This document shows positions 1 through 64,000 of a stretch of 64,000 nucleotides of DNA, piece after piece (positions within the stretch are counted from its first letter, which is position 1; each line of letters begins with the position of its first letter). The stretch is from Candidatus Omnitrophota bacterium (lineage in GTDB: Bacteria > Omnitrophota > Gorgyraeia > Gorgyraeales > Gorgyraeaceae). The stretch spans positions 6,038 to 70,037 of the forward strand of contig JBDRJN010000017.1 in the NCBI GenBank assembly GCA_043814965.1. Reading direction: 5' to 3'. Below the pieces are notes generated by a model, which searched no databases, was not told the origin of the DNA, and was given only the letters and a program-made list of their open reading frames with translations. The position numbers and the translations under genes are program-made.

Positions 1-10
1 CCAGGCAGTT

Positions 11-256
11 TTGAGGTTATTTGGATACGAAGGAAAAATAGAGATAGTAAGGCAGCGCTACTTAAGCCACGCTATATGCGTATTTGAAAAGGACGGAGAG
101 ATAATGTGGTTTGACAATAAGGCCCTTAAAAAGGCCAACCTTACATCCCAGAGAGATCTCAATCAGTATCTGGCCAGATCATACGGCTGGAAATACCTCT
201 ATGATATAGAATCCCATCCAAAGTATTCTAACATCCTATCAAGCAGTAATAATTGA
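11..256 (+). CDS. hypothetical small protein
   Basis: 81-aa ORF at the window edge with no recognisable motif. Confidence 0.3.
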   Translation: MRLFGYEGKIEIVRQRYLSHAICVFEKDGEIMWFDNKALKKANLTSQRDLNQYLARSYGWKYLYDIESHPKYSNILSSSNN

Positions 257-448
257 ATTAATAGTTATAATTACATTGTGGATAATCGCCTTGCTATGGT
301 TACCTCTCCTATCCTAAACATGCAAGCCCATAATTTGACTTGCTATAGCTTATAGATAGGATTAATATATTATATAGACTTTGCAATAAAGATATCCTGT
401 GGCATACTCTCTTGGCAGGATCTAGGAGTTAAACCAGATAAAGATGAT

Positions 449-1702
449 ATGACAGACAAACCAGCCTTTGATAACCAACAAATAATCTCAAAAATAATCG
501 ATCTATCAGGTTCTATAATAGTCCAGCTGGATAGTAAAGGCAGGGTCGTATTTATAAATAAAACAGGCCTTTTTATCCTTAGTTATGCTAAAGAAGAGGT
601 AATAGGAAAGGATTGGTTCAGTAATTTTCTGCCAAAAGGAGCCAGGAAAGACGTAGAAGATGTCTTTAAAAAGATGATAGAAGGAAAAGCAGAGGCAGTC
701 GAGTATTATGAAAACCCCATACTGACAAAAGAAGGAAAAGAGAAAGTAATATTATGGCACAACGCAGTACTTAACGATGAATTTGGCAATATCATAGGTA
801 CGCTAGGGTCAGGAAGTGATATTACAGAATATAAAAGTGCTATAGAAAAACTGGAAGAGACGCAGGACCTATTTGATACTATCACAGAGAACACGCTTGA
901 CTTAATAGCTGTAGTAAAGTTTGATATAAGGGCGCCATTTTTATTTGCAAGCAAATCCTATGAGACAGTGCTAGGCTATAAAAAAGAAGAACTTTTAGGG
1001 ACAAGTTCGCTTGATCGTATCCGGCCAGAGGACAGAAGAAGGCTTATCCCGCTATTAAAGAGTTATGTTATTAAAAGAGCCAAAGGCCTATTGACAGGGC
1101 ATAAGACCGAACGCATGTACGAGGTATTCGAATACTCTGCGATGAGTAAAGACGGCAGATTATATTATTTTGAATGTACTGCGAACATCAAAGAAGACAA
1201 ACTCATCTTTATATCAAAAGATATAACAGACCGTAAAAAGATAGAAAAAGAAATAGTAGAGATGTCAAAATTTCCCATGGAAAACCCTACCCCGGTATTA
1301 AGGTTAGATATCAATGGGAAGGTCCTTTATAAAAATCAAGCAGTAGCTTTACTATTGAAAGAAAGGGGAATATCCGAAGATGATACAGCTAGTATCCTGC
1401 CAGCAGGTATTATTGATCTTATCGAAAAGACGATTAAAGAAAATAAAACCATTCAGGATATAGAAGTGGTATTAAAAGAAAAGGTATTTTCCTATACAGT
1501 AGTTCCTGTAATTGATGGTCAGTATGTGAACCTATATGCCAGTGATATCACTGCTAGAAAGACTATAGAAGAAGACTTAAAGTCAAAGATGAGAGAACTG
1601 GAAAGATTTCACGATCTCGCAGTCGGTAGAGAGCTAAAGATGATAGAGCTTAAAAAGAAGATAGCCGCGCTCGAAGAAAGACTAGAAGAAACTGGGATAT
1701 AG
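449..1702 (+). CDS. PAS-domain sensor protein (multiple PAS/PAC folds, C-terminal coiled coil, no kinase domain)
   Basis: Repeated PAS-like blocks (..DITDRKK.., ..SDITARKT..) and a coiled-coil tail, lying immediately upstream of a histidine kinase. Confidence 0.6.
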   Translation: MTDKPAFDNQQIISKIIDLSGSIIVQLDSKGRVVFINKTGLFILSYAKEEVIGKDWFSNFLPKGARKDVEDVFKKMIEGKAEAVEYYENPILTKEGKEKVILWHNAVLNDEFGNIIGTLGSGSDITEYKSAIEKLEETQDLFDTITENTLDLIAVVKFDIRAPFLFASKSYETVLGYKKEELLGTSSLDRIRPEDRRRLIPLLKSYVIKRAKGLLTGHKTERMYEVFEYSAMSKDGRLYYFECTANIKEDKLIFISKDITDRKKIEKEIVEMSKFPMENPTPVLRLDINGKVLYKNQAVALLLKERGISEDDTASILPAGIIDLIEKTIKENKTIQDIEVVLKEKVFSYTVVPVIDGQYVNLYASDITARKTIEEDLKSKMRELERFHDLAVGRELKMIELKKKIAALEERLEETGI

Positions 1703-1719
1703 GACTCAAGGGGGCAAAG

Positions 1720-2697
1720 ATGAAGTTTAGGCCTAAGTTATCGAGTCTAATACCGTATCTCTTGGTAATTTTTATAGGTATAGGAAGCGTGGTCCTGGGA
1801 GGCTTTTTTAATATTGCAATATTTGATCCTTTATTAGTAGCTTTGATCTTAGGCATGACCTTAAGGTCTTTTATAGGATTTGATAAAGGGTATCTATCTA
1901 TATTTAAACGTACTCAATCTATTTTTATACCAATAGGTGTTATTTTTTATGGTGCTGTAAATTTGAATTTTTTGACTGTTACGAAGATCGACCTTAATTT
2001 TGTATTTATACTATTCATTGTTTTTTTAACATACATCATATCAATATTTATCCTGTCAAATATCTTTCGTGTTGGAGAAAAGACGATGTATTTGATAGGG
2101 GCAGGGTCTACTATATGCGGCGCGTCCGCGATAGCAATAACATCAAAAGCAGTAGATGCTGAACCAGACGAAATATCTATAAGCCTAGTAGCGGTATTTA
2201 TAGTGACACTAATAGGGATTTTTGTAGTATTTCCTATAGTAAAGAATCTTATGAGCCTGTCATCACTGGAATATTCTGTCCTGTCAGGGTCAGTACTTCA
2301 GTTTACGGGCGCAGTAAAGGCGGCTCTAAAAGATATGCCTTCAAAGATCATGGATATCGGTCTTTCAATAAAAGCTGTCAGGTATCTTGGGCTTTTATTG
2401 ATAGTGCCGTTATTTGCAAGTTTTGTAAAAGGTAGGTTATATATACCATGGTTTTTGTGGGTATTTTTTATATCAGGGCTTCTCTGTACTTTTTGTCCGG
2501 GCATGACCGGGAACTACAGGGTATTTTTAAAGACCAGCCTGAATATAACATGGAGTATCGCGATGGCATCTATCGGCCTGGCAGTAAATTTAAAGGACTT
2601 GATATCAAAAAATGGCATTAAGGCTTTATTGGTAAGCATGGCTTCATTTTTAATAGCAACAGGCGTATTTTTAACTAGCCTGGTATTTATGAGATAA
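1720..2697 (+). CDS. polytopic membrane protein, UPF0324/YeiH-like (putative sulfate exporter family)
   Basis: Ten or more hydrophobic segments; its start overlaps the PAS gene region. Confidence 0.4.
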   Translation: MKFRPKLSSLIPYLLVIFIGIGSVVLGGFFNIAIFDPLLVALILGMTLRSFIGFDKGYLSIFKRTQSIFIPIGVIFYGAVNLNFLTVTKIDLNFVFILFIVFLTYIISIFILSNIFRVGEKTMYLIGAGSTICGASAIAITSKAVDAEPDEISISLVAVFIVTLIGIFVVFPIVKNLMSLSSLEYSVLSGSVLQFTGAVKAALKDMPSKIMDIGLSIKAVRYLGLLLIVPLFASFVKGRLYIPWFLWVFFISGLLCTFCPGMTGNYRVFLKTSLNITWSIAMASIGLAVNLKDLISKNGIKALLVSMASFLIATGVFLTSLVFMR

Positions 2698-2699
2698 CA

Positions 2700-4826
2700 A
2701 TGAGAATAGTCGCAAAACTGACAATAGCTTTTTTAGGAGTAGCGTTCCTGGTATTTATAATAGGATATATCTCTACTGCTATGGTCCAAAAGGCCTTAAA
2801 AAGTAATATCGGAGAGACATCTATCATAATCTCATCAGAGGCCCTGGATAAGGTAGATCAAGCTATTTATAGAATGGCACAGCTTACAAAGCTCTATGCC
2901 CATAGCCTTACGCATTATCGTGTATTCAGTGGATCAAATAAAGAATTTGAAAGCATGGAGAATATTCAGGCTTATATAGAAAAAGTAGAAAAAGAATGGG
3001 CTAAACCTGGAAGTGATGGCAAGGCTAGTGTTATGGAAGAGATCTTAAGCAATAGATTGTCACAGCACTTAAGGCGTGATATATGGTTTGAAGGAGATAC
3101 GTATCATAATGAAGGAGAGTATACTTTTTTATCAGTAGAGGAGGCTTTTGTAACAAATAAATACGGGGTCAATATAGCGCAGACTAGCCCAACAAGCGAT
3201 TATTATCAGGGTGATGAAGAGTGGTGGAAGGTCAGTAAAGAAAAAGACATCTATATAGGAGATATAAAATACGATGAAAGTTCAGGCACTTATTCTATTG
3301 AGATGTGCTCCAGCATACATGATAGTGACGGAAGTTTTGCAGGAGTTATAAAAATAGTCATAAATATCAATGAGATAGCCAGCATGCTGGGTGAGATGAA
3401 AAAAAGAATAGAACACTACTCAAAAAAACTTAGTAATTTAATGGAATATGATTTTAAGTTAGTTAATAATGATGGCAAGGTGTTCTCCAGTACTGAGGAT
3501 GCGGGTTTTGTGATGTTTGAGGAACTGGACAAGGAGATCTGGCAGGCTATAAGATCAGAAAATCCCGGCTATTTAATATCAGAGGGAGATAAAGAAGGAG
3601 AGGGGGAAAGGCTGTATGCCTTTTCTAAACAAGATGGATATAGAGATTTTAAAGGATTTGGCTGGTATTTGATCGTAGAAATAGAAAAAGACCAGCTATT
3701 CTCATCAGTCAAAGACCTTATAATATCTCTATTGCTGCTTTCTCTTATTATATCTATAATAGCCATAGCTATAGGCTTTTATATTTCTAAGACCATAGTT
3801 GATCCTATAAATAGACTGAAAGATACAGCCAAAAAGATATCATCGGGTGATTTTGATGCAAACATAGATATTAAGTCTCAAGACGAGATAGGTGAACTAG
3901 GAGCGTCTTTTAAGGAAATGGCGAGTTCTTTAAAAGAAAAACAAGTCATACAGGATAAATGGTCCGAGGAATTGGAAGGTAAGATCGAAGACAGAACCAG
4001 TGAGTTAGTTAAATCCCAGGCTGCTACGCTTAATATGATGGAAGACCTTCAAGAGGCATATATCGAGCTTAAAAAAACCCAGAGTTACCTTGTGCAGGCT
4101 GAGAAGATGGAAGGCATAGGCAGGATGGCAAGCGGTGTGGCGCATGAAGTGAAAAATCCATTAGGTATAGTATTGCAAGGGGTCAATTTCCTTGAAAGAA
4201 AGATCCCAGAATCCCAGCAAGAGCTTTATAAGGTCTTGCTGCTCATAAAGGATAATATAAAGCGGGCGGATAATATAGTAAACAGCCTTGTCGATTTTTC
4301 AAAAGCTACAAAATTAGAGCTGGGAAAAGAAGATATCAATTCTTTGTTAGAAGAGATATTGTCTTTAGTAAAGCATAGGGTAGATATTTCCAGGACCGAG
4401 ATCATAAAAGAGTTTTCAAGGGACTTGCCAAAAGTTCTGGTAGATAAAGGAAAGATGGAACAGGTCTATATGAATCTCATCATAAATGCTATACAGGCAA
4501 TGCCGCATGGGGGAAGGCTGTCTCTTAGGACTTATATCAGCATATTAAATAAGATAGGCAATGGCGCGGGTAAGCGTTCGCAGGATAATTTCCAGATCAA
4601 TGAAAAAGTAGTCATAACAGAGATAGAAGATACAGGTTGCGGTATACCAGAGGAAAACATAAAGAAGGTCTTCGAACCATTTTTTACTACAAAAGACCCT
4701 CAATCTGGTACTGGCTTGGGCCTGGCTGTCACAAAAAATATAATAGACCTGCATAAGTCGTATATAAATATTGAAAGCGAGTTCGGTAAAGGTACAAAGT
4801 TCACCATATATCTAAAGATAGTTTAA
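2700..4826 (+). CDS. sensor histidine kinase (periplasmic sensor, TM, HAMP, HisKA, HATPase_c)
   Basis: H-box HEVKNPLGIV; G-boxes DTGCGIP and GTGLGLAV; N-terminal TM plus extracytoplasmic domain and a HAMP-like linker. Confidence 0.85.
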   Translation: MRIVAKLTIAFLGVAFLVFIIGYISTAMVQKALKSNIGETSIIISSEALDKVDQAIYRMAQLTKLYAHSLTHYRVFSGSNKEFESMENIQAYIEKVEKEWAKPGSDGKASVMEEILSNRLSQHLRRDIWFEGDTYHNEGEYTFLSVEEAFVTNKYGVNIAQTSPTSDYYQGDEEWWKVSKEKDIYIGDIKYDESSGTYSIEMCSSIHDSDGSFAGVIKIVININEIASMLGEMKKRIEHYSKKLSNLMEYDFKLVNNDGKVFSSTEDAGFVMFEELDKEIWQAIRSENPGYLISEGDKEGEGERLYAFSKQDGYRDFKGFGWYLIVEIEKDQLFSSVKDLIISLLLLSLIISIIAIAIGFYISKTIVDPINRLKDTAKKISSGDFDANIDIKSQDEIGELGASFKEMASSLKEKQVIQDKWSEELEGKIEDRTSELVKSQAATLNMMEDLQEAYIELKKTQSYLVQAEKMEGIGRMASGVAHEVKNPLGIVLQGVNFLERKIPESQQELYKVLLLIKDNIKRADNIVNSLVDFSKATKLELGKEDINSLLEEILSLVKHRVDISRTEIIKEFSRDLPKVLVDKGKMEQVYMNLIINAIQAMPHGGRLSLRTYISILNKIGNGAGKRSQDNFQINEKVVITEIEDTGCGIPEENIKKVFEPFFTTKDPQSGTGLGLAVTKNIIDLHKSYINIESEFGKGTKFTIYLKIV

Positions 4827-4833
4827 AAAAGGA

Positions 4834-5214
4834 GTGTTTATGAAAAAGAAGGTCCTGGTCATCGACGATGAAAAAGATTTTCTTACTATAGTAAAGATGA
4901 ACCTTGAAGATGTGGGTGAATTCGAGGTCTTGACCTCCTCCACGGCTAATAATATAATAGAGGACATGCATAATTTTAAACCAGATCTTATCTTATTGGA
5001 TCTTATGATGCCAGGTATCGGGGGATTATCAGCGTGCGAGATGCTCAATAAAGACACTATAGGCCAGAAAGTGCCTATCATCATACTCTCGGCATTATCC
5101 AAGGATAGGGACAGGCTGGAGGCATATAAACGAGGGGTAGTGGATTATCTGACAAAGCCTATAGACAAAGAGGAGCTTTTAAAAAAAATAAAAAAAGCTT
5201 TAGAATATAAATAA
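4834..5214 (+). CDS. single-domain response regulator (CheY-like receiver)
   Basis: VLVIDDE..., phospho-acceptor LLDLMMPG, and a conserved Lys near TKP. Confidence 0.85.
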   Translation: MFMKKKVLVIDDEKDFLTIVKMNLEDVGEFEVLTSSTANNIIEDMHNFKPDLILLDLMMPGIGGLSACEMLNKDTIGQKVPIIILSALSKDRDRLEAYKRGVVDYLTKPIDKEELLKKIKKALEYK

Positions 5215-5253
5215 AGTATTTGTATTTACTATAGTGACATTATCGAGGAGTTT

Positions 5254-5700
5254 ATGAAAAAAGCCTATATTGTTTTATGTTGTTTATTGATTGTACAGTT
5301 TTTTAAAGTAAGCGTATCTTTCTCTGACCAGCTTGCTATGACCAGAGATGGAAAAGAGGTCATATTAAAGGACAACAAGACCTGGGAATACCTTGAGGGC
5401 GGCAGAGAACAATTGAGCGTTACAAAAGTAGATATGGATGTAAAGAGATCCATGAAGCCTTATATAGAAAGAAAGGATGATATATTCACCAGGTTATTCA
5501 ATATTGATATTGATTGGGATACTGAGAATCTTGACATAAAATATAGAAGCGTTATGGAAGGCCTGTATTATACCGCGAAAAGATTTTCGAGGGATGATTT
5601 TTTCAGTAGATTAGTAAAGGCCTTTGGCGCTAAAGATAGCGAGAAGATCATGTGGCTGATGGAACGTTGGGATATATGGAGAAGAGTTGTAAGCAAATAA
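5254..5700 (+). CDS. hypothetical secreted protein
   Basis: N-terminal signal-peptide-like hydrophobic segment; no other motif. Confidence 0.35.
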   Translation: MKKAYIVLCCLLIVQFFKVSVSFSDQLAMTRDGKEVILKDNKTWEYLEGGREQLSVTKVDMDVKRSMKPYIERKDDIFTRLFNIDIDWDTENLDIKYRSVMEGLYYTAKRFSRDDFFSRLVKAFGAKDSEKIMWLMERWDIWRRVVSK

Positions 5701-5762
5701 ACCTGGCCAGGGCATTATTGTTTAACCCGCCTTACTTTAGTAAACCTAGAAAGATCTTTTAG

Positions 5763-6776
5763 ATGCGTCGAAAGTTAAAGGTACTTTTACTATTTGATAG
5801 CCCGTATGAGACTCCGAGGGGATATGATTTCAAGGAAGAGTTCAAGCATCCTGATTGGAAGACAGAGATGGATGTCTATAAAGCGCTTTTGGATAATGGA
5901 TACGATGTCGTGCTTTTAGGCATATCGGGAAATATACTTTTATTGTTGGAGGAGACAAAAGAATCGAAGCCCGATATAGTCTTTAACATGGCAGAGGTCT
6001 TTAAAGATAAAAGCCGCCTTGAAAAGAACATCGCATGGTTTTTGGAGATGCTGGAAGTGCCTTACACAGGGGCATCCCCTAGTAATTTTTTAGTATGCAG
6101 TAATAAGGCATTGAGCAAAAAGATCCTTAGCTACCACAAGATAAAGATACCTCATTTTTATACATTTTACAGGGAGCATAAGGTCTGGCTTCCCAAGAAG
6201 CTCAAGACGCCGCTTATAGTAAAGCCGCTTGATGAAGAGGCTTCTCGCGGGATATCACAGGCATCGATAGTCGATACTGAAGATGCCCTGGTCGAAAGAG
6301 TAAGGTTTATCCATGAGAAGATGTCATCGGATGCTATAGTAGAAGAATATATCGACGGAAGAGAGCTCTATGTAAGTTTGATCGGAAGAAAGAGGATAAG
6401 TGTATTCCCGCCTATTGAGATGAAATTCGGGGATATGCCGGATGATGAACCGAAGATAGCTACTTACAGGGCAAAATGGGACAAGGAATATAGGAGAAAA
6501 TGGGGCATAAGAAATGAATTTACTGGAAGGCTGAGTGATAGTATGATAGATGAGGTCAGTGATGTATGTAAAAGGGCTTACAAGGCATTGGATATAGAGT
6601 GCTATGCGCGTTTTGATGTAAGGGTCGACCCATCAAATCAGGTCTATGTGCTTGAAGCAAATGCTAATCCGTGCATTGCAAAAGATGAGGATTTTGGGCA
6701 ATCCGCTGAAAAGGGAGGGCTGTCCTATCCCAGGCTTATAAACAAGATAATCAGACTCGGGTTCGGGAGAAAGTAA
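5763..6776 (+). CDS. ATP-grasp family protein (D-Ala-D-Ala ligase-like)
   Basis: Ddl-like N-terminal and ATP-grasp central/C-terminal pattern (..ELYVSLIG.., ..VLEANANPC..). Confidence 0.55.
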   Translation: MRRKLKVLLLFDSPYETPRGYDFKEEFKHPDWKTEMDVYKALLDNGYDVVLLGISGNILLLLEETKESKPDIVFNMAEVFKDKSRLEKNIAWFLEMLEVPYTGASPSNFLVCSNKALSKKILSYHKIKIPHFYTFYREHKVWLPKKLKTPLIVKPLDEEASRGISQASIVDTEDALVERVRFIHEKMSSDAIVEEYIDGRELYVSLIGRKRISVFPPIEMKFGDMPDDEPKIATYRAKWDKEYRRKWGIRNEFTGRLSDSMIDEVSDVCKRAYKALDIECYARFDVRVDPSNQVYVLEANANPCIAKDEDFGQSAEKGGLSYPRLINKIIRLGFGRK

Positions 6777-6792
6777 TCAAAAAGGAGAGCTT

Positions 6793-7518
6793 ATGAATCT
6801 ATTATTATTTCTTACAATAATCATAGTCTCATTCATAGTGGTCAGGATAGGGGCAATAGCGTTTGAATTGACAGGCCTTGAATGGTCTTTGGCCAAGTTT
6901 CAGGCTCTATCGTGTTTTACAGGGACAGGTTTTACTACAAAAGAATCAGAGCTGGTAACTGGCAACCCTCAGCGCAGGCGTATTGCATCAGTCTTGATAG
7001 TCTTAGGACACGCGGGATTAGTAACGCTTATAGCTACTTTTGCTAATTCCTTAAGGCCGGATGCTATTCTTCCACGGGTAAGGATAAGCTTTTTAGATGG
7101 GTTTCTTCCAAATTTTCTTGCGCCTCTTGCGAATCTATTGATATTTCTAAGCGTTTTGTTTCTAGTATATAGATTATTTTCAAATACTAAAGCCGCGGCT
7201 AAGCTAACCGATATCTTAAGAAGAAGGATCGTAAAAAAGGGTATAATAAAACGTGTTACTTTTGAGGAACTGGTAGTGGCAACAGGCGGGTATGGAGTGT
7301 CTAAAGTAGAGATAAGCGAGGCCAGCCCTGTATTAAATAAGACCCTTATTGATTCAGGATTAAGGCAGCACGATGTATCAGTACTTGTCGTAGATAGAGG
7401 AGGGATCACTATGTCCAATCCGCCAGCAGATACAAAGATACTCCTTGGGGATAAATTGATCTGTTTTGGAAAACTAGGAGAGATGAGAGAGAAATTATGG
7501 ACAGAGGCAGAGCAATAG
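6793..7518 (+). CDS. ion-channel-like membrane protein with C-terminal TrkA-C (RCK_C) domain
   Basis: Two TM helices around a pore-loop-like FTGTGFTT; C-terminal RCK_C-like beta-rich domain. Confidence 0.45.
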   Translation: MNLLLFLTIIIVSFIVVRIGAIAFELTGLEWSLAKFQALSCFTGTGFTTKESELVTGNPQRRRIASVLIVLGHAGLVTLIATFANSLRPDAILPRVRISFLDGFLPNFLAPLANLLIFLSVLFLVYRLFSNTKAAAKLTDILRRRIVKKGIIKRVTFEELVVATGGYGVSKVEISEASPVLNKTLIDSGLRQHDVSVLVVDRGGITMSNPPADTKILLGDKLICFGKLGEMREKLWTEAEQ

Positions 7519-7706
7519 AGGAAATAACCTGCCCAAATTGTAAAAATAAGACAGCTGACAAAGAGGCTATCAGGTGTTTATTCTGCGGAGAGAGCCTGGG
7601 TAGAAGCATTGGCTTTATGGGGAAGATCAGATACTTCAGGCCAAAGATAATACTAGCAATAACAGCGCTATTCGTGATATTATGTTTTTTCTTATTGATG
7701 AAGTGA
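7497..7706 (+). CDS. zinc-ribbon plus single-TM small protein
   Basis: CPNC..CLFC zinc ribbon followed by a hydrophobic C-terminus. Confidence 0.35.
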   Translation: MDRGRAIEEITCPNCKNKTADKEAIRCLFCGESLGRSIGFMGKIRYFRPKIILAITALFVILCFFLLMK

Positions 7707-7719
7707 ATGGAGGAGAGCT

Positions 7720-8454
7720 TTGAAGGATTCAATGTATTTGTATGGCAAGAACTCGGTTTTTGAGAGATTAAAAGCAAATCCGAAGAGCATAAAAAAGGCC
7801 TATCTACAGGAAAACTTCAATAACCAGGATATAATAAGAGTTATATATAAGAGAAAAGTCCCTGTAGAGCGGCTGAACGAAAGAGGGCTTTTAAAGATAA
7901 AAAATGTTGACAGGCTCCAGGGGATAGTAGCAGAAGTCGATAGATTCGAATATGCTGATTTTGACAGCGTCTTAGATAATGCTTTGGATAAAAGATCTAG
8001 TTTGATATTCCTGGACAATATCAATGACCCTCATAATCTAGGCTCTATTATAAGGATAGCAGCTTGTTTTGGTAACTTCGCGATAATCATACCAACGCAT
8101 AGGTCCTGCGAGGTAACAGATGCTGTTATGCATGTTGCGTCAGGGGGAGAGAATTTCTTGCCTATAGCGATGGTCACAAATATCTCCAGCTCTTTAATAA
8201 AGGCCAAGAAAAAAGGATTCTGGATAGCCGGGGCAATGGCTGAAGGCGGAAGAGATATCACAGATATAGAATTGCCTCTTCCAGTATGCCTTGTCCTAGG
8301 TTCCGAGGGAAAAGGCATAAGGCATGGCATAGATAAACAGCTTGATATAAAACTCACTATCCCGATGAGAGGAGAAAAGCTTTCTTTTAATGTTTCCATG
8401 GCGTGCGCTATACTGTGCCATGAAATATCAAATAGAACCCTTAAAAATAGATAA
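7720..8454 (+). CDS. rlmB: 23S rRNA (guanosine-2'-O)-methyltransferase RlmB (SpoU/TrmH family)
   Basis: TrmH-family substrate-binding N-terminal domain and SPOUT knot motifs (LVLGSEGKGI). Confidence 0.75.
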   Translation: MKDSMYLYGKNSVFERLKANPKSIKKAYLQENFNNQDIIRVIYKRKVPVERLNERGLLKIKNVDRLQGIVAEVDRFEYADFDSVLDNALDKRSSLIFLDNINDPHNLGSIIRIAACFGNFAIIIPTHRSCEVTDAVMHVASGGENFLPIAMVTNISSSLIKAKKKGFWIAGAMAEGGRDITDIELPLPVCLVLGSEGKGIRHGIDKQLDIKLTIPMRGEKLSFNVSMACAILCHEISNRTLKNR

Positions 8455-9032
8455 TGGATAAAGGCCTTAGATTATTAGATCTTATAAGCGAAGCAGGGAT
8501 GCTCAAATATGTTAAAAGGTCCGGCTGGAGCGTATTAGGCATCAAGGATGGCGAGAGCGTGGCAGAGCATAGTTTTAGATGCAGTGTATTGGGTTATGTG
8601 ATAGCGGGCATGGAAGGGGTCTTTCCTTACAAAATAATGGTCATGACACTTTTTAATGATATACACGAAGCCCGCATAGGGGATCTGCATAAGATGTCAC
8701 AGCGCTATATTGATCCTGAGAGGATAGAAGACAAAGCCTTTTATGAACAGATACAAGGGCTTCCTAAAGCTATAAAGAGTGAATTGAAGGATATGCGCGA
8801 AGAATATAGGCAGCAGAAGTCAAGGGAGTCCATAATAGCAAGAGACGCTGATATCCTGGAATGTTTGATACAGGCAAGGGAATATTATATACATGGATTC
8901 AAAGAGGCAGTTAAATTTACTAAAAAGGCCCCTAGCTTTCTCAAGACAAAAAGCGCTAAGAAGCTTTGGTCTTTGGCAAAGAACAGCGACATAAATAGCT
9001 GGTGGGAAAAACTAAGTACTTTTAAAAGGTAG
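8454..9032 (+). CDS. HD-domain phosphohydrolase (YfbR-like 5'-deoxynucleotidase)
   Basis: H...HD...D motif (HSFR, NDIHEARIGDLHK). Confidence 0.65.
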   Translation: MDKGLRLLDLISEAGMLKYVKRSGWSVLGIKDGESVAEHSFRCSVLGYVIAGMEGVFPYKIMVMTLFNDIHEARIGDLHKMSQRYIDPERIEDKAFYEQIQGLPKAIKSELKDMREEYRQQKSRESIIARDADILECLIQAREYYIHGFKEAVKFTKKAPSFLKTKSAKKLWSLAKNSDINSWWEKLSTFKR

Positions 9033-9044
9033 CATGGAGGGACT

Positions 9045-9995
9045 ATGTACAGGGAAAAGATAAAGGTATTTGATTGCACAGTGAGGGATGGAGGGCTTAT
9101 CAATAAACATGATTTTGACCTGCGATTTGTAAGAGAGGTCTACAAGGCCCTCTCAGAAGCAAATGTAGATTACGTAGAGCTGGGTTACAAAAATTCCAAG
9201 GAACTTTTTTCGCCAAAAGAGTACGGGGCATGGAAATTCTGCGATGATGATGAAATAAAACGCGTTACCGAAGGCATAGGATCAAACACAAAGATATCGG
9301 TCATGGTAGATATAGGCAGGGTCAATGTCGACGATGTAAAACCAAAAAAAGAAAGCCCGGTTGATATGATAAGGGTCGCCTCATATGTCAAGGAGATAGA
9401 TAAGGCCATAGCAATGGTGAACCATTTTAATGAGAAAGGATACGAGACTACAATAAACATCATGGCGATCTCCAGGGACCAGGGTCCTGAGCTTGAAGAA
9501 GCGCTTCATCAGATAGAGGAAGAAAGCAAGGCTGGCGCCATCTATATAGTAGATAGTTTTGGCGCGCTATACCAGGAGTCAGTAGAGTATCTCGTGAAAC
9601 TCTTTAAAGGAATTTTAAAGACAAAAGAGATAGGTTTTCATGGGCATAACCATCAGCAGCTTGCGTTTAGCAATACTATCGAAGCTATCATACATGATGC
9701 AAATTACCTGGATGCTACAGTGTATGGCATAGGCAGGGCTGCGGGGAATTGTCCGCTGGAACTTCTCATAGGATTTTTGAAGAATCCCAAGTTCGATATC
9801 AGGCCCGTGCTTGACCTTATCTCCACAGAATTTATCCCGTTAAGGAACAAGATAGAGTGGGGCTATATTATCCCGTATGCTATCTCAGGCATGATGAACG
9901 AACATCCAAAAGCTGCAATGGCATTTCGTAATAGCGATAAAAGAGAAAACTATAGAGAATTCTATGAAAGCATAGTCAATGTAGGCCTGGACTGA
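9045..9995 (+). CDS. HMGL-like (DRE-TIM metallolyase) aldolase family protein
   Basis: N-terminal FDCTVRDGG motif typical of the pyruvate carboxyltransferase/HMGL-like family. Confidence 0.5.
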   Translation: MYREKIKVFDCTVRDGGLINKHDFDLRFVREVYKALSEANVDYVELGYKNSKELFSPKEYGAWKFCDDDEIKRVTEGIGSNTKISVMVDIGRVNVDDVKPKKESPVDMIRVASYVKEIDKAIAMVNHFNEKGYETTINIMAISRDQGPELEEALHQIEEESKAGAIYIVDSFGALYQESVEYLVKLFKGILKTKEIGFHGHNHQQLAFSNTIEAIIHDANYLDATVYGIGRAAGNCPLELLIGFLKNPKFDIRPVLDLISTEFIPLRNKIEWGYIIPYAISGMMNEHPKAAMAFRNSDKRENYREFYESIVNVGLD

Positions 9996-9996
9996 T

Positions 9997-10629
9997 ATGG
10001 ATGTAGCGAGTTTTAAAAAGCTCCCTATGATGGGGATACTAAGAGGTATAAAAGAGGATATTTTAGAGCCTCTTACAAGGGCAATAATCTCTTCAGGGTT
10101 AAGGACTATCGAAATAGCCATGAATACCGAAGACGCCCCTAAGCTCATAAAAAATATGAAGGGCCTTGCAAAAGGTTCTCTTATAGTAGGGGCTGGGACT
10201 GTCTTAACAAAGAAAGACCTAGAAGCTGCCTTAAAGAGCGGGGCAAGTTTTATAGTACTTCCGACACTAATAAAAGAAGTGGTAGAGGAATGTGTAAGAG
10301 AAAATATACCTGTATTTCCTGGCGCGCTCACTCCAAAAGAGATAAAGGATGCCTGGGACTCTGGCGCTGCCATGGTAAAGGTCTTTCCAGCCAAGTTCTT
10401 CGGGCCGGGATATTTTAAGGAGATCAAAGGGCCTTTTAATGATATCGAGCTTTTAGCATGCGGAGGTGTAACCCCGGAAAATATAAAAGAATTTTTTAAG
10501 AACGGCGCTTCTGCAATAGCATTTGGAGGAAGTATATTCAAAAAAGAGTTTTTAAATAAAGATAATATTCATATTATAGAGGAGAATATAAGAATGTTTA
10601 TCGCTAACTATGGAAGACTGAATACATGA
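9997..10629 (+). CDS. eda: KDPG/KHG aldolase
   Basis: Eda-family pattern with Schiff-base Lys in VKVFPA and a GAGTV loop. Confidence 0.75.
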   Translation: MDVASFKKLPMMGILRGIKEDILEPLTRAIISSGLRTIEIAMNTEDAPKLIKNMKGLAKGSLIVGAGTVLTKKDLEAALKSGASFIVLPTLIKEVVEECVRENIPVFPGALTPKEIKDAWDSGAAMVKVFPAKFFGPGYFKEIKGPFNDIELLACGGVTPENIKEFFKNGASAIAFGGSIFKKEFLNKDNIHIIEENIRMFIANYGRLNT

Positions 10630-11408
10630 AAAGATTTTTGTTGTTGGCGGTATTGGTAGCTGCGATAGTATTTTTATTTGTCGTAAAGTCCAAAAAAATA
10701 GAAAAGACGCCCCCGTTGGCCAAAAGGCCAGAAGCTGTTGTAGCATTTGTAATAGATGATTGGGGTTATAATAAAAAATATATATCTATACTTTCAGAGA
10801 TAAACAGGCCCATCACCATCTCTATCCTGCCAAACCTGAATTATTCGAGATTTATTCTGGATAATGTAAAGAAACTAGGGCCGCATGATGTGATACTGCA
10901 TCTACCGCTAGAATCTATCAGTAATTACGCTCCCGAAAAAGACACAATAAGGGTAGATATGCCAGACGAAGAGATCAGGAAGATATTGACAGATGACATA
11001 GAGAGCCTTCCTGGTATAGCAGGGGTCTCTAACCACCAAGGCTCGAAGGCTACAAAAGATAAGAGAGTGATGAAGATAGTATTTAATGAGCTTAAAGAAA
11101 GAGGGTTATTTTTTTTAGACAGTGTGACTACACCTGAATCCATATCTTCAAAAGTAGCAAAAGAGACAAAAGTAAAGTTTATAGAAAGAGATGTGTTTTT
11201 AGATATAACTGACCAGACTGATGCGCTGGATCTTAAGGGATATGTAAAAAAGCAGCTTCAGGAATTAGTAGATACAGCAAAAAAGAACAAAAAAGCTGTA
11301 GGTGTAGGCCATAATCTGGAAATAACCTTGAATGCCATAAAAGAATATATCCCTGAGATGGAAGCGCAAGGCATAAAGATAGTGCCTTTAAAAGAGATCG
11401 TGAGGTGA
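10626..11408 (+). CDS. divergent polysaccharide deacetylase (YibQ-like)
   Basis: Signal anchor plus the VIDDWGYN motif of the divergent polysaccharide deacetylase family. Confidence 0.6.
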   Translation: MKRFLLLAVLVAAIVFLFVVKSKKIEKTPPLAKRPEAVVAFVIDDWGYNKKYISILSEINRPITISILPNLNYSRFILDNVKKLGPHDVILHLPLESISNYAPEKDTIRVDMPDEEIRKILTDDIESLPGIAGVSNHQGSKATKDKRVMKIVFNELKERGLFFLDSVTTPESISSKVAKETKVKFIERDVFLDITDQTDALDLKGYVKKQLQELVDTAKKNKKAVGVGHNLEITLNAIKEYIPEMEAQGIKIVPLKEIVR

Positions 11409-11409
11409 G

Positions 11410-12189
11410 ATGAAAAAGCAAGCCATATTCTTAAACCTGTTATTGATATTTATCCTTGCTTCATGCGCAAGAGCTCCGATAAGCCATACAATAGATATGA
11501 AACACGTAGAGTCATATCCTGCGCTAACAGAACACATGGGCATTGATATGCCAATGATAAGGACGGATGTTTATCACGAAGTAGCGCCTGGAGAGACTGT
11601 ATGGCGAATAGGCCAGATGTACGATGTAAATACAGATGACATCAAAAAGGCCAACAGGTTATGGGATATAAATAAGCTTGAAAAAGGGCAGAAGCTCCTT
11701 ATCCCTAATGCAGCGCCTTTAAGATCAGTGATATCTTTTTACCCCTCCAATAAATGGAAATATATAATAATACATCATTCAGCCACGGATGTAGGAAAAG
11801 CCCTTAGTTTTGATTATATACACTCTAATAAGAAAAAGTGGAAAGGCCTGGGGTATCATTTTGTAATAGACAATGGTACGTCCGGCAAAAAAGACGGGCA
11901 TATAGAAGTGTCTCCCAGATGGCTTCACCAGGAGGATGGAGCTCATTGTAAGGCAGGTAATATGAACTCCAGGGGTATCGGGGTATGTCTTGTAGGGAAT
12001 TTCAGCAAGGACGCTGTTAGCTCTAGGCAGATGGAGTCTTTGGTCAGCTTGGTGAAAGAGCTTAAAAAACGCTACAATATACCTGATTCAAATATATTGG
12101 GGCATAGCGATGTAAAAGGGGCTTCTACGGAATGCCCAGGCCTTAAATTTCCCTGGAGGGATTTTAGATATAAATTAAAGAGCTATTGA
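11410..12189 (+). CDS. LysM-domain N-acetylmuramoyl-L-alanine amidase (amidase_2/PGRP)
   Basis: Lipoprotein-like N-terminus, LysM block (TVWRIGQMYDV...LLIP), and amidase_2 zinc-ligand pattern (IIHHSAT...GYHFVI...C). Confidence 0.7.
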   Translation: MKKQAIFLNLLLIFILASCARAPISHTIDMKHVESYPALTEHMGIDMPMIRTDVYHEVAPGETVWRIGQMYDVNTDDIKKANRLWDINKLEKGQKLLIPNAAPLRSVISFYPSNKWKYIIIHHSATDVGKALSFDYIHSNKKKWKGLGYHFVIDNGTSGKKDGHIEVSPRWLHQEDGAHCKAGNMNSRGIGVCLVGNFSKDAVSSRQMESLVSLVKELKKRYNIPDSNILGHSDVKGASTECPGLKFPWRDFRYKLKSY

Positions 12190-12204
12190 AAAAATAAGAA
12201 ATGT

Positions 12205-12564
12205 ATGGTAGAATCTTTATTAATCATGAGCAATCTAAACATTGATTTTGATACATTAAAAGAGACATTCATCACGCATTTTGACGGGTTAAGGGCATTT
12301 AATTTTTCCTACGAAAACCCTCTTTTCTGGATCTTCTATGTCCTGGCTTTTTTGACACTTCTTATGTTCTGGAATGCCAGGAAGTCTTTTTCTTTCTGCA
12401 CTATTTTAGCAGTGATATTGTTGGCTACTACTAAGCTCGAACATACTATTGTGGCTAAGTTTACGAGCATTGGCGAGACATTCGATGTCTTATTTATCAG
12501 GATAGCCAGCGCGATCGTAGTAGTGATAATAGCCCTTTATTATACTTTCATGAGAGATTATTAA
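12205..12564 (+). CDS. hypothetical membrane protein
   Basis: Three hydrophobic segments; no motif. Confidence 0.3.
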   Translation: MVESLLIMSNLNIDFDTLKETFITHFDGLRAFNFSYENPLFWIFYVLAFLTLLMFWNARKSFSFCTILAVILLATTKLEHTIVAKFTSIGETFDVLFIRIASAIVVVIIALYYTFMRDY

Positions 12565-12660
12565 TATCCTAGGTATTTATTTTGAATTTCTTTAGATTTC
12601 CCTATTCCCTGCACCCACCAAAAACTTAAAAAAATTTATCTTCATTGAAAGGGGCTGACT

Positions 12661-13473
12661 ATGGATAGATTGTTTTTGAACCCAATCGAGATATCCAAGG
12701 CTATAAGCGATATAGGCAAGAGCAAGGCGACTGAGACGATTTTTGAACTTTTTATCTTCGGGATCCTGGCCGGTATCTATATATCTTTTGGAGCGAACGC
12801 AGCTACATCTGTACTTAGCGGCGGGACTCTTGATCTGGGCCTTGCAAGATTCTTGGCAGGGAGTATCTTTAGCGTGGGACTAATGCTTGTGCTTATCCCG
12901 GGATCAGAACTTTTTACAGGGAATATATTGATGACAATAGGATTCATATATAAAGAATATTCTTTGGCAAAACTCCTTCGCAATTGGTTCATTGTTTACT
13001 TCGGGAATCTATTGGGGGCTGTCTTGATAGCATGGTTAGTATTTAGTTCCGGGTTAATGGGAAAGGCCGGGGCGTTGAACCAGGTAGGAGAGGTAGCCAA
13101 AAGTATCAGCGATTCAAAAATGGCTATGAGTTTCAGTGAAGCTGTGTGCAGGGGGGTCTTGTGTAATATGCTGGTGTGCCTTGCGGTGATCATGTCTATC
13201 GCGGCAAGGACTGTTACAGGCAAGATATTCGGGATATATTTTCCTATCATGACCTTTGTAGTATCAGGCTATGAACACTGCGTCGCTAATATGTATTTTT
13301 TACCAGCTGGCTTGATGGCAAAGGGAGAGTTTCTGTCAAAGTTTTTCATGATCTTCGATAACCTGGTACCAGTGACAATAGGGAATATCATAGGAGGGCT
13401 TTTGATAGTATTTTTGCACCCCAAGGTAGAAGAGAGGATAGCGCGCCTTATAATGAAGAAAAAAGAAAGTTGA
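12661..13473 (+). CDS. focA: formate/nitrite transporter family protein
   Basis: FNT-family signature regions (FGILAGIYISFGA, GSELFTGN, YEHCVANM). Confidence 0.8.
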   Translation: MDRLFLNPIEISKAISDIGKSKATETIFELFIFGILAGIYISFGANAATSVLSGGTLDLGLARFLAGSIFSVGLMLVLIPGSELFTGNILMTIGFIYKEYSLAKLLRNWFIVYFGNLLGAVLIAWLVFSSGLMGKAGALNQVGEVAKSISDSKMAMSFSEAVCRGVLCNMLVCLAVIMSIAARTVTGKIFGIYFPIMTFVVSGYEHCVANMYFLPAGLMAKGEFLSKFFMIFDNLVPVTIGNIIGGLLIVFLHPKVEERIARLIMKKKES

Positions 13474-13484
13474 ATTATTTTAAG

Positions 13485-13514
13485 TTCCAATAATATATTT
13501 ATGTGGTATAATTT
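13485..13514 (+). promoter_or_regulatory. candidate promoter with extended -10 (TGGTATAAT)
   Basis: TGnTATAAT at 13505-13513 with a TTCCAA -35-like element 16-17 nt upstream. Confidence 0.4.
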
Positions 13515-13539
13515 AGAAAAAGAAATAAAGAGGTGGGGG

Positions 13540-15186
13540 ATGTCCCGTAAACTATATGATTTTACAAAAGTCCTGATATTGTCTTTTATGGTCATTAGCA
13601 TTATGCCTTTTTCTGGCTATGCCCAGAGAGATAGATTGGCCGCGTTTCTTGCCAAGCAGGATAAGGCTATAGAACGCCTTAATAAAGAGATAGATAATAA
13701 TCCAAATAATTTCAAGCCATACTATAATCTAGGTATTATATATGCCCTAAAGGGTAAATTGGACGAAGCCATAAGCCAATATACTAAGGCCTTGAATTTT
13801 AACCCCAGTTTTTCCAACGCATTTTATAATAGAGGCCTTGTGTATGTTGAGAAAGAGGAATATGAAAAAGCCGTATCTGATTTCACCAAGGCCTTGAAGT
13901 TATCCCCGGATGATGAAGAAAGTTATATAAACAGAGGAAACTGTTATGCGGAGCTGGGTGATTTTAAGATGGCTATAAAGGATCTTAATAAAGCAGAGTC
14001 TATCTCTCCTGACAAAGCAGATGTCTATTACAATAGAGGGGTTGTCTATGCTGACAGCAAGATGTACAACAAGGCCATGGCTGATCTTAATAAAGCCATT
14101 GAACTCAGCCCAAAAAAGAGCAAGGCATATTACAATAGGGGCATTATATATCTTGATGAAGGAAGGATAGATGAGGCTATATCTGATTTTAACAGGGCAT
14201 TACAGATAGACCCTGAAAACTATAATATATATTGCGATAGAGGGGTCACGTATTCCATAAAGGGGGACTACAAACAAGCTATATTTGATTTTGACAAGGC
14301 GATCAATATAAGCCCTGGCAGGCCGGATGCTTTTTATAATAGGGGCAATGCCTATGCAATGGATAGAAACGCAGATAAGGCAATAGCTGATCTCTCAACA
14401 GCTATATATATAGATTCAAAAGACCCGAGATCCTATTATAATAGAGGGCTTAGCTATGCGATGAAGGGAAGCTTTAATGAAGCTATAGCAGATTACAATA
14501 AAGCCATAAGGCTTGAGCCGAATAATGATGAGTTTTATGTGAATAGAGGTAATATATATCTGATAAAAGGAAGGCTCGATAGGGCTTTAAGGGATTTTAA
14601 TAAAGCTATTAAAATAAACCCGAAAAACCAGATCGCTTATTACAATAGGGGCACTGCTTACTCTGAGAGCGGTAAGCTGAAAAAGGCTATTGTAGATTAT
14701 AACAAGGCTCTAAAACTTGGGCCTGATAAAGCTGATATTTATTATGATAGGGGCAACGCCTATGCAATGGAAGGCAATATATCAAAAGCCACCTCAGATT
14801 ATGCGAAGGCTATTAAGTTAGACCCTGGCTATGATGATGCATATTTTAATAGAGGCAATCTATATGCCATCAATGAAGACCTAAAGAAAGCAATAGAGGA
14901 TTTTACAAAAGCCATAGAGATCAACCCAAACAAGGCTTATGCGTATTACAACAGGGCCAATGCATATAGCGTATTAGGAAAACTTGACGATGCTATCAGC
15001 GACTATACAAACGCCTTATATATAAATCCAGAAGACCCTGACAGCTATTATAACAGGGCAAATGCCTATAAAGAAATGGGCCGCGATAAAGAAGCGCTGC
15101 TGGACTACAAGAAGGCGCTGGGATTGAACCCTGATTATGCAAAGGTCTACAAGAGAGACGGCATAGACTGCGCTCCTGAAAAATAG
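13540..15186 (+). CDS. TPR-repeat protein (about 14 tandem TPRs)
   Basis: Repeated A..Y.NRG..Y 34-residue TPR pattern; start moved to the Met at 13540, which has an AGAGGTGGGGG RBS (the track ORF starts at 13501 inside the promoter). Confidence 0.8.
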   Translation: MSRKLYDFTKVLILSFMVISIMPFSGYAQRDRLAAFLAKQDKAIERLNKEIDNNPNNFKPYYNLGIIYALKGKLDEAISQYTKALNFNPSFSNAFYNRGLVYVEKEEYEKAVSDFTKALKLSPDDEESYINRGNCYAELGDFKMAIKDLNKAESISPDKADVYYNRGVVYADSKMYNKAMADLNKAIELSPKKSKAYYNRGIIYLDEGRIDEAISDFNRALQIDPENYNIYCDRGVTYSIKGDYKQAIFDFDKAINISPGRPDAFYNRGNAYAMDRNADKAIADLSTAIYIDSKDPRSYYNRGLSYAMKGSFNEAIADYNKAIRLEPNNDEFYVNRGNIYLIKGRLDRALRDFNKAIKINPKNQIAYYNRGTAYSESGKLKKAIVDYNKALKLGPDKADIYYDRGNAYAMEGNISKATSDYAKAIKLDPGYDDAYFNRGNLYAINEDLKKAIEDFTKAIEINPNKAYAYYNRANAYSVLGKLDDAISDYTNALYINPEDPDSYYNRANAYKEMGRDKEALLDYKKALGLNPDYAKVYKRDGIDCAPEK

Positions 15187-15218
15187 TTATATTTTTTGAT
15201 GCTAATAAGGAGAGTTTT

Positions 15219-16223
15219 ATGAAAAAGTTTTGTTTTTTTATAGTTTTAATTATAATCATATCGGGCTTATCGTCATATTGTATTGCGGTAGATGGAGAAT
15301 ACGAGGATGATGCATTGAGCGAAGAAGAGATGGAATATGTAGATGAACTGGATGAGGCTGAGGCGCTTTCGGAAGAGTACAACCAGGAAGGCCTGGAACT
15401 CGCAAAAAAAGGCGAGAACGAAAAAGCAATAGAATCATTCAAAAAGGCTATAGAGACCGATGAATTAAATCTTGAGGCGTATCAGAACCTAGGATATGTG
15501 TATGCATGGGGCAAAGACTATGATAAGGCCATAGAGATCTTCGAAAGATTAAGCGGTTTAGTCCCGGAATCTTCCACGCCATACAGGCAGCTTATATCAA
15601 TATATAGCTTGCAGGGTTTAAATGATAAGGTCATCTCTTGTGGAGAAAAGGCGCTGGAGATCAATTCAAATGATTATACTGTTATGGCAAACCTCGTTAA
15701 TCCATATATAGTTGTCGGAAGATATACCGATGCGATAGATTTTATTGATAAGCTGATAGAGAGAAATCCGAATCGTCCAAGGTTATATCGTTTATTAGCT
15801 ATGGCATATATAGGCATGGGGGATGAGAAAAGGGCAAAAAAAGAATTTACGAAGAGTTACAACATGATAAAAGATATGACTCTTTATGAAGACGCTCCTG
15901 AAAAGACAAAAAGTATAGATGAGCTCTTTAACGGGATGAAGGGGGATTTTTATTTTGAAAAAGGAAATAGATTGCTGGATGAGGCTAAAAATGACGAGGC
16001 CATAGAGTATTATAAAAAATCCATAAAACTTAATGCAGATAACCATAAGCCGTATTATATACTTGCCAAGATCTATAATTATAGAGGTGAAAAAGAGGAG
16101 AGCTTGAATTATCTTAAAAAGGCAGTAGGATTGAATCCTTTACTCTTGGAAGAATTGAAGGATTCAAGTGATTTTGAAACGCTGAAGGACATGGAAGGGT
16201 ATAACGCTCTTTTTGCTGATTAA
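15219..16223 (+). CDS. secreted TPR-repeat protein
   Basis: Signal peptide, acidic linker, then TPR repeats. Confidence 0.75.
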   Translation: MKKFCFFIVLIIIISGLSSYCIAVDGEYEDDALSEEEMEYVDELDEAEALSEEYNQEGLELAKKGENEKAIESFKKAIETDELNLEAYQNLGYVYAWGKDYDKAIEIFERLSGLVPESSTPYRQLISIYSLQGLNDKVISCGEKALEINSNDYTVMANLVNPYIVVGRYTDAIDFIDKLIERNPNRPRLYRLLAMAYIGMGDEKRAKKEFTKSYNMIKDMTLYEDAPEKTKSIDELFNGMKGDFYFEKGNRLLDEAKNDEAIEYYKKSIKLNADNHKPYYILAKIYNYRGEKEESLNYLKKAVGLNPLLLEELKDSSDFETLKDMEGYNALFAD

Positions 16224-16226
16224 TCT

Positions 16227-16303
16227 GCGCCCATAGCTCAATTGGATAGAGTGCCGCCCTACGAAGGCGTAGGTTCCCTGTTCGAATCAGGGTGGGCGCG
16301 CCA
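16227..16303 (+). tRNA. tRNA-Arg (anticodon ACG)
   Basis: Cloverleaf folded by hand: acceptor GCGCCCA/TGGGCGC, T-arm CCCTG/CAGGG, anticodon loop CTACGAA, encoded CCA. Confidence 0.85.
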
Positions 16304-16395
16304 AATTTTGCTAAGGGCAAAATTTTTGATTCCGAGCAACATTAGAACGAGGGAGACTCGGGACGAATTTTCCTAATGTAATATACGGAAAATTC

Positions 16396-16485
16396 GGAGG
16401 AGTGCCAGAGTGGTTGAATGGGGCGGTCTCGAAAACCGTTAGACTCTTTCGGGTCTCGAGGGTTCGAATCCTTCCTCCTCCGCCA
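16396..16485 (+). tRNA. tRNA-Ser (anticodon CGA)
   Basis: Acceptor GGAGGAG/CTCCTCC, anticodon loop CTCGAAA, long variable arm, encoded CCA. Confidence 0.85.
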
Positions 16486-16767
16486 AATTTTGCTATGCAA
16501 AATTTGGCGAGATCTCGCCAGTCAACAAAGTTTAAAGGGCGGATCCGCCAATATTGGATTCGAAACGAATGAGCGCCGAGCGAATAGCGAGGAAGAGGCC
16601 GTAAGTCCGAAAGGACCGGCCGTAAGCGAATGAGGTGGGCCTCCGCAGCGAGTCACCGTACGAGCGTAGGAGGCGAATCCTTCCTCCTCCGCCAAATTTT
16701 GCTATGCAAAATTTGGCGAGATCTCGCCAGTCAACAAAGTTTAAAGGGCGGATCCGCCAATATTGGA
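16466..16767 (+). repeat. two identical 93-nt direct repeats (16466-16558 and 16675-16767), each made of the last 20 nt of tRNA-Ser plus a palindromic unit, separated by a 116-nt GC-rich insert
   Basis: Visual comparison shows the two copies identical. Each unit is a hairpin AAATTTTGC-TATG-GCAAAATTT, then GGCGAGATCTCGCC, a spacer, and GGCGGATCCGCC. Confidence 0.8.
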
Positions 16768-16798
16768 CAGGTTTAGTAAATAACGAAAGGAGATAAAG

Positions 16799-17464
16799 AT
16801 GTTAAAACAAAAATTTTCAAAAGGTGAGGCGATCAGATTTGGATGGAAGACAATGAAAGCCAATCTTTGGTTCTTTGTAGGATTGATAGCGCTTGTTATC
16901 GCTATCAACATCATAATAAACCTGGTTGGCCTGCCTTTACAGATACAAAAAACACCCGAACAGATCACAGCAGGGCTTGTATTTTTTGCTTTATTTATCT
17001 TAATCGTCCGTTTGATAACTCAGGCATTTATAGAGCTGGGCATAACCAGGGTGACGCTTAAGCTATCTGATGGTAAAAAGGCATTTTTCTCTGACATCCT
17101 TTCAAGGGTATCTTCTGTGTTCAATTTTTTATTAGCTACTTTAGCTTACACTCTGGCTATAGCTATAGGTATAGCGCTTTTAATAATCCCCGGGATCATT
17201 GTTGCGGTAAGATGTCAATTTTTTGGGTTTTTTATAGTAGAAGAAAACGCAGGCCCTATAGAGTCCCTTAAAAAGAGCTGGGGGCTTACAAAAGGTTCCA
17301 CCTGGAATATTATCCTTTTTAACCTGCTTTGCGCTCTTATAGATATAGCAGGGATACTGTGCTTACTTATAGGCGCATTTGCTGCGATTCCTACCACAAG
17401 GATCGCAAGGGCATTTGTTTTTAGAAGGCTGGAGTCACACAAAGAGATCAGCCAAGGCTCTTAA
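16799..17464 (+). CDS. integral membrane protein (DUF975-like)
   Basis: Four to five TM segments with glycine-zipper-like patterns; no catalytic motif. Confidence 0.4.
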   Translation: MLKQKFSKGEAIRFGWKTMKANLWFFVGLIALVIAINIIINLVGLPLQIQKTPEQITAGLVFFALFILIVRLITQAFIELGITRVTLKLSDGKKAFFSDILSRVSSVFNFLLATLAYTLAIAIGIALLIIPGIIVAVRCQFFGFFIVEENAGPIESLKKSWGLTKGSTWNIILFNLLCALIDIAGILCLLIGAFAAIPTTRIARAFVFRRLESHKEISQGS

Positions 17465-17473
17465 GTTGTTTTA

Positions 17474-19270
17474 ATGCTTAGACTTCCCAATAACAACTTT
17501 GTTCTCCTCGAGACCAATAGATTTGACGAGAAGAACTCAAAGACTTTTTTATTTACCTCCCCTATAAAGATCATTTCTTGTAAGGAGTTGAAGCATATAA
17601 GGCCTTCCTTGGAGGCAATAGAGCAAAATATTCATAGAGGTTATTATGCAAGCGGCTTTATCTCTTATGAGGCTGGATTTTCTACTGAGGAGAGCCTTAT
17701 ACCGCTTTTCAAAAAGGATACGGATTTTCCTCTATTATGGTTCGGTATATACAAAGACCCTCTTATATTGAACCATAGACAAAAGCTCGATATATCTTAC
17801 CCATCCAGTCATGGCTATAGCATAAAGAATATACGAAAGAATATACGAAAGGCTTCTTACGTAAAGAATGTAAATAATATTAAAGAATATATAAGAAAGG
17901 GCGAGACATACCAGGTAAACTACACATTTAAGTATAAGTTTGATTTTTCTGGTTCTTTGTTTCGATTATACGAAGGCCTGAAGGCGAAACAGAGCGTATC
18001 TTATTCATCCCTCATAAAGACATCTGATTTTTCTGTAGCCTCTTTTTCGCCCGAGTTATTCTTTAGAAAAAGCCGCAATAAGATAGAAGTAAGGCCTATG
18101 AAAGGTACTTTTGACAGGGGCATGGACCTAAAAGAAGACAGGTTGAATGAATTTAAGTTGCAAAACAGCCCAAAGAATAGAAGCGAAAATATCATGATAG
18201 TCGATCTATTAAGGAGTGACCTTGGGCGCATATCCAGGCCCGGGACAGTCAGGACAAAAAACATTTTTGAAGTCGAAAAATACGAGACACTGTTCCAGAT
18301 GGTCTCCACGATAAACAGTACCTTAAAAAAAGACATATCTATATTTGACCTATTCAGGGCGGTATTTCCCTCAGGTTCAGTGACAGGAGCGCCAAAGATC
18401 TCCACCATGAAGATAATAAAAAAGCTGGAAAAAGAACCCAGGAGGATATATACGGGGAGCATAGGGTTTTTTGCTCCAGGGGGAGATAGCGTATTCAATG
18501 TAGCTATAAGGACTATATTGATAAATAATAAGAACAATCGTGCAGAGCTTGGCATAGGCAGTGGTATTGTGTATGACTCTGATCCGCATAAAGAATTCGA
18601 AGAGTGCGACCTTAAGAAAAGATTTATAGAGCCTGAAAATAAAAAGGGTTTTGAGTTGATAGAGACTATGCTTTGGGAAAAGGATAAAGGATATTATCTC
18701 TTAAAATTTCACCTTGAAAGGATCGCTTCGTCAGCGGAATATTTTGGTTTTGACTTTAAGAAAGAATATATATTAAAAAAGCTGGGTAATATAAAAAAAA
18801 GATTCAACCCCAAATGTTCTTATAGGATAAGGCTGGCCTTATCTAAGAACGGAGACGCGGGATATTCGGTCAATAAGATCGATCTATCGTGCTCTGATGA
18901 AAGAGCGAGATTTTCCAGTAAAAAGGTCTTCTCGGGAGATATATTTTTATATCACAAGACGACAAATAGGCTGCTTTATGATTCTGAATATAAAAAGGCC
19001 CTGAAGGAAGGTTATTTTGATCATATTTTTACCAATGAAAAAAAAGAGGTCACAGAAGGCTGCATATCCAACATAATAATAAAGAAAGGAAAATATTTTT
19101 ATACACCGCCTACTGCCTCCGGGCTTTTAAACGGTGTCTTTAGGAGATTTTTGTTAGAGAACAAAAAAATAAATGTAATCGAGAAGATATTATACAAAAA
19201 GGATATCTTAAAAGCAGATAAGGTATATATGATAAATTCAGTGCGGGGCATGGTGAGGGTGGCCTTGTGA
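17474..19270 (+). CDS. pabBC: aminodeoxychorismate synthase component I fused to aminodeoxychorismate lyase (PabB-PabC fusion)
   Basis: Chorismate-binding core (SPELFF, RSDLGRIS, GSVTGAPK, RRIYTGSIG) followed by a class-IV aminotransferase-like C-terminal domain. Confidence 0.7.
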   Translation: MLRLPNNNFVLLETNRFDEKNSKTFLFTSPIKIISCKELKHIRPSLEAIEQNIHRGYYASGFISYEAGFSTEESLIPLFKKDTDFPLLWFGIYKDPLILNHRQKLDISYPSSHGYSIKNIRKNIRKASYVKNVNNIKEYIRKGETYQVNYTFKYKFDFSGSLFRLYEGLKAKQSVSYSSLIKTSDFSVASFSPELFFRKSRNKIEVRPMKGTFDRGMDLKEDRLNEFKLQNSPKNRSENIMIVDLLRSDLGRISRPGTVRTKNIFEVEKYETLFQMVSTINSTLKKDISIFDLFRAVFPSGSVTGAPKISTMKIIKKLEKEPRRIYTGSIGFFAPGGDSVFNVAIRTILINNKNNRAELGIGSGIVYDSDPHKEFEECDLKKRFIEPENKKGFELIETMLWEKDKGYYLLKFHLERIASSAEYFGFDFKKEYILKKLGNIKKRFNPKCSYRIRLALSKNGDAGYSVNKIDLSCSDERARFSSKKVFSGDIFLYHKTTNRLLYDSEYKKALKEGYFDHIFTNEKKEVTEGCISNIIIKKGKYFYTPPTASGLLNGVFRRFLLENKKINVIEKILYKKDILKADKVYMINSVRGMVRVAL

Positions 19271-19728
19271 ATAAAGATGAGTTTTATATGTCAATGGCAT
19301 TGAAAGAGGCATCCGTAGCGTATGAAAAGGATGAAGTTCCGGTAGGGGCTGTAATAGTGTACAAGGGAAATGTTATAGCAAGGGCGCATAATCAGGTAAA
19401 ATTACTTAAAGACCCTACTGCGCATGCTGAGATCATTGCTATCACGCAGGCCTCAAATTACCTTCAAAATGAAAGGTTGATAGGGTGTTCAATGTATGTT
19501 ACAATTGAACCCTGCAGCATGTGTGCGGGAGCTATGGTGCTTGCCAGGATCAAGGAACTTGTGTATGCAGCCAAAGACCCAAAGACAGGCGCGTGCGGAT
19601 CAGTAATAAATATAGTCGACAATAAAACTTTGAACCATAAGATGATCGTAAGAGAAGGTGTCTTACATAAGGAATCCAGCCTTCTTATAAAAGAATTCTT
19701 TAGGGAAAAGAGAAGTAAGAAAACATAA
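19267..19728 (+). CDS. tadA: tRNA-specific adenosine deaminase
   Basis: CDA zinc motifs HAE...PCxxC (HAEIIAI, PCSMCAGA). Confidence 0.85.
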   Translation: MNKDEFYMSMALKEASVAYEKDEVPVGAVIVYKGNVIARAHNQVKLLKDPTAHAEIIAITQASNYLQNERLIGCSMYVTIEPCSMCAGAMVLARIKELVYAAKDPKTGACGSVINIVDNKTLNHKMIVREGVLHKESSLLIKEFFREKRSKKT

Positions 19729-19808
19729 ATTTGGAGAGTCCGCCTCGTCCGCCAAGCAAAGCTTGGCTAGACGGGCGAGACTTCTCCAAAATTTTAAAAT
19801 ATAATTTT

Positions 19809-19902
19809 GGAGAGGTCGCACAGTGGCCTAGCGCGGCGGTTTGCTAAACCGCTATACGGTTGAAAAGCTGTATCCAGGGTTCGAATCCCTGCCTCTCCGC
19901 CA
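19809..19902 (+). tRNA. tRNA-Ser (anticodon GCT)
   Basis: Acceptor GGAGAGG/CCTCTCC, anticodon stem GCGGT/ACCGC with loop TTGCTAA, long variable arm, encoded CCA. Confidence 0.85.
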
Positions 19903-20064
19903 TTTTTTGGCAAAGCCAAAAAATGGCGAGATCTCGCCTCACCAAAATTGCCGCGCAATTTTGGTGAGGCGGATCCGCTCATGTGTATTTTAGAAGGCAA
20001 AGCCAAAAAATGGCGAGATCTCGCCTACCAAAATTGCGCTGCAATTTTGGTAGGCGGATCCGCC
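19899..20064 (+). repeat. two tandem palindromic repeat units of the same family as at 16486 (hairpin, GGCGAGATCTCGCC, hairpin, GGCGGATCCGCC)
   Basis: Unit 1 starts inside the tRNA-Ser(GCT) CCA end (GCCATTTTTTGGC-AAA-GCCAAAAAATGGC). Unit 2 (19996-20064) repeats GGCAAAGCCAAAAAATGGCGAGATCTCGCC plus a hairpin plus GGCGGATCCGCC. Confidence 0.75.
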
Positions 20065-20072
20065 ACATAGAA

Positions 20073-20318
20073 ATGTATATGTACTATGTCTATGTTTTAA
20101 TTAATAGGGCGAAGACTCGTACTTATACTGGCGTTACAAAGGACATCAATAAGCGTTTGGCAGTACATAATGCTGGTAGAGTTAAAGCCTCAAGACCTTA
20201 TCGGCCATATAATGTAATTCATACTGAATTGTTTAAAACACTTAAAGAAGCTAGGCAGAAAGAGAAATTTTATAAATCTACAACAGGACGTAGACAGCTT
20301 TACAGCTTGATATCATGA
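20073..20318 (+). CDS. GIY-YIG nuclease-domain small protein (UPF0213/YhbQ-like)
   Basis: YVYVL...YTGVT..R...H..G GIY-YIG motif. Start set at the Met at 20073; the track ORF at 19983 extends upstream across the repeat units. Confidence 0.7.
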   Translation: MYMYYVYVLINRAKTRTYTGVTKDINKRLAVHNAGRVKASRPYRPYNVIHTELFKTLKEARQKEKFYKSTTGRRQLYSLIS

Positions 20319-21997
20319 CATATTTACCATTTGCGCGTAAACACCGCCCGCAGGATTTTGATGAAGTAGTAGGACAGGAGCATATCACTACTATCCTCAA
20401 GAACGCCATCTCCATGGACAGGCTTCATCATGCCTATCTATTTGCAGGGCCTCGCGGTATAGGAAAGACCTCTACCGCGCGTATATTAAGCAAAGCCTTA
20501 AATTGTGAAAAAGGCACATCCATAACTCCTTGTAATAAATGTATTTCTTGCAAGGAGATCTCCGAGGGGATAAGTATGGATGTCATAGAGATAGACGGCG
20601 CGTCAAATAGAGGCATAGACGAGATAAGGGACCTCCGGCAGACCGTAAAGTTTGCCCCATCCAAGGGAAAATTCAAGATCTATATCATAGATGAAGTGCA
20701 TATGCTGACCTCGGAGGCATTCAATGCGCTCTTAAAGACGCTTGAAGAGCCGCCTATGCATGTAAAGTTCATATTTGCGACAACCGAGCCTCACAAGCTT
20801 CCCGCAACTATACTTTCAAGATGCCAGAGGTTCGATTTTAGGAGGATACCGCTGAAAGAAATAACCTCAAAACTTAAAGATGTTGCCAGGCAAGAAAATC
20901 TCAACGTTGAAGAAGATGTGTTTTTGTATATTGCAAAGTCTTCTGATGGCAGTATGAGGGATGCTGAAAGCATATTGGACCAGATGTCCTCTTTTTCTAA
21001 AGGAACAATATCCTTAAAAGATGTTATTGAATCCTTAGGCATGATAGATGAAGAGGTATTTTTTAAGGGCACTGATTTTATTATCAATAAAGACACTAAG
21101 AACGCTATATATCTCGTAACAGATATATTTGATTCAGGAAAAGACCCGAAGGTCTTTCTTTTGGGTATGTTGGAACATTTCAGGAACATAATGATCGTTA
21201 AAACAGGCCTTACAAAAGAGGACATGATATGTCTGTCAAAGGATTCTATAGCCAGGGTTGAAGAACAGTCCAGGGCATTTTCTCAAGGGGATATATTCTA
21301 TATAATGAATGTATTGTCTAATAGCCTTGATATGATAAAGCGCCTTCTGCCAGAGAGGATAGTCCTTGAGATGTGCATGATAAAGCTTACCTCAAGGGAT
21401 TCTATTTCTTCCATACAGGAGATACTTGAAAGATTACCAGAAGCTGGTGACGTATCAGACAGTTTTATATCTAATGCGCAGGCTGTTGATCCAAAGCCCC
21501 AGGACTCTTCTAAAGAAACCCTGGCTAAAAAGATCCAGCATAGCGTAAAACAGATGATGACAGCTGATAATAAAGTCATAGAAAGGCCTCATACAAAAGA
21601 TCTGGCATTTGATATAGATAGAGTAAAAAACGCCTGGCCTATCCTGGTAAAGGCTATGGCTGTAAAAAAGATGTCAATATCAAGCTATCTTTCGGAAGGA
21701 CAGCCTGATTCCATAAAAGGGGATACTATAAATATAGCATTTCCCAGAGAGCTTAATTTTCATAGAGAGGTGCTCGAGGAAAAGCAAAATAAAGATGCCA
21801 TAGAAAGCACTCTTTCCCAGATACTTGATTCAGATGTAAAACTTTCTTTTATAGCTACTGACAAGAAGATAGAACCCATCAGAGAAGAAAAACCACCCTC
21901 CTCCATTACAAAGGACGAGCTTAAACAAAAAGAACCTATCATAGACAGCGCGCTGAATATCTTTGGCGGCAAGATACTCAGGATGAGGAACACTTGA
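20315..21997 (+). CDS. dnaX: DNA polymerase III subunit gamma/tau
   Basis: AAA+ clamp-loader motifs (GPRGIGKTS Walker A, IIDEVHML Walker B, zinc module CNKCISC, SRC-like SRCQRF). Confidence 0.9.
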   Translation: MTYLPFARKHRPQDFDEVVGQEHITTILKNAISMDRLHHAYLFAGPRGIGKTSTARILSKALNCEKGTSITPCNKCISCKEISEGISMDVIEIDGASNRGIDEIRDLRQTVKFAPSKGKFKIYIIDEVHMLTSEAFNALLKTLEEPPMHVKFIFATTEPHKLPATILSRCQRFDFRRIPLKEITSKLKDVARQENLNVEEDVFLYIAKSSDGSMRDAESILDQMSSFSKGTISLKDVIESLGMIDEEVFFKGTDFIINKDTKNAIYLVTDIFDSGKDPKVFLLGMLEHFRNIMIVKTGLTKEDMICLSKDSIARVEEQSRAFSQGDIFYIMNVLSNSLDMIKRLLPERIVLEMCMIKLTSRDSISSIQEILERLPEAGDVSDSFISNAQAVDPKPQDSSKETLAKKIQHSVKQMMTADNKVIERPHTKDLAFDIDRVKNAWPILVKAMAVKKMSISSYLSEGQPDSIKGDTINIAFPRELNFHREVLEEKQNKDAIESTLSQILDSDVKLSFIATDKKIEPIREEKPPSSITKDELKQKEPIIDSALNIFGGKILRMRNT

Positions 21998-22596
21998 TGA
22001 GCGCCTATCCCAGGTCAATGCAGGAACTCATAGCTTTTTTTAAGAGGCTTCCCGGTGTTGGCGCAAAAAGCGCAGAACGCTATGCCTTTTATGTGCTTCA
22101 GTCTTCCTCGGAAGATATGCATAAATTCTCGCAAGCTATAGAGAAGGTAAAGGCGCATGTAAAGTTTTGCAAAAAATGCGGGAACCTGAGCGAGAACGAC
22201 CTTTGTTATATATGCAGTGACCCCCGCAGAGACAAAGAAATAGTCTGTGTAGTAGAAAAACCAAAAGACCTTGTCTTGTTAGAAAGACCAGGACATTATA
22301 AGGGCACTTATCACGTGTTATTTGGAGTGATCGCTCCCTTGGATGGCATAGGTCCCGAAGACCTGCGTATAAATGAGCTTATAGAGAGGGTAAAAGAAGA
22401 CAAGGTAAAGGAAGTCATACTTGCTACAAACTCAAATGCTGAAGGTGAGACCACTGTTTTATATATCTCAAAAGAGCTTAAACCATTTAAGACCAAAGTG
22501 ACCAGGATCGCCTATGGGATACCTGTAGGCGAAAATTTTGATTATATAGACCAGGCTACTCTTATAAAAGCTCTTGAGGGCCGCAGGCCGATATAA
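21994..22596 (+). CDS. recR: recombination protein RecR
   Basis: HhH (LPGVGAKSAER), C4 zinc finger (CKKCGN...CYIC) and Toprim domain. Confidence 0.9.
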   Translation: MMSAYPRSMQELIAFFKRLPGVGAKSAERYAFYVLQSSSEDMHKFSQAIEKVKAHVKFCKKCGNLSENDLCYICSDPRRDKEIVCVVEKPKDLVLLERPGHYKGTYHVLFGVIAPLDGIGPEDLRINELIERVKEDKVKEVILATNSNAEGETTVLYISKELKPFKTKVTRIAYGIPVGENFDYIDQATLIKALEGRRPI

Positions 22597-22625
22597 AGAC
22601 AGTATATAGTGGAGGCTGTAATAAC

Positions 22626-22654
22626 TTGACAACCCAGAATTGCTTTTATATAAT
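22626..22654 (+). promoter_or_regulatory. consensus sigma70-type promoter for the por operon (TTGACA-17-TATAAT)
   Basis: TTGACA at 22626-22631, an exact 17-nt spacer, TATAAT at 22649-22654; AGGA RBS precedes porG. Confidence 0.6.
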
Positions 22655-22687
22655 AATAAAGCTTATTGTTTAGAAAGGATCTATGTT

Positions 22688-23257
22688 ATGGCGATGGTAG
22701 AAGTCAGGTGGCATGGTAGAGGCGGACAAGGAGCAAAGACCGCATCCCAGTTTTTAGGGGAAGCAGCGCTTGACACTGGTAAATATATACAGGCTTTTCC
22801 TGAATACGGGCCTGAAAGAGCAGGCGCTCCGATGAAAGCTTTTACCCGCATAAGCGAAGAACCTATATATTTACATAGTTCTGTTACTAACCCTGATATT
22901 GTAGTAGTCATAGATCCTACTCTTTTGGGAGCTATTGATGCGACAGAAGGCCTGGGCGATAAAGGGATCCTTTTGGTAAATACAGAAAAATCCCCGCAAG
23001 ATATAAGGAAAGAGCTAAATTTTACCAAAGGAAAGGTCGGCACAGTAGATGCTACGAAAATATCGCTTGAGACACTGGGCCAACCTATGCCCAATATGCC
23101 TATGCTCGGGACATTGCTTAAAATAAATTCTATTGTATCCATAGATGAACTTACGGAGAGAGTAAAAGCAAAATTCTTAAAGAAAATAGGCGAAGAAAAG
23201 ACAAATGCCAATATTGCCGGGATAAAAAGAGCGTATAGCGAAGTAAAGATAGGATAA
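22688..23257 (+). CDS. porG: pyruvate:ferredoxin oxidoreductase gamma subunit
   Basis: RGGQGAKTAS motif; start set at the Met at 22688 downstream of the promoter and RBS. Confidence 0.85.
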   Translation: MAMVEVRWHGRGGQGAKTASQFLGEAALDTGKYIQAFPEYGPERAGAPMKAFTRISEEPIYLHSSVTNPDIVVVIDPTLLGAIDATEGLGDKGILLVNTEKSPQDIRKELNFTKGKVGTVDATKISLETLGQPMPNMPMLGTLLKINSIVSIDELTERVKAKFLKKIGEEKTNANIAGIKRAYSEVKIG

Positions 23258-23259
23258 AT

Positions 23260-23547
23260 ATGGTAGAAAAAAATAAAACCTGGAAAGAAATACCGATCGG
23301 CGGAAAGATCATAGAAGCAGGCAATGCTGCTACCTATAATACAGGCAGCTGGAGGACATTTAGGCCAGAAAAAAATGATAAAAAATGTATAAATTGCCTT
23401 CAATGCTGGATGTTTTGCCCTGATTCTTCCATAAAAGTAGAAGACGGGAAACAAGTCGGTTTTGATTATGACCACTGCAAGGGCTGCGGCATATGCGCTG
23501 CAGTTTGCCCTGTTAAATGTATTGATATGAAAAAGGAAGTTAAATAA
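23260..23547 (+). CDS. porD: pyruvate:ferredoxin oxidoreductase delta subunit (2x[4Fe-4S] ferredoxin)
   Basis: Two CxxCxxCxxxCP clusters. Confidence 0.85.
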   Translation: MVEKNKTWKEIPIGGKIIEAGNAATYNTGSWRTFRPEKNDKKCINCLQCWMFCPDSSIKVEDGKQVGFDYDHCKGCGICAAVCPVKCIDMKKEVK

Positions 23548-23560
23548 AGGTTGTAAAAAT

Positions 23561-24742
23561 ATGGGTAAAAAAGTACCATTCAATGGAAATCAGGCTATTG
23601 CTTATGCAATGAAGCAGATAGATCCTGATGTAGTAGCAGCTTATCCTATTACGCCTCAGACTGAGATCGTAATGGAATTCTCAAATTATGTTGCAAATGG
23701 GCAAGTTTCTACGGAATTGATCCCTGTTGAGTCAGAACATAGCGCAATGAGCGCATGTGTCGGAGCAGCTGCAGCGGGCGCTCGCACCATGACAGCGACT
23801 TCTGCGAATGGTCTTGCGCTTATGTGGGAGATAGTCTATATTGCTGCGTCAACCAGGCTTCCTATAGTGATGCCTGTTGCAAATAGAGCGCTTTCAGGGC
23901 CTATAAATATACATTGTGACCATTCTGATACTATGGGCGCTAGAGATTCAGGCTGGATACAGATCTATTGTGAGAATGGCCAGGAAGCTTACGAGACTAC
24001 TATGCTTGCAGTAAGGATAGCAGAGCATAAAAAAATACTTCTTCCTGTTATGGTCTGCCAGGATGGTTTTATTACTTCTCACGCAGTAGAGGGGATTGAG
24101 CTCTTTGATGATAAATTGGTAAAAAGTTTTGTGGGAGAATACAAACCTGAAAATCCATTACTGGATGTGGATAATCCTGTAACATATGGGCCATTGGACC
24201 TGCAGGATTATTATTTTGAGCATAAAAGGCAGCAGTCAGAAGCAATGAGAGGCTCTTTTGAATATATCCAGGAAATATATAGAGAATTCGAGAAAACTTT
24301 TGGAAAAAAACATGATTTTCTTGAAAGTTACAAATTGGATGATGCGGAAATCGCTATAGTAGCTTTATCGTCCACTGCAGGGACTACGAAATTTGTAGTG
24401 GATGAATTAAGAAAGAACGGCTTGAAGGTAGGGCTTTTAAGGCCCAGGGTCTTTAGGCCTTTTCCGAGAAAACGCATTATAGATGCTTTAAAAAACGTGA
24501 AAGCTGTAGCTATTCTTGACAGGAGCGAATCTTTTTCTGCAGAAGGCGGGCCTTTATATACTGAGGTGAAAGCCGCTCTTTACGATTCAAATACAAAACC
24601 TTTTGTAACGAACTATATATATGGCCTTGGCGGAAGAGATATATTTCCAGCTGATATAAAGAAGGTATACACTAATCTACAAAATATAGTAAAGAAAAAT
24701 AAAATAGAGAACCAGATAAATTACCTGGGTTCAAGGGAATAA
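23561..24742 (+). CDS. porA: pyruvate:ferredoxin oxidoreductase alpha subunit
   Basis: POR_N / transketolase-C-like pattern; gene order gamma-delta-alpha-beta. Confidence 0.9.
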
Positions 24743-24743
24743 T

Positions 24744-26783
24744 ATGGCAAATATAAAAGAACTTGCAAAAATACCAGAACGTTTGTCAGGCGGCCACAGG
24801 CTCTGCGCAGGATGTGGCGCTTCTATAGTAGTGAGACAAGTTTTGATGGGTACAAAAGACTACGTAGTGGCTGGTTCAGCCACAGGCTGCCTGGAAGTAG
24901 CAACAACTATATATCCATATACAGCATGGAAGATACCTTTTATACATAATGCTTTTGAAAATTCCGCAGCTACTATGAGCGGAGTAGAGACAGCTTATAG
25001 GGCGTTAAAGAAAAAAGGCAAGATCACAAAAGAGATAAAGTTTGTTGCATTTGGCGGCGATGGCGGGACCTATGATATAGGGCTTCAGTCGCTTTCAGGC
25101 GCGCTCGAAAGAGGCCATAAGTTCGTATATGTATGCTACAACAACGAAGCTTATATGAATTGCTTAAGCCTTTCTTCTATGATTATGACAGAGTCAGGGC
25201 TTAAAAAGATAACAGAAGTAAAGACAGGAGATATGGTCTATGCTTTTGATCAAAAGACGCACAAATTAGCCTTAAAAAAATGCTCGGGTGTTTTTGATAA
25301 TGGAGTAAAAGATGTATATGAACTTTCTACCCTTCACCATTCCATAAAGGCCACTTCTAACCATCCGTTTTTGGTTTTAAAAAGAAATGGTATAGGCAAA
25401 ACCAGCCAGCTTGTGTGGAAGAAACTGGAAGAAATGAAAGCTGGAGATGAAATAGTGGCATTGAAGGGCATGAACGGTTATTCTAAGTCTATGATGTTTG
25501 ATTTTTCAAAAGTAAAAAAAGGCGACTACAAGGTAAATAGGCTGAATGATATCAATATTCCCAAATCCTCCAGTAAGGAGCTTATGAAGTACTTGGGGCT
25601 CTATATAGGCGATGGGTGGATAAGAGAGAAAAGGGGCGAGGTTGGTTTTGCTCTTCCTGAAAAGACAGTTGGCAGAAGAGAACTTATAAAAATCCATGCA
25701 GAGGTGTTCGGAAGTAAGTTAAATGCTTCAGACAAGGTCTATATATATGCTAATTCCGTAAATCTGGGGAATTTTATAAAGAGCTTGGGAGTCGGTATAG
25801 GCGCCAAAAATAAGACTATTCCCGGATGGGCGTTTACTTTACCCTTAGAAGAGAAGCAAGCTCTTGTAGAAGGCCTGATGCTTTCAGACGGGTATAAATG
25901 CGGGAATAGCTGGAGATATGTATCGGTGAGCGAAGATTTACTTAAAAGTTTAAGGCTCTTTTTGCAGACAATGGGAAAAAGAGTAGGCAAAATCCATTGG
26001 CAGACGAAGAAAAAAGGCATGGTCTGCGTAAGCAGGAAACTCTTAAAAGATTCAAAATATGGCTATATTTGTTTTAGCGATAGAGAAAAATGGAATACAA
26101 AGAAATATCCTGACCAGTATAAATATCAGAATTTTTTGATGGGCAATGAATATTTTGAGATGGAAAAGGTAAGAAGCATAAAGTTGATAGGCAAAGAACC
26201 AACACTGGATCTAAGGGTAGAAGGAGAGCATAATTTTATAGCTGATGGAATAGTGGTGCACAATACAGGCATTCAGCGTTCAGGAGCTACTCCTAAAGGT
26301 GCTTCTACGACTACAGCTCCTGCTGGTAAAGTAAGCATAGGCAAGGTTCAATTTAGAAAAGACCTTACTTCAATAGTTGCTGCACATAGAATTCCTTATA
26401 TAGCACAGGCTTCAGCATCTCACTGGAATGACCTGGTGACAAAAGCTGAAAAAGCGTTTAAAGCAGACGGCCCAGCATTCTTAAACATAATATCAATGTG
26501 CCATAGGGGCTGGAGATTCCCGCAGGAAGATACTATAGCTGTATCAAAGCTTGCAGTAGAGACAGGCTATTGGCCATTAATAGAAGTCGAGAACGGGATC
26601 TGGAAATTCACCTATAAACCTAAAGAAAGGAAGCCTGTCATTGAATTCCTAAAAATTCAAGGCAGATTTAAACATCTATTTAAAGAAGAAAATAAGCATA
26701 TCCTGGACGAAATCCAAAAAGAAGTTGATGATAATTATGCTCGCTTGGAAAGAATGTGCGAAGCGAGTTGTAAAGTTGCGTAA
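24744..26783 (+). CDS. porB: pyruvate:ferredoxin oxidoreductase beta subunit (TPP-binding) interrupted in frame by a 368-aa intein
   Basis: CxxC...C cluster and GDG...NN TPP motif. The extein sequence YNNEAYMN|TGIQRSG is split by a Cys-start/His-Asn-end insert; without the insert the protein is 311 aa. Confidence 0.85.
25161..26264 (+). mobile_element. intein with LAGLIDADG homing-endonuclease domain inside PorB
   Basis: Begins CLSLSS (block A), contains TSNHPF (block B TxxH) and two LAGLIDADG motifs ([22 protein letters not shown]), ends [16 protein letters not shown] with +1 Thr. Confidence 0.8.
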
Positions 26784-26787
26784 TATA

Positions 26788-26824
26788 GTTTAAAAGTTTA
26801 AAGGTCTAAAAGCCTAAAAGTTTT
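26788..26824. repeat. left imperfect inverted repeat flanking the four-helix-bundle gene
   Basis: GTTTAAAAGTTTAAAGGTCTAAAAGCCTAAAAGTTTT; its partner at 27208-27245 is the reverse complement with few changes. Confidence 0.6.
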
Positions 26825-27193
26825 ATGACCGATGACAAAGATTTTAGTTTTGAAAGATTAGAAGTATATAAAAAAGCGATCAGTTTTATAAATTCAGTTT
26901 TTAGCCTTTGTAATAAAATTCCTTATAAATTACAGAGCTCTCTTGGTGACCAGATGAGAAGAGCTTCTTTATCTATAGCAAATAATATTGCCGAAGGCAG
27001 TGACAAAAGGTTTCCTAAGGATAAAAAAAGATTTTACGATCATTCGCTTGATTCAGCCAGAGAATGCATTCCTATGTTTACAGTTTGTCTGAATCAGGGT
27101 ATAATTACAAGTAATATACATGATAAATTGAGAGACGAATGTATCGTGATCTGTAAGATGTTAAGACGTTTGATACAATCAGTCCCAGAATAA
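26825..27193 (+). CDS. four-helix-bundle protein (family encoded in 23S rRNA intervening sequences, TIGR02436/PF05635-like)
   Basis: Characteristic ..YKKAISF...LGDQMRRASLSIANNIAEG....DHSLDSARECI.. pattern. Confidence 0.7.
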   Translation: MTDDKDFSFERLEVYKKAISFINSVFSLCNKIPYKLQSSLGDQMRRASLSIANNIAEGSDKRFPKDKKRFYDHSLDSARECIPMFTVCLNQGIITSNIHDKLRDECIVICKMLRRLIQSVPE

Positions 27194-27207
27194 TTTTTGT
27201 TCTTTAT

Positions 27208-27245
27208 AACTTTTAAACTTTAAACTTTTAGACTTTTAAACTAAA
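27208..27245. repeat. right imperfect inverted repeat flanking the four-helix-bundle gene
   Basis: AACTTTTAAACTTTAAACTTTTAGACTTTTAAACTAAA. Confidence 0.6.
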
Positions 27246-27250
27246 TACAC

Positions 27251-27552
27251 TCCCCTGTAGCTCAGCTGGTAGAGCGCGTGGCTGTTGAGCGGCGAAGCGA
27301 GCGCAAAACGTTTCGCACAAAGTTAGCAGCCTCTAATGGAAACATTAGAGTGGGAAAGCGGGTAAATTCAGGGAAAGCCTATAGAGTAGGTCAATCCTGA
27401 GCCAAGTCCGCCTAGGCGGAAAGGTGCAGAGACTAGACACTCGCTGCCTAAAGCTGGAAACAGCTATGGCAAAGGTATAGTCCGACTCTCCGAGTAATCG
27501 GAGTCAGATCGTAACCACGTTGTCCGAGGTTCGAGTCCTCGCGGGGGAGCCA
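27251..27552 (+). tRNA. tRNA-Asn (anticodon GTT) interrupted by a group I intron in the anticodon loop
   Basis: Exon 1 is 27251-27285 (acceptor TCCCCTG, D-arm GCTCAGCTGGTAGAGC, anticodon stem CGTGG, loop CTGT) and exon 2 is 27512-27552 (TAA, CCACG, T-arm CGAGG/CCTCG, acceptor CGGGGGA, G, CCA). The spliced anticodon loop CTGTTAA equals the E. coli tRNA-Asn loop. Confidence 0.75.
27286..27511 (+). ncRNA. group I self-splicing intron (226 nt) in tRNA-Asn
   Basis: Matches to all four conserved core elements: P AAATTCAGGGAAAGCC, Q AATCCTGAGCC, R GTGCAGAGACTAGACA, S AAGGTATAGTCC. The 5' exon ends in U and the intron ends in G. Confidence 0.75.
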
Positions 27553-27681
27553 ATCGAATGAAAGCCCTTTTTCGGAGATAATGGAAAAGGGCTTTCTTGT
27601 TGCTAGACATAGGGTTCAGTCTTTTAAAATAAAGTTCGAGCCGAGAATTTTCAAAATTTCTCTTTTAAGAGAGAGGTTTCC
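27553..27681. repeat. X element, copy 1, immediately 3' of the tRNA-Asn CCA; it contains the last ~22 codons of the recombinase gene
   Basis: Its reverse complement recurs at 29120-29248 with about 95% identity, and a same-strand variant recurs at 40614-40680. Confidence 0.8.
27561..27595. terminator. bidirectional hairpin terminator between tRNA-Asn and the convergent recombinase gene
   Basis: AAAGCCCTTTTTC-loop-GAAAAGGGCTTT stem. Confidence 0.5.
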
Positions 27682-27848
27682 TTGCCAAGCAATAGAACCT
27701 GCTTGATTACAAGTAGTTATGAAGTTTTTGGAGGGTTCGAGCCATCCGCCGCTTGTTTGATCTATCTCGCCAAGCCGCTCTTGTAATTCCTTCTTATCGT
27801 TAAGTAGCTTAGCTTTCTTTTTCTGATATTCTTCCTGCGAGATTTCTT
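27610..27848. repeat. ~240-bp direct repeat, copy A (X element plus 3' coding end of the recombinase gene)
   Basis: About 90% identical to 40614-40850, in the same orientation. Confidence 0.8.
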
Positions 27849-28986
27849 TAGAGATATAAAGATCAATAAGGCGTTCAATCTTAATGTCAAATTCCTTTAA
27901 CTTGTCATGGGCTTGGCGAGATAGAGAAGAGGAGGCTTTGCTTTCTCCGTTGGATAACTCGCCCAATCTATTCATCATTTTATCTTTAGTTTCATTATCT
28001 ATAAAAATTTTAAGGATAGCTTTATTTATCTGCGAAAGCAAAGCCTCTTCTCTAAGAAACTTTTGCGAGCATTTGACTATCTTCTTAGTGCATCGGTAAT
28101 AGGTATGGCCTTTATGAATCTCTGCTGTGATATACGCTCCACACTCGCCGCACTTAATAAGGCCTGTAAAAGCAAACTTAATCGCGCCTTTTTTGATAGG
28201 CTTAGCCTTTCGCTTCAAAACTTCCTGGACAGTATCAAAAAGTTTCTTAGAGACAAGCGGCGGGTGATTTGCTTCAAAAAGTTCGCCCTTAAATCTCATA
28301 ACTCCATAATAAAAAGGATTTCGTAAGATTGATGCGAGCGAACTTTTTCGGACAGGCTTGCCTGCCTTGCCTAAAATGCCCCATCTATGAATTTCTCTAA
28401 GTAGCTCCTCAAGCGAATAGTTGCCTCCTGCATATAACTCAAACATCTTTCGGACGAATGGCGCTTTCTCTGGGTCAGGCAAGATAGAGTGATCCTTAAA
28501 GTCATTGATATACCCAAGCGGAGCCCATCCAGGCCATTCGCCTCGGCGTAGTTTCTCACGTAATCCACGCTTCACATTTTCAGAAAGATTATCTATGTAG
28601 TATTTACTCTGCCCGAATGCGATAGAGAGCATAAACTTACCTTGAGCAGAGTTATCAAAGCGATATGTAGGGAATCTTAAGTCTATGATCTTACCAGTAT
28701 CTACGAGATAGATAATCTTTCCGCCGTCTATACTATTGCGGGCAAGCCTGTCCGGGTGCCATGCCAAAATTCCCTCGGCAATATTAGCTTCTATTTGCTT
28801 AAGCATGAAAGAGAAGATAGGCCGTCCCGGCTCTTTAGCTGTCTTAGCTTCAGTAAACTCATCAACTATCTCTAAAGACTCTTTTTTTGCGAATTCCCGC
28901 AACTCATTTATTTGCGATTCAATAGATAAGACTTGCCTATCTTCTTCATCCGTAGATTTCCTGGCGTATAAGTAGAATTTTGGCAT
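27616..28986 (-). CDS. large serine recombinase (resolvase/invertase catalytic domain, recombinase domain, zinc ribbon, coiled coil)
   Basis: N-terminal YARKSTDEED...SIESQ catalytic serine motif, central recombinase domain, CGECG...YYRC zinc ribbon, coiled-coil C-terminus. Confidence 0.85.
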   Translation of the reverse strand: MPKFYLYARKSTDEEDRQVLSIESQINELREFAKKESLEIVDEFTEAKTAKEPGRPIFSFMLKQIEANIAEGILAWHPDRLARNSIDGGKIIYLVDTGKIIDLRFPTYRFDNSAQGKFMLSIAFGQSKYYIDNLSENVKRGLREKLRRGEWPGWAPLGYINDFKDHSILPDPEKAPFVRKMFELYAGGNYSLEELLREIHRWGILGKAGKPVRKSSLASILRNPFYYGVMRFKGELFEANHPPLVSKKLFDTVQEVLKRKAKPIKKGAIKFAFTGLIKCGECGAYITAEIHKGHTYYRCTKKIVKCSQKFLREEALLSQINKAILKIFIDNETKDKMMNRLGELSNGESKASSSLSRQAHDKLKEFDIKIERLIDLYISKEISQEEYQKKKAKLLNDKKELQERLGEIDQTSGGWLEPSKNFITTCNQAGSIAWQGNLSLKREILKILGSNFILKD

Positions 28987-29119
28987 GGCATTAACCCTCC
29001 AAAAACTTTCTGTTGTCCCTCGGCTACGCTCGGGACTCCTTTCAGTCGCTTGGCAAAGTAAATTTTTTTGAGATCCATATAAATCTCAAAAATATTTCCT
29101 TATTCGCCGTAGGCGAAAA

Positions 29120-29248
29120 GGAAACCTCTCTCTTAAAAGAGATTTTTTAAAAATTCTCGGCTCGAACTTTATTTTAAAAGACCGAACCCTATGTCTAGCA
29201 ACAAGAAAGCCCTTTTCCATTATCTCCGAAAAAGGGCTTTCATTCGAT
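29120..29248. repeat. X element, copy 2, inverted, upstream of the recombinase start
   Basis: Reverse complement of 27553-27681. Confidence 0.8.
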
Positions 29249-29557
29249 TGGCTCTCTCTTTCGAACGATATACGAAACTATTTCAAGGGTTCCCTTGAAA
29301 TAGCGCCTTAAAGTTTTCAACGAATGGCTCGGCTGTGTGCTGAGGCGCCGCCCACCGCCTCAGCACACAGTGCCTTACTCGCTTGATAAAAGATGAGGTA
29401 GGTAAGGCGCTATCCTGCCTAACTCATACCTAATACGCCGTGGGGCAGGATGCCGAGCCAGCTCAAGCTCCCCGCACAAAAAGCAAATTTTGCCCCCACC
29501 CAAAATTTGCTTTTTGTGATGAAAAGAACATATATTGATTTATTTGGCTTGGGATAT
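29249..29557. repeat. left arm of a long imperfect inverted repeat bracketing the XRE and giant gene cargo; its outer end is a tRNA-3'-end-like sequence (minus strand ...TTCGAAAGAGAGAGCCA)
   Basis: The right arm at 40389-40546 is its reverse complement, apart from a ~150-nt internal insert that is itself a hairpin (GTGTGCTGAGG...CCTCAGCACAC). The arm also contains the perfect palindrome CACAAAAAGCAAATTTTG-CCCCCAC-CCAAAATTTGCTTTTTGTG. Confidence 0.75.
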
Positions 29558-29680
29558 TAGTTTGATTATCAAATAGACTATAGTTATGATTATCCCTGCT
29601 ATAATCCGTTCCAAATAAAACTTAAAATATCTATCCATGCTATAATGATACTTATAGTCATCATAAATGTCAAGATAAAA

Positions 29681-29713
29681 TGCTACTTATAGTATCGTAG
29701 ACAATAAGTAGCA
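29681..29713 (+). promoter_or_regulatory. candidate operator: perfect inverted repeat TGCTACTTAT-N13-ATAAGTAGCA upstream of the XRE gene
   Basis: 10-bp perfect inverted repeat arms; TATAAT-like hexamers lie at about 29620 and 29640. Confidence 0.45.
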
Positions 29714-29733
29714 AAAATGAGATAATTCATAGT

Positions 29734-29943
29734 ATGAAAAGCAATATTCTTAGACAATTTGGGGCTAAAGTTAAAAAACTTAGGAAAGCTAAGGGTTGGT
29801 CTCAAGAAGAACTTGCTGATAGATGCGGTCTTCATAGGACTTATATAGGCAGCATAGAAAGAAGTGAACGAAATGTTAGTTTAATTAACATCGAAAAAAT
29901 TGCAAAAGCGCTAGGTGCACCAGTTGGAAATTTGGTAGCGTAA
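29734..29943 (+). CDS. XRE-family helix-turn-helix transcriptional regulator
   Basis: Cro/C1-type HTH (QEELADRCGLHRTYIGSIERSERNVSLINIEKIAKAL). Confidence 0.8.
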   Translation: MKSNILRQFGAKVKKLRKAKGWSQEELADRCGLHRTYIGSIERSERNVSLINIEKIAKALGAPVGNLVA

Positions 29944-29954
29944 AAAAATTTTCC

Positions 29955-29983
29955 TTGCAAATCCTAACTTTTTTTGGTATAAT
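29955..29983 (+). promoter_or_regulatory. near-consensus promoter directly upstream of the giant gene (TTGCAA-17-TGgTATAAT)
   Basis: TTGCAA at 29955-29960, a 17-nt spacer, and an extended -10 TGGTATAAT at 29975-29983, about 10 nt before the ATG at 29994. Confidence 0.55.
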
Positions 29984-29993
29984 ACGTTAACGA

Positions 29994-32900
29994 TTGAATA
30001 AGAAGTATTTTAACGCAGATGGTGTCATGGGCTATCCAAGACGCCATTTTTTTGTCTACATTATGTCAAAGTTTAAAAAACCATTAATTAGTTTACTAAT
30101 ATCCGCTATATTTATTATTAATAATACAGCATATGCTATAGATCTGCCTGCAAAATCCTGCCTAAGAATCAATCACATGACAGACAAGGAGAATAAGGAT
30201 GAGGAAATAGGGAGGATCAAAGATGTGTATAAAGCGTTAGAGAACAACACAATTGAATCAGAAAAAAATATTCCAAGAGATAATAAAGGTAGATTCTCTG
30301 AAGAGGAAGGTAAAAATGCTATAGATATGGCCATGTTGCTTAGTGAAAGTAAATATGTAAATATACCATTTACAGTTAAAGAATATCATGAGATTTGGAA
30401 AGTAAAATATCCTGATAAGACAATCTCAACCAGTACAATATATAATGATTTAAACAAGGCTATAGAAAAAGGCTTGGTTGTAAAATCAAACAAAAGTTCT
30501 TATTATGAGTTAACCCAAAGAGCTAAGTCCCTTTTTTCTGAAGGATCTGATAATAAAGAGGAAAGATCACAAAGAAATATTCTATACAACGTTTCCGAAG
30601 CCAAGCTTTATACCAAGGCTGAAGATGGAACGCTTCGGAAAAATAAAAAATTTTATTTACCAGGAGAAGATAAAATATTTTTATCTTTAGTAAATAAACC
30701 TTTGAATAAAAAAGAAGACATTCTTGACAGGCAATTTGCCGTTACGTCTTTAATAGATGCGGGCAGTGAAAAAATAGAAGAATTAAAAGACAGCTCTTCT
30801 AGTGTATATCAATGGATAAATACCTATAAATATTTATGGGAAATAGATGAAAATGAAAGATATGGGGCTTTTGGATCAGGCAAATCTGCAAAGAGAAGGA
30901 TAGAGCAGTTTATAGATGAAGGCATAATTAATAAAGATACTTTGTCAGGCGATATTAAAAAAGCAGGAAAATCTGCGATAAAAGACGAAATGTCAAAGAA
31001 AGATGAGGCATTGCTAAAAATTAGGACAATAGATTACTATAAAGAAGAAGCGCAGGAGTTGGTAGATAACATAAGAAAGATTGCTGGCCAGGATGGAAAA
31101 GTCTTAAATGCTTTAGCGGATAATTTGCAGCGTAACATAGACAAGACAAATGCCCCAAGCCTCCTAGGTTTTATTGAATTGGTCGAAAAAAATAAGTGGG
31201 ATGCAATAAGTGATTTAATGCATAATTTAGAAAGCTTGGAATATTCAGTAGAAGAGATCAATGCGTTTTTGACATTTTCTGCCCTAGTTATTAATGATGA
31301 ATATGCAAAAGTAACTTATGATGATACAAAACCAGCTAGCTATAAAAATGGATGGCTATTTATAGAAAAGAAAAAAGCCGAAGAGCATTATTGGAGCGAT
31401 GAAGAAAAAGAGAAAGATCAGGTATTAAACGATAGCCCAGAAGATATACCAGTTGTTGTTTTAACAGGAAGCAATATGTCCGGTAAATCCCATTATCTAA
31501 AGCAGAATTATTTTATACAGCTTTTAGGCCAGTCTTTCGGATATGTCCCGGCTAAAGAGGCAAATTTACGTATATATGACCATATTGCCTATTTGGACAG
31601 GCCCTCTACTGACAGCTATAATGACTTAAGCGCATTTGGCAAAGAAATAGAAAACTGGAAACCTGTCATAAAAGATATATCAAGCAATTCCTTAGTATTT
31701 GTAGATGAAGGGTATTCTACGACTTCTCCTGAGGATCAGGCTAAGTTCTCAAAAGCAACCGCCGAATTTATTAAAGATAATAATGCACATATCATGATGG
31801 CTTCGCATAACGAAGAATTTATTAATACATTAAATGGGGCCGAAGGAACTAAATTTTATCATTTCGAGATAAATGTTGACGGCAATACGGTTGATTTTAC
31901 TAATAGATTGCGTGATGGCCCCGGAGATTCAAGTGCTTTAGATGTAGCAAAAGCACTTGGGCTGCCGCAAAGCATCTTAGACCGTTCCCAGAATTTTCTT
32001 GATGGAAAGATAGAGCCGGTAGAACCAAATCCAAATCACCTACCTAAAAATATTACCAGATACACAGAAGAAGAAAGAGAAGGATTAAAAAAGGAAACAG
32101 GAAATTTCCTTGCATTTTTCCCTTATGAAAATGTATTAGATATTAAGCCTGGTTACGATGGAAAAAATAAGCTGGAATTAAAATATAAGTCTCCTAATAA
32201 GATAGACCATTATGGTTATGGTTTTGGCAGTAATGATAAGCTAAAAGAAATTTATAACTTTGAGCCTATATTCAAACTTTTTAGCCAGGATAGGGATTTC
32301 AGCAATTTTTCCCCGATACTTAGTACAGATCTTGGGAAAATAAAAAACCCTAATTATATAACAAAGATTCAAAGCATATTAAAGCTCGGTTCTTCGAATG
32401 ATTCAAAGGAAATATTAGAGCGTCAAAAGATGTTTTCTGAATTAATATCAAAACCAGAACTTAGAGAATCCATGAGAGAAGATCTTTTGGGTATAGGTAA
32501 TCTAATGTATTCACTTGTGTTTGCAAGACAGTATATAAGTTTCGAAAGCTTTAATTTACAGTTTTTGGAGAGTGCTATACCTGATTTTAGGAATAGGATA
32601 GTTAAAGATGAAAATAAAGATGTATCTATGGATCTATTCCTGGGCATATTGGATATGAACTTAAAATTAACAGGCCTCGCGTATGAAGATATAGGAGTTT
32701 CGGAAGAAATCAAAAAATTGCAAAATTTACTTTCTATAGAATCTGAACTTGCGCAATTGTATGAAGAGGACCACAGGTATTGGATAGAAAATAAAGACAA
32801 TATGTCATCAGAGGGCTATAAGTCACAAGAAAAAGAATTCAAGAATAAAGTCACAGCTCTTGCAAAGAAATTTACTGAAATTACAGGTGAAAAACTCGTA

Positions 32901-35900
32901 AAGGAAGACAAATTTTATGTAACAGATATTAGGGAATCCCTAAAAAAGATATGCAAAGATATAAACGAAAAGGCTCAAGAAAAAATACCACCTGTCTCTC
33001 TTTTTGATGAAAATATCTGGCCTATATTAAGAGAAGAGACAGACAGGCTTTATCCTTTTGTTGATAATGAATTATCGCGCACTGTATTCTCCGCACCGCC
33101 TCATGTCATAGGTTTTTATTATATAAAAGCTTTATTGACAGATGAGAATTTGGTTGAAAAGCTTGTAGGGCAGCTAAAAAGTACGGATTCAGTCCATCTT
33201 CATCAATTTGCTAATTATTTTGATAAGATTTTTAATGTCTGGTTCGGAGAATTTAAGACAGGCATTGATTATTTAAAACATAAGAATGATTTACCAGGGA
33301 AAATAGCTGAAGTTGAAAAAAATATAAAAGAAGAAAAGGCATACCAAAAAAGCCTCATAAAAGGCAGTGAAGAAATAACCAGAATATTACAGGATAATCC
33401 GGATTTCCTGCAAAAAAGAATAGATGATTGCGAGGCGCAAATAAAAAATAAAGAAAAAGATATCGTGAATTATTCGGAGATTGTTGAGAGAAATCCGGGT
33501 GATGGCTATTGGGTTAATTTATTAAAAGAATCTAAGGATGCAAAGTTAAATTTAGAAAAAGAACTCAAAGATCTTCCTTTAGTTCAAAAGGCTGTAAATG
33601 GAGAAATATCTTTTGGCGATAATATAGACCAGGATTATCTTTTTAAACTGGTTCATGATGATTTTGTGGGTAGTAAGATCAGAAACTTATCCAGTAAATT
33701 AAGCATGTTGAAAGGCGAGCTAGATAGTAATCCTTTTGAAAGAAGAAGCGGTTTTGATGAAATACTAAATGAAAGTTTTAAGATGCATGTTTTATTGACT
33801 ATGGCATATTTAATGGATTATCAGGGATGGAAACCCGTTGAATTTACAAACGATCTTACTATAGATATGCAAGATGCCTGGAATCTTGTGAAGACAAAGG
33901 ATGAACAGGTGCCTTTAGATTTTACAATGAACGACAATGAAAAGGTAAAGATCTTTTCAGGGTCTAATATGTCAGGTAAGACCTTTGCTGAAAAGACCCT
34001 TATATGGAATGCTTTGTCAGGGCTAACTACAGGTTATGCTCCTAATGGGGGAATGAAAATGCCAATATTCGACCATGTAGTTTATATTGATAGAGTAACT
34101 GCGCAAATAGATAGAAAACTAAGCAGCTTTGGCCATGAAATAGAATACTGGAAAACATTCCTTAATGCTATAGATGATGATGACCTGGCTTTAGTTATTA
34201 TAGATGAGATGGGTTCAACTACGTCTCCAAAATATCAATCAGCATTATCTTATGCTATGTCAGAAGAGATGCTTGAAAAGGGGCATTTTCTTGTAGTTGC
34301 TTCGCATAATCATGCCTATATTGATGCATTTGAGAATACAAACGATAAATATAGTAATACCTATAATCTACTTACCAGGATAGATGAAGAAGGAAAAGCA
34401 GTGTTTGATTATAAGCTGGTTCCAGGGCATGAACCAAGTAATAGCATTGCGGTAGCAAAGACTATGGGATTTGATAAGATGGTTGGTTATATAGAAGAAG
34501 ATAATAAGGCCGATGAGTTGCTTATCCCAATATTGGCTGAACCGTATATTAATCATGACAAAGCAGTTAAGGATATGGTTAATCCTGGTAATAAGGATTT
34601 TGTAGGCCTATATGGAGGCGCAGGAGCAGACGTATCAAATGTTCTATATTCAACAAATGCTACTAAGGTTTATTTTGTTGATACAAGAAGTGTTTTCCTG
34701 GATAAACTTAAATACTATTGGCAGAATACCAAGCTTTCGCAAGAAGAAGAAAATCTATACAAGGAATATTCTAAGGAAAAATATTTTGCAGGATTCGGAG
34801 ATGTTGGGAAACTTATTGGAGATTTGGAGCTATATTTAACAGGTGAGTTAAAATCAATAGGTGTTACATCTAAAGACATAATAGATATTAATAATGACGA
34901 ATCAGGTAATCTTCGTATTAAATTTAACTGGGCATATGATAAAGATTCTCCTAAGAAAGAACGTGAAATTATCTTTATGCAGGATGATATTACTAAACCT
35001 TCTGACAAATTAATTGAATCAATAAATGGTAAGATAGATTTTTATTACCAAAGGGCAGCGTTGGACATCCCAATGAAATATAATGTTTTTATAAAGAAGA
35101 TAGGGGATTGCATGAAACCAAATGGTTTTATGATAACGGATAATAATTCCCCAAGAGGCGATTTTGGTTTTTACTATATAACACCTAAGCTAACAGATTT
35201 CAAGTTATTAGAAGACTCTAAAGATATGAAGACTAGCGCAAAAGAAATAGAGAACTTAAGGCGTGGGTATATGGGTCCTTATGGCTGGGCAGTTTCTATT
35301 ATGCAGAAGAAAGCAGAAAGCTTGGTTTCCAGCGAACCCACAGAAACTTCCCCTGGTCGCGGAACGGGAACAAATAACCCCACCCAGCCTACGAAAAACA
35401 TCCCTCTTGACAAGAAAGATATAGGCGCAAAGCTTGATGGTATAAAGCCAAAAAATATAAGTTCAATTAATCGAGACGCCAAGTCCGCTGAAGTACTAAA
35501 ATTCCTGGGAGACATAGATTCAGCTCCGAGTGATAAAAAAGCGCAGCTTGTGGTTGATTATATTTTAAACTTAAGCGGAATGGCTTTTAAAACAAAAAGT
35601 TTCCCTGTTTCAAAAGAAAGGCTTGATCAAATAGAAGATAGGCAATCTAAATTTTTAGAACGCTATTCAAAAAAACATGGCCTTTCACCGTCACTCAAAA
35701 AATATATCAACATTCAATATAGATCACTTACAAAGATATCAGAGGATAAATATGCAACGATAGCAAGTATTAATAGGATAGACTATTTTCTAGTGCTCTC
35801 AAAAGATGAATCAGGCATAGAGGATTTTAAACTTATATCCATGGATTCTAAAGATGAAATAAAGAAATATCAAAAAATTGCCAATAACTTTGTGCGAAAA

Positions 35901-38900
35901 ATTCTGCCAGGCGATAAAAATAAGAAGAAAAGAGAAAAAGTCGAGGACGACATTTCGAGTTTCTTTAATGAGATTAAAAGAAAAGCTAATAGAGATGAAG
36001 AATTTGATAGATTCTTCAAAGATACAGACCATCCTGACTTACCATTTAGTTATGCATTAGGCAGCCCTGCATTAAAAGTGCCGGAACTTGAATCAGCCAA
36101 AGAGCCTATCCAGTTGGAGGCTAAAACCGAAGAAAGAAAGTATAAGACTATCGCTGAAATAACTGATGAAGTTTTATTAAAACCAATTGAATCATTGATT
36201 AAAATAGATAAAGATGGCAACCCAAGGGCTTTAACGCAGGATGAGATCCTTTTAGAATATAAAAAAGGAGCGCTTGAAGCACTTAGGACAAAGGAAGGCT
36301 ATGAAGATGAATCTGAATTAAAGCAGTGGATTTCGCTTATATTGAAAGCAATAGAATATAATGATATGGAATTTAATCATATAGAAAAGAAAGAAGGATG
36401 GTTTCTCCTGGATGAAATATCTTTTCCTAAATTAAGAGAAAGCGCCAGAAAAAATATATTAACTGCTGCTACGATCCCAAGAGATGGAAAAACCTGGGTA
36501 TTTATAAAAGAAAATATGAACCTTTATCAGGCTGCATATGCTTTAACAAAACTCTCAGGAGTTGAACAAAAAATGACAATAGTTGGTTTAGGAGAAAAAT
36601 GTACCGAAACATTAAGATCCTCAATAAGAACTGTGATCCAAGAGGCGTATAAAGAAACCAAACCTATTGAGTCCAGCGAAATAAAAGATGAAGAAAAAAA
36701 CCTTGATTTTCATAATAGATTTTTACAAAAGCTCCATTATTCTTATAAAGTAGATCCAGAGTTCAGGAAAGCAATAGATGAACTACGCGAAAAAGTTTTA
36801 AGCCAGATACATCCACAAGAAAGTGAAGCTTTTAGATTTATTACAGATAATGAAATAACCAGCTTTGCTTTGGAATTTGCCGCGCGAATAGGAGAAACCC
36901 CTCTTATAGCTGACCCATATACCAGTTGGGGTATTATAGATAATGAGAAAGACGAGCCCCATTATTTTATAAACTATTCTGAACTTTATGCAAAACATAA
37001 AAAAGCTATTGATAAATACACGCATTATTCACATTACGAATTTATTATTGATGATGGCTCGTGGAGTGGGCTTAAGGTGAAAGGCGGGATGAATTATCTA
37101 TATAATACTCTTCGCAATATTTTTACATACAATGAAATAGTAGATTTTCTTAAAAGTGAAACAAATAAAGGGCTTATCAACCCAATAGTAAAACCCTATG
37201 AAACAGAACAGTTTTTCCTTCCTAATATTGATTTTACAAGGCCAAGCGATGAGGATGCCTTTGATAATATGAATATTGATCAGCTTTTCCAGGCAGTAGA
37301 AAATATGCCTAAAGAAGAATGGGAGAAATATAAAGTCAATATATTAAACCGATATTCCTATCTTGCCCGTAAAGGAGAAATAGAGCCAGTTTTTTTTATG
37401 AAACATATCAGCGCATTAGCAAAAAAAGATGTTGATATTTTACGGGATAAACACGCAAGCTGGGCTAGCGGCCATAAATATTATTTTGATAGGGCTGAAA
37501 TAACAAGGGCAATCATTGAGACTGTTTTAAGGTCTTCTAAATCAAGTTTTTTAAATGATGATTTCCTTTTAGAATATTATTCCCAGGCTGATGAAGTAAA
37601 AGATGACGGTACATTTGTTTACTATGAAACAAAGGATTACAAAAAAACTGACGAACAAATTTCACAAGTAAATGCTATCAATCGTCTTGCCAATGGTTAT
37701 ATGGGTGAAGGCCCTATATCCAGATATCCATTATATGCATTGTCTATGATCATGAATATTTCTCCTGAACGCATAGGCCCAAAAACTATGAATTTATTTG
37801 TTGCTATGGCAGAAGCAGGCAGGGATAGATATAAGCTATATATAGGAGACGATCGTGGCTGGCTAGAAGATAGCTATGGCGTAACCCCTGTTTTTGATAT
37901 ACCAATCAGAGCTTTTGACTATCACCCTGAATATTATTCTAAACTTTTGGTTGAATCTAAAATAACCCCGGATATTTTAACTTTTCTCATCAGGCCGGAG
38001 ACTGCCCCAGGGGATAATATAGGTCTGTTTTCTTCTCTGCGAGAACCAGGAGCAGAAGAAAGGGAATACAAAAGCTTTCTTTCAGGTGAAATAATAAAAG
38101 GTTTGGTTACAGGGAATTCAGTAGAGGGCAATCAACTCAAATTATTAAAAGCTATTATCAATGATTTTTCAGCAGTTGCCAACAATACTATTCTTGAACA
38201 CTGGAGAAAGTTTAGTAAAGATGACTTAAATTCACTTTTAGGGCTTAAAACAAAAGTAGATAGTTCCATACTTGAAAAAATGGAAACCATTTTTAGCAAA
38301 GAAGGATTAGGCAATAGGGTAGTTGCTTTGTTTTTAGCAATGTATCCTGATTTTAATATAGAAACTGCCAAGGATTTGGACAAGCTTTTAAAAGATGACT
38401 CAGTTCAAACTACATTTGGCATATTAAAAGCTATTAAAGATAAATTATGGACAATAGAAGAAATCAGGGCTCTTTATAGGGCTAATCTATGGAGTTTTAC
38501 CTCAGCTAATGTAAGGCATACTAATTTAAAACAAGTGCTTAATTTATCAGAAGAAGATAAGTCAAAGCTTTTCATAGTATTATCGGGTAAAAAATTATTG
38601 CCTCAGAATATTTTCGATATTTATCCTTTAAATATTCCAAAGGATCATGCGCTTTACGATAAATATAGCCATGAATTAAAAACTTACTCAATGAGTTATT
38701 CAAGTTTTACCGGAGCGATGGAAATGGTTGCAGATTCTAAGGAACTAGAAGAAAGCGTTAAAGGTAGAGTTACGCATAGGTCAAGGCTCTTATTTAATGA
38801 CCTTGGAGCTATCTTGAAATTGCCCAGGAAAGACCTGTTGAGAAAAGTTGAACTATTGGAAAAATTCGAGACGAACAAAGTTGAATTAGACAATACTGCT

Positions 38901-40355
38901 TACAGGCTCCTATTAGTAGTCCCAGAAGAACATTTTGATGAATTATTCGGTATTTTGGAAGAGAATTTTGATAGCCTTAAAAATCTGAAACAAACAAAGA
39001 AAGAAATAACTGCCAAATTTCAGGATATAGTTAAATTAAACCCTGAATTAAAGGATCTTTCGCAGAAAACCATTGTCCGATGGGCTAGTGAGCAAATGGG
39101 CATAACTTCGCGTAAAAGGCTTACAGAACCAGGCGCAAAAGACAATATTGCCAGCGCTTTTCGAGATAAGCTGAAAGCTGATGATCTAGGTAGAAAGGTA
39201 AATAGCGGGGAAGCGAGCGAGGAAGAAAATAAAAAATATATGAACCTGATAGCTGTAAATAAGTTATTATCAGCGATCGTTGATAATGTGAAACTATACA
39301 AATCCTGGCTTTCAGAGATACCAGATGCAGAGACTGACCCCAGCAAAATGTTGCCAGGCAAAGTCTTAATCGAACCCAATCAAACTACAGAAACCTCCCC
39401 TGGTCCGCGATCGGGATTGGTAGAAAACACCATAGAAAATTCTGAATCAGAAGAATCAAAGATCCAGACTCAGATTAGTGAATTTTTAAATATTACACGT
39501 GAAATCAATAGAAGCGATTCTAAACAAAAAGTTAATTATGTATTTGATAAGGTAGGCCCAAATATCGACACTATTTTAAGAGGCCATCTTTTAGATGAAG
39601 GTATTTCAGCTATTAGAAGAGAAATAACATATGACTCTAAAGATCTAGAACTCTTTGAAACATCAAAATATTTCTTAGAGCTTCTTATAGAAAATTCTAC
39701 AGTGTTTTCATCAGAAGATGCCTTAGCCGGCAGAATACAATTATTATCGAAGCAGTATAGTATGGTAGAAAGAGTTGTAAAAGAATGCGATGATCTTTTA
39801 AATAATCCTGCACTTATAAGTGAGTTTGCAGATGCAGTAAAAGGTTTTAAGTTGGATCTAGAGAAACAAAAAAATAAGATGACAAATATTATAGATTACT
39901 TAAAGGCTAAAGACTTTTTTGAAGAAGGAGAAAATCCATCCGAAGTCTTAGCTGATATTGAGATAGATCATGTAGTTTTAGATGTAATGGATGGCATAGG
40001 GCGTCCTAATAGTTTTGTAGGCATATTAGACGCTCTTTTGATAAAAGGAAACATTAAATCAATAACTGTATTTAGCCGTTCTCAAGATAGTTTAAATATT
40101 TTTATAGATAGAATAGGGCTTGAGAAATTTAATGAACTTAAAGAAAAAGGCATTAATTTTGTCGTAGAAAAAAAACTATGGGAAGAAGGCAATAATTCTG
40201 AAGCTAATCTTTGGGCGAAAGTAGGAAATGAATTGTTCAATATAGATAGGCATATGTTTGGCGATAAAATAGGAATAAATAGGGTAACGATATTAAATGT
40301 TAAAGATAAACTATCAGAAGGAAAAATGCTAATAGAACATCTAAATAATATGTAA
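29994..40355 (+). CDS. giant 3453-aa multidomain protein with two MutS-family (domain V) ABC-ATPase modules and an N-terminal signal/anchor segment
   Basis: Uninterrupted 10.4-kb ORF. The first module at aa ~485-655 has Walker A GSNMSGKS, Walker B LVFVDEGYSTTSP, and the MutS C-terminal motif GPGDSSALDVAKALGLPQSIL. The second at aa ~1320-1490 has GSNMSGKT, LVIIDEMGSTTSP and SNSIAVAKTMGF. MutS-core-like helices precede module 2. A possible Rossmann GxGxG (LYGGAGADVS) lies at aa ~1540, with ETSPG(R/P) linkers. An alternative start at the Met at 30063 (MSKFKKPLISLLISAIFII) would give a signal peptide. Confidence 0.8.
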   Translation: MNKKYFNADGVMGYPRRHFFVYIMSKFKKPLISLLISAIFIINNTAYAIDLPAKSCLRINHMTDKENKDEEIGRIKDVYKALENNTIESEKNIPRDNKGRFSEEEGKNAIDMAMLLSESKYVNIPFTVKEYHEIWKVKYPDKTISTSTIYNDLNKAIEKGLVVKSNKSSYYELTQRAKSLFSEGSDNKEERSQRNILYNVSEAKLYTKAEDGTLRKNKKFYLPGEDKIFLSLVNKPLNKKEDILDRQFAVTSLIDAGSEKIEELKDSSSSVYQWINTYKYLWEIDENERYGAFGSGKSAKRRIEQFIDEGIINKDTLSGDIKKAGKSAIKDEMSKKDEALLKIRTIDYYKEEAQELVDNIRKIAGQDGKVLNALADNLQRNIDKTNAPSLLGFIELVEKNKWDAISDLMHNLESLEYSVEEINAFLTFSALVINDEYAKVTYDDTKPASYKNGWLFIEKKKAEEHYWSDEEKEKDQVLNDSPEDIPVVVLTGSNMSGKSHYLKQNYFIQLLGQSFGYVPAKEANLRIYDHIAYLDRPSTDSYNDLSAFGKEIENWKPVIKDISSNSLVFVDEGYSTTSPEDQAKFSKATAEFIKDNNAHIMMASHNEEFINTLNGAEGTKFYHFEINVDGNTVDFTNRLRDGPGDSSALDVAKALGLPQSILDRSQNFLDGKIEPVEPNPNHLPKNITRYTEEEREGLKKETGNFLAFFPYENVLDIKPGYDGKNKLELKYKSPNKIDHYGYGFGSNDKLKEIYNFEPIFKLFSQDRDFSNFSPILSTDLGKIKNPNYITKIQSILKLGSSNDSKEILERQKMFSELISKPELRESMREDLLGIGNLMYSLVFARQYISFESFNLQFLESAIPDFRNRIVKDENKDVSMDLFLGILDMNLKLTGLAYEDIGVSEEIKKLQNLLSIESELAQLYEEDHRYWIENKDNMSSEGYKSQEKEFKNKVTALAKKFTEITGEKLVKEDKFYVTDIRESLKKICKDINEKAQEKIPPVSLFDENIWPILREETDRLYPFVDNELSRTVFSAPPHVIGFYYIKALLTDENLVEKLVGQLKSTDSVHLHQFANYFDKIFNVWFGEFKTGIDYLKHKNDLPGKIAEVEKNIKEEKAYQKSLIKGSEEITRILQDNPDFLQKRIDDCEAQIKNKEKDIVNYSEIVERNPGDGYWVNLLKESKDAKLNLEKELKDLPLVQKAVNGEISFGDNIDQDYLFKLVHDDFVGSKIRNLSSKLSMLKGELDSNPFERRSGFDEILNESFKMHVLLTMAYLMDYQGWKPVEFTNDLTIDMQDAWNLVKTKDEQVPLDFTMNDNEKVKIFSGSNMSGKTFAEKTLIWNALSGLTTGYAPNGGMKMPIFDHVVYIDRVTAQIDRKLSSFGHEIEYWKTFLNAIDDDDLALVIIDEMGSTTSPKYQSALSYAMSEEMLEKGHFLVVASHNHAYIDAFENTNDKYSNTYNLLTRIDEEGKAVFDYKLVPGHEPSNSIAVAKTMGFDKMVGYIEEDNKADELLIPILAEPYINHDKAVKDMVNPGNKDFVGLYGGAGADVSNVLYSTNATKVYFVDTRSVFLDKLKYYWQNTKLSQEEENLYKEYSKEKYFAGFGDVGKLIGDLELYLTGELKSIGVTSKDIIDINNDESGNLRIKFNWAYDKDSPKKEREIIFMQDDITKPSDKLIESINGKIDFYYQRAALDIPMKYNVFIKKIGDCMKPNGFMITDNNSPRGDFGFYYITPKLTDFKLLEDSKDMKTSAKEIENLRRGYMGPYGWAVSIMQKKAESLVSSEPTETSPGRGTGTNNPTQPTKNIPLDKKDIGAKLDGIKPKNISSINRDAKSAEVLKFLGDIDSAPSDKKAQLVVDYILNLSGMAFKTKSFPVSKERLDQIEDRQSKFLERYSKKHGLSPSLKKYINIQYRSLTKISEDKYATIASINRIDYFLVLSKDESGIEDFKLISMDSKDEIKKYQKIANNFVRKILPGDKNKKKREKVEDDISSFFNEIKRKANRDEEFDRFFKDTDHPDLPFSYALGSPALKVPELESAKEPIQLEAKTEERKYKTIAEITDEVLLKPIESLIKIDKDGNPRALTQDEILLEYKKGALEALRTKEGYEDESELKQWISLILKAIEYNDMEFNHIEKKEGWFLLDEISFPKLRESARKNILTAATIPRDGKTWVFIKENMNLYQAAYALTKLSGVEQKMTIVGLGEKCTETLRSSIRTVIQEAYKETKPIESSEIKDEEKNLDFHNRFLQKLHYSYKVDPEFRKAIDELREKVLSQIHPQESEAFRFITDNEITSFALEFAARIGETPLIADPYTSWGIIDNEKDEPHYFINYSELYAKHKKAIDKYTHYSHYEFIIDDGSWSGLKVKGGMNYLYNTLRNIFTYNEIVDFLKSETNKGLINPIVKPYETEQFFLPNIDFTRPSDEDAFDNMNIDQLFQAVENMPKEEWEKYKVNILNRYSYLARKGEIEPVFFMKHISALAKKDVDILRDKHASWASGHKYYFDRAEITRAIIETVLRSSKSSFLNDDFLLEYYSQADEVKDDGTFVYYETKDYKKTDEQISQVNAINRLANGYMGEGPISRYPLYALSMIMNISPERIGPKTMNLFVAMAEAGRDRYKLYIGDDRGWLEDSYGVTPVFDIPIRAFDYHPEYYSKLLVESKITPDILTFLIRPETAPGDNIGLFSSLREPGAEEREYKSFLSGEIIKGLVTGNSVEGNQLKLLKAIINDFSAVANNTILEHWRKFSKDDLNSLLGLKTKVDSSILEKMETIFSKEGLGNRVVALFLAMYPDFNIETAKDLDKLLKDDSVQTTFGILKAIKDKLWTIEEIRALYRANLWSFTSANVRHTNLKQVLNLSEEDKSKLFIVLSGKKLLPQNIFDIYPLNIPKDHALYDKYSHELKTYSMSYSSFTGAMEMVADSKELEESVKGRVTHRSRLLFNDLGAILKLPRKDLLRKVELLEKFETNKVELDNTAYRLLLVVPEEHFDELFGILEENFDSLKNLKQTKKEITAKFQDIVKLNPELKDLSQKTIVRWASEQMGITSRKRLTEPGAKDNIASAFRDKLKADDLGRKVNSGEASEEENKKYMNLIAVNKLLSAIVDNVKLYKSWLSEIPDAETDPSKMLPGKVLIEPNQTTETSPGPRSGLVENTIENSESEESKIQTQISEFLNITREINRSDSKQKVNYVFDKVGPNIDTILRGHLLDEGISAIRREITYDSKDLELFETSKYFLELLIENSTVFSSEDALAGRIQLLSKQYSMVERVVKECDDLLNNPALISEFADAVKGFKLDLEKQKNKMTNIIDYLKAKDFFEEGENPSEVLADIEIDHVVLDVMDGIGRPNSFVGILDALLIKGNIKSITVFSRSQDSLNIFIDRIGLEKFNELKEKGINFVVEKKLWEEGNNSEANLWAKVGNELFNIDRHMFGDKIGINRVTILNVKDKLSEGKMLIEHLNNM

Positions 40356-40388
40356 CTTTTCACTTTTTTATCTCTTTATTATAATCTC

Positions 40389-40546
40389 GTATCCCAAGCC
40401 AAATAAATCAATATATGTTCTTTTCATCACAAAAAGCAAATTTTGGGTGGGGGCAGCCGCCACAGATGTCTGCCGAGCCATTCGTTGAAAATTTCATGGC
40501 TTTATTTCAAGGGAACCCTTGAAATACTTTCGTATCTCGTCCGAAA
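40389..40546. repeat. right arm of the long inverted repeat, ending in the tRNA-3'-like ...GAAAGAGAGAGCCA
   Basis: Reverse complement of parts of 29249-29557. Confidence 0.75.
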
Positions 40547-40613
40547 GAGAGAGCCAGTCAACACAGGGGCTTATTTTTACGACGAGTTCGTAAGGGTAAG
40601 CCCTTTTTATTAT

Positions 40614-40850
40614 TAGGGTTCGGTCTTTTAAAATAAAGTTCGAGCCGAGAATTTTCAAAATTTCTCTTTTAAGAGAGAGGTTTCCTTGCCAAGCAATAGA
40701 ACCTGCTTCGTTACAAGTAGTTATGAAGTTTTTGGAGGGTTCGAGCCATCCGCCGCTTGATTTAGCGAGCTCGCCAAGTCGCTCCTGTAAGTCTTTCTTA
40801 TCATTGAGTAATTTAGCCTTCTTTTTCTGATATTCTTCCTGTGAAATCTC
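40614..40850. repeat. direct repeat copy B: X-element variant plus a truncated 3' fragment of a recombinase gene (pseudogene remnant, minus strand)
   Basis: About 90% identity to 27610-27848; no intact ORF. Confidence 0.75.
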
Positions 40851-41086
40851 CTATAGCCGTAGCTGCGGGATCCATATCAATTAATGCTGAACAACCAACT
40901 TCTTAGTGGTACAATAGATGGAGGGGGGGGGAAGGTCATTTACGGCAAGAGAGAAGAAGATCGAATCCCGTCCCATCCTAAAATTTCCCTGATAAATAGT
41001 ATTGCGTACACCAAAGCAGTTTGTTATAATATATAAACTTTGATATAAAATGTTTTTAAACTTTAATATCAAGAAAGAGGTCATTA

Positions 41087-42565
41087 ATGATACAAACTGA
41101 GAAGAAATCGACTCACCGTAATATAGCTCCAGAAGACCGTATTCCGTTTTTTCAAAAAGTTATATATGGCATGGGATCATTAGCCAATGACAGCCAAGCT
41201 GCTTTTATTGGACAGATGATTATTGTTTTAAATCTTGGATTAGGCGTGAGTCCATTTTTGGTCGGGATTATTGGGTGTATCCCGCGTATTTTTGATGCTG
41301 TCTTGGACCCTATCGTTGGATACAGCTCAGATAATACTCGTACTAAATACGGAAGGCGCAGGCCTTTTATATTTTTTGGAGCGATTACTGCGGGGATTTT
41401 TTATTTTTTTATGTTCCAAGTTTATCCTGGCCGTAGCGAAATGTATTATTTCTGGCATATTCTGATCTTTCAGGTCCTATTTTTCGCTGGATTTACCTGT
41501 TATTCTATTCCCTGGATCGCGCTTGGATATGAAATGACCCCGGATTATCATGAACGCACGACCCTCCAAAGTACAAGCAGGATATTCGCTCAGGTGCCGT
41601 GGTTGATCGCTCCATGGTGCTGGGCTATTATGCATAGTAAACGTTGGTTCTCTAATCCTGAGACAGGAGCCTCAGATGTTGTTCTTGGCGCGAGGACCCT
41701 AGCTATTATTATCGGAGCTGTAATTATTTTCTTTGGTATTTTGCCGGCGATCTTTAATAAGGAACATTTTGGTAATTTACCTAAACCTATAAAAGGGAAG
41801 ACCCCATTAGATGTTTTAAAAAATATGCTCAATGGCATTGCTATTACATTTAAGAACAAGTTATTTGCCAAGATCTGCGCTGTAACGTTCCTGATCTTTA
41901 ACGGATTTATGCTTAGTTCCACTTTTATTGCTTATGTGATATTCTTTTATGTTTTTCAACATGCTGATTCAATGGATGCCGCTTATGGGGCCGGAGGAAG
42001 ACTCTTGGGTTTTTATGGAACGTTTAGCGCTATTTGCACTGTAGGTGTAGTCTCTATAATCCCGTGGATGTCAAGGAAGCTAGGAAAACGAAATGCCTTC
42101 TTTATCACGATCCCTATTTCAATCATAGGTTATGCTATGAAATGGATAGGCTATAACCAAATACATCCTTACCTTCTTTTGGTCTGCGCGCCATTTATTG
42201 TATTCGGCTTAGGATCGCTTTTTACGCTGATCCTGTCCATGGTGGCTGACGTGTGTGATATTGATGAGCTCCAGACAGGTGAACGCCGCGAGGGTGTGTT
42301 CAGCGCAGTTTACTGGTGGATGGTCAAATTGGGGTTAGCCATTGCCTCACTTATAGGAGGAATTCTTCTGACTGGAACTGGTTTTAAGCAGGAATTAGGC
42401 CTTGGTCAAGCAAATGAGACATTGCTCTGGATGAGGATTTTTGATGTCTTTATCCCGATCGTGACATCTATTATTGCCCTTTTCGTTATCTCGAAAATTG
42501 ATATCTCTGAAGAAAAGGCATATAATATTCGTAAACAGCTAGAGGCAAGAAGAGGGAAGGCGTAA
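41087..42565 (+). CDS. MFS transporter, glycoside-pentoside-hexuronide (GPH):cation symporter-like
   Basis: 12 TM helices with GPH-like N-terminal motifs (DAVLDPIVGYSSDNTRTKYGRRRPF). Confidence 0.7.
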   Translation: MIQTEKKSTHRNIAPEDRIPFFQKVIYGMGSLANDSQAAFIGQMIIVLNLGLGVSPFLVGIIGCIPRIFDAVLDPIVGYSSDNTRTKYGRRRPFIFFGAITAGIFYFFMFQVYPGRSEMYYFWHILIFQVLFFAGFTCYSIPWIALGYEMTPDYHERTTLQSTSRIFAQVPWLIAPWCWAIMHSKRWFSNPETGASDVVLGARTLAIIIGAVIIFFGILPAIFNKEHFGNLPKPIKGKTPLDVLKNMLNGIAITFKNKLFAKICAVTFLIFNGFMLSSTFIAYVIFFYVFQHADSMDAAYGAGGRLLGFYGTFSAICTVGVVSIIPWMSRKLGKRNAFFITIPISIIGYAMKWIGYNQIHPYLLLVCAPFIVFGLGSLFTLILSMVADVCDIDELQTGERREGVFSAVYWWMVKLGLAIASLIGGILLTGTGFKQELGLGQANETLLWMRIFDVFIPIVTSIIALFVISKIDISEEKAYNIRKQLEARRGKA

Positions 42566-42598
42566 GTATAACCATAGGCCCTTTTTATAACTGAAGTT

Positions 42599-43549
42599 TT
42601 GAGAAAAGACGTGAAAAAACAACCTAATAAAAGCATAAATTCAAAACCAATTATTATTTTTCCATACCATGGGTATGAGAATAATAAAAAGTGTGAATGG
42701 TATTTTTGGTGGACGATCGATAGGTGCAAGGAGATCGATCCCAAGCCGATCGTTGTGTTACCCAGAGATACGGTCATAAGAGGAGATGCTGAAACTTTCA
42801 TAAAAGATAAAAGATATGAGACCCTGGAGGTTGTACAGACCTGGTCAGTTGATACATGCCAGACATGGCTTGCTGGCTGGGGGCATGTGCTTGATAATTA
42901 TCCTGAAGCAGAGCGGATCATACAAATACCAGGTGATATTGATTATGTTGATGAGGATGTCAAATTCTATGATAAACTCAGAAGTTTTATAGAAATAACA
43001 AGCTCAGATATTGCTATAGGAGATTTTGGAACAGGGGACAAGTACAGCGCAAAAAGCCTGGTAGATACTTATGGCACATATTCACTTCTGGCAAACTGGT
43101 TTCCTGAGGTCTCGCGAGCCATAAGGAGCTTGCCTCTTAATAGGCCGAGATCCGAGTTCCTTAATATCAAAACATCCGCTTTACGCGATCTTTTAATAAA
43201 TAATAGAAATTTTGCTTATGAACAGACTTTAAACTTTCTTATCAAATGCTGGAGTTACGAGGAAACAAAATGGAGATATAATATATCCGCGTTTCCTTTA
43301 GGGACCTTGTCCGATAGTAAGTCTTTCAGGGATTACAGGGGAGGTATTGACCAGATAGAGAGAATTGAAAGAATGCTTTCTTTATTATGGCGGGAGATCA
43401 AAGAGCCAAAAACTAAGAACAGCGTAAGCGATAAAGAGTTCGAAGGACAATATACCGCGTTCAGTAATGAATATGACAATCTCCGCTCTAAATCAAAGGG
43501 CATCATGGGAACTGCCAGAACTACTCTCCGAGCCCTCCTGGGCGTATAA
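42599..43549 (+). CDS. hypothetical protein
   Basis: No confident motif; possible nucleotide-sugar-enzyme neighbourhood. Confidence 0.3.
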   Translation: MRKDVKKQPNKSINSKPIIIFPYHGYENNKKCEWYFWWTIDRCKEIDPKPIVVLPRDTVIRGDAETFIKDKRYETLEVVQTWSVDTCQTWLAGWGHVLDNYPEAERIIQIPGDIDYVDEDVKFYDKLRSFIEITSSDIAIGDFGTGDKYSAKSLVDTYGTYSLLANWFPEVSRAIRSLPLNRPRSEFLNIKTSALRDLLINNRNFAYEQTLNFLIKCWSYEETKWRYNISAFPLGTLSDSKSFRDYRGGIDQIERIERMLSLLWREIKEPKTKNSVSDKEFEGQYTAFSNEYDNLRSKSKGIMGTARTTLRALLGV

Positions 43550-43621
43550 ATAAGAATTAGATCAAAATCACTTCTTTTATCCGAGCACACATTATTATAG
43601 CTGCTCAGAGATTTTTCCTAT

Positions 43622-44533
43622 TTAAAAATCATTATATTTTGAGTTTCGATCGGGTCTTAAGGCGTCAGAAGGCGTAAAGCCAGTAAAGTCATAGAACTTC
43701 TTGGAGTCTAATATTACCCTGCCTATACGCGGAGGGCCATTCACTTCGTCAAAACGTGAAGAACGTATAAGGTACTCTTTTTTATATCCGCGGGTCTTTA
43801 CAAGATGTGACCCTATATCGTACAGGCTGTATTCTTTTGGCCCGCCGTAATGGAATACGCCTTTTCCTTTTTTCTCAAAGAAATTTAGAACACCATGCGC
43901 AAGGTCCTCGGTCGTTATCAATGACCTTACCTCATCATGGAAGAGCGTCATCTTTCTTTTAGTGCTTAGTCTTTTTGCTATAAAATCTATAGGCCCTTTC
44001 GTCCCCGAGACAGAAGGTCCTATAGGCAGGCCTAGGCGTATTATTCCGCTTGTATCATGATCTAAGACAGCTTTTTCTGCTTTAACGAATGTCCTGCCTA
44101 TTACGCTAACAGGATCACATCGGGATGATTCAGAATACCTGTTATCTAAGGGGGTGTTTCCTGAAAAGACCAGATCAGTGCTGATGTATAATAGATATAT
44201 ATCCTTTGACAGGTTGACTATATTTTGTGCGCCAATGACATTCACTTCATGCGCGAAATCAGGTTCCCTCTCACACCTATCGAGGTCGCATACTCCCCCT
44301 GCATGCACGATAGCTTTAGGCTGGACTTTATTGAATATCTCTTCTACCGCTGAAAGTTTTTCCATGTTGTTGGAGAATACATTCTTGTCGCCTTTAAAAA
44401 AGCGTGACATAGATTCTGTAGATATCCCATATACGGCCTTGCCATATCTTTCTTTGAATTTCAAGTAGATCGGCCACCCATGTATGGATGTTATACCTGT
44501 TATGAGTATATTGTTTGTATTTTTTGTGATCAT
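43622..44533 (-). CDS. NAD(P)-dependent epimerase/reductase, RmlD substrate-binding-domain-like
   Basis: N-terminal Rossmann ILITGITSIHG and YxxxK-type SDR-extended pattern. Confidence 0.55.
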   Translation of the reverse strand: MITKNTNNILITGITSIHGWPIYLKFKERYGKAVYGISTESMSRFFKGDKNVFSNNMEKLSAVEEIFNKVQPKAIVHAGGVCDLDRCEREPDFAHEVNVIGAQNIVNLSKDIYLLYISTDLVFSGNTPLDNRYSESSRCDPVSVIGRTFVKAEKAVLDHDTSGIIRLGLPIGPSVSGTKGPIDFIAKRLSTKRKMTLFHDEVRSLITTEDLAHGVLNFFEKKGKGVFHYGGPKEYSLYDIGSHLVKTRGYKKEYLIRSSRFDEVNGPPRIGRVILDSKKFYDFTGFTPSDALRPDRNSKYNDF

Positions 44534-44759
44534 TTATTGTCCTTTTCCAGCTTCTTTTTTTGGTTAGTGGAGTATAGATTATACCGCTATAGACAAAAAA
44601 CCCCAAACGTAATTTGTATTTTATTTTTAGTTTAAATAGCAGTAAAATGATAAAATAGGCTTGCATTTTTTTGGTAAACATGTTAAATTGTATAACATTG
44701 TAAAGACGAGATCACTCCAAGATCAGTTGAATAACCTTAACATTGTAAAGGAAAAATAG

Positions 44760-46640
44760 ATGACAAAGGCCTATATTGAAATACTGCGGTCAAAGATGGA
44801 TAGACCTAATCATGATAAGCTATGCGCTATAGCTAATCCTAAAGTGCATGAATTTATAGCTAGATCCGCTGAACTCTGCGGCCCAAGAGATATATTTATA
44901 TGCAGTGATTCTTCGAAGGATATATCTTATGTGCGTAAGCAAGTGGTCTTAGCTGGAGAAGAAAAACCATTGAAGATCAAAGGCCATACGTATCATTTTG
45001 ACGGGATAGAAGACCAGGGAAGGGACCGTGAAGTCACAAAATATCTTGTCCCGCAAAAAGATACTTTTAATAAGGCCTTAAACCAGATAGAACGAGAAGA
45101 AGGACTGGGCGAGATAAGGGGATTACTCAAAGGCTCTATGAAGGGCCGTACTATGATAGTGAGATTTCTTTCGCTTGGGCCTACTGATTCTATATTCAGT
45201 GTTTTATGCGTGCAGTGTACTGATTCGTGGTATGTGGTTCACAGCGAAGACCTTCTCTATAGGCCAGCTTACAATACATTCACTAACAAAGACGATCAAG
45301 CAGAATTTTTCAGTATTTTGCATTCAGCAGGCAAGATGGATAAAGATATGATAAGCGTAGACACGGAAAATAAACGCATCTATATTGATCATACAAAAGA
45401 TACTATTTATAGCGTTAATACACAGTATGCGGGTAATACTGTGGGCTTAAAAAAACTGGCGCTTCGCCTTACTATCAGAAAAGCTGATAAGGAAGGATGG
45501 CTTGCTGAACATATGCTTCTTATGGGAATACAAGGCCCGAACTATCGAAAGACTTATTTGGCAGGAGCTTTTCCTAGCGCATGCGGCAAGACCTCTACAG
45601 CCATGCTTTCCGGAGAGACAATACTAGGCGATGATATTGCGTATTTCCGTAATGTCGATGGCAAGGCTATGGCAGTAAATGCTGAAGCAGGCATATTCGG
45701 CATCATACAGAATATCAATTCAAGTGATGATCCGGTCATACATAAGGTGCTTAATAATCCCGGGGAAGTCATATTCTCTAATATCCTTGTCAAGGATGGC
45801 AAGCCTTACTGGCTGGGCATGGAAGGGGAAGTTCCTAAAGATGGTGTTAACTTTTCAGGAGATTGGTATGAAGGAAAAGTAGATACAAAAGGCAATAAGA
45901 TCCCGTGCGCTCATAAAAATGCAAGATATGCTGTCAGCTTAAAGGCATTGGAGAACGTAGATCTTGAGCTGGATAATCCTAAAGGTGTAGAATTGTCTGG
46001 TGTAATGTATGGCGGGAGAGACGCTAAAAGCTATGTACCAGTACAGCAAAGTTTTGACTGGGAGCACGGTATTATAGCATATGGCGCGTCACTTGAGACA
46101 GAGACTACTTTTGCTACAGTAGGAAAAGAGGGTGTCCCTGAGATAAACTTGATGAGCATACAGGATTTTATATCCATACCTCTCGGTAAATATATAGAGA
46201 ATAATCTTGAGTTTGGGAAGAAGCTTAAAAATCCCCCACTTGTATTTGGAGTGAATTATTTCTTGAGGGATAAAGACGGAAAATTCTTGAATGGGGTAAG
46301 AGACAAACATGTATGGGTAAAATGGATAGAACTACGCATACATAATGATGTCAAGGCAATAGAAAGCCCTACAGGCCTTATCCCGGAGTACAATGACCTA
46401 AAAGCTCTTTTTAGCCAGGTGTTGAATAAAGGCTATTCAAAAGAAGATTATATAAAGCAGTTCACTATAAGGGTCCCTGAAAATTTAGCAAAACTTGATA
46501 GGATAGAAAAGTTCCATAAAGAAAATGTTGAAAAAGCTCCAGGCGTGCTTTTTAGTGTATTAAGCAAGCAAAGAGAACGCCTTCTTAAAGCGCAGAAACA
46601 ATTTGGAGATTATATATTACCAGAGGACTTAGGAAAATAG
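44760..46640 (+). CDS. pckG: phosphoenolpyruvate carboxykinase (GTP)
   Basis: GTP-PEPCK kinase-1a motif AFPSACGKTS plus conserved PEPCK blocks. Confidence 0.9.
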   Translation: MTKAYIEILRSKMDRPNHDKLCAIANPKVHEFIARSAELCGPRDIFICSDSSKDISYVRKQVVLAGEEKPLKIKGHTYHFDGIEDQGRDREVTKYLVPQKDTFNKALNQIEREEGLGEIRGLLKGSMKGRTMIVRFLSLGPTDSIFSVLCVQCTDSWYVVHSEDLLYRPAYNTFTNKDDQAEFFSILHSAGKMDKDMISVDTENKRIYIDHTKDTIYSVNTQYAGNTVGLKKLALRLTIRKADKEGWLAEHMLLMGIQGPNYRKTYLAGAFPSACGKTSTAMLSGETILGDDIAYFRNVDGKAMAVNAEAGIFGIIQNINSSDDPVIHKVLNNPGEVIFSNILVKDGKPYWLGMEGEVPKDGVNFSGDWYEGKVDTKGNKIPCAHKNARYAVSLKALENVDLELDNPKGVELSGVMYGGRDAKSYVPVQQSFDWEHGIIAYGASLETETTFATVGKEGVPEINLMSIQDFISIPLGKYIENNLEFGKKLKNPPLVFGVNYFLRDKDGKFLNGVRDKHVWVKWIELRIHNDVKAIESPTGLIPEYNDLKALFSQVLNKGYSKEDYIKQFTIRVPENLAKLDRIEKFHKENVEKAPGVLFSVLSKQRERLLKAQKQFGDYILPEDLGK

Positions 46641-46672
46641 CTATCAGGAATGCCTGTATTCATAAATTGTCT

Positions 46673-46718
46673 AACATGTAGCGTAGGGGAGCCTTAAGGC
46701 TCCCCTACATGTTTTATG
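46673..46718 (+). terminator. rho-independent terminator after pckG; it contains the REP-like palindrome GCGTAGGGGAGCC-TTAA-GGCTCCCCTAC
   Basis: Long GC-rich stem followed by a TTTTAT run. Confidence 0.6.
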
Positions 46719-46797
46719 GGGTGTTTTGCGATTAATTTAGATTGCAAGTGGTTTTTTCTTAGTATAAAATATAATGCATAGGAGATAAGAAGATATT

Positions 46798-47418
46798 ATG
46801 AATAAGATCGTCCACGAGTTAAGGCACCACATGCCTTTTACTGCTATTGGCGCAGTGAGCGGTATAGCCTTGATGCTGATTTTTAAAAACATGTCCCATG
46901 AAACCGCGCATAGCATGTTTTATGTATTTCATCCACTGCATGTCTTATTGAGCGCGCTTGTGACAGCCTCTCTTTTTAAACTTCATACCTGCCCTAAAGG
47001 AGAAGGAAAAAAATGCAACCTCCCCATTTTATTTTTAATAGGATTCATAGGTTCTATAGGCGTAGCGACCCTGAGTGATTCGACATTGCCTTATTTAGGA
47101 GAGATACTGCTTGATATGCCTAACCGCCATCACCATATCGGATTCATAGAAGAGTGGCCCCTTATATCAGGTATGGCTATAATCGGCATAATAATCGCGT
47201 ATTTTAATCCTTCTACAAAGTTCCCTCACGCGGGCCATGTCCTGGTAAGCACCTGGGCATCGCTTTTTCATATTATCATGGCTAAAGGCGGCAATATGAA
47301 TGTATTTATTTATATCGGAATATTTTTGTTTTTATTCCTTGCAGTGTGGCTTCCGTGCTGTATAAGCGATATAGTCTTTCCGCTTTTATTTATAAAGGAT
47401 AGTAAAAAATCTAAATAG
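46798..47418 (+). CDS. hypothetical membrane protein
   Basis: Five to six hydrophobic helices, His-rich. Confidence 0.35.
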   Translation: MNKIVHELRHHMPFTAIGAVSGIALMLIFKNMSHETAHSMFYVFHPLHVLLSALVTASLFKLHTCPKGEGKKCNLPILFLIGFIGSIGVATLSDSTLPYLGEILLDMPNRHHHIGFIEEWPLISGMAIIGIIIAYFNPSTKFPHAGHVLVSTWASLFHIIMAKGGNMNVFIYIGIFLFLFLAVWLPCCISDIVFPLLFIKDSKKSK

Positions 47419-47449
47419 TTATATATTACAACGATAGGAGAGAGGGCAC

Positions 47450-47866
47450 ATGATAAAGAAGATAACGCTGGGAAAAGAGATCTATGTAGGAGTAGTAAAT
47501 GAACCTGGGGTGCTTTCCAGGATAACGTCTTTTTTAGTTAACCATAGCATCAACATAGAAGCGATCCTGGGGTATACTACAGAAGTCGGACAGGATGCGG
47601 GCCTTCTTTTCATAACAGATAATAACAAAGCTGCGATCGACGCTTTTTTAGATTCGGGAGTCACTGATATCAGGGAAAACGATGTCTTGATAGTAGAATT
47701 GGAAAATAGCCCAGGCGCGTTGAAGAACATATCAGAGGTATTGGCTCAAAGCGGCATCAATATCACATATATCTATGCTACTACTTGCGGGACAAGGGGA
47801 TGCCCTGTAAAAGTGATACTTTCAACAACTAGCAATCTAGAAGCAGCTCAGTTATTGAAAGGCTGA
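47450..47866 (+). CDS. tandem ACT-domain protein
   Basis: Two beta-alpha-beta-beta-alpha-beta-like ACT repeats (VVNEPGVLSRITSFL, LENSPGALKNISEVL). Confidence 0.55.
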   Translation: MIKKITLGKEIYVGVVNEPGVLSRITSFLVNHSINIEAILGYTTEVGQDAGLLFITDNNKAAIDAFLDSGVTDIRENDVLIVELENSPGALKNISEVLAQSGINITYIYATTCGTRGCPVKVILSTTSNLEAAQLLKG

Positions 47867-48657
47867 TGAAAAAGTTTAAGGATATAGCCATACGAACTGC
47901 TAAAAAAGCAGGGGAAATACATAAGAAGTATTTTCGTAAGGATATCAGGGTCAGAAGAAAAACCAAGTCTTATGACCTTGTGACCATAGTAGACGTGGAG
48001 TCTGAAAAAGCCATCGTTTCCTTAATAAAAAAATATTTTCCGGACCATAATATCTTAGCCGAAGAGAATATTTATAAAAAGACTTCCTCAGAATACACCT
48101 GGGTTATAGACCCGCTTGATGGTACAAATAATTTTTCTCATGGCCTTCCGATATTCTGTGTATCCATCGCTCTGGCTAAAAATAATGATGTTATCCTGGG
48201 AGTTGTATACGACCCTATCAAAGATGAACTCTTTTATGCTGAAAAGAATAAAGGCGCGTATCTAAATGGGATTCCTATCAAAGTAAGTAGCGTTGATAAG
48301 CTTAACAGAGCGCTTTTAGTGACTGGATTTTATTATGATAGGGGTAAGGAAATGATAGAGGCTTTAGAGGCTATAAAAAGATTTTTTTATCAGAAGATCA
48401 TAGGTCTACGTAGATTTGGCGCAGCTGCTTTAGACTTATGTTATGTAGCATGCGGGAGGGTGACTGGTTTTTGGGAGTTCAAGCTCAGCCCGTGGGATTT
48501 TGCAGCAGGAAAATTGATAGTAGAAGAAGCAGGCGGCAAGGTAACGAATAAATATGGCAAGAAGCTAGAGCTAAAAAATTCCTTCATTGTAGCAAGTAAC
48601 TCCAGGATACATAGAAAGATGTTAAAGATTATTACCGCTGTTAACTTGCGCGGTTGA
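47866..48657 (+). CDS. suhB: inositol monophosphatase family protein
   Basis: IMPase motifs (EEN..., WVIDPLDGTNNF, a WDxAAG-like WDFAAG). Confidence 0.8.
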   Translation: MKKFKDIAIRTAKKAGEIHKKYFRKDIRVRRKTKSYDLVTIVDVESEKAIVSLIKKYFPDHNILAEENIYKKTSSEYTWVIDPLDGTNNFSHGLPIFCVSIALAKNNDVILGVVYDPIKDELFYAEKNKGAYLNGIPIKVSSVDKLNRALLVTGFYYDRGKEMIEALEAIKRFFYQKIIGLRRFGAAALDLCYVACGRVTGFWEFKLSPWDFAAGKLIVEEAGGKVTNKYGKKLELKNSFIVASNSRIHRKMLKIITAVNLRG

Positions 48658-48849
48658 CGGTACCCTTGTTTTAAGGTATATAATAGGTATAATATAATGT
48701 AATAACTAATTGTACTAGCGGTGGCTGAGGGCTTAATAAATTTTTTATTAAGATAAAAAATTTAAGCAATCTCTTGACAAATTCAAAATTTTTAGTAAAA
48801 TTTCTTTAGTAGGATGTGATTTTAGGTACTATAGTGCGGAGGCTTTGAC

Positions 48850-49812
48850 GTGATAGAAGTAAAATCAGTCAGCATGGATTATGGCAAGACCAAGGCGCTC
48901 AATAAAGTGTCTTTTGTAGCAGAAAAGACAAAGATATTAGGCCTCTTAGGCCCGAATGGCGCAGGCAAGACCACTCTCATGCGCATCCTCACAAGCTACA
49001 TCTCTCCTTCGGAAGGAACAGCCATAATAGGCGGTTTCGATGTCACGCAAAACCCCCTTGAAGTAAGAAAACTCATTGGATACATGCCTGAAAGCGTACC
49101 TTTATATGATGATATGATGGTAGATGAGTATCTTATTTTTATTGGTAAGGCAAGGGGGCTTAGAGGAGATAAATTAAGAGAAAGGCTTCGCTGGGTAAAG
49201 GAAAAATGCGACATAGGAAGCATCTGGAAACATACTATCTCTGAGATATCCAAGGGTTATCGTCAGAGAGTAGGACTCGCGCAGGCGCTTATACATGACC
49301 CGCAAGTTCTAATACTTGATGAACCTACTGCGGGATTAGACCCTCTCCAGATAATAAGCATCCGAAGGCTGGTCCAGGAATTAGCCCAGAATAAGACGAT
49401 CATATTTTCAACTCATATACTCCAGGAAGTCGAGGCATTAGCTGACAGGATAGTGATGCTCAATAGAGGCCACTTGATAGCCAATGGCACTCGCAGAGAG
49501 ATCGCCCAGCTTGCAACAAAAGGAGAGCATATCACATTAATAGTCGAGGCCCCAGAGGATGATGTAAAAAATGTTTTACAGGCAGAAGAGACCATAGATG
49601 AACTGCAGTTTTTAGGCGTAGAGTCCAATAAATATTCCAGGTTCTCGATCAGCGCAAAGACAGGTAAGCCGGTCCTCCAGAGGCTTAATGAGATAATAGA
49701 GGAAAAGAAATGGAACATAAGAGAGTTAAAGCGCGAGCAGGCAAGCCTAGAAGAGGCTTTTATATGGCTTTTGAGTAAAGATAAAGGAAAGGACCAGATC
49801 AGTCAGCCATGA
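48850..49812 (+). CDS. ABC transporter ATP-binding protein (GldA-like)
   Basis: Walker A GPNGAGKTT, signature ISKGYRQR, Walker B LILDEP. Confidence 0.75.
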   Translation: MIEVKSVSMDYGKTKALNKVSFVAEKTKILGLLGPNGAGKTTLMRILTSYISPSEGTAIIGGFDVTQNPLEVRKLIGYMPESVPLYDDMMVDEYLIFIGKARGLRGDKLRERLRWVKEKCDIGSIWKHTISEISKGYRQRVGLAQALIHDPQVLILDEPTAGLDPLQIISIRRLVQELAQNKTIIFSTHILQEVEALADRIVMLNRGHLIANGTRREIAQLATKGEHITLIVEAPEDDVKNVLQAEETIDELQFLGVESNKYSRFSISAKTGKPVLQRLNEIIEEKKWNIRELKREQASLEEAFIWLLSKDKGKDQISQP

Positions 49813-52271
49813 GAAACATATTTACTATCTTTAGCAGGGAAATAAAGGCATTTTTCAGTTCACCGATAGCTTATATATTTATAGTGGTATTTCTCTTTAT
49901 ATCTGTAGGGATGTTCATGACGCAGTTCTTTATAGTCTCTGATGCGAGTATGAGGGGATTTTTTTATAGCTTTCCTATGATATTATGCATCTTTCTTCCA
50001 GCTATCACGATGAGGCTCTGGTCAGAGGACAGAAAAGGCAATACCATGGAGCTATTGCTCACTTTTCCTATAAAGACACATGAGCTTGTTATAGGAAAGT
50101 TCTTGGCAAGCTTTGTATTTTATATAATCGCTCTTATCTCAACCCTTACTGTACCTATAATGATCATGATATTAGGCAAGCCTGATACTGGTGTGATCTT
50201 ATGCCAGTATCTCGGCGCAATACTCCTCGGAGGGTTCTTTTTGTCTTTGGGGGTATTTGTATCAGGTTTTTGCAAGGATCAGATAGTCTCGTTTATCTTA
50301 TCAATGATGGCATGTTTTATGTTCTTTATGCTGGGAACAGATTTTGCTATTACTCCTATAGACGGATGGATACCCGGGTTAGGGACATTTTTCAAGAATT
50401 CTCTTGGCATGGTACAGCATTTTGCATCGTTCCAGAAAGGCGTTATAGACGCTAGAGACCTCTTGTACTTTATTATAGGTACTGTTATCTTTCTCACGCT
50501 CAATGGGTTCTGGCTTGAGACAAGGCTCAAGGTAAAAGCAAAATCAATGTTTACAGCAGCAGGCCTTATAAGTCTTGCTATATTTATTGTAGTAAACCTG
50601 ATCCTTATTGATATGCCTATAGGCAGGTCTGATTTTACAGAAGGCAGGATCTATACAATATCCAAGGCAACGGGCGGTATATTAGAGGACCTCAAGGCCC
50701 CTATCACAGTAAAGCTGTATATCTCTCCCTCAGACAAGATGCCCTCAGGCCTAAAGACCCTGGAAAGAGACGTGAGGGATAAACTTGATGAGTTCAAGAT
50801 CGCTTCAAAGGGAAATTTTAACTATAAGGTATTTCACCTGGAAGCAGCTAATGTGATGAAGGAAGAAGAGGATTCTCTTGAAAAGTCTATACAAAAAAAA
50901 GGCGTCAAGCCATTCCAGGTAAGGAGCGTCGAGGCAGATGAAGTCGGGGTAAAGCTCATATATTCAGCTTTATCTATAGCCTATAAGGAAAAATCAGAAG
51001 AGATCATTCCCAGGGTCATGCCAGGCAATCTTCTTGAGCTCGAGTATCTTTTGATATCAAAGATATACAAGATGACCCTTGAGGATGAATCCAGGGTCGC
51101 TTTAGTCGCGCCTTTTAAGGAAAAGATAAAGGAAGATAAGTTAAAGGATGTGATGGAGGAGCTGGGAGATACTGAAAAAGAGGTCCTTAGAGAAGATGAC
51201 TATGAATATATAGTGAAATTACTTGAGTATGAGGGGTATGCAGTCTCAAGAATAGATCTTTCAAGAAAAGAACCAATACCTGACGGGACAGATACACTTA
51301 TTGTCATAGAGCCAAAAGAGCTCAATGACAGGCAGCGCTATGAGATCAATAAATTCCTGGTAAATGGCGGATCCGTATTTTTAGGTATACAGAATAATGA
51401 ATTCGAATACACTACTGCTGGCCCGGGCACACTTACAATAAGCGCTGTTGACAAAAAGCCGGAAATAAATACCTTGCTTGAAAAATGGGGCCTTGGCGTC
51501 AATAAGGATATACTGATGGATACCAATATCGATATAGTGCAGCTTACGGGAAGTAAACTCTTTGGCATAATCCCTGTCTCAGCTCCAGTAAAACTCCCGA
51601 TGCAGATAAAGATAATCGCGGAACAGATGAATAGAGACCTCTCTATAACCTCAAGGCTTGACATGCTTTTTTATCTATGGGGGAGCGCGCTTAACATAGA
51701 TTCTAAAAAGATAGAGGAGTTGAAGCTCAAAAAAGACATACTTTTTACATCAAGCAAAGAGGCATGGGAGGTAAAGTTCCATGAGGGAGAGCTTACGAAT
51801 GAGGATCTCAGCGCCCCTTCTCCTATGAAACAAAAGACATTTCCTTTGGCAGTGTTGGTACAGGGCCAGTTCCCTGATGCTTATGATGGGAAAGATGCCC
51901 CCAGATGGCCTCAAGGTCCTGAAGGCGAGGAAAGCTATGATGTAGAAGAGAAGAAGATAGGCTCTTCTCCTAAGCCCGGCAAATTGATCCTTACAGGGTG
52001 TTCCAAGATGCTTACTAAAGAACTCTTTGATAAGGGCGGGCACATGTCTTTCTTGCTTAATTCTATAGATACTATCACTCTCGGTGAAAAGCTTATTGGT
52101 GTAAGAAGCAAACAAAGCATAGATCGTACCTTAAAAAGACTTAGCTCTGCCAGCAAAGCCTGGTGGAGGGTATTCAGTACATTTTTAGTTCCAATAGGAT
52201 TGTGTGTGCTCGGGGCGTTCAGGATAATAGCAAGAAAACGCTCCAAGTGGGCATACCTAAAAAGCGTTTGA
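49809..52271 (+). CDS. ABC-2 permease fused to a GldG-like periplasmic domain
   Basis: N-terminal 6-TM ABC-2 permease (GldF-like), large extracytoplasmic domain, C-terminal TM anchor; translationally coupled to the ATPase gene. Confidence 0.6.
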   Translation: MRNIFTIFSREIKAFFSSPIAYIFIVVFLFISVGMFMTQFFIVSDASMRGFFYSFPMILCIFLPAITMRLWSEDRKGNTMELLLTFPIKTHELVIGKFLASFVFYIIALISTLTVPIMIMILGKPDTGVILCQYLGAILLGGFFLSLGVFVSGFCKDQIVSFILSMMACFMFFMLGTDFAITPIDGWIPGLGTFFKNSLGMVQHFASFQKGVIDARDLLYFIIGTVIFLTLNGFWLETRLKVKAKSMFTAAGLISLAIFIVVNLILIDMPIGRSDFTEGRIYTISKATGGILEDLKAPITVKLYISPSDKMPSGLKTLERDVRDKLDEFKIASKGNFNYKVFHLEAANVMKEEEDSLEKSIQKKGVKPFQVRSVEADEVGVKLIYSALSIAYKEKSEEIIPRVMPGNLLELEYLLISKIYKMTLEDESRVALVAPFKEKIKEDKLKDVMEELGDTEKEVLREDDYEYIVKLLEYEGYAVSRIDLSRKEPIPDGTDTLIVIEPKELNDRQRYEINKFLVNGGSVFLGIQNNEFEYTTAGPGTLTISAVDKKPEINTLLEKWGLGVNKDILMDTNIDIVQLTGSKLFGIIPVSAPVKLPMQIKIIAEQMNRDLSITSRLDMLFYLWGSALNIDSKKIEELKLKKDILFTSSKEAWEVKFHEGELTNEDLSAPSPMKQKTFPLAVLVQGQFPDAYDGKDAPRWPQGPEGEESYDVEEKKIGSSPKPGKLILTGCSKMLTKELFDKGGHMSFLLNSIDTITLGEKLIGVRSKQSIDRTLKRLSSASKAWWRVFSTFLVPIGLCVLGAFRIIARKRSKWAYLKSV

Positions 52272-52278
52272 TCAGCTT

Positions 52279-53640
52279 ATGAAAAAAAAAGACATTATAA
52301 TACTTGGTGTGATCCTGGCGGCTTTATTGGGTATATTTTTTGCCAAAAATATATTTATGAAACCAGAGGTAGAGACAGCGGAATATACTGCCTTGGAGCT
52401 TTCTATTGACACTCCTGACATTACTTCCATAGAGATCAAAAGAAACGATCAAGAACTCTTAAAACTAGAGAAAAAAGGAGAAGGCTGGTCCATGCCTTCA
52501 AAGTGGGATATGAGGGCCAAGGCCAGTAAAGCCGAGGAATTCTTAAATAGCTTTTCAGGGCTTAAAGGAGAGCTCCGCTCGAAGACAGATAAACTCTTTT
52601 CTGATTATGGTATTTCGGACGAAGATGGTATATCTATAACAATGCTTAATAAGGATAATGAGATAAAAAACCAGCTTATAATAGGCATTGAAAAGCCTCA
52701 ACAGGAAGGGAATTTTCTTAGAGAACGCGATTCAAAGAAGGTGTATCTTGTGGATAAAGACATATTAGGCATAGTTGGCATGAGCGACCCAAAAGAAGGC
52801 GCTCTCGATATCGACAGCTGGTATGACCTTTCAATAGTAGATTTTAACGCTGATGATATAGAAGGCCTGGAGGTCTTTAGGTATGATGGCGAAAAAGAAT
52901 CAATGCAGCTTGATATCAAAAAGGAGCTCGATGAAGAAAGAGACCTTAAGAAATGGATCGTAAAAAGCGGTGAAGCGCTCTTTGATATTGATGCTAAAAA
53001 GATAAAAGACCATATAAATAAGATAAAGGATATTGAGGCTGCAAAGGTAGTCGATCCTGAAGAAGACTATGGATTTAGCAGTCCGTTTATAAGAGTGAGC
53101 CTTTTAAAAGAAGGAGAACCTATAGAGCTTTTTGTAGGCAATGAAAAGGATGACGCTGGAGATAGATATGTCAAAAACCAGGAAGGCCATGTATTTTTAG
53201 TACGTAGATATAATATAAACAATCTTAATATAGATATAAGCAAGTTCTTTATAGATAATCCGCTAAGAATGGATAAGGATAAGATCGAATCCATAGATAT
53301 CAAGGCAAAAGACAGGGCTATTAGTATCAAGAAAGAACTGCTGGATAAAAATACATCATATATAAATAAATTAAAGAGATTCGAGATAGAAAATATAGTA
53401 TTCGATGATAAATATGCCAAGTCTTTTAAATCAAAGCCGGATCATTACATTACTATCAAAAGAGATGACTCAGCTATCACATTGGAAGCTGTAAAGCTTG
53501 AAGATGAAGATATCATCCTTGGCAAGATAAGCGGCAAAGATACTATATTCAAGATGACTAAGAGCGTCTTCGAGAGGGTATTTGACGGACTTGACAGTAT
53601 AAAGCTAGAAGAAGAGGAAGTAAAAGAAAAGAAAGACTGA
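52279..53640 (+). CDS. DUF4340-like protein (GldG partner), N-terminal TM anchor
   Basis: Position and architecture are typical of DUF4340 genes that follow GldG; acidic repeats. Confidence 0.45.
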   Translation: MKKKDIIILGVILAALLGIFFAKNIFMKPEVETAEYTALELSIDTPDITSIEIKRNDQELLKLEKKGEGWSMPSKWDMRAKASKAEEFLNSFSGLKGELRSKTDKLFSDYGISDEDGISITMLNKDNEIKNQLIIGIEKPQQEGNFLRERDSKKVYLVDKDILGIVGMSDPKEGALDIDSWYDLSIVDFNADDIEGLEVFRYDGEKESMQLDIKKELDEERDLKKWIVKSGEALFDIDAKKIKDHINKIKDIEAAKVVDPEEDYGFSSPFIRVSLLKEGEPIELFVGNEKDDAGDRYVKNQEGHVFLVRRYNINNLNIDISKFFIDNPLRMDKDKIESIDIKAKDRAISIKKELLDKNTSYINKLKRFEIENIVFDDKYAKSFKSKPDHYITIKRDDSAITLEAVKLEDEDIILGKISGKDTIFKMTKSVFERVFDGLDSIKLEEEEVKEKKD

Positions 53641-53727
53641 CAATTGATAGTAGACATATAGATATCATTGATAGGCCTCGAGCAAATTCCAGCTTGAGGT
53701 TTTTTATTTATAAATAGGGCTATATAC

Positions 53728-54066
53728 ATGACGGCATATAAGAAATATTTTATTTTTGGACTAATATTAGGCATTTTGTGTGTTTTTTATGGCCCAGACT
53801 TAGCCTATGGCCGCGATAAGGACGAATGGCTGGGAGGGGACAAGGCGCTTCATTGCGGGGTTTCTTTCGCGCTAGAGACCGTAGGATATAATATATATAA
53901 GAAAAATACAAGCCTGGATGATAGTGAGGCAAGGATAGCTTCTTTTACTTCGACATTATTTATAGGATTCGTAAAGGAATTTCTTGATAGAAGATTCAGC
54001 TGGAAAGATATCGGGGCTGATGCAATAGGCGCTGGCGCTGGAGCAGCGCTGTCATTGGAATTTTGA
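53728..54066 (+). CDS. small secreted or membrane protein
   Basis: Signal peptide; Gly/Ala-rich C-terminus. Confidence 0.35.
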   Translation: MTAYKKYFIFGLILGILCVFYGPDLAYGRDKDEWLGGDKALHCGVSFALETVGYNIYKKNTSLDDSEARIASFTSTLFIGFVKEFLDRRFSWKDIGADAIGAGAGAALSLEF

Positions 54067-54075
54067 TGAGTAAAA

Positions 54076-54174
54076 GCGTAGGGCAGGTTTAAACCTGCCC
54101 TACGACTAAATGACAAATCAAATTAAAATTTTTGTCATTAACTTAATTGTAGGGGGGCCTTAAGGCTCCCCTAC
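54076..54174. repeat. cluster of three intergenic hairpins including two REP-like GCGTAGGG...CCCTAC palindromes
   Basis: 54076-54104 GCGTAGGGCAGG-TTTAAA-CCTGCCCTACG; 54109-54139 AATGACAAA...TTTGTCATT; 54149-54174 GTAGGGGGGCC-TTAA-GGCTCCCCTAC, nearly identical to 46684-46709. Confidence 0.6.
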
Positions 54175-54876
54175 TTGAATAACGAGGAGGTGGAGATGAA
54201 AAAGATCTTAAGTATCGCGTTAGTTTTTTTAGTGGCAATGTTCTTTATTGTTCCCAGTGGGTTTACGCAGGATGGCATGGAACAGCTTAAAGCAGAGAAT
54301 CAGAAGTTAAAGCAGGTTATAAGGGATCTAGAGAGAAAGCTGCAATCTATGGATCAAAGCGGATATGGCCAAGGTGGTTCTGAAGAGGCTTCTTATAGCA
54401 CAGGAAATGAGGGGAGTTATAGTGAAGGCTATACAGGTGAAGCAGGAGAGGTTTCTCAAGATATGCCGCCCAAGAGTATAGTAGATAGGCCATGGGAGAA
54501 GAAAGCAGATATTAATCAAGATGGCGTAGTAGATCAGACTGAGATGGGCCAATGGAAAGATAGGTCTCAAGGTAGAGGCAATCCTCCTGGACCTCAGGGA
54601 GGACCAGGAGCTGGCCCTAGATTTGAAGGACAGGGTAATCCTCCAGGTCCAGCTGGCGGCCCTGGTAAAGGCCCTAGGCCAGAAGGTATAAACCCTCCGG
54701 GCCCAAAAGGCGGACCAGGCGCTGGACAGAAATTTGAAGGCCGAAGCAATCCACCTGGACCAAAAGGCGGCCCTGGTAAAGGACCTAGATTCGAAGGTAA
54801 AGGCAACCCTCCAGAGCCTAAGGGCGGGCCAGGCCGAGGTAATCCTCCAGGTCTAAAAGGCGGCAAGAAACGCTAG
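54175..54876 (+). CDS. secreted protein with EF-hand/dockerin-like Ca-binding motif and five or six collagen-like GNPPGPxGGPGxGPRFEG repeats
   Basis: Signal peptide, coiled-coil segment, DINQDGVVDQTE motif, then ~19-aa Gly/Pro repeats. Confidence 0.6.
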   Translation: MNNEEVEMKKILSIALVFLVAMFFIVPSGFTQDGMEQLKAENQKLKQVIRDLERKLQSMDQSGYGQGGSEEASYSTGNEGSYSEGYTGEAGEVSQDMPPKSIVDRPWEKKADINQDGVVDQTEMGQWKDRSQGRGNPPGPQGGPGAGPRFEGQGNPPGPAGGPGKGPRPEGINPPGPKGGPGAGQKFEGRSNPPGPKGGPGKGPRFEGKGNPPEPKGGPGRGNPPGLKGGKKR

Positions 54877-54977
54877 ATAATAAATATTTTTGATAAAAAG
54901 GCTTCTCTATTTTAATATGATAGAGAGGCCTTTTTGTTGTATTGCAATATGTATATATAATTGTTATAATATAAAAA

Positions 54978-55550
54978 ATGCCTAAAGAAATAGAGACCAA
55001 ATTTAAGATAACTTCCCCGCGCGAGATAAGAACTTTACTTAAAAAGATAAAAGCTAGATTTACCATCAAACAACTGGAAAAAGATATCTATTATAAAGTT
55101 CCAGGCGCCCTTTCCAGAATAAATTCCATTAGATTAAGAAAGATAAGTAAAAAAGACGGCTTATTTACTATAAAGTCTTTGACAAAAGATAACCCCGGGG
55201 GGATATTCAAGGTGCTTGATGAAAAAGAGATGCCTATATCTGAAGTTGAAAGATTCAAAAATATACTTAAGGCTCTTGGTTTTGAAATAGCTTTTAGAAA
55301 AGAGAAAAGAAGGGAGATATATTCATATAGCTCGACAAAGATCACTTTAGATAAACTGCCTTTTATAGGGTGGTATCTGGAGATAGAAGGTTCAAAAAAT
55401 AATATAAAAAAGTTAGCAAAACTCTTATGTCTTGATATGAATAGCGCTATCCCAGGGACATATATGAGCATATTTAACGAGTATAGAAAACACCATAAAA
55501 GAAAAGACTTGGAGCTTACATTTGAAAATGAAAGACACAACTTACCTTGA
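54978..55550 (+). CDS. CYTH-domain protein (triphosphate tunnel metalloenzyme / class IV adenylate cyclase-like)
   Basis: N-terminal EIETKF motif and alternating charged beta-strands of the CYTH barrel. Confidence 0.6.
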   Translation: MPKEIETKFKITSPREIRTLLKKIKARFTIKQLEKDIYYKVPGALSRINSIRLRKISKKDGLFTIKSLTKDNPGGIFKVLDEKEMPISEVERFKNILKALGFEIAFRKEKRREIYSYSSTKITLDKLPFIGWYLEIEGSKNNIKKLAKLLCLDMNSAIPGTYMSIFNEYRKHHKRKDLELTFENERHNLP

Positions 55551-56088
55551 GCTAGTAGAACTAGCCCTAAAACATAATAAAAAGACCTTGTGTGATTTTA
55601 AGGGTAAAAGCATGGCCCCTGCATTGAAAGACGGCATGAAGGCCATGGTAGGGAATATAGCCCCTGAAGAGATAAGAAATGGGGATATAATACTTTATAG
55701 ACAAAATGCAGCATTGATCATCCATAGAGTCATAAAGATATTAAAGGAGGGCGGGGGTAAAAGGACATTTATTACCAAAGGAGATAATCACGCTTATATG
55801 GACGCAGCGTATATTCCCGAAGAAGATTTGCTAGGAAAGATCACGGGTGCTTTTTTTGAAGACAACATGGATGTAAATTTATTAATCGAAAGTAGATTTA
55901 TAGAGATTTTATATGTTATAATGGGAAACATAGCGTTACTCTTAAGAAACAATAGAAGATCCGTACCCAGCTTTATAAGAGCTATCTTTAAAAAGATAGT
56001 AGGAGGATTTTTTATAATACTTAAAAGTCTTATTCATTTTATATATATAAGGATACAAAATGGACAGATGTTATCTAGAAGACCCTAG
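55522..56088 (+). CDS. S26/S24-family peptidase (SipW/signal-peptidase-I-like)
   Basis: Nucleophile motif KGKSMAPAL (GxSMxP) and box-D-like KGDNHAY; overlaps the neighbouring genes by 29 nt on each side. Confidence 0.6.
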   Translation: MKMKDTTYLELVELALKHNKKTLCDFKGKSMAPALKDGMKAMVGNIAPEEIRNGDIILYRQNAALIIHRVIKILKEGGGKRTFITKGDNHAYMDAAYIPEEDLLGKITGAFFEDNMDVNLLIESRFIEILYVIMGNIALLLRNNRRSVPSFIRAIFKKIVGGFFIILKSLIHFIYIRIQNGQMLSRRP

Positions 56089-57208
56089 CTTATATAGAGG
56101 AAATAGTAGATATGCGTTAGGAACAGTATATCTATATTCTAAATACTGCAACCTAAAATGCAGGCACTGCTGGATAAATCCGCCTTATTCAAGCGAGAGG
56201 ACACTGAAAAAAGGTGAGATAACCCTTGATGAGATGATCCTGGTTTTGGAAGAATGTAGAGAGATAGGTATGAGGAGCGTTAAGCTCTCAGGCGGAGAGC
56301 CTTTTACAAGGCCTGATATATTTCAATTGCTAGAATACCTAAAAGAAAAAAAACTTGGTATAACTATAGAGACCAATGGCATTGCTATAAGAGAAAAAGA
56401 GGCTAAGGCATTGAAAGATGCTGGGGCAGGACACGTAGCTATATCACTGGATGGCCCTACTGCCGAGATGCATGAAAATATAAGAGGGGTTGAGGGTTCT
56501 TTCGAAGATACATTAGAAGGGATCAGGTATATCAAAAAGGAAGGCCTTAACTTACAGATCATAATCTCTCTCTGGAAGGGCAACAAGGATCACATAAAGT
56601 CCACTATTAATCTCGCAAAAGCGCTTGGAGCGAATTCAGTAAAGATAAATCCTATCAATAGCATTGCCCGGGCAGACATAATGCATGAAAGAGAAGAGGC
56701 ATTGAGCGTGAGGGAGACTATAGAGTTTTACAGGTCTCTCAGGGAAGGCCTCAAGAAAGAGCCAAAAATAAATGTGATATTTGATATCCCCCCTGTCTTT
56801 AGGCCATTTATAAATATGAGATTAGAAAGTCTTTGCGTGTGCGGCATCTTTAATATACTCGGCATATTAGGTGACGGGAGGGTCTCTATATGCGGCATAG
56901 GCTCTAGCTCCGAGACGCTCATTTTAGGAAAAGTTGGTAAAGACAGCATTAAAGACATCTGGGAAAACCACCCTGTATTAAAAGAGATCAGAGTTAATAT
57001 ACCTGGCAAACTGGAAGGGATCTGCGGGAGATGTATATTTAAGACATATTGCCTTGGTAAATGCAGGGCTGAGGCGTATTATACGAGCGGTTCACTCCTA
57101 GCGCCGTTAACGTTTTGTGAAGTCGCGTATAAAGAAGGGATGTTTCCTGAGTCGAGGATAATTAATAATATCAAAGATCAAAATGTAAAAAGCAAAATTA
57201 CAAATTAA
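56060..57208 (+). CDS. radical SAM / SPASM-domain peptide-modifying enzyme 1
   Basis: CNLKCRHC (Cx3Cx2C), GGEPF, and a C-terminal Cys-rich SPASM region (CVCG...CGIG...CGRC...CLGKC). Confidence 0.8.
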   Translation: MDRCYLEDPSLYRGNSRYALGTVYLYSKYCNLKCRHCWINPPYSSERTLKKGEITLDEMILVLEECREIGMRSVKLSGGEPFTRPDIFQLLEYLKEKKLGITIETNGIAIREKEAKALKDAGAGHVAISLDGPTAEMHENIRGVEGSFEDTLEGIRYIKKEGLNLQIIISLWKGNKDHIKSTINLAKALGANSVKINPINSIARADIMHEREEALSVRETIEFYRSLREGLKKEPKINVIFDIPPVFRPFINMRLESLCVCGIFNILGILGDGRVSICGIGSSSETLILGKVGKDSIKDIWENHPVLKEIRVNIPGKLEGICGRCIFKTYCLGKCRAEAYYTSGSLLAPLTFCEVAYKEGMFPESRIINNIKDQNVKSKITN

Positions 57209-57300
57209 AATTCAAAAATAAATTTTCTAAAAAAAGGGATTTATAATTTTAAATTTTTATATGTAATTTTGATATTTAATCTTTAATATTTGATTTTATT

Positions 57301-57567
57301 ATGAGAATAAGGCAATCTAAAAATGTGTTAGTAGCTGATTTCGACGATAAAAAAGTAGTACTTAATACTGATAGTTATAAGCCATATCTATTAAATCCTA
57401 CTGCATCCGAGGCCTGGGATCTTTGTAAGACTTTGAAAAAGAAAAGTGATATAGTGGATTTTTTATCAAAAGAATACAAAGTAGATATTAAAAAAGTAAG
57501 GATAGATGTAAAAAGTTTGATAAATGACCTTAAAAAAGCAGGACTTATAAAAACTATTAAGAGGTAG
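57301..57567 (+). CDS. PqqD-family protein (RiPP recognition element-like peptide chaperone)
   Basis: PqqD pattern ..VVLNTDSYKPYLLNPTASEAWDL..SDIVDFLSKEY.VD..KVRIDV..LINDLKKAGLI. Confidence 0.65.
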   Translation: MRIRQSKNVLVADFDDKKVVLNTDSYKPYLLNPTASEAWDLCKTLKKKSDIVDFLSKEYKVDIKKVRIDVKSLINDLKKAGLIKTIKR

Positions 57568-57569
57568 AT

Positions 57570-58910
57570 ATGAAAAATGCTCTATTAAAGCGAAACCAAA
57601 AGATCATATTCAATGAAGAAGACGATATAGGCCTGCTTTTTAATCCTGACTCTGGACGCGTAAATACGCTTAACGAGACAGGTAAATTCATCTGGTCCAG
57701 GCTTGATGGTAAGACTACAAAAGAAAGAATAGTAGATGAAGTCTCGGAAGAGTTTGATATAGAAGACAAGGAAATAGTAAAAAACGACCTCGATAAGTTT
57801 ATAAATGAATTAGGAATGTCAAATTTCATAGAAGATTATATATATATCCCTCCCTTGCAGGGGATGTGTTTTGGGATCACCTCGCTCTGTAACCTGAGCT
57901 GCAAGCATTGCTTAAATAGAAATCTAGGGGAGCAGGAACTTGATATGACAACTGAAAAGCTCCTTAGTGTTATAGATGAGATGTATGAAATAGGCATAAG
58001 GAGTTTGAGCTTATTTGGGGGAGAGCCATTGGCTCATCCTGATTTTAAAAAAATAGTCGAGTATCTAAATGGAAAAAATATGAATATTTCTTTAAATACA
58101 AATGCATCTTTAATAGATCTTGATATGGCGAAGTGGCTAAAAGAGCATAAAGTTAATGGCACAGTAGTTAGTTTTGACGGCTCAAATGCTTTTATAATGG
58201 ATGAGATGAGAGGAAAAGGCGCGTTTCAGGCTGCTATAAAAGGCATAAAGGCTTTAAGGAGTGAAGGTATAAATGTAATGCTCTCAGCGACATTAAATAA
58301 GATCAATTTTAGGGATATTAGAGAGATGGCCCTTTTAGGAAAAGAGATAGGAGGCAACTCCATACGTTTTAATCATGTTTTTTTCGCAGGTAATTCAGCT
58401 TGTTTTGTAAAAGATATATATCTTAACCCCCAAGAAGAGAAAGAGGCAGTTGAAAGCGTATTTAAAATGAAAGAAGAGTTCGGAGATTTTATAAATCAGT
58501 CAAGCTCTTACTTGTGCCAGAAGCAAAAGCTTGATAAAGTCAAAGACTATAAGCCGTCTATCGATAAGATAACTATACCTTCGTGCGGGGCTGCGATGTC
58601 AAAGTGCGCTATAAGGCCTGACGGATGGGTAGTGCCATGTGAGATAATATGGCATGTAAAGGCAGGGAATCTTAAAGAAAGATCCTTAAAAGAGATCTGG
58701 GAAGGATCAAGCGTTATGAACTCTTTTAGAAAGCCGCTCGAGATAGACCTAAATGAGATACCAGAATGCAAAGGATGTAAATATCAGTATCTATGTTTTA
58801 TAGGCCACCGCTGTTACCCGTATCATTACCCTGGCGGGATAAAGAATAAGGCCCTATATTGCTGGAAAAATGACAAAAAGGGGACAGACACCTTTTTTCT
58901 AAATATATAA
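57570..58910 (+). CDS. radical SAM / SPASM enzyme 2 with an N-terminal fused PqqD-like (RRE) domain
   Basis: N-terminal ~90 aa are PqqD-like (LLFNPDSGRVNTLNETGKFIWSRLDG), followed by CNLSCKHC, GGEPL, and SPASM cysteines (CGAAMSKC...PC...CKGCKYQYLC). Confidence 0.8.
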   Translation: MKNALLKRNQKIIFNEEDDIGLLFNPDSGRVNTLNETGKFIWSRLDGKTTKERIVDEVSEEFDIEDKEIVKNDLDKFINELGMSNFIEDYIYIPPLQGMCFGITSLCNLSCKHCLNRNLGEQELDMTTEKLLSVIDEMYEIGIRSLSLFGGEPLAHPDFKKIVEYLNGKNMNISLNTNASLIDLDMAKWLKEHKVNGTVVSFDGSNAFIMDEMRGKGAFQAAIKGIKALRSEGINVMLSATLNKINFRDIREMALLGKEIGGNSIRFNHVFFAGNSACFVKDIYLNPQEEKEAVESVFKMKEEFGDFINQSSSYLCQKQKLDKVKDYKPSIDKITIPSCGAAMSKCAIRPDGWVVPCEIIWHVKAGNLKERSLKEIWEGSSVMNSFRKPLEIDLNEIPECKGCKYQYLCFIGHRCYPYHYPGGIKNKALYCWKNDKKGTDTFFLNI

Positions 58911-58952
58911 AATATAAAAATAAAAAGGTGTCTGTCCCCTTTTTAAAAGCAT

Positions 58953-59408
58953 ATGACAAAACAAAAAAAATCCCAAAAAAAAGAATATAAAGCGCCTACT
59001 GTATCAGACTTATTCGGAGCTAATATAAGGCCAGCATTGGGAGGCACTCAGCCGTGTACGCTTGGCGGTGATGTTAATTGTAATCTAGGTGTTACGGCAT
59101 ATGGTTATTGTAATGATGGCCAAGATGCTAACGGAGACTTTTGTCAGGTAGGAACTGGTGCTACTGGCGGTGTTTGCTATGGCGGGAATTTTGTTTCAGG
59201 ATATTGCCAAGTAGGAACTTCTGCTACGGATAAATGTGTCTCAGGCCAGGATCCGACTACTTTATGCGGCGCAGGTATTGGTGTTTATGCTGGGGATTGC
59301 TATACAGGTACTGTTGCGTCACAAGGACTGTGCGGACCAGGAGATCTTGCTGCCACTTGTGCTGGCGGCACCAGTGTCAGCGGTTGCTTGGTAGGATCAC
59401 CTATTTAG
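58953..59408 (+). CDS. candidate RiPP precursor: 151-aa Gly-rich protein with ~11 tandem decapeptide repeats, each ending in Cys, and no signal peptide
   Basis: Lys-rich N-terminal ~35 aa (leader-like), then repeats such as NLGVTAYGYC / QVGTGATGGVC / YGGNFVSGYC / QVGTSATDKC / VSGQDPTTLC, giving 14 Cys. An RBS-like AAAAAGG lies upstream. Confidence 0.55.
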   Translation: MTKQKKSQKKEYKAPTVSDLFGANIRPALGGTQPCTLGGDVNCNLGVTAYGYCNDGQDANGDFCQVGTGATGGVCYGGNFVSGYCQVGTSATDKCVSGQDPTTLCGAGIGVYAGDCYTGTVASQGLCGPGDLAATCAGGTSVSGCLVGSPI

Positions 59409-59419
59409 AAAAGGGGATC

Positions 59420-60250
59420 ATGCCTAAAGATAATGCAAAAATAATAAAGATCTCTGGATTATCATTGGTTCTAAGAGAAAAAGATAAGATAATACCTTCA
59501 ACTTTTAATAGATTTTTCTATAAAAAACAAAATATACCAGATAATAGCTGGCATCTAGAATCTATAGATCAAGGCATTAAAAGGCCAAAAGATATTATCT
59601 TGCCAGAGACATTGGATGTGCGTAAACTTCTAAAGCCGCAGTCGTATTTTAATAAGAATACATTTATAAATATCAAGGCAAAAAGAATAAAGCATCTTTA
59701 TTCAGATAAATATGAAAAAAATAATAAATATTATGATACAAAGCTGTTTTCTTTTTGTTATTCTCAAATGCTGGCTTCAGAAAATGGCCTGCTCCTGCAT
59801 GGTTCAGCTGTCATCAAAGGTAATTCAGCGTATTTATTTTTTGCGCCTTCCGGGGGAGGCAAGACCACAGCTGCAAAGCTCTCTAGAAGATCCAAGGTAT
59901 TAGGGGATGATGTAGTAGCGCTTAAAAAATGTGGAAGATCCTATTATGTATATTCAACACCATGGAACCATAAAGATTTTACGCGTAATAGCAGTATTAG
60001 CGCAAAGGTAGACAAGGTATTTTTTCTAAAAAAGTCTAAAAATATATCCTTTAAGCCAATAAAAAAAGAAGACGCGTTCATAAAATTACTTACCCAGCAG
60101 ATACATTTTTTTATATATACCAAAAGGCCTATACTGGATAAACTTTTTTTTACAGCGTCTGGTTTTATCAAAAACACTGAAACTTACGAGATGAAGTTTA
60201 GGAAAGATAAATCATTTTGGAATAAATTAAATAAAGAGGTGCTGCGATGA
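59420..60250 (+). CDS. HprK-related kinase (HPr kinase C-terminal-domain-like P-loop protein)
   Basis: LLLHGSAVIKGNSAYLFFAPSGGGKTTAA matches the HprK C-domain P-loop. Start set at the Met at 59420 with an AAGGGGAT RBS; the track ORF's upstream extension overlaps the precursor gene out of frame. Confidence 0.55.
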   Translation: MPKDNAKIIKISGLSLVLREKDKIIPSTFNRFFYKKQNIPDNSWHLESIDQGIKRPKDIILPETLDVRKLLKPQSYFNKNTFINIKAKRIKHLYSDKYEKNNKYYDTKLFSFCYSQMLASENGLLLHGSAVIKGNSAYLFFAPSGGGKTTAAKLSRRSKVLGDDVVALKKCGRSYYVYSTPWNHKDFTRNSSISAKVDKVFFLKKSKNISFKPIKKEDAFIKLLTQQIHFFIYTKRPILDKLFFTASGFIKNTETYEMKFRKDKSFWNKLNKEVLR

Positions 60251-61851
60251 AGACCAATACGATTGTCATTATAGTGATAGCGATGATCCTGGTAATAGTA
60301 TATTTTTCTATACCGCCTTTAGGTATATACGCTAATGACGGGGGTACAAAGTATATACAGATGAAAAGTTTCTATCTCAATCACTGGAAAAGGCTTGATA
60401 TAGATTATCCAGGCCAGGAACTGGGGCTTAGCTATAGCTATCTAAATCCTGTCAGGTCTTTTAAAGTAATGGATAATAAGCTATTTATAACCTGTTCCCC
60501 TCTTTTTACGTATTTAACTAGTTTAGTTTATCCGTTTCTAGGTGATAGAGGGATACTCTTTTTCCCTCTATTATCTTTTTTTATAAGTATTATTTTATTT
60601 TTAAAGATACTGGATATGTTATTAGAAAAATGTATTTTTTACTATATCCTGGTAGCATCGTTTTTGATAGGATCGCCAGTTTATTTATATAGCATTATTT
60701 TCTGGGAACATCTCCCAGCAGTATGTTTAGTGATGTTAAGCCTTTATTATATAACCAGGTATTTTAAAAAAGAAAAAAGTTCATTAGATATATTCTTGAG
60801 CGCTTTTTTTCTGGGAAGTTCTCTTTTTTTCAGGACAGGTATGTGGGCGCTTATAACAGGATACCTGTCCTTTCTAAGCTATGTATTTATAAAAAAGAAT
60901 GAGTTTAAATATATCATAGCCATGTTATTAGGATTTACTGTGCCTATAGCCGCATATTTTTTATCAAACTTGGTATTTTATGGGCATCTCCTGGGGCTTC
61001 ATGCAACAAGCCATCTACCGTATAATTTTTCCTTGAAGAAGGCCTTGGTATCTAGCGCGATTTTATTTACAGGCTATATAGTAGTAGGTTTATTGAATAA
61101 AAGTAATGATAAAAGATCTCTTATAAAATTTTATTATCTACTAAATTTTATATTGATATCTGTATTATTAGGTTTATTTATAAATTCTCCGATCAGAAGT
61201 CTTGTTACTACATTTCCGCTTATCATCATGATCTTTTATGGTATAGGCGAGAATATAGAAGAGTTATTCAGCAGCAAGCCTGAGTTAAGGCATTTTCTAT
61301 TAAGCACAGTTATTATTTATATTTCTTTGGTTACAATATTTCTTTTCAATAATCCTGATACTAGCATAAGGTATCTTCTCCCAGCTGTACCTATTGCGCT
61401 GATTTTTATTGGAGTCATCTCAAAAGAAGCCATGGTATTTAAGCCTTTTTACATACTCACGGCGTTATTAGTAATATTCTCTTTTACTGTAAATCTTTCT
61501 GAGCTTAGAAAAACAGTATTGGGATGTAAGTACTATAACTATAAAAGGGTCGAGTTTCTTAAAGAGAATACAAAAGATAAAGACGTAGTGATATTCCAGG
61601 CCAATCCTCTCATGGAACATGCTGGGCCTTTATACTTTGAACGTGTCTATATAGTAAGCAAAAACAATGGACGCGATACAAAAGATATATTGGATACTCT
61701 TAAAGAAAAAGGCATTCAATATTGTTATTATTGGACGATGTATAAGGAATTTAAAGAAATTTTTTTAAAAGATACGGAATATAAAATAGATAAGTACGAA
61801 TTTAAAGTAGAAAATTCCCCTACTCATTATTTATTAAGGATAAAATTATAA
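60247..61851 (+). CDS. large polytopic membrane protein (12 or more TM helices; possible GT-C-like or peptide-processing membrane enzyme)
   Basis: Hydrophobicity pattern only. Confidence 0.4.
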   Translation: MKTNTIVIIVIAMILVIVYFSIPPLGIYANDGGTKYIQMKSFYLNHWKRLDIDYPGQELGLSYSYLNPVRSFKVMDNKLFITCSPLFTYLTSLVYPFLGDRGILFFPLLSFFISIILFLKILDMLLEKCIFYYILVASFLIGSPVYLYSIIFWEHLPAVCLVMLSLYYITRYFKKEKSSLDIFLSAFFLGSSLFFRTGMWALITGYLSFLSYVFIKKNEFKYIIAMLLGFTVPIAAYFLSNLVFYGHLLGLHATSHLPYNFSLKKALVSSAILFTGYIVVGLLNKSNDKRSLIKFYYLLNFILISVLLGLFINSPIRSLVTTFPLIIMIFYGIGENIEELFSSKPELRHFLLSTVIIYISLVTIFLFNNPDTSIRYLLPAVPIALIFIGVISKEAMVFKPFYILTALLVIFSFTVNLSELRKTVLGCKYYNYKRVEFLKENTKDKDVVIFQANPLMEHAGPLYFERVYIVSKNNGRDTKDILDTLKEKGIQYCYYWTMYKEFKEIFLKDTEYKIDKYEFKVENSPTHYLLRIKL

Positions 61852-61853
61852 AT

Positions 61854-63668
61854 ATGGAAGATCGGATCATAAAAAAGGATTTTGAGAAAGTGACTCTAGA
61901 GACCATTAAAGAGTCTTTTAGGCTTTTCTCCAGGTTTAATAAGTTTATCTTACGTTATTGGAAGATAGAGCTGATACTGCTTATGGTAGGAAATATCTCT
62001 ATGATCTTTGGCTTGATAAATCCTTATATAGGAAAGATCGTCCTTGATAGGGGTATCCTCGGGAGAGACATGGAGGTATTCATAAGATATACGATATTCG
62101 CAGGTATTATATATCTTATGAATATGGGTATAGGGACCGGAGCTGGCTATTTAAGTGCTTATGTCTCAAGAAAGATCAGGATCGACCTTACAAAGGTTGT
62201 ATTTAGAAAGATAAGAAAACTTTCTTTAAAGTTTTTTCAAGAACGCTCTACCGGGGAATATATCTTTAGGATGAATAGCGATATATCCAGCGCAGCTGGT
62301 ATAATAATAAATACGCTTCCGAACGTAATACTGACTTTTTTAAAGTTGATCTTTGTAACAATAGTTATTTGTTTTATTAATTGGAAAATACTGCTCTTGG
62401 TCTTAGTCTACCATGTCATGACGATAATAAGGATGAGATTTTTTATAGACAAGATGCAGGAATTGAAAAAAGAAGGGTTAGAGAAAGCGCAGTATATATT
62501 TAAAGTGCTGGGTGAATTTTTTTCGCATATTTATTTTGTAAAGTCTTCAGGCACTATGGGCCGCATGGTAAAAAAATATTTTCACGCGCTTAGCGACAAT
62601 ATAAGGATAGAGATAAAGAATTATAGATTTGGGATTCTTTCTGGATTTGCAAGCAGTATCCCTAATAAGCTATTCTATGGGACTATTAGTATTGTAGGCA
62701 CTATCATGGTGATAAAGGGCCGCATTACCCTGGGAACTCTAGGCGCGATCATGGCATATTTATCTCAAGGTATAGGGGCGTATGGGGCGGTATTAGGCCT
62801 TGGGAACAACATGATCATGAATCGCATATCACTAAAACGGCTGACAGAGCTGCTAGACGCCAAAGTTGATGTAGAAGAAAGCCCAGATGCTAAATTTATT
62901 GATTTTAAAAATGCGAGTATTGAATTTAAGAATGTATCTTTTGGTTATGAAGAAGGTAAGGATGTTTTAGAGAATATCAGTTTTTCGGTTCCTCCAAGAT
63001 CTAAAATTGCGCTTATAGGGCATTCAGGGTGCGGCAAGACCACTATCTTAAACTTGATATTGAGGTTATATGATGTAAAAAGCGGTGAAGTATGTTTAGG
63101 GGGCTACAATATAAAAGACTTGAAGTTTAAGTCTATACATAGCCAGGTAAGCATGGCTCTTCAGAGCCAATTTTTGTGGAATGAAAGCATAAGGGATAAC
63201 ATCAGTTATCTAAACCCAAGCATAAGTGAAGATGAATTAAGGCATATTGCAAAGATGGTTGAACTCGATACTTTTATAGAGGAGTTTCCGGATAAATACG
63301 ATACTATATTAGGCGAAGAAGCTTGCAAGATCTCCCAAGGCCAGAGGCAGCGCCTTGCAATAGCAAGAACTCTGGCTAAAAGACCAAGGATCTTGATGCT
63401 GGATGAGGCGTTTTCATCAATTGATTCAGAGACAGAGGATAAGATAGTCAATAATATAAAAAATTATTTTAAAGATTCAACGATTATCTTGGTGTCTCAC
63501 AGGCTTTCAGCTGTAAAGAATATGGATATAGTATATTTTCTAGAAGGCCAGGGTAAGATGTCCATAGGTAAGCACCATGAACTTGTAAAAGACAATCTTA
63601 ACTATAGAAAATTATTTGCCAGTCAGATCGAAAAAGAATTAGAAGAGATCTTAACGTCAAAAGAGTGA
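61854..63668 (+). CDS. ABC exporter, fused TMD-NBD
   Basis: 6-TM domain, Walker A GHSGCGKTT, signature LSQGQRQR, Walker B LMLDEAFSSID. Confidence 0.8.
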   Translation: MEDRIIKKDFEKVTLETIKESFRLFSRFNKFILRYWKIELILLMVGNISMIFGLINPYIGKIVLDRGILGRDMEVFIRYTIFAGIIYLMNMGIGTGAGYLSAYVSRKIRIDLTKVVFRKIRKLSLKFFQERSTGEYIFRMNSDISSAAGIIINTLPNVILTFLKLIFVTIVICFINWKILLLVLVYHVMTIIRMRFFIDKMQELKKEGLEKAQYIFKVLGEFFSHIYFVKSSGTMGRMVKKYFHALSDNIRIEIKNYRFGILSGFASSIPNKLFYGTISIVGTIMVIKGRITLGTLGAIMAYLSQGIGAYGAVLGLGNNMIMNRISLKRLTELLDAKVDVEESPDAKFIDFKNASIEFKNVSFGYEEGKDVLENISFSVPPRSKIALIGHSGCGKTTILNLILRLYDVKSGEVCLGGYNIKDLKFKSIHSQVSMALQSQFLWNESIRDNISYLNPSISEDELRHIAKMVELDTFIEEFPDKYDTILGEEACKISQGQRQRLAIARTLAKRPRILMLDEAFSSIDSETEDKIVNNIKNYFKDSTIILVSHRLSAVKNMDIVYFLEGQGKMSIGKHHELVKDNLNYRKLFASQIEKELEEILTSKE

Positions 63669-64000
63669 TACCTCAAAATCATAAGAATAAAATCCTCGCT
63701 TCCACAGAAGAACTTATAGCTATTTGTATGAGGCATGAAGCTAGTAGCTATAAGGAAGAAATATTAGATCTGATACAGGGTGGCATTGACTGGGGTCTTT
63801 TAAGTAAGCTAGCTTGTGAAAAAGGCATAGCCTCACTTACGTACAAGGCTTTAAAGTTTTATGCGCCAGCTGGCCTCACACAAAAAGAGAACCTGGATAT
63901 ATTAAAGACATCCTACCTTATCTCATCCACAAAAAATAATTTTTATAAAAAAGAATTAAAGAATATACTAAGTATTCTCTACGAAAAGAATATTCCTATT
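63665..64000 (+). CDS. partial (3'-truncated by the window) protein, possibly a PF14907-type nucleotidyltransferase
   Basis: The open frame continues to the window end; the N-terminal pattern resembles the uncharacterised nucleotidyltransferase family that often pairs with HprK-like kinases in RiPP clusters. The start is uncertain (GTG at 63665 or ATG at ~63728). Confidence 0.35.
   Translation, partial: MIPQNHKNKILASTEELIAICMRHEASSYKEEILDLIQGGIDWGLLSKLACEKGIASLTYKALKFYAPAGLTQKENLDILKTSYLISSTKNNFYKKELKNILSILYEKNIPI

Follow-up and report, generated by a model that had tools for sequence, protein, structure and literature searches.

Organisation of the porB–tRNA-Asn locus

The window, i.e., the whole 64-kb stretch of DNA that was analysed, originates from an uncultured Omnitrophota bacterium and carries an intein, a four-helix-bundle (4HB) cassette, a group I intron and a large serine recombinase (LSR) island side by side (Table 1). 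These four elements had been proposed in the initial annotation, and all of them were confirmed by profile matches, repeats and homologues that lack the intron or the intein. The description of their surroundings as housekeeping also held for the remainder of the window, with the exception of one small GIY-YIG ORF. The insertion points of the intein (25161), the cassette (approximately 26789), the intron (27286) and the island (27552) span 2.4 kb. The probability that four random points in 64 kb would fall within 2.4 kb is approximately 2e-4, but only approximately 0.06 if the whole 16.1-kb span is taken instead. Upstream, the dnaX-recR-porGDAB synteny is conserved among the relatives, and in most of those from the Omnitrophota the tRNA-Asn gene follows porB after 11-30 nt. 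Judging from these comparisons, the arrangement with porB directly before tRNA-Asn is ancestral in Omnitrophota. All of the genomes that were compared (their loci are numbered with the prefix L) belong to other species, the closest having a PorA identity of 82%.

Table 1. Features of the porB–tRNA-Asn locus, with positions given within the window
Feature	Position	Strand	Evidence and remarks
PorB ORF, 679 aa	24744-26783	+	NCBIfam PorB matches in two pieces
PorB N-extein, aa 1-139	24744-25160	+	Pfam TPP_enzyme_C, NCBIfam PorB
Class 1 intein with LAGLIDADG homing-endonuclease domain, 368 aa	25161-26264	+	Pfam Intein_splicing 1.5e-15; NCBIfam intein N- and C-terminal models
PorB C-extein, aa 508-679	26265-26783	+	tblastn 77-89% identity to relatives
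Inverted repeats enclosing the 4HB ORF	26783-26822 and 27210-27246		
4HB cassette	26787-27241	+	PF05635, inverted repeats I7/I8
4HB ORF	26825-27193	+	Pfam PF05635 1.5e-25; TIGR02436 5.4e-25
tRNA-Asn(GUU) exon 1, ending at anticodon U35	27251-27285	+	Alignment to intronless tRNA-Asn of L009, L011 and L026
Group I intron, 226 nt, no ORF	27286-27511	+	Rfam RF00028; boundaries from relatives
tRNA-Asn exon 2, encoded CCA included	27512-27552	+	Last 6 nt (27547-27552), GAGCCA, are the attL core
Proximal arm Z	27547-27683	.	Inverted repeat I1, 137 nt, 97% complementary to 29118-29254
Large serine recombinase, 456 aa	27616-28986	-	Pfam Resolvase 3e-21, Recombinase 2e-18, Zn_ribbon_recom 3e-9
Distal inverted copy of arm Z	29118-29254	.	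Ends in the inverted core TGGCTC (29249-29254)
P(L) arm, inverted copy	29255-29563	-	Inverted repeats I2/I4 versus 40383-40559
XRE-type HTH protein, 69 aa, C-protein-like	29734-29943	+	Pfam HTH_3 6e-18; PADLOC Control_protein 8e-27
Giant ORF, 3453 aa from TTG	29994-40355	+	Two MutS-domain-V ATPase modules, Pfam MutS_V 1.9e-40, two stretches
P(L) arm, direct copy, attR side	40383-40556	+	Core GAGCCA at 40551-40556; without the 130-nt structured insert
Remnant of an older related element	40557-40850	-	Y-type arm, then the 3′-terminal 76 codons of a second recombinase

Intein and cassette at porB

The N-extein of PorB ends in the TPP-binding motif (GDG...NNEAYMN) and is 88-99% identical (tblastn) to the N-terminal part of PorB in the relatives, in which it is joined directly to the C-extein. 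The intein was delimited as in Table 1 because the exteins are contiguous in the intein-less homologues; its removal restores a gapless PorB, with residues 1-139 and 508-679 being adjacent in more than 50 homologues. The splicing residues are present in the translation, i.e., C140 (CLSLSS) as Cys1, TSNH in block B and a C-terminal VVHN that is followed by Thr+1. Two LAGLIDADG motifs with acidic residues (LGLYIGDGW and EGLMLSDGY) are also present, and the Pfam LAGLIDADG_3 match is weak (0.0028). Splicing is a predicted activity of this intein, as is homing. An intein occupied this site in 17 of the 72 scorable species representatives (eight full-length inteins and nine mini-inteins without the endonuclease), two of the 72 had one at a second PorB site and approximately 53 had none. 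More than 210 clusters of homologous inteins were found, mostly in PorB, and the homologues extend to PorB of several bacterial phyla and of DPANN archaea.

The intein shares these features with the active-site class 1 inteins of the LAGLIDADG type, which interrupt a catalytic motif in frame and possess Cys1, TxxH, HN with Thr+1 and two LAGLIDADG motifs. Moreover, the full, mini and empty alleles that are predicted by the homing-cycle model of inteins were all found among the PorB relatives. The host protein, however, differs from those of the known active-site inteins, as it is the beta subunit of pyruvate:ferredoxin oxidoreductase, and the relatives have a second insertion site. The allele thus lies in a central anaerobic enzyme, and a literature search for PorB inteins yielded no paper with a direct description. 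The wording “beta subunit/intein/homing endonuclease” already appears in some IMG product names. An exact look-up of the 679-aa PorB sequence returned no record. The matching PorB record of the source MAG is a 532-aa “hypothetical protein” and not the full 679-aa ORF.

The spacer between the porB stop codon and tRNA-Asn is the position of the 4HB cassette. Its flanks consist of inverted arrays of 8-nt units (YYTAAAAG and the complement) that close a long stem, and the RNA fold of the cassette closes these flanks with z = -3.9. The same architecture, an ORF within inverted repeats, was seen in all eight of the cassettes examined. Close homologues of the 4HB protein (66-88% identity) are always encoded directly 5′ of tRNA-Asn, either after porB or after recR, while its more distant relatives lie between ordinary operon genes, e.g., those for a histidine kinase and a response regulator. 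Every species-representative locus among L001-L080 that keeps the porB–tRNA-Asn junction is free of the cassette, and L016 provides an empty site at the nucleotide level. All three of the 4HB-bearing loci with enough flanking sequence have an LSR at the tRNA as well, which hints that the two are not independent.

The initial annotation had named this element an IVS cassette, which is apt for the PF05635/TIGR02436 protein and the flanking stem but not for the location in 23S rRNA that the name implies, there being no rRNA in the window. With the intervening sequences of 23S rRNA, the cassette shares the PF05635 family, an ORF inside stem-forming inverted repeats and a place in the transcription unit of a stable RNA. 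In contrast to them, it is found in the porB/tRNA-Asn spacer and its flanks are tandem 8-nt units. The processing by RNase III that is known from 23S rRNA may, by analogy, apply to the cassette in the window.

Group I intron of tRNA-Asn(GUU)

The match to RF00028 covers the full-length model (27276-27504) with 73.3 bits against a gathering score of 50 and an E value of 1e-16. A relaxed Rfam threshold over 26700-30000 added only spurious miRNA-like hairpins. The boundaries of the intron were set from relatives without the ambiguous T, and over 75 nt the ligated exons match the intronless tRNA-Asn(GTT) of L009 with 98.7% identity. In P1, GGCUGU of the exon pairs with the internal guide GCAGCC, which gives a U.G pair at the 5′ splice site, and the terminal base of the intron is G (...GAUCG). 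The intron is predicted to be self-splicing. Across the relatives, the intron was present in 21 loci and absent from 10, and its position was always U35|U36; L016 has retained the footprint of an intron deletion. The homologous introns of L012, L017 and L163 have an HNH ORF in the P1 loop. Compared with these, the intron in the window is a derivative that has lost the endonuclease ORF.

Group I introns of bacterial tRNAs are known from the cyanobacterial tRNA-Leu(UAA) and tRNA-fMet, tRNA-Ile of Azoarcus and tRNA-Arg of Agrobacterium, and they belong to subgroup IC3. The small size, the place in the anticodon loop, a P1 that is formed with the anticodon stem-loop, the U.G pair at the splice site and the terminal G are common to these introns and the one described here, whose core sequence motifs resemble the Azoarcus/Anabaena type. 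The differences are the host, tRNA-Asn(GUU), the position, 35/36, and the HNH ORF in the P1 loop of the relatives. A literature search for group I introns in bacterial tRNA-Asn found no paper that makes this link, and the locus extends the range of tRNAs that host group I introns in bacteria.

Large serine recombinase island

The recombinase, which is encoded convergently to the tRNA, also matches a PHROG integrase (2e-85), and its NCBIfam similarity to CcrB/XisF is weak. Besides the core, arm Z contains a bidirectional terminator hairpin and the final 68 nt of the recombinase gene. The core, GAGCCA, is found at 27547, at 29249 (inverted) and at 40551, and there is a three-way junction at this sequence (tRNA/Z, P(L)/Z and P(L)/Y). 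The dyad symmetry around the core is too weak (11-15 of 22 positions) to locate the crossover dinucleotide. Within the inverted P(L) arm there is a pseudo-T-arm (…GTTTCGTATATCGTTCGAAAGAGA followed by the core), a motif that is conserved in the relatives, as well as a structured element at 29326-29458 with covariation in 12 of 33 pairs. The recombinase-sense strand of this element folded better in five of the six cases, the window being the exception.

More than 540 relatives of the recombinase were found in metagenomes. An equivalent inverted repeat flanks the recombinase in 69 of 81 relatives, and in this family the repeats are nested, near-perfect and 80-140 nt long. Its members are convergent to many different tRNAs, each with a matching core; the recombinase was convergent to the tRNA in approximately 33 loci and had the opposite orientation in just one or two. 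L082 and L085 are oriented oppositely relative to a shared tRNA-Gln flank that is only approximately 71% identical, while their recombinase modules are 90% identical; no inversion was observed within the window. The target of the family seems to be the universal T-arm of tRNAs combined with a short swappable core. The second, identical recombinase copy of L104 and L150 was considered as a composite transposon and rejected, as it is probably a fold-back assembly error.

Behind the recombinase, the XRE protein resembles the controller (C) proteins of restriction-modification systems, and the cargo of the recombinase elements in the relatives consists of defence genes. The GC content of the giant ORF is 31-35%, compared with 39-43% in the flanks. 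Its C-terminal 1200 aa were searched exhaustively against 1.84 billion representatives, of which only 17 were related. A query with aa 1650-2650 gave no matches and was probably saturated by low-complexity candidates. The stored protein record of this ORF (P0072) has 3392 aa.

At the far end, the distal P(L) copy adjoins unique chromosomal DNA in the relatives, as an attR should. The attR flank of the window itself is an older element, so the host side is not visible there. The recombinase of this remnant is 92% identical, truncated upstream and covered by tblastn over aa 381-456; its end at 40850 is also the end of a 237-nt direct repeat (D1) of the recombinase 3′ end. In L081, an element that is located at tRNA-Asn, both arms are matched by the Y arm of the remnant. 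A homologue of the PEPCK gene that occupies 44760-46640 of the window lies 1.3 kb after the tRNA in L012, which makes the far boundary of the island uncertain.

The frequent position of the recombinase family at contig ends and the perfectly duplicated inverted recombinase copy of L104 and L150, which looks like a fold-back error, would be in line with a contig that fuses fragments of different organisms at repeats. Such an assembly or binning artefact is, however, extremely improbable for the window: the porB-intein, cassette and tRNA-intron junctions are reproduced in the independent assemblies of L162 and L165, the tRNA-Asn/recombinase junction in those of L081 and L163, and the repeat copies of the window differ from each other (82-97% identity, X versus Y arms), unlike collapsed duplicates.

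The island resembles the tycheposons, which are overwhelmingly elements with tyrosine recombinases and include a minority bearing an LSR that is mentioned without detail (Hackl et al., bioRxiv 10.1101/2020.12.28.424599). An integrase beside a full-length tRNA, cargo behind it, degenerate integrase remnants deeper in the island and integrase variants that are specialised for different tRNAs are found in both. The enzyme in the window, however, is a large serine recombinase, only 4-9 nt are common with the tRNA, the recombinase is bracketed by inverted repeats of 80-140 nt and there is a second, inverted attP-like site inside the element.

In the Hin/Gin switches, the gene of a serine invertase lies within its own invertible segment. 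A serine recombinase gene between inverted repeats is shared with these systems, and opposite orientations were seen in nature for L082 and L085, whereas the enzyme studied here is large and of the integrase type, and its repeats are far longer than the hix or gix sites. No evidence of an expression switch of the Hin/Gin kind was found for the recombinase family. A literature search on LSRs combined with tRNAs and inverted repeats found no direct description either.

Origin of the cluster

Presence and absence vary among the relatives for all four elements, the evidence for the island being indirect, and from this comparison of sequences we infer that all of them are mobile. The initial annotation would have been contradicted by relatives that have the same elements dispersed, vertically inherited and without insertion polymorphism; insertion polymorphism is present. 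As the empty configuration, it had proposed porB-tRNA-Asn-MFS. No relative has an MFS gene beside the tRNA, synteny breaks there in every species representative, and neither the giant ORF nor the XRE gene was found downstream of tRNA-Asn in any relative. Intronless or element-free tRNA-Asn loci do occur (L009, L010, L016 and others), with a downstream synteny that differs from the window, and an empty site of the island itself was not among them.

The combinations in which the elements occur bear on whether they are independent. If the cassette, the intron and the intein travelled as a haplotype, a break made by an HNH or LAGLIDADG endonuclease would be repaired from a donor allele, the conversion tract dragging approximately 1-2 kb along. 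Four insertion points so close together speak for such co-conversion, as do the constant place of the close 4HB homologues and the recurrence of the full combination in L162 (intein, 4HB and intron) and L165 (4HB and intron together with a site-b intein and another LSR). L163 combines the 4HB cassette and an HNH-bearing intron with an LSR of the window's family. However, the presence of the intein was independent of that of the intron over 31 loci (Fisher p = 0.63). Additionally, L010 and L014 have the intein without the cassette (L010 also has the intron), L164 has the cassette without the intron, L009 and L011 are devoid of all three, and no shared haplotype was more similar than the flanking genes. 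Co-conversion is therefore an unlikely origin of the cluster.

The window and L162 are 80% identical in the intein, 88% in the 4HB protein and 86% in the PorB C-extein. The elements have diverged about as much as the host gene, which is compatible both with vertical inheritance accompanied by losses and with recent homing. Taken to its extreme, the former would mean that the intein, the intron and the cassette are ancient, vertically inherited and immobile, with losses only, and that the recombinase island alone is recent, a view with which the missing endonuclease ORF of the intron and the commonness of mini-inteins also agree. It is quite improbable in light of the intact LAGLIDADG motifs of the intein in the window, the HNH-bearing introns of several relatives, the inteins in PorB of distant bacterial phyla and DPANN archaea, and the precise empty sites in the closest relatives, such as L009, which has the highest PorB C-extein identity (89%).

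We consider it likely that four independent selfish elements are genuinely clustered at this locus, each having its own sequence-specific target in the adjacent and highly conserved porB and tRNA-Asn(GUU). The intein would home into the codons of the TPP/Mg-binding motif of PorB, while the group I intron occupies position 35/36 of the anticodon, its endonuclease ORF having been lost. The cassette, a promoterless ORF between inverted repeats, resides in the transcribed spacer that immediately precedes the tRNA, and its stem would permit excision from the transcript, by analogy with the intervening sequences of rRNA. The LSR element, with its defence-like cargo, would have entered the final few nucleotides of the tRNA through site-specific recombination and would have been placed beside what remains of an earlier member of its family. 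One tRNA gene is parasitised at three levels, i.e., the leader, the anticodon loop and the 3′ end, with an intein in the neighbouring gene.

The four elements probably stack because two favoured targets are neighbours and because the 3′ ends of tRNAs accrete integrative elements. Recurrent landing is evident at the 3′ end of tRNA-Asn, which is used by at least three LSR families (that of L015, L036 and L067, that of L165, and the type of the window, L081 and L163), and the remnant of an older element lies at the far end of the island. The elements, their insertion polymorphism and this recurrent landing are what stands of the earlier overall reading; a generally permissive region is not supported. 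Instead of a permissive hotspot, each element sits in one precise conserved target (the TPP motif of PorB, the leader directly 5′ of tRNA-Asn, the anticodon at 35/36 and the 4-9 nt at the very end of the tRNA), the order of porB and tRNA-Asn is ancestral, and the intein and the intron are independent. A lineage that is broadly rich in introns is likewise at odds with tRNA-Asn being the sole site of group I introns in 150 kb from eight relatives. The stacking probably reflects adjacent conserved targets and tRNA-anchored growth of an island rather than locally permissive DNA, and the locus is a compact natural case of conserved sequence attracting different selfish elements.

Wider implications

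The LSR family is large and apparently undescribed. More broadly, we tentatively suggest, as a possibility on the doubtful side, that modular tRNA-directed LSR elements form an undescribed class and, jointly with this, that PF05635 cassettes are general hitch-hikers of transcribed spacers. Such an LSR element would comprise a recombinase gene cassette between near-perfect inverted repeats that is able to lie either way round. It would also have a second attP-like site, in inverted orientation, in which a pseudo-tRNA T-arm is joined to a core of 4-9 nt copied from the target tRNA. A covarying structured element of approximately 135 nt would be added in some subfamilies, and a change of the core alone would reset the target among the tRNAs for Gln, Asn, His, Arg, Asp, Ser, Trp and Ala. 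The PF05635 cassettes would be bounded by inverted repeats and promoterless, with one subfamily dedicated to the leader of tRNA-Asn. If true, the LSR family would be relevant both to the engineering of site-specific integrases and to the movement of defence genes in uncultured phyla.

Cluster of elements at porB and tRNA-Asn

All four of the elements that were listed in the initial annotation, i.e., an intein in PorB, a four-helix-bundle (4HB) cassette, a group I intron in tRNA-Asn and a large-serine-recombinase (LSR) island, were confirmed by profile, Rfam and comparative evidence, and all of them belong to known kinds. In this uncultured Omnitrophota bacterium, the gene order runs from tRNA-Ser(GCU), a small GIY-YIG ORF, dnaX and recR through porG, porD, porA and porB to the 4HB ORF and tRNA-Asn. 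Beyond tRNA-Asn come the recombinase gene, that of an XRE-type regulator, a giant ORF and an MFS transporter gene, with PEPCK further along. The remainder of the 64-kb window, on either side of 24.7-40.9 kb, is indeed housekeeping and no further intein, intron, recombinase or transposase was found there. The insertion points of the four elements span 2391 nt, and four random points in 64 kb would lie that close with P ~2e-4; the corresponding value for the whole 16.1-kb span is only ~0.06. Coordinate 40850, at which the cluster ends, marks where a 237-nt direct repeat of the recombinase gene 3' end stops.

The proposal that this region is an integration hotspot was borne out in part. Insertion polymorphism, on which it hinged, was found, e.g., as empty and filled intein and intron sites, and the tRNA-Asn 3' end is a hotspot in the classical sense because at least three LSR families use it. 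The idea of a wider permissive region does not fit, since each element has a recurrent target that is precise to a single nucleotide, the host genes are ancestrally adjacent and the intein and intron occur independently (5/21 vs. 1/10, p = 0.63). The best explanation of the cluster is that two highly conserved, preferred targets, porB and tRNA-Asn, are neighbours, and that island growth at the tRNA would have added to it.

Coordinates of the features in the window and of the structured element in relatives
Feature	Position	Details
PorB precursor	24744-26783	two separate matches to PorB models, intein between
Intein	25161-26264	placed by contiguous exteins in intein-less homologues
4HB ORF	26825-27193	PF05635/TIGR02436 match
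tRNA-Asn(GUU) exon 1	27251-27285	comparison with intronless genes
Group I intron	27286-27511	comparison with intronless genes
tRNA-Asn(GUU) exon 2	27512-27552	comparison with intronless genes
Large serine recombinase	27616-28986	minus strand
Site S1, core	27547-27552	tRNA - core - Z
Site S2, core	29249-29254	P(L) - core - Z, inverted
Site S3, core	40551-40556	P(L) - core - Y
Structured element	29326-29458	sense = minus strand
Structured element, L083	4984-5124	
Structured element, L088	4613-4757	
Structured element, L092	9570-9701	
Structured element, L093	909-1047	
Structured element, L094	1309-1473	
Island cargo	29734-40355	XRE / C-protein-like regulator, then giant ORF

PorB intein

Homologues that lack the intein have the N-terminal 139 aa and the C-terminal 172 aa of PorB joined without a break. 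The translated insertion, which lies immediately after NNEAYMN of the TPP-binding motif (site a), carries the splicing residues (Cys1, a TSNH block B and a C-terminal VVHN followed by Thr) and two LAGLIDADG motifs, and protein splicing of the precursor is predicted. Among 80 species-representative loci that were anchored on PorA, 72 were scorable at site a; 17 of these have an intein there, two have one elsewhere, near aa 110, and ~53 have none. Eight of the 17 site-a inteins are full-length (58-85% identity), and nine are mini-inteins from which the endonuclease domain has been lost. The PorA of other Omnitrophota MAGs is at most 82% identical to that of the window. The site-a intein is present in five of the 19 closest relatives, and the locus whose C-extein is the most similar (L009, 89%) is without it. 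The other insertion site in PorB (after ~aa 110), which is unrelated to site a, holds an intein in L007 (5686-6692), L016 (9573-10585) and L165 (1342-2348).

A database search revealed >210 related intein clusters, nearly all in PorB, in Omnitrophota, Aerophobetes, Patescibacteria, Endomicrobiia and many DPANN archaea. Our literature search turned up no paper discussing this allele; it is already catalogued, since some IMG product names read 'beta subunit/intein/homing endonuclease'. The matching public record of the source MAG is a 532-aa 'hypothetical protein' (ABIG92_05095) instead of the full 679-aa PorB precursor, which points to a mis-annotation of this gene.

tRNA-Asn group I intron

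Rfam gave a full-length group I intron match (73 bits), and the split tRNA-Asn gene went undetected by ARAGORN with default settings. In most Omnitrophota relatives, porB is followed directly by tRNA-Asn after an 11-30 nt spacer. An intron is inserted between U35 and U36 here, as it is at exactly this point in 21 loci, and tRNA-Asn is uninterrupted in 10. ORFs are absent from the introns of 190-260 nt; the longer ones (530-710 nt) have an ORF in the P1 loop, and those of L017 and L163 match HNH endonuclease families (4e-28 and 9e-27, respectively). In L016, only the short inverted repeat that brackets this ORF remains, a footprint of its deletion. Empty, endonuclease-bearing and ORF-less alleles together form the pattern that the homing-cycle model predicts, and self-splicing of the intron is predicted. 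Across the loci of eight relatives (149 kb), group I introns were found in tRNA-Asn only, and the 14 other tRNAs were all intact. The known bacterial tRNA hosts of such introns are tRNA-Leu(UAA), tRNA-fMet, tRNA-Ile(CAU) and tRNA-Arg(CCU); no report of one in a bacterial tRNA-Asn was found in our literature search. In the spacer of L019 (2114-2542), a disrupted tRNA-Asn 5' half and a GIY-YIG ORF lie upstream of a functional intron-containing tRNA-Asn.

4HB cassette

The 4HB ORF is flanked by inverted arrays of 8-nt units that pair as a long closing stem. No PF05635 homologue was found in the 1.5 Mb of relatives' loci that were searched. The L016 spacer reads TAGGTAATATAAAACTAAATACAC with the tRNA directly after it, and that of the window reads TAATATAG, the cassette and AACTAAATACAC before the tRNA; the former represents an empty cassette site at nucleotide resolution. 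The same position in the porB/tRNA-Asn spacer holds a ~75-nt insert with a GC-rich hairpin in L004 (7837-7911), L007 (7310-7383) and L017 (6868-6945).

A wider search yielded 71 4HB homologues, many on very short contigs, and all five of the close ones whose context was examined (66-88% identity) lie immediately 5' of tRNA-Asn. In L162, an intein-containing porB precedes the 4HB ORF and an intron-containing tRNA-Asn follows it. L165 and L166 have porB, 4HB and an intron-containing tRNA-Asn, with a site-b intein seen in L165, in which a different LSR with DUF2924 lies downstream of the tRNA. L163 has recR, 4HB, tRNA-Asn with an HNH-bearing intron and an LSR that is 75% identical to that of the window, and L164 has recR, 4HB, a small GIY-YIG ORF and an intronless tRNA-Asn; this recR context is the same ancestral neighbourhood minus the por operon. 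The recurrence of the full combination in L162, L163 and L165, together with the tendency of an LSR to accompany 4HB-bearing loci, is puzzling; co-conversion during homing might connect elements at such short distances. We consider this to be a minority explanation and prefer that of neighbouring favoured targets with island growth at the tRNA.

More distant homologues (50-55% identity) lie within ordinary operons; in L170-L172 (2501-2866) and L173-L178, PF05635 cassettes stand between a histidine kinase gene and its response regulator or between other co-directional genes, and begin 35-41 nt past the upstream stop. The ORF begins 35-41 nt past the upstream stop codon in most of the examined cassettes and 115 nt past it in the L167-L169 copies. 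Inverted repeats of 30-40 nt, composed of short tandem units, enclose 8/8 cassettes examined, and the unit sequence varies by lineage (L170 and L173 among the distant ones checked). These cassettes have the same architecture as an rRNA intervening sequence but lie outside rRNA, and their excision from the transcript is putative. The tRNA-Asn-linked subfamily is among the parts that are most worth following up.

Recombinase island and its family

In a three-sequence alignment, the junction fell at GAGCCA, the last 6 nt of tRNA-Asn. The Z arm comprises a terminator hairpin and the recombinase 3' end. After the Y arm come the final 76 codons of a second, truncated recombinase (92% identical), and a Y-type arm also flanks the L081 recombinase, itself at an intron-containing tRNA-Asn. 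In the simplest reading, S1 would be attL and S3 the attR-side arm of an element that spans 27553-40556 and integrated beside the remnant of an older relative; recombination by its LSR is predicted. Such accretion was described for tycheposons, which are tRNA-anchored islands (Hackl et al., bioRxiv 10.1101/2020.12.28.424599), and the island shows a similar pattern. The XRE protein of the cargo matches restriction-modification controller proteins (8e-27). The giant ORF (3453 aa) has two MutS-domain-V ATPase modules, a low GC content (31-35%) and a C-terminal 1200 aa with only 17 detectable relatives. A putative defence role of this cargo is plausible because related elements carry defence genes between their arms (a Dam-type methylase, GmrSD, a type IIG R-M enzyme, an Eco57I-like methylase and a CBASS cyclase).

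The family was characterised using the best 80 of >540 metagenome-scan relatives and one viral contig. The recombinase gene stands tail-to-tail with a tRNA, mostly Gln but also Asn, His, Arg, Asp, Ser, Trp and Ala. In 69/81 loci, inverted repeats of 80-140 nt, usually 97-100% identical, lie on both sides of the gene; most of the other loci are too short in flank to show them. Both arms end with the final 4-9 nt of the tRNA concerned, and outside the upstream arm lies a conserved tRNA T-arm-like motif, AAAAAGTTCGGATTTTGTTCAGGACAGA followed by the core, in which the Gln-type and the window's Asn-type have 23/34 positions in common (manual alignment). A second, inverted copy of the P(L) arm, 1.7-8 kb away, abuts unique chromosomal DNA, which defines attR; for tRNA-Gln the predicted crossover then falls within CAGC, and for tRNA-Ser within CCGCCAATT. 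The internal inverted attP-like site possibly reflects Hin-like self-inversion or two nested modules with a Z-ended recombinase cassette between the tRNA and a P(L)-ended cargo unit. L082 and L085 have a common tRNA-Gln and flanking genes at ~71% nucleotide identity, while their recombinase modules are 90% identical and oppositely oriented relative to the tRNA, which is evidence that the module moves horizontally and can sit in either orientation. In L145 (9712-11537), the recombinase has a genuine tRNA-Gln gene on either side (CUG and UUG, convergent) and is without the usual arms, an arrangement that hints at the derivation of the pseudo-T-arm from a real tRNA. This nested-repeat, pseudo-tRNA architecture also ranks among the parts most deserving of follow-up.

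Contigs often terminate at these inverted repeats, as is expected of repeats that exceed the assembly k-mer in length. Two inverted, 100%-identical recombinases that flank cargo in L150 (101-1609, 7002-8369) are probably a fold-back assembly error at the inverted repeat, since its sequence is that of L151 with the end of L151 repeated in reverse; the same arrangement in L104 (94-1461, 6309-7676) is probably also a fold-back error.

A structured element of ~133-165 nt lies upstream of the recombinase, in which an invariant closing helix (GGCUCGGC/GCCGAGC) encloses two hairpins. Their sequence varies between loci with complementarity kept (12/33 pairs compensatory in six sequences), and the element had no match in Rfam. 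The distal arm copy (40383-40556) is without it.

Other features of the window

The small GIY-YIG ORF (19983-20318, 111 aa) overlaps the start of dnaX and lies directly 3' of tRNA-Ser(GCU). Relatives have similar ORFs, L019 and L022 in the porB/tRNA-Asn spacer and L164 between its 4HB cassette and tRNA-Asn, and these ORFs may represent a fifth, tRNA-gene-associated type of selfish element. Two radical-SAM/SPASM proteins, one with a PqqD domain, are encoded at 56060-58910, which suggests a peptide-modification cluster that is unrelated to the four elements.

What the first reader, a model, noticed from the sequence alone, without database searches (positions are those of the whole stretch)
27251..27552. 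Group I intron interrupting tRNA-Asn(GUU), an unusual host tRNA
The 226-nt insert in the anticodon loop carries recognisable P, Q, R and S core elements (AAATTCAGGGAAAGCC; AATCCTGAGCC; GTGCAGAGACTAGACA; AAGGTATAGTCC). Splicing at U|...G| restores a canonical CUGUUAA Asn anticodon loop and a 76-nt tRNA. Bacterial tRNA group I introns are known mainly in tRNA-Leu(UAA), tRNA-fMet, tRNA-Ile and tRNA-Arg, and I am not aware of a tRNA-Asn example. It also appears to be the only tRNA-Asn copy in the window.
Basis: partly seen in the sequence, partly recalled or inferred. Interest (0 to 1): 0.65.

Follow-up and report, generated by a model that had tools for sequence, protein, structure and literature searches.

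The report
Self-splicing intron in tRNA-Asn gene
The window really does hold a tRNA-Asn gene split by a group I self-splicing intron, but this kind of intron was already published (2020 preprint, 2026 paper with splicing assays), so this is a new example in a new host group, not a new phenomenon.

Summary
A 226-nt group I intron (27286-27511, Rfam RF00028, 73.3 bits, E=1e-16) splits a tRNA-Asn(GUU) gene between anticodon positions 35 and 36. The intron's own guide sequence (GUUAGCAGCC) is complementary to the ligated exon junction GGCUGU|UAAC, with the canonical U•G wobble at the splice site. The intron ends in G. Helices P2-P9 are supported by covariation in 13 related introns.

The novelty claim does not hold. 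The tRNA-Asn 35/36 class was listed by Williams (bioRxiv 2020) and shown to self-splice in vitro by Nakagawa et al. (mSystems 2026). My two scans each hit their 120-locus limit and found about 190 further split tRNA-Asn genes in many phyla.

This copy has three particular features:
- Its host is probably an Omnitrophota bacterium, a phylum not listed for this class in the 2026 paper.
- It is compact and IC3-like (no P7.1/P7.2), whereas the published tRNA-Asn introns whose labels I could read are IA.
- It has lost the HNH-like homing endonuclease ORF that its close relatives carry in the P1 loop.

One side finding goes further. The same compact intron family sits in archaeal-type tRNA-Asn genes on DPANN contigs that also encode MCM helicase. 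I found no paper reporting group I introns in archaeal tRNA genes.

The parts
27251..27285 (+). tRNA-Asn(GUU) 5' exon: acceptor stem, D arm, anticodon stem 5' strand and loop bases C32 U33 G34 U35
   Evidence: ARAGORN calls the joined exons tRNA-Asn(gtt), 76 nt. The exons are 81-85% identical to published intron-bearing tRNA-Asn exons, which themselves match intron-less tRNA-Asn genes at 97-100%.
27286..27511 (+). Group I intron, 226 nt, no ORF, compact IC3-like architecture
   Evidence: RF00028 73.3 bits, E=1e-16. Covariation-supported fold. nhmmer scores: 51.5 bits against the IC3 profile, 34.8 against the IA-Asn profile.
27512..27552 (+). tRNA-Asn 3' exon: U36 A37 A38, anticodon stem 3' strand, variable loop, T arm, acceptor 3' strand, discriminator G, encoded CCA
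27280..27288 (+). P1 5' strand, GGCUGU|UGA; the 5' splice site follows U27285 (U35)
   Evidence: Pairs with 27323-27331 (UUAGCAGCC). U27285 faces G27326, giving the U•G wobble.
27292..27316 (+). Extra hairpin in the P1 loop; homologous to the sequence 5' of the HNH-like ORF in relatives (a trace of endonuclease loss)
   Evidence: MFE fold. Alignment with L169, L133, L197, L230 and L179.
27322..27331 (+). Internal guide sequence GUUAGCAGCC: GCAGCC forms P1 with the 5' exon, GUUA forms P10 with the 3' exon UAAC
   Evidence: Its reverse complement GGCTGCTAAC matches the ligated junction GGCTGT|TAAC at 9 of 10 positions; the one difference is the U•G wobble.
27332..27349 (+). P2 hairpin with GAAA loop
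   Evidence: All 6 counted pairs show compensatory changes in alignment A1.
27357..27363 (+). P3 5' strand (AGCGGGU)
   Evidence: Pairs with 27439-27445. 4 of the 5 counted pairs show compensatory changes and 100% of cells are paired.
27367..27401 (+). P4 (27367-27373 with 27395-27401) enclosing the P5 hairpin (27377-27391)
   Evidence: P4 has 7 pairs, 3 with compensatory changes, 100% paired. P5 has 3 counted pairs, 2 compensatory.
27407..27420 (+). P6a hairpin (UCCGCC-UAG-GCGGA)
   Evidence: MFE fold. Length varies among relatives, so it was not scored for covariation.
27429..27435 (+). P7 5' strand G(A)GACUA, with a bulged A; expected guanosine-binding helix
   Evidence: Pairs with 27478-27483 (UAGUCC) as a pseudoknot. 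Invariant in all 13 aligned introns, so there is no covariation for or against it.
27439..27445 (+). P3 3' strand (ACUCGCU), only 3 nt after P7, leaving no room for P7.1/P7.2
   Evidence: The R-to-S spacing is 42 nt, against 54-117 nt in the long tRNA-Asn introns.
27446..27470 (+). P8 with an internal CCUAAA...UAUGG motif that resembles the 11-nt GAAA-tetraloop receptor
   Evidence: 7 counted pairs, 6 with compensatory changes. The receptor reading rests on my knowledge of the Azoarcus IC3 intron.
27478..27483 (+). P7 3' strand (UAGUCC)
27484..27511 (+). P9.0 (GA 27484-85 with UC 27509-10), P9 hairpin CUCCGA-GUAA-UCGGAG (27488-27503), and the terminal guanosine G27511
   Evidence: The two P9.0 pairs show compensatory changes in 4 and 6 of the 13 sequences. 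The terminal G is invariant.
27560..27596 (+). Terminator-like hairpin followed by a T-rich tail, 8 nt after the tRNA
   Evidence: Consensus scan: 15-pair stem. This is a pattern match only.

Best explanation
This is a tRNA-Asn(GUU) gene of a probable Omnitrophota bacterium, interrupted between anticodon nucleotides U35 and U36 by a 226-nt group I intron that carries no endonuclease gene. The gene is transcribed as one precursor. The intron folds into the standard group I core (P1-P9). Its guide sequence pairs with the last six exon bases (GGCUGU) and places U35 in a U•G wobble. A free guanosine then attacks after U35. The 3' exon (UAAC) docks on the adjacent part of the same guide (P10), and the intron's last base G27511 enters the guanosine site. 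The freed U35 3'-OH attacks after G27511, joining the exons into a normal tRNA with anticodon loop CUGUUAA. The intron descends from a mobile lineage that carried an HNH-like homing endonuclease ORF in the P1 loop. That ORF has been lost here, so this copy is probably immobile. It probably persists because imprecise loss would destroy the anticodon. Shown here: the sequence, the fold, the splice-site geometry and the family relationships. Inferred: that this particular copy splices.
For: RF00028 hit above the gathering score, covering the full model. The spliced product is a canonical tRNA-Asn(GUU). The guide sequence at 27322-27331 is complementary to the ligated junction at 9 of 10 positions, with U•G at the splice site, and the intron ends in G. 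In 13 related introns, 95.1% of cells are paired against 77.3% in shuffles, 28 of 41 pairs carry compensatory changes, 0 of 500 shuffles reach the observed values, and sliding the partners drops pairing to 30-48%. RNAalifold independently finds 26 of 39 pairs compensatory. Members of the same class (tRNA-Asn 35/36) were shown to self-splice precisely in vitro, and a terminal G-to-C mutant was blocked (PMC13011429). The P1-loop hairpin is homologous to the region 5' of the ORF in relatives L230 and L179, with intermediate decay stages in L169, L133 and L197. Synteny with Omnitrophota chromosome CP070837.1: porA at 63% identity, porB at 72-83%, then a split tRNA-Asn whose intron is 79.5% identical. 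No other tRNA-Asn is in the window.
Against: No RNA data or splicing assay exists for this sequence. The experimentally tested tRNA-Asn intron is of the IA type from Patescibacteria, not this compact type. P7 and the junction bases are invariant in the family, so covariation cannot test them. Only 64 kb of the genome is visible, so a second, intact tRNA-Asn cannot be excluded. The Omnitrophota assignment rests on synteny and similarity to one named MAG chromosome and to other Omnitrophota-labelled MAGs, not on a marker-gene phylogeny.
Confidence: 0.88

Rival explanations
1. The host is tRNA-Thr(CGU) with the intron at position 33/34. ARAGORN gives this reading when intron detection is switched on.
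For: ARAGORN -i on the unspliced region reports tRNA-Thr(cgt) i(34,226). The exon body is only slightly more similar to the two intact tRNA-Asn available (0.797) than to tRNA-Arg (0.783) or tRNA-Thr (0.754).
Against: With that boundary the intron would end in U rather than G, and the 5' exon's last U would face an A rather than the G of a wobble pair. The guide sequence matches GGCUGU|UAAC, not GUGGCU|CGUA. Nakagawa et al. document exactly this 2-nt shift artefact of ARAGORN and tFind and disproved it by sequencing the spliced product. U1-A72 and discriminator G73 fit bacterial tRNA-Asn (my knowledge).
Confidence: 0.02
2. The intron is a decayed, catalytically dead remnant. The gene would then be a tRNA pseudogene, with a functional tRNA-Asn elsewhere in the genome.
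For: The homing endonuclease ORF has been lost. Only 64 kb of the genome is visible. There are no expression data.
Against: Every core helix is intact, and this sequence carries every position that is invariant across the 13 aligned relatives. The RF00028 score is in the range of its relatives (71-92 bits). The exons form a perfect cloverleaf with CCA. The closest relatives keep 80-89% identity across the ribozyme body, with changes concentrated in loops. In the published survey, intron-bearing and intron-less copies of the same anticodon rarely coexist in one genome.
Confidence: 0.07
3. It is a true group I intron but it does not splice efficiently on its own. In the cell it would need a protein cofactor or chaperone.
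For: Many group I introns need protein help in vivo (general knowledge). This copy is small, encodes no protein, and comes from a low-GC genome (38% GC).
Against: The intron is GC-rich relative to the genome (51% against 38%). It has the GAAA and GUAA loops and a receptor-like motif in P8, which stabilise compact IC3 ribozymes such as Azoarcus without protein (my knowledge). Other tRNA-Asn 35/36 introns self-splice in vitro.
Confidence: 0.1

Closest known systems
tRNA-Asn(GUU) position 35/36 group I introns (class 'Asn.4Ug' of Williams 2020; Nakagawa et al. mSystems 2026)
   Same: Same host tRNA, same insertion site, same U-1 and terminal-G boundaries, and the same ARAGORN mis-call as tRNA-Thr. 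The HNH-like ORF in the P1 loop of relatives is the same family: the L004 ORF, from the WWE3 genome in their Table 1, is a BLAST homologue (E=1.6e-29).
   Different: All ten published tRNA-Asn introns whose subgroup labels I could read are classed IA1 or IA2: one Patescibacteria row, three Cyanobacteriota, three Nitrospirota and one Bipolaricaulota among them. The seven complete non-Patescibacteria sequences carry about 45 extra nt between P7 and P3'. This copy has only 3 nt there and scores better on an IC3 profile. Omnitrophota is not among the phyla they list for 35/36 introns.
Azoarcus tRNA-Ile(CAU) and cyanobacterial tRNA-Arg(CCU) / tRNA-Leu(UAA) IC3 introns
   Same: Compact size of about 200-250 nt. 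P2 with a GAAA loop, P8 with a CCUAA...UAUGG receptor-like motif, P9 with a GNRA loop, no P7.1/P7.2, and near-identical J3/4-P4, P6 and P7 sequences (the Azoarcus comparison is from memory).
   Different: Different host tRNA and insertion site (36/37 or 34/35 rather than 35/36), and a different guide sequence.
Archaeal group I introns (Nawrocki, Jones & Eddy 2018)
   Same: Close relatives of this intron occur in DPANN archaea (Pacearchaeota and Woesearchaeota), the same lineages that carry rRNA group I introns.
   Different: All 39 archaeal introns in that paper are in rRNA genes and are IA3 or IB4. The relatives found here are in tRNA-Asn and are IC3-like.

Membership tests
Group I intron (Rfam RF00028) | Covariance-model score at or above the curated gathering score | tested here: met
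   73.3 bits against 50, E=1e-16, model positions 1-253 of 253.
Group I intron (Rfam RF00028) | P1 formed by the 5' exon and an internal guide, with a U•G wobble at the splice site | tested here: met
   GGCUGU pairs with GCAGCC, with U27285 facing G27326.
Group I intron (Rfam RF00028) | Terminal guanosine, with P9.0/P10 defining the 3' splice site | tested here: met
   G27511 is invariant. P10 is UAAC with GUUA. The P9.0 pairs covary.
Group I intron (Rfam RF00028) | Conserved core helices P3-P8, including the P3/P7 pseudoknot | tested here: met
   95.1% of cells paired, 28 of 41 pairs compensatory, 0 of 500 shuffles reach this. P7 is invariant, so it is consistent but untested by covariation.
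Group I intron (Rfam RF00028) | Guanosine-dependent self-splicing | not testable with these tools
   Needs an in vitro assay. It has been shown for other tRNA-Asn 35/36 introns.
tRNA-Asn(GUU) 35/36 intron class | The spliced exons form a tRNA-Asn with anticodon GUU | tested here: met
   ARAGORN on the joined exons. 81-85% identity to published tRNA-Asn exons. The two intact tRNA-Asn rank first, though narrowly.
tRNA-Asn(GUU) 35/36 intron class | Insertion between nucleotides 35 and 36 of the anticodon | tested here: met
   The exon ends CUGU and the next exon begins UAA. The guide sequence confirms this.
Subgroup IA1/IA2 (the label of the published tRNA-Asn introns I could read) | Extra helices P7.1/P7.2 between P7 and the 3' strand of P3 | tested here: not met
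   Only 3 nt (27436-27438) separate P7 from P3'. The IA-Asn profile aligns only the 5' half, at 34.8 bits.
Subgroup IC3 | Compact core without P7.1/P7.2 or P2.1, and GNRA loops on P2 and P9 with a receptor in P8 | tested here: met
   Helix map. L2 is GAAA, L9 is GUAA, and P8 carries CCUAAA/UAUGG. The receptor reading is from knowledge, not tested.
Subgroup IC3 | Best score with the IC3 subgroup covariance model used in the literature | tested here: inconclusive
   Those models were not available. As a proxy, an nhmmer profile of 11 IC3-labelled introns gave 51.5 bits across P3-P7', against 34.8 for the IA-Asn profile. The long tRNA-Asn introns behave the opposite way, scoring 80-177 on the IA-Asn profile.

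The most novel reading that the evidence does not exclude
The window's intron may belong to a compact, IC3-like lineage of tRNA-Asn 35/36 introns, mobilised by an HNH-like endonuclease, that has crossed between Bacteria (Omnitrophota and others) and DPANN Archaea. Of 98 well-defined metagenomic relatives sharing an exact 21-nt core motif, 44 sit in archaeal-type tRNA-Asn genes (G1-C72; 43 lack an encoded CCA). Five of those contigs also encode the MCM helicase, and one archaeal-labelled MAG locus encodes TYW3. If so, these would be the first group I introns reported in archaeal tRNA genes, which are otherwise spliced by the protein endonuclease pathway. Williams's 2020 'mis-binned' Pacearchaeota case would then have been real.
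Probability: 0.5. Interest if true: 0.6.

Novelty: new member of a known kind. Interest (0 to 1): 0.35.

Why it matters
The finding itself has mostly practical value. Standard tRNA finders miss this gene (ARAGORN by default, Rfam's tRNA model) or mis-call it as tRNA-Thr, so genomes like this one appear to lack tRNA-Asn, and completeness estimates and anticodon tables come out wrong. It also extends a recently described intron class to Omnitrophota and shows that the class includes a compact IC3-like form. The broader interest lies in the relatives. One intron family occupies the same anticodon position in bacterial and archaeal tRNA-Asn genes. This gives a concrete case for studying inter-domain intron transfer. 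It also raises the question of how a self-splicing intron coexists with the archaeal tRNA-splicing endonuclease pathway.

Tried and rejected
- Source contig. Exact-protein look-ups with two window proteins (the 122-aa IVP protein and PorA) found nothing on record. The environment and organism name remain unknown, and the Omnitrophota assignment is by synteny only.
- Phage or plasmid origin. blastn in distant mode with the whole split gene found no match in either collection.
- A tRNA 3'-end duplicate as an attachment site for the neighbouring recombinase element. There is no second copy of the last 25 nt, even with 3 mismatches allowed. The repeat bracketing that element is instead the recombinase gene's own 3' end.
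- Isotype by exon-body similarity to intact tRNAs in the fetched loci. tRNA-Asn ranks first, but the margin is too small to be decisive. I rely on the guide sequence instead.
- Rfam scan of 12 archaeal-type loci for domain-specific RNAs. It returned only the intron itself and one RT-16 RNA. Protein markers (MCM, TYW3) were needed.
- Pfam on the intron ORFs. The HNH match is only E≈0.003, below the gathering score. The assignment leans on homology to the ORF that Nakagawa et al. classed as PF01844.
- My first impression of 'IC3' came from memory of the Azoarcus sequence. I replaced it with a profile test against labelled published sequences.
- First literature search. The spelling 'tRNA-Asn' returned only organelle papers, while 'tRNAAsn' found the key paper.

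Full report
**1. The observation**

- Rfam's group I intron model RF00028 matches 27276-27504 on the + strand over its whole length, at 73.3 bits (gathering score 50, E=1e-16).
- The four quoted core strings each occur once, at 27364-27379, 27393-27403, 27424-27439 and 27472-27483.
- Cutting after ...GGCUGU (27285) and after ...GAUCG (27511) removes 226 nt.
- The joined exons form a 76-nt cloverleaf that ARAGORN calls tRNA-Asn(GUU), with loop CUGUUAA, discriminator G and an encoded CCA.
- ARAGORN in default mode and Rfam's tRNA model both miss the gene. They find only tRNA-Arg and two tRNA-Ser genes in the window, so this is the only tRNA-Asn in the 64 kb.

**2. Splice sites**

With intron detection on, ARAGORN calls the locus tRNA-Thr(CGU) with the intron shifted by 2 nt. 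The intron's own guide sequence rejects this reading.
- The reverse complement of 27322-27331 (GUUAGCAGCC) is GGCUGCUAAC. It matches the ligated junction GGCUGU|UAAC at 9 of 10 positions, and the only difference is the U•G wobble expected at a group I 5' splice site.
- So GCAGCC forms P1 with the 5' exon, and GUUA forms P10 with the 3' exon.
- The intron ends in G27511. The two bases before it (UC) pair with the GA that follows P7 (P9.0), and those two pairs show compensatory changes among relatives.
- The shifted reading would end the intron on U and lose both the wobble and P10.
- Nakagawa et al. describe the same 2-nt artefact and disproved it by sequencing spliced RNA.

**3. The fold**

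I aligned the ribozyme body (guide sequence to 3' exon) of this intron with 12 compact relatives from public genomes (alignment A1).
- RNAalifold recovered P2, P3, P4, P5, P8 and P9, with 26 of 39 pairs showing compensatory changes.
- A curated structure that adds the P7 pseudoknot gives 95.1% of cells paired, against 77.3% in column shuffles. 28 of 41 pairs carry double changes, and 0 of 500 shuffles reach any of the five measures.
- Sliding the 3' partners by 1-3 columns drops pairing to 30-48%.
- P7 is invariant, so covariation is silent on it.
- Window coordinates of every helix are given in 'parts'.
- An extra hairpin (27292-27316) sits in the P1 loop.

**4. What is already known**

A first literature search under the spelling 'tRNA-Asn' found nothing relevant. 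'tRNAAsn' found the key paper.
- Nakagawa et al. [quoted passage not shown]
  - There are 15 tRNA-Asn cases in 95 complete Patescibacteria genomes.
  - In 4,934 complete bacterial genomes there are 28 introns at 35/36: 19 in Patescibacteria, 3 in Cyanobacteriota, 3 in Nitrospirota, and 1 each in Bacillota_A, Bipolaricaulota and Pseudomonadota.
  - In vitro, splicing was precise and a terminal G-to-C mutant was blocked.
- Their Table S5 gives sequences of tRNA-Asn introns from Nitrospirota, Bipolaricaulota and Cyanobacteriota.
- Williams (bioRxiv 2020) had already expanded the four classical tRNA/intron settings to 21. Nakagawa et al. cite his 'Asn.4Ug' as this class.
- The host tRNA and the site are therefore not new.

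**5. How common it is**

- A scan of species-representative genomes used a pattern joining the P7 3' strand to a tRNA-Asn-type 3' exon. It stopped at its 120-locus limit.
- 91 of those loci are clean tRNA-Asn(GUU) genes split at 35/36. They come from Omnitrophota, Cyanobacteriota, Patescibacteria, Nitrospirota, Acidobacteriota, Planctomycetota-labelled bins, Methylomirabilota, Elusimicrobiota and others.
- A metagenome scan with a 21-nt motif specific to the compact type also hit its limit, and 98 of its 120 loci were well-defined split tRNA-Asn genes.
- No similar sequence exists in the phage or plasmid collections.

**6. Host organism**

The closest genome hit is L050, the chromosome CP070837.1 of an Omnitrophota MAG.
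- Its intron is 79.5% identical over 166 nt.
- The locus is syntenic with the window: porA at 63% identity, porB at 72-83%, then the split tRNA-Asn.
- Other Omnitrophota-labelled MAGs (L001, L024, L083) have nearly the same exons.
- The window is therefore probably from an Omnitrophota bacterium. The exact source contig is not on record.
- Omnitrophota is not among the phyla listed for 35/36 introns in the 2026 paper.

**7. Subgroup**

- Every published tRNA-Asn intron whose label I could read is IA1 or IA2. Each complete sequence carries a hairpin of about 45 nt between P7 and the 3' strand of P3.
- In the window only 3 nt lie there.
- The spacing from the R element to the S element is 42 nt. 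It is 30-49 nt in a compact subset of 15 genome loci and 54-117 nt in the rest.
- I built profiles from 11 IC3-labelled introns and from 5 IA-labelled tRNA-Asn introns in Table S5.
  - The window's intron scores 51.5 bits on the IC3 profile, aligned from P3 through the P7 3' strand. It scores 34.8 bits on the IA-Asn profile, aligned over the 5' half only.
  - Its closest relatives score 71-78 against 28-34.
  - Long tRNA-Asn introns behave the opposite way, at 30-55 against 80-177.
- P2 ends in GAAA, P9 ends in GUAA, and P8 contains CCUAAA...UAUGG. From memory, this is the tetraloop-receptor arrangement of the Azoarcus IC3 ribozyme.
- I therefore call it IC3-like. The official subgroup models were not available, so the label remains provisional.

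**8. History of this copy**

- 46 of 58 long (400 nt or more) introns in the fetched loci encode a homologous ORF of about 95 aa in the P1 loop, with a CxxC...HH...CxxCH pattern.
- Pfam gives only a weak HNH match (E≈0.003, below the cut-off).
- The set includes the WWE3 genome whose intron ORF Nakagawa et al. classed as HNH.
- The window's closest relatives form a decay series:
  - L230 and L179 have the full ORF.
  - L169 (88.6% identical to ours over 193 nt) keeps only the ORF's two ends.
  - L133, L197 and the window keep only the 5' hairpin.
  - L126 has nothing.
- The window's intron is thus a derivative of a once-mobile element that has lost its endonuclease.

**9. Mechanism and limits**

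- The best explanation is ordinary group I self-splicing that restores the anticodon. Everything structural is shown. Catalysis by this copy is inferred from class membership and an intact core.
- The main rival that cannot be excluded is a dead intron with a functional tRNA-Asn elsewhere (about 7%).
- The tRNA-Thr reading is effectively excluded.

**10. Side finding**

Three genome loci labelled Pacearchaeota or Woesearchaeota (L008, L016, L097) rank second to fourth in similarity to the window's intron, at 75-77%.
- Their exons begin G1-C72 and lack an encoded CCA.
- In the metagenome set, 44 of 98 split tRNA-Asn genes are of this type and 54 are the bacterial type (U1).
- Five of the archaeal-type contigs encode a full MCM helicase a few kb away, one with the archaeal MCM winged-helix domain.
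- L016 encodes TYW3.
- 8 of 12 such loci reach 71-92 bits on RF00028.
- A neighbour-joining tree of 86 distinct cores needs only 5 host-domain switches, against about 29 for shuffled labels. The nearest cross-domain identity is 0.84 (median) and up to 0.875.
- The HNH-like ORF occurs in both host types.
- Nawrocki et al. 2018 found all 39 archaeal group I introns in rRNA genes. Williams dismissed his one archaeal tRNA case as mis-binning. Further searches found no report of group I introns in archaeal tRNA genes.
- This is the most novel thread, but it concerns the relatives rather than the window.

**11. Verdict**

The structural interpretation is correct and the novelty claim is out of date. 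This is a new member of a known kind: a new host phylum, a compact IC3-like form, and no endonuclease ORF. Interest in the finding itself is modest. The cross-domain family deserves separate follow-up.

Noticed in passing
L008, L016, L097 (genome contigs); L159, L147, L177, L129, L136 and 39 other metagenome loci: The same compact intron family interrupts archaeal-type tRNA-Asn genes (G1-C72, no encoded CCA) at 35/36 on DPANN contigs that also encode MCM helicase or TYW3. I found no published report of group I introns in archaeal tRNA genes.
   Followed up: partly
L230, L179, L169, L133, L197, L126 compared with window 27286-27331: A stepwise decay series of the HNH-like homing endonuclease ORF in the P1 loop: full ORF, then ORF ends only, then 5' hairpin only (the window), then nothing.
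   Followed up: yes
window 24744-26783 (+): The pyruvate:ferredoxin oxidoreductase beta subunit (TPP-binding domain) is interrupted by an intein (Pfam Intein_splicing, residues about 147-507). The syntenic porB in Omnitrophota CP070837.1 (L050) lacks it.
   Followed up: partly
window 27610-27846 and 40614-40850: A 237-nt direct repeat (92% identical) brackets a 13-kb, lower-GC segment (33-35% GC over the giant ORF, against about 39% elsewhere). The segment holds a large serine recombinase (27616-28986, -), an HTH gene (29734-29943) and a 3453-aa ORF (29994-40355) whose only Pfam hit is MutS domain V. The repeat is the recombinase gene's 3' end. It looks like an integrated element next to the tRNA.
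   Followed up: partly
L057, L034, L050, L018, L001, L120, L076, L060: Homologues of the window's serine recombinase lie next to split tRNA-Asn genes in several other phyla. L057 (Patescibacteria UBA2103) is 53% identical over the full length, in the same convergent layout. This suggests a family of elements associated with tRNA-Asn loci.
   Followed up: no
window 26825-27193 (+): A gene for a 23S rRNA intervening-sequence protein (four-helix bundle, PF05635) sits between porB and the tRNA. It has no counterpart in the syntenic L050 locus.
   Followed up: no
window 27202-27242: A/T-rich near-repeats (CTTTATAACTTTTAAACT and CTTTTAGACTTTTAAACT) lie immediately upstream of the tRNA. A strong sigma-70-like match (TTTACA-17-TATAAT) is at 27077-27105, inside the end of the upstream gene.
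   Followed up: no
L147 5761-9165 (-): The archaeal MCM gene near one split tRNA-Asn itself carries an intein with a LAGLIDADG domain.
   Followed up: no
L220 8970-9122 (-): An RT-16 RNA (RF03019, 109.5 bits) lies on one of the archaeal-type contigs.
   Followed up: no

What the first reader, a model, noticed from the sequence alone, without database searches (positions are those of the whole stretch)
27553..40850. Composite serine-recombinase island with nested inverted and direct repeats abutting tRNA-Asn
Immediately 3' of the tRNA-Asn CCA lies a ~130-bp element X that includes the recombinase C-terminal codons. The recombinase gene is bracketed by X (27553-27681) and its inverted copy (29120-29248). 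Beyond that, the XRE and giant-gene cargo is bracketed by a long imperfect inverted repeat (29249-29557 against 40389-40546). The outer tips of this IR mimic a tRNA 3' end (...TTCGAAAGAGAGAGCCA) and are each followed by X. A ~240-bp direct repeat of X plus the recombinase 3' end (27610-27848 and 40614-40850) closes the unit, 13 kb away. This looks like a tRNA-targeting integrative element that has duplicated, or like a serine-invertase-controlled invertible or excisable 11-kb segment. Either way it is an active or recently active mobile system.
Basis: seen in the sequence. Interest (0 to 1): 0.75.

Follow-up and report, generated by a model that had tools for sequence, protein, structure and literature searches.

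The report
Serine-integrase island at a tRNA end
A 13-kb mobile island sits at the 3' end of a tRNA-Asn gene, inserted by a large serine integrase that appears to read the tRNA T-loop; it belongs to a very large family, for which I found no description, that carries defence genes across bacterial phyla and always keeps a spare, inverted attachment site next to its integrase.

Summary
The repeats are real and lie within a few bases of the stated coordinates. They are not an artefact. More than 100 independent loci from Omnitrophota, Patescibacteria, Elusimicrobia, Nitrospirota, Bacteroidota and others show the same layout.

The layout is tRNA 3' end | X | integrase (3' end towards the tRNA) | inverted X | inverted Y | XRE regulator plus cargo | Y | flank. 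All three junctions share a 4-10-nt core, which is the last bases of the tRNA. Y ends in a pseudo T-arm. Its TTCGAA-like motif lies 24 nt from the core, against 19 nt in the tRNA. This 5-bp shift distinguishes attP from attB half-sites of large serine integrases.

The window therefore holds attL (27547-27552), an intact inverted attP (about 29249-29276) and attR (40551-40556). Positions 40557-40850 are the stump of an older related element that was pushed downstream.

Neither segment is seen inverted in relatives: 87:1 for the integrase and 18:0 for the cargo. Yet the repeat pairs evolve in concert.

Cargo in relatives is mostly restriction-modification genes. Here it is a 3453-aa protein with two MutS-like ATPase domains.

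The literature I could search says serine integrases are not known to target tRNA genes. The role of the internal attP is unknown.

The parts
27251..27552 (+). tRNA-Asn(GUU) gene, the integration target. The B-type half-site is its T-arm and acceptor 3' strand (T54 at 27530, N73 at 27549). A group I intron at 27286-27511 interrupts the gene.
   Evidence: Rfam RF00028 at 73 bits. Exons joined at 27285/27512 give a 75-nt tRNA-Asn in ARAGORN. The syntenic L001 has the same intron-bearing tRNA.
27547..27552 (+). Core GAGCCA at attL (tRNA | X). The crossover must lie inside it.
   Evidence: It is the only sequence shared by the three junctions tRNA|X, Y|X and Y|flank. The family-wide core is 4-10 nt.
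27547..27683 (+). X, left arm. It holds the core, a hairpin terminator (27560-27596) and the last 68 nt of the integrase gene. It is the P' side of attL.
   Evidence: 97% to 29118-29254. Terminator scan.
27616..28986 (-). Large serine recombinase (integrase), 456 aa, with its 3' end facing the tRNA.
   Evidence: Pfam Resolvase, Recombinase and Zn_ribbon_recom. 7993 homologues with E<1e-20. All family-invariant residues are present.
27634..27642 (+). GTTCGAGCC, a T-loop-like DNA motif formed by the integrase's C-terminal Gly-Ser-Asn codons. Copies lie at 29159-29167 (inverted) and 40638-40646.
   Evidence: Ser is TCG in 61 of 61 and Asn is AAC in 58 of 61 non-redundant genes. This is a constraint at the DNA level.
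28987..29117 (-). Integrase 5' region. It contains the palindrome TTTTTGAGAT..ATCTCAAAAA and the conserved CTTTGCCAAGCGAC.
   Evidence: conserved in L001 and L002. A short second inverted repeat to the gene's 3' end was found.
29118..29254 (-). Inverted copy of X. It is the P' side of the internal attP.
29249..29563 (-). Internal copy of Y. It carries the P-type half-site (TTCGTA at 29271-29276, 24 nt from N73), a 20-bp palindrome, and a 141-nt insertion at about 29360-29500. Together with the inverted X it forms a complete attP in inverted orientation.
29564..29733 (.). Divergent promoter-like region. The minus-strand site 29673->29645 reads through Y and X towards the integrase. The plus-strand site 29698-29726 would serve the XRE gene.
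   Evidence: The same arrangement is seen in L007 and L010. These are consensus matches only.
29734..29943 (+). XRE-family HTH regulator, a backbone gene of the family.
   Evidence: Pfam HTH_3. PADLOC 'control protein', 8e-27. A homologous ORF sits at the same place and on the same strand in 48 of 77 loci.
29994..40355 (+). Cargo: a giant ORF of 3453 aa with an N-terminal hydrophobic stretch that reads like a signal peptide and two MutS-like ATPase domains.
   Evidence: Pfam MutS_V, two matched stretches, best at aa 489-669. NCBIfam MutS, MutS2 and KamC below cut-off. The hydrophobic stretch and the second P-loop near aa 1510 were read by eye from the translation; no predictor was run.
40383..40556 (+). 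Far copy of Y, ending in the core GAGCCA (40551-40556). This is attR (P half-site | flank).
   Evidence: TTCGTA at 40529-40534 lies 24 nt from N73 (40553).
40557..40850 (-). Stump of an older related element. It has its own hairpin (40557-40613), then the X-like part and the last 77 codons of an integrase gene, cut off at 40850.
   Evidence: 92% to 27610-27846.

Best explanation
Positions 27553-40556 are one integrated mobile element. [quoted passage not shown]

Shown:
- The three junctions share only the core GAGCCA.
- The tRNA supplies a B-type half-site, with T-loop TTCGAG 19 nt from N73.
- Y supplies a P-type half-site, with TTCGTA 24 nt from N73.
- Hence tRNA|X is attL, Y|flank is attR, and the inverted X|Y next to the integrase is a complete attP.
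- This three-site layout, an XRE gene divergent from the integrase, and exchangeable cargo are the standard design of a very large family that spans several phyla.
- The stump at 40557-40850 comes from an earlier relative, displaced when the present element inserted next to the tRNA.

Inferred:
- The zinc-ribbon domain reads the T-loop motif.
- The crossover is a 2-bp exchange inside the core.
- The free form is a circle in which far Y joins left X.
- The internal attP is not a recombination partner in the integrated state. It sits in the leader between a promoter and the integrase gene, so it most likely acts as a binding site through which the integrase limits its own expression.
- The repeat pairs are kept alike by gene conversion without crossover.
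For: Repeats and junctions in the window.

Integrase domains.

Family size and spread.

Inverted repeat around the integrase:
- Arms of at least 45 nt flank the gene in 62 of 82 genome loci, and again in the metagenome loci.
- Median arm identity is 99.1%, over the 68 non-redundant loci measured.

A real tRNA abuts the arm at the integrase 3' side in 87 of 167 copies, and at the 5' side in one.

A far inverted copy of Y was found in all 24 loci that passed the length and match filters (upstream arm at least 700 nt into the locus and an inverted Y match of at least 80 nt). The three junctions share 4-10 nt.

The T-loop-like hexamer lies exactly 24 nt from the N73 equivalent in Y in 62 of 68 non-redundant loci, against 19 nt in the tRNA. 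The 5-bp shift is the published attP/attB rule for the zinc-ribbon motif (PMC3783163).

In the subclade L003, L009 and L011 the inverted duplication is only 33-34 nt, which is the core plus one half-site. So an intact attP is what is retained.

Concerted evolution: 243 X-arm differences are shared by both arms, against 137 differences within an element, in 40 related pairs.

Cargo and backbone:
- Cargo is mostly restriction-modification and other defence genes.
- Backbones that are 94% identical carry unrelated cargo.
- The XRE gene is part of the backbone.

Older elements lie downstream of newer ones in L033, L050, L065, L068 and L076.

Promoter-like sites read through Y|X towards the integrase in the window, L007 and L010.
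Against: - No empty site, circle junction or read-level evidence could be obtained for this element. Relatives of the downstream MFS gene have a different upstream neighbourhood.
- The P' half (start of X) is not conserved in the window's clade. It is therefore unclear how attL is told apart from attB. If it is not, the integrase segment should flip, which is not observed.
- The proposed regulatory role of the internal attP rests only on its position and on consensus promoter matches.
- A circle with two identical attP sites should integrate in either orientation, yet only one orientation is seen. The model does not explain this.
- The window's P motif (TTCGTA) and its Y pair are degraded, so this copy may be immobile.
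Confidence: 0.8

Rival explanations
1. A serine-invertase switch. The recombinase flips its own 1.4-kb segment between the X arms, or the 11-kb XRE/giant-gene segment between the Y arms, as Hin flips the H segment. This would give phase variation of the cargo or of the recombinase.
For: Near-perfect inverted repeats bracket both segments. The recombinase gene lies inside one pair, as hin does. The concerted evolution of the arms shows that the copies interact. Assemblies often break at these repeats.
Against: - Orientation is fixed in relatives. The tRNA is at the integrase 3' side in 87 loci and at the 5' side in one. The XRE gene is always at the integrase-proximal end (48:0 and 18:0).
- The protein is a 456-aa large serine recombinase, not a ~190-aa invertase.
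- The paired sites are asymmetric (B-type against P-type spacing), as in att sites and unlike hix or gix sites.
- In one subclade the repeat is only 34 nt.
- Contig breaks are what any assembler produces at repeats longer than the reads.
Confidence: 0.07
2. X-integrase-X' is an autonomous IS-like transposon with 137-bp terminal inverted repeats. It has landed between a tRNA and an unrelated Y-bounded cassette. The composite is coincidental or a hot spot.
For: Some contigs run exactly from arm to arm (L058, 1649 nt). Many homologues sit on 1.6-2 kb contigs. L151 has the module alone, in the opposite orientation, between a tRNA-His and an inverted tRNA-like fragment.
Against: - The module was not seen away from a tRNA 3' end or the Y end of another element in the loci examined. 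It is nearly always joined to Y, XRE and cargo in one orientation.
- There is no target-site duplication.
- The arms begin with the tRNA's own last bases, and shrink to one half-site in L003, L009 and L011.
- Arm-to-arm contigs are the expected assembly product of an inverted repeat.
Confidence: 0.05
3. Assembly or binning artefact. The repeats would arise from collapsed or chimeric joins of two strain variants of one island in a metagenome-assembled genome.
For: The source is a MAG contig. The two Y copies and the two integrase 3' ends differ by 8-18%, as strain variants might.
Against: The same nested architecture occurs in more than 100 independent assemblies. These include a record titled complete genome (AP024682.1), one titled a chromosome (OY970195.1), and the Schleiferia thermophila DSM 21410 strain genome (record titles).
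Confidence: 0.02

Closest known systems
Phage-type large serine integrases (A118/LI, SPbeta SprA, Bxb1, phiC31) with attP x attB recombination
   Same: - The domain set is the same: Resolvase, Recombinase and zinc ribbon. There is distant sequence similarity to the SPbeta integrase structure 9dxh.
- The shared core between junctions is short.
- The same recognition motif sits 5 bp nearer the centre in the host site than in the element site. This is the rule published for LI integrase (PMC3783163).
   Different: - The target is the 3' end of tRNA genes, and many different tRNAs are used. The literature retrieved says serine integrases are not known to use tRNA genes (PMC4383910, PMC7192596).
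- Only one half of each site shows a conserved motif.
- The integrated element keeps a second, complete attP in inverted orientation.
- The family is almost absent from viral contigs.
- No directionality factor was identified.
Staphylococcal cassette chromosomes (SCCmec; CcrA/CcrB/CcrC)
   Same: - Small non-conjugative, non-phage islands moved by large serine recombinases.
- Inserted at the 3' end of one conserved gene.
- New arrivals insert next to that gene and build tandem arrays with older elements or their remnants.
- Cargo is exchangeable.
- CcrB is the best NCBIfam match.
   Different: - The match to CcrB is far below its cut-off (109 bits against 900).
- The target is a tRNA, not rlmH.
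- There is one recombinase, not a pair.
- SCC elements have no internal inverted copy of the attachment site.
tRNA-gene genomic islands with tyrosine integrases (Islander-type islands, tycheposons)
   Same: - Integration at the tRNA 3' end.
- The element supplies the last bases and a terminator, so the tRNA stays intact.
- The integrase gene lies next to the tRNA junction.
- Cargo is defence genes.
- Serial occupation of one tRNA.
   Different: - The recombinase is a serine enzyme, not a tyrosine enzyme.
- The repeat between the ends is only 4-10 nt rather than a 15-50-nt tRNA fragment.
- The far end carries a pseudo T-arm with shifted spacing rather than a displaced tRNA piece.
Hin/Gin/Cin invertible segments
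   Same: The recombinase gene lies between inverted repeats that are its presumed binding sites.
   Different: - The protein class differs.
- The sites are asymmetric.
- No second orientation is observed.

Membership tests
Large serine recombinase / serine integrase | N-terminal resolvase catalytic domain with the catalytic serine | tested here: met
   PF00239, 3e-21, aa 5-151. S11 in YARKS is invariant in a 20-member alignment.
Large serine recombinase / serine integrase | Recombinase domain plus zinc beta-ribbon domain C-terminal to the catalytic domain | tested here: met
   PF07508, 2e-18. PF13408, 3e-9.
Large serine recombinase / serine integrase | Host and element sites carry the same outer motif, 5 bp closer to the crossover in attB than in attP | tested here: met
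   19 nt in the tRNA against 24 nt in Y, in 62 of 68 loci and in the window. The rule comes from PMC3783163. This holds for the left half-sites only. No motif was found in the right halves.
Large serine recombinase / serine integrase | Crossover at a central dinucleotide, with no long duplication at the ends | tested here: inconclusive
   The junctions share only 4-10 nt, which is compatible. The exact dinucleotide cannot be placed from sequence.
Large serine recombinase / serine integrase | Unidirectional attP x attB reaction, reversed by a directionality factor | not testable with these tools
   No factor was identified. The fixed orientation of the integrase segment argues that attL does not react with the internal attP.
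Serine DNA invertase switch (Hin/Gin) | Small (~190 aa) recombinase with a C-terminal HTH | tested here: not met
   456 aa with recombinase and zinc-ribbon domains.
Serine DNA invertase switch (Hin/Gin) | The segment is found in both orientations | tested here: not met
   87:1 for the integrase segment. 48:0 and 18:0 for the XRE end of the cargo segment. These are assemblies, not reads.
tRNA-gene island with tyrosine integrase (Islander type) | Tyrosine recombinase integrase | tested here: not met
   The only recombinase is of the serine type.
tRNA-gene island with tyrosine integrase (Islander type) | Intact tRNA at one end and a displaced tRNA fragment as a direct repeat at the other | tested here: not met
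   The far end shares only GAGCCA with the tRNA. The rest of Y is a pseudo T-arm with different spacing.
SCC-type cassette chromosome (Ccr recombinases) | Recombinase meets the CcrA, CcrB or CcrC models | tested here: not met
   CcrB 109 bits against a cut-off of 900. CcrA 71 against 700.
Insertion sequence / transposon with terminal inverted repeats | Target-site duplication and insertion at many unrelated sites | tested here: not met
   There is no direct duplication. The flank at the integrase 3' side is a tRNA end or the Y end of another element in nearly all loci.
Prophage or phage satellite | Phage structural, packaging or replication genes, or presence in viral contigs | tested here: not met
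   Only 6 relatives were found in 2.9 million viral contigs. Cargo is restriction-modification genes, ATPases and HTH genes.

The most novel reading that the evidence does not exclude
This locus may represent an undescribed class of mobile element with four properties.
1. A large serine integrase reads the universal tRNA T-loop and can therefore use many tRNA genes in very different phyla.
2. The integrated element always keeps a second, complete attP in inverted orientation beside the integrase gene.
3. That site is kept identical to the split one by conversion without inversion. It would have a mechanistic role: a DNA-encoded control of integrase level or directionality in place of a directionality factor, or a hairpin formed in a single-stranded transfer stage.
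4. The Y-bounded slot works as an exchangeable cassette for restriction-modification and other defence genes.
Probability: 0.4. Interest if true: 0.8.

Novelty: new variant of a known kind. Interest (0 to 1): 0.65.

Why it matters
tRNA genes are the classic targets of tyrosine integrases. The papers retrieved state that serine integrases are not known to use them. Here, thousands of related serine integrases sit at tRNA 3' ends, with a site logic that follows directly from the published attP/attB spacing rule.

If this is confirmed, three things follow.
- It gives a natural set of compact, apparently factor-light integrases whose target exists in every bacterium. Such enzymes would be useful for engineering uncultivated or recalcitrant lineages.
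- It identifies a vehicle that moves restriction-modification and other defence genes between phyla, including ultra-small Patescibacteria and Omnitrophota. No conjugation or phage genes were recognised among the elements examined.
- The conserved internal attP and the concerted evolution of the repeats without inversion pose a concrete mechanistic question about how serine integrases are controlled.

Tried and rejected
- **Empty-site search.** Close homologues of the downstream MFS transporter (P0127, P0129, P0133; loci L083-L087) keep the MFS gene and the next gene, but their upstream neighbours differ and there is no tRNA-Asn. No empty site was obtained.
- **Exact look-up of the integrase.** It returned no contig.
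- **Y as a known RNA.** Rfam in E-value mode found only spurious hairpin matches in 29100-29750 and nothing in 40300-41100. I first suspected a tmRNA or a tRNA with an intron in Y and rejected both.
- **Giant gene as a known defence protein.** PADLOC gave only a weak match to PDC-M38A over the ATPase.
- **Free circular form in viral contigs.** There were only 6 relatives and none was informative.
- **Palindromic crossover dinucleotide (GC).** I considered this to explain the inverted copy. I rejected it because elements on tRNAs with A73, U73 or C73 have matching non-GC cores.
- **Distance-dependent homogenisation of the Y arms.** There is no correlation between cargo length and Y identity (rho -0.16, p 0.44).
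- **Use of the internal attP for integration.** Models using linear DNA, plasmid capture or a single-stranded hairpin all predict the integrase 5' end next to the tRNA. That arrangement is seen only in L151.
- **Literature.** They retrieved no description of an internal inverted attP or of this family.
Full report
**1. The observation**

- X at 27547-27683 matches its inverted copy at 29118-29254 (137 nt, 97%).
- An inverted repeat brackets the XRE gene and the giant ORF. It runs 29246-29359 against 40446-40559 (82%) and 29491-29556 against 40390-40455 (100%). The left arm has an extra 141 nt.
- A 237-nt direct repeat, 27610-27846 against 40614-40850, is 92% identical.

ARAGORN finds no tRNA at this place. 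The gene is nevertheless there, split by a group I intron.
- Rfam scores the intron at 73 bits over 27276-27504.
- Joining 27285 to 27512 gives a 75-nt tRNA-Asn(GUU).
- The 5' exon ends in U and the intron ends in G, as group I splicing requires.

The ORF at 27616-28986 (minus strand) is a large serine recombinase with Resolvase, Recombinase and zinc-ribbon domains.

**2. The layout is a family trait, not a local accident**

The recombinase has 7993 homologues with E<1e-20. An identical protein is annotated as from a Candidatus Omnitrophota MAG. I fetched 82 genomic loci and 80 metagenomic loci.
- In 62 of the first 82 loci the gene is flanked by inverted-repeat arms of at least 45 nt (up to 189 nt), and the pattern recurs in the metagenomic loci.
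- Median arm identity is 99.1% over 68 non-redundant loci, although the arm sequence differs greatly between genomes.
- The arm at the gene's 3' side abuts the 3' end of a real tRNA gene in 87 of 167 copies. The tRNAs are Ser, Gln, Asp, Gly, Asn, Arg, Trp, Ala and His.
- A tRNA abuts the 5'-side arm in a single locus, L151.
- Most remaining cases are explained by truncated contigs, an intron-bearing tRNA (L001), or tandem arrays in which the neighbour is another element's end. A few flanks were not resolved.
- In all 24 loci that passed the length and match filters, Y has a second, inverted copy 0.8-7 kb further out, usually 99-100% identical.

The loci include records titled a complete genome (AP024682.1) and a chromosome (OY970195.1), and the Schleiferia thermophila DSM 21410 strain genome. 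Assembly artefact is therefore excluded.

**3. Reading the junctions**

The three junctions tRNA|X, Y|X (inverted, internal) and Y|flank share only 4-10 nt. These are the last acceptor bases, the discriminator and usually CCA. In the window the shared core is GAGCCA, at 27547-27552, 29249-29254 (complement) and 40551-40556.

I aligned 40 non-redundant loci on the discriminator.
- The tRNA side reads GGTTCGAATCC..., with T54 19 nt before N73.
- The Y side reads GTTCGaATTTt..., with the same hexamer 24 nt before the equivalent position.
- The 24-nt spacing holds in 62 of 68 loci.
- It also holds in both Y copies of the window (TTCGTA at 29271-29276 on the minus strand, and at 40529-40534).

Rutherford et al. 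showed that LI integrase finds its zinc-ribbon motif in attB 5 bp closer to the centre than in attP (PMC3783163). On that rule the tRNA end is a B-type half-site and Y is a P-type half-site. It follows that:
- tRNA|X is attL;
- far Y|flank is attR;
- the internal inverted Y|X is an intact attP.

That the zinc-ribbon domain is the reader of this motif is my inference.

In the subclade L003, L009 and L011 the inverted duplication is only 33-34 nt, which is the core plus about one half-site. What the family retains is therefore a complete second attP, not long homology arms as such.

**4. The direct repeat**

Beyond attR the window has 57 nt of unrelated sequence with its own hairpin. Then come 237 nt that are 92% identical to X plus the last 77 codons of the integrase, broken off at 40850.

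In L033, L050, L065, L068 and L076 the flank beyond attR is likewise the X-start of a different type of element. L065 carries two intact elements in tandem. The simplest reading is serial insertion: the newest element lies next to the tRNA and older ones are pushed downstream and decay. This is not a duplication of the present element.

**5. Not an inversion switch**

If the X arms or the Y arms mediated frequent inversion, relatives should show both orientations. They do not.
- The integrase 3' end faces the tRNA in 87 loci against 1.
- A small XRE gene homologous to 29734-29943 lies just outside the integrase-proximal Y, on the opposite strand to the integrase, in 48 of 77 loci, and never in the other orientation.
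- In the 18 delimited elements that have this gene, it is never at the far end.

These are consensus assemblies. A minority orientation within a population is not excluded.

**6. Concerted evolution**

I compared 40 pairs of related elements with integrase nucleotide identity of 87-95%. In the X arms, 243 differences between elements are carried by both arms of each element. Only 137 positions differ between the two arms of one element. Independent drift would give only the second kind of difference. The copies are therefore homogenised, and without the inversions that crossovers would produce. The mechanism is unknown.

The window's own element is comparatively decayed. Its X arms are 97% identical, its Y pair is 82-100% identical with a 141-nt insertion, and its P motif is TTCGTA rather than TTCGAA.

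**7. Backbone, cargo and spread**

- The XRE gene is part of the backbone.
- Promoter-like sites just outside Y read through Y and X towards the integrase in the window (29673->29645, 11 of 12 matches), in L007 and in L010. Each is divergent from a site that would serve the XRE gene. These are consensus matches only.
- Cargo ORFs in 24 elements are dominated by restriction-modification genes. They include N6/N4, N6, D12 and C5 methylases, Eco57I-type, DpnI, TdeIII and MvaI/BcnI enzymes and type I subunits. AAA_21/AAA_15 ATPases and HNH nucleases also occur.
- Backbones that are 94% identical carry unrelated cargo.
- Near-identical integrases (about 95% nucleotide identity) occur in a Patescibacterium, in Schleiferia (Bacteroidota) and in Thermodesulfovibrio.
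- The family is nearly absent from viral contigs.
- In the window the cargo is a 3453-aa protein with an N-terminal hydrophobic stretch that reads like a signal peptide and two MutS-like ATPase domains. Its function is unknown.

**8. A further DNA-level signal**

The integrase ends in a conserved Gly-Ser-Asn. In 61 non-redundant genes the Ser codon is TCG in all 61, Asn is AAC in 58, and Gly is GGC or GGT. On the tRNA strand this reads GTTCGA(G/A)CC, a third T-loop-like motif about 85 nt from the core. In the window it lies at 27634-27642, with copies at 29159-29167 and 40638-40646. Such codon invariance points to a DNA or RNA constraint, possibly an accessory binding site. I could not test this.

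**9. What remains unexplained**

- A circle with two identical attP sites should integrate in either orientation, but only one orientation is seen.
- Every model I tried in which the internal attP recombines predicts the L151-type arrangement, which is rare.
- I therefore favour a non-recombinational role. The integrase would bind the internal attP in its own leader and limit its own expression. I hold this loosely.
- No empty site could be recovered for this locus.

**10. Comparison with the literature**

Islander (PMC4383910) and Mageeney et al. (PMC7192596) state that serine integrases are not known to target tRNA genes. The latter found 14 candidates among 297 and asked for experimental proof. 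The eight literature searches I ran retrieved no description of an internal inverted attP or of this family. The library is incomplete, so prior description cannot be excluded.

**Verdict**

This is an integrative element at a tRNA. It is not a duplication of itself, and it is not an inversion switch.
- I classify the locus as a new variant of the serine-integrase island, and as one member of a large family that appears not to have been characterised.

Noticed in passing
window 27286-27511 (within tRNA-Asn 27251-27552); L001 1769-2005: A 226-nt group I intron sits in the anticodon loop of tRNA-Asn(GUU). It hides the gene from ARAGORN. The syntenic relative L001 has it too.
   Followed up: partly
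window 24744-26783; L001 2765-6460: The upstream TPP-dependent oxidoreductase subunit carries an intein (Intein_splicing, PT-HINT). The L001 orthologue is 1231 aa, with two intein hits and a LAGLIDADG domain. With the 23S rRNA intervening-sequence protein gene (26825-27193) and the intron, selfish elements are dense here.
   Followed up: no
window 27634-27642, 29159-29167, 40638-40646: The integrase's C-terminal Gly-Ser-Asn is encoded as GG(C/T)-TCG-AAC in essentially all of 61 non-redundant family members. On the other strand this forms the T-loop-like GTTCGARCC. This is a DNA-level constraint of unknown role.
   Followed up: partly
L151 1562-3380: This is the one exception to the canonical orientation. 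It reads tRNA-His | X | integrase (co-directional) | X' | an inverted, diverged tRNA-like 3' fragment with B-type spacing, and no Y. It is the arrangement expected if an internal attP recombined with a tRNA site.
   Followed up: partly
window 29360-29500: A 141-nt insertion is present only in the internal copy of Y. It contains a long GC-rich hairpin (ctgtgtgctgaggcg...cgcctcagcacacag) and converts the neighbouring sequence into a perfect palindrome (29478-29520). Its origin is unknown, and there is no other copy in the window.
   Followed up: no
window 40505-40524 and 29281-29300: A perfect 20-bp palindrome, TTTCAAGGGAACCCTTGAAA, lies just outside the P-type motif in both Y copies. Relatives show compensating changes (L012 ttcaaggatgtccttgaa, L038 cttcaggggaacccctgaag). 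It may be an operator or an RNA hairpin.
   Followed up: no
window 29994-40355: A giant 3453-aa ORF has an N-terminal hydrophobic stretch that reads like a signal peptide and two MutS-like ATPase domains (about aa 489-669 and about aa 1500-1650). No other domain was recognised. It follows an XRE gene that scores as a restriction-modification 'control protein' in PADLOC.
   Followed up: partly
L033, L035, L036, L037 (integrase and Y|X regions): Integrases about 95% identical at the nucleotide level, with the same X and Y, occur next to different tRNAs in Patescibacteria, Schleiferia thermophila (Bacteroidota) and Thermodesulfovibrio. This implies recent transfer between phyla.
   Followed up: partly
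window 40950-40985: The sequence agatcgaatcccgtcccatcct resembles a tRNA T-arm and acceptor 3' strand. It lies 100 nt beyond the integrase stump. No tRNA or Rfam hit was found there. It may be a relic of an earlier target or element end.
   Followed up: partly
L033, L036, L045, L048, L050 and related loci, about 140 nt outside the core on the Y side: In one Patescibacteria-centred subfamily, a 27-nt inverted copy of the integrase's last codons (AAAATAAAGTTCGAGCCGATATTTTTT) lies on the far side of Y rather than inside the X arm.
   Followed up: no
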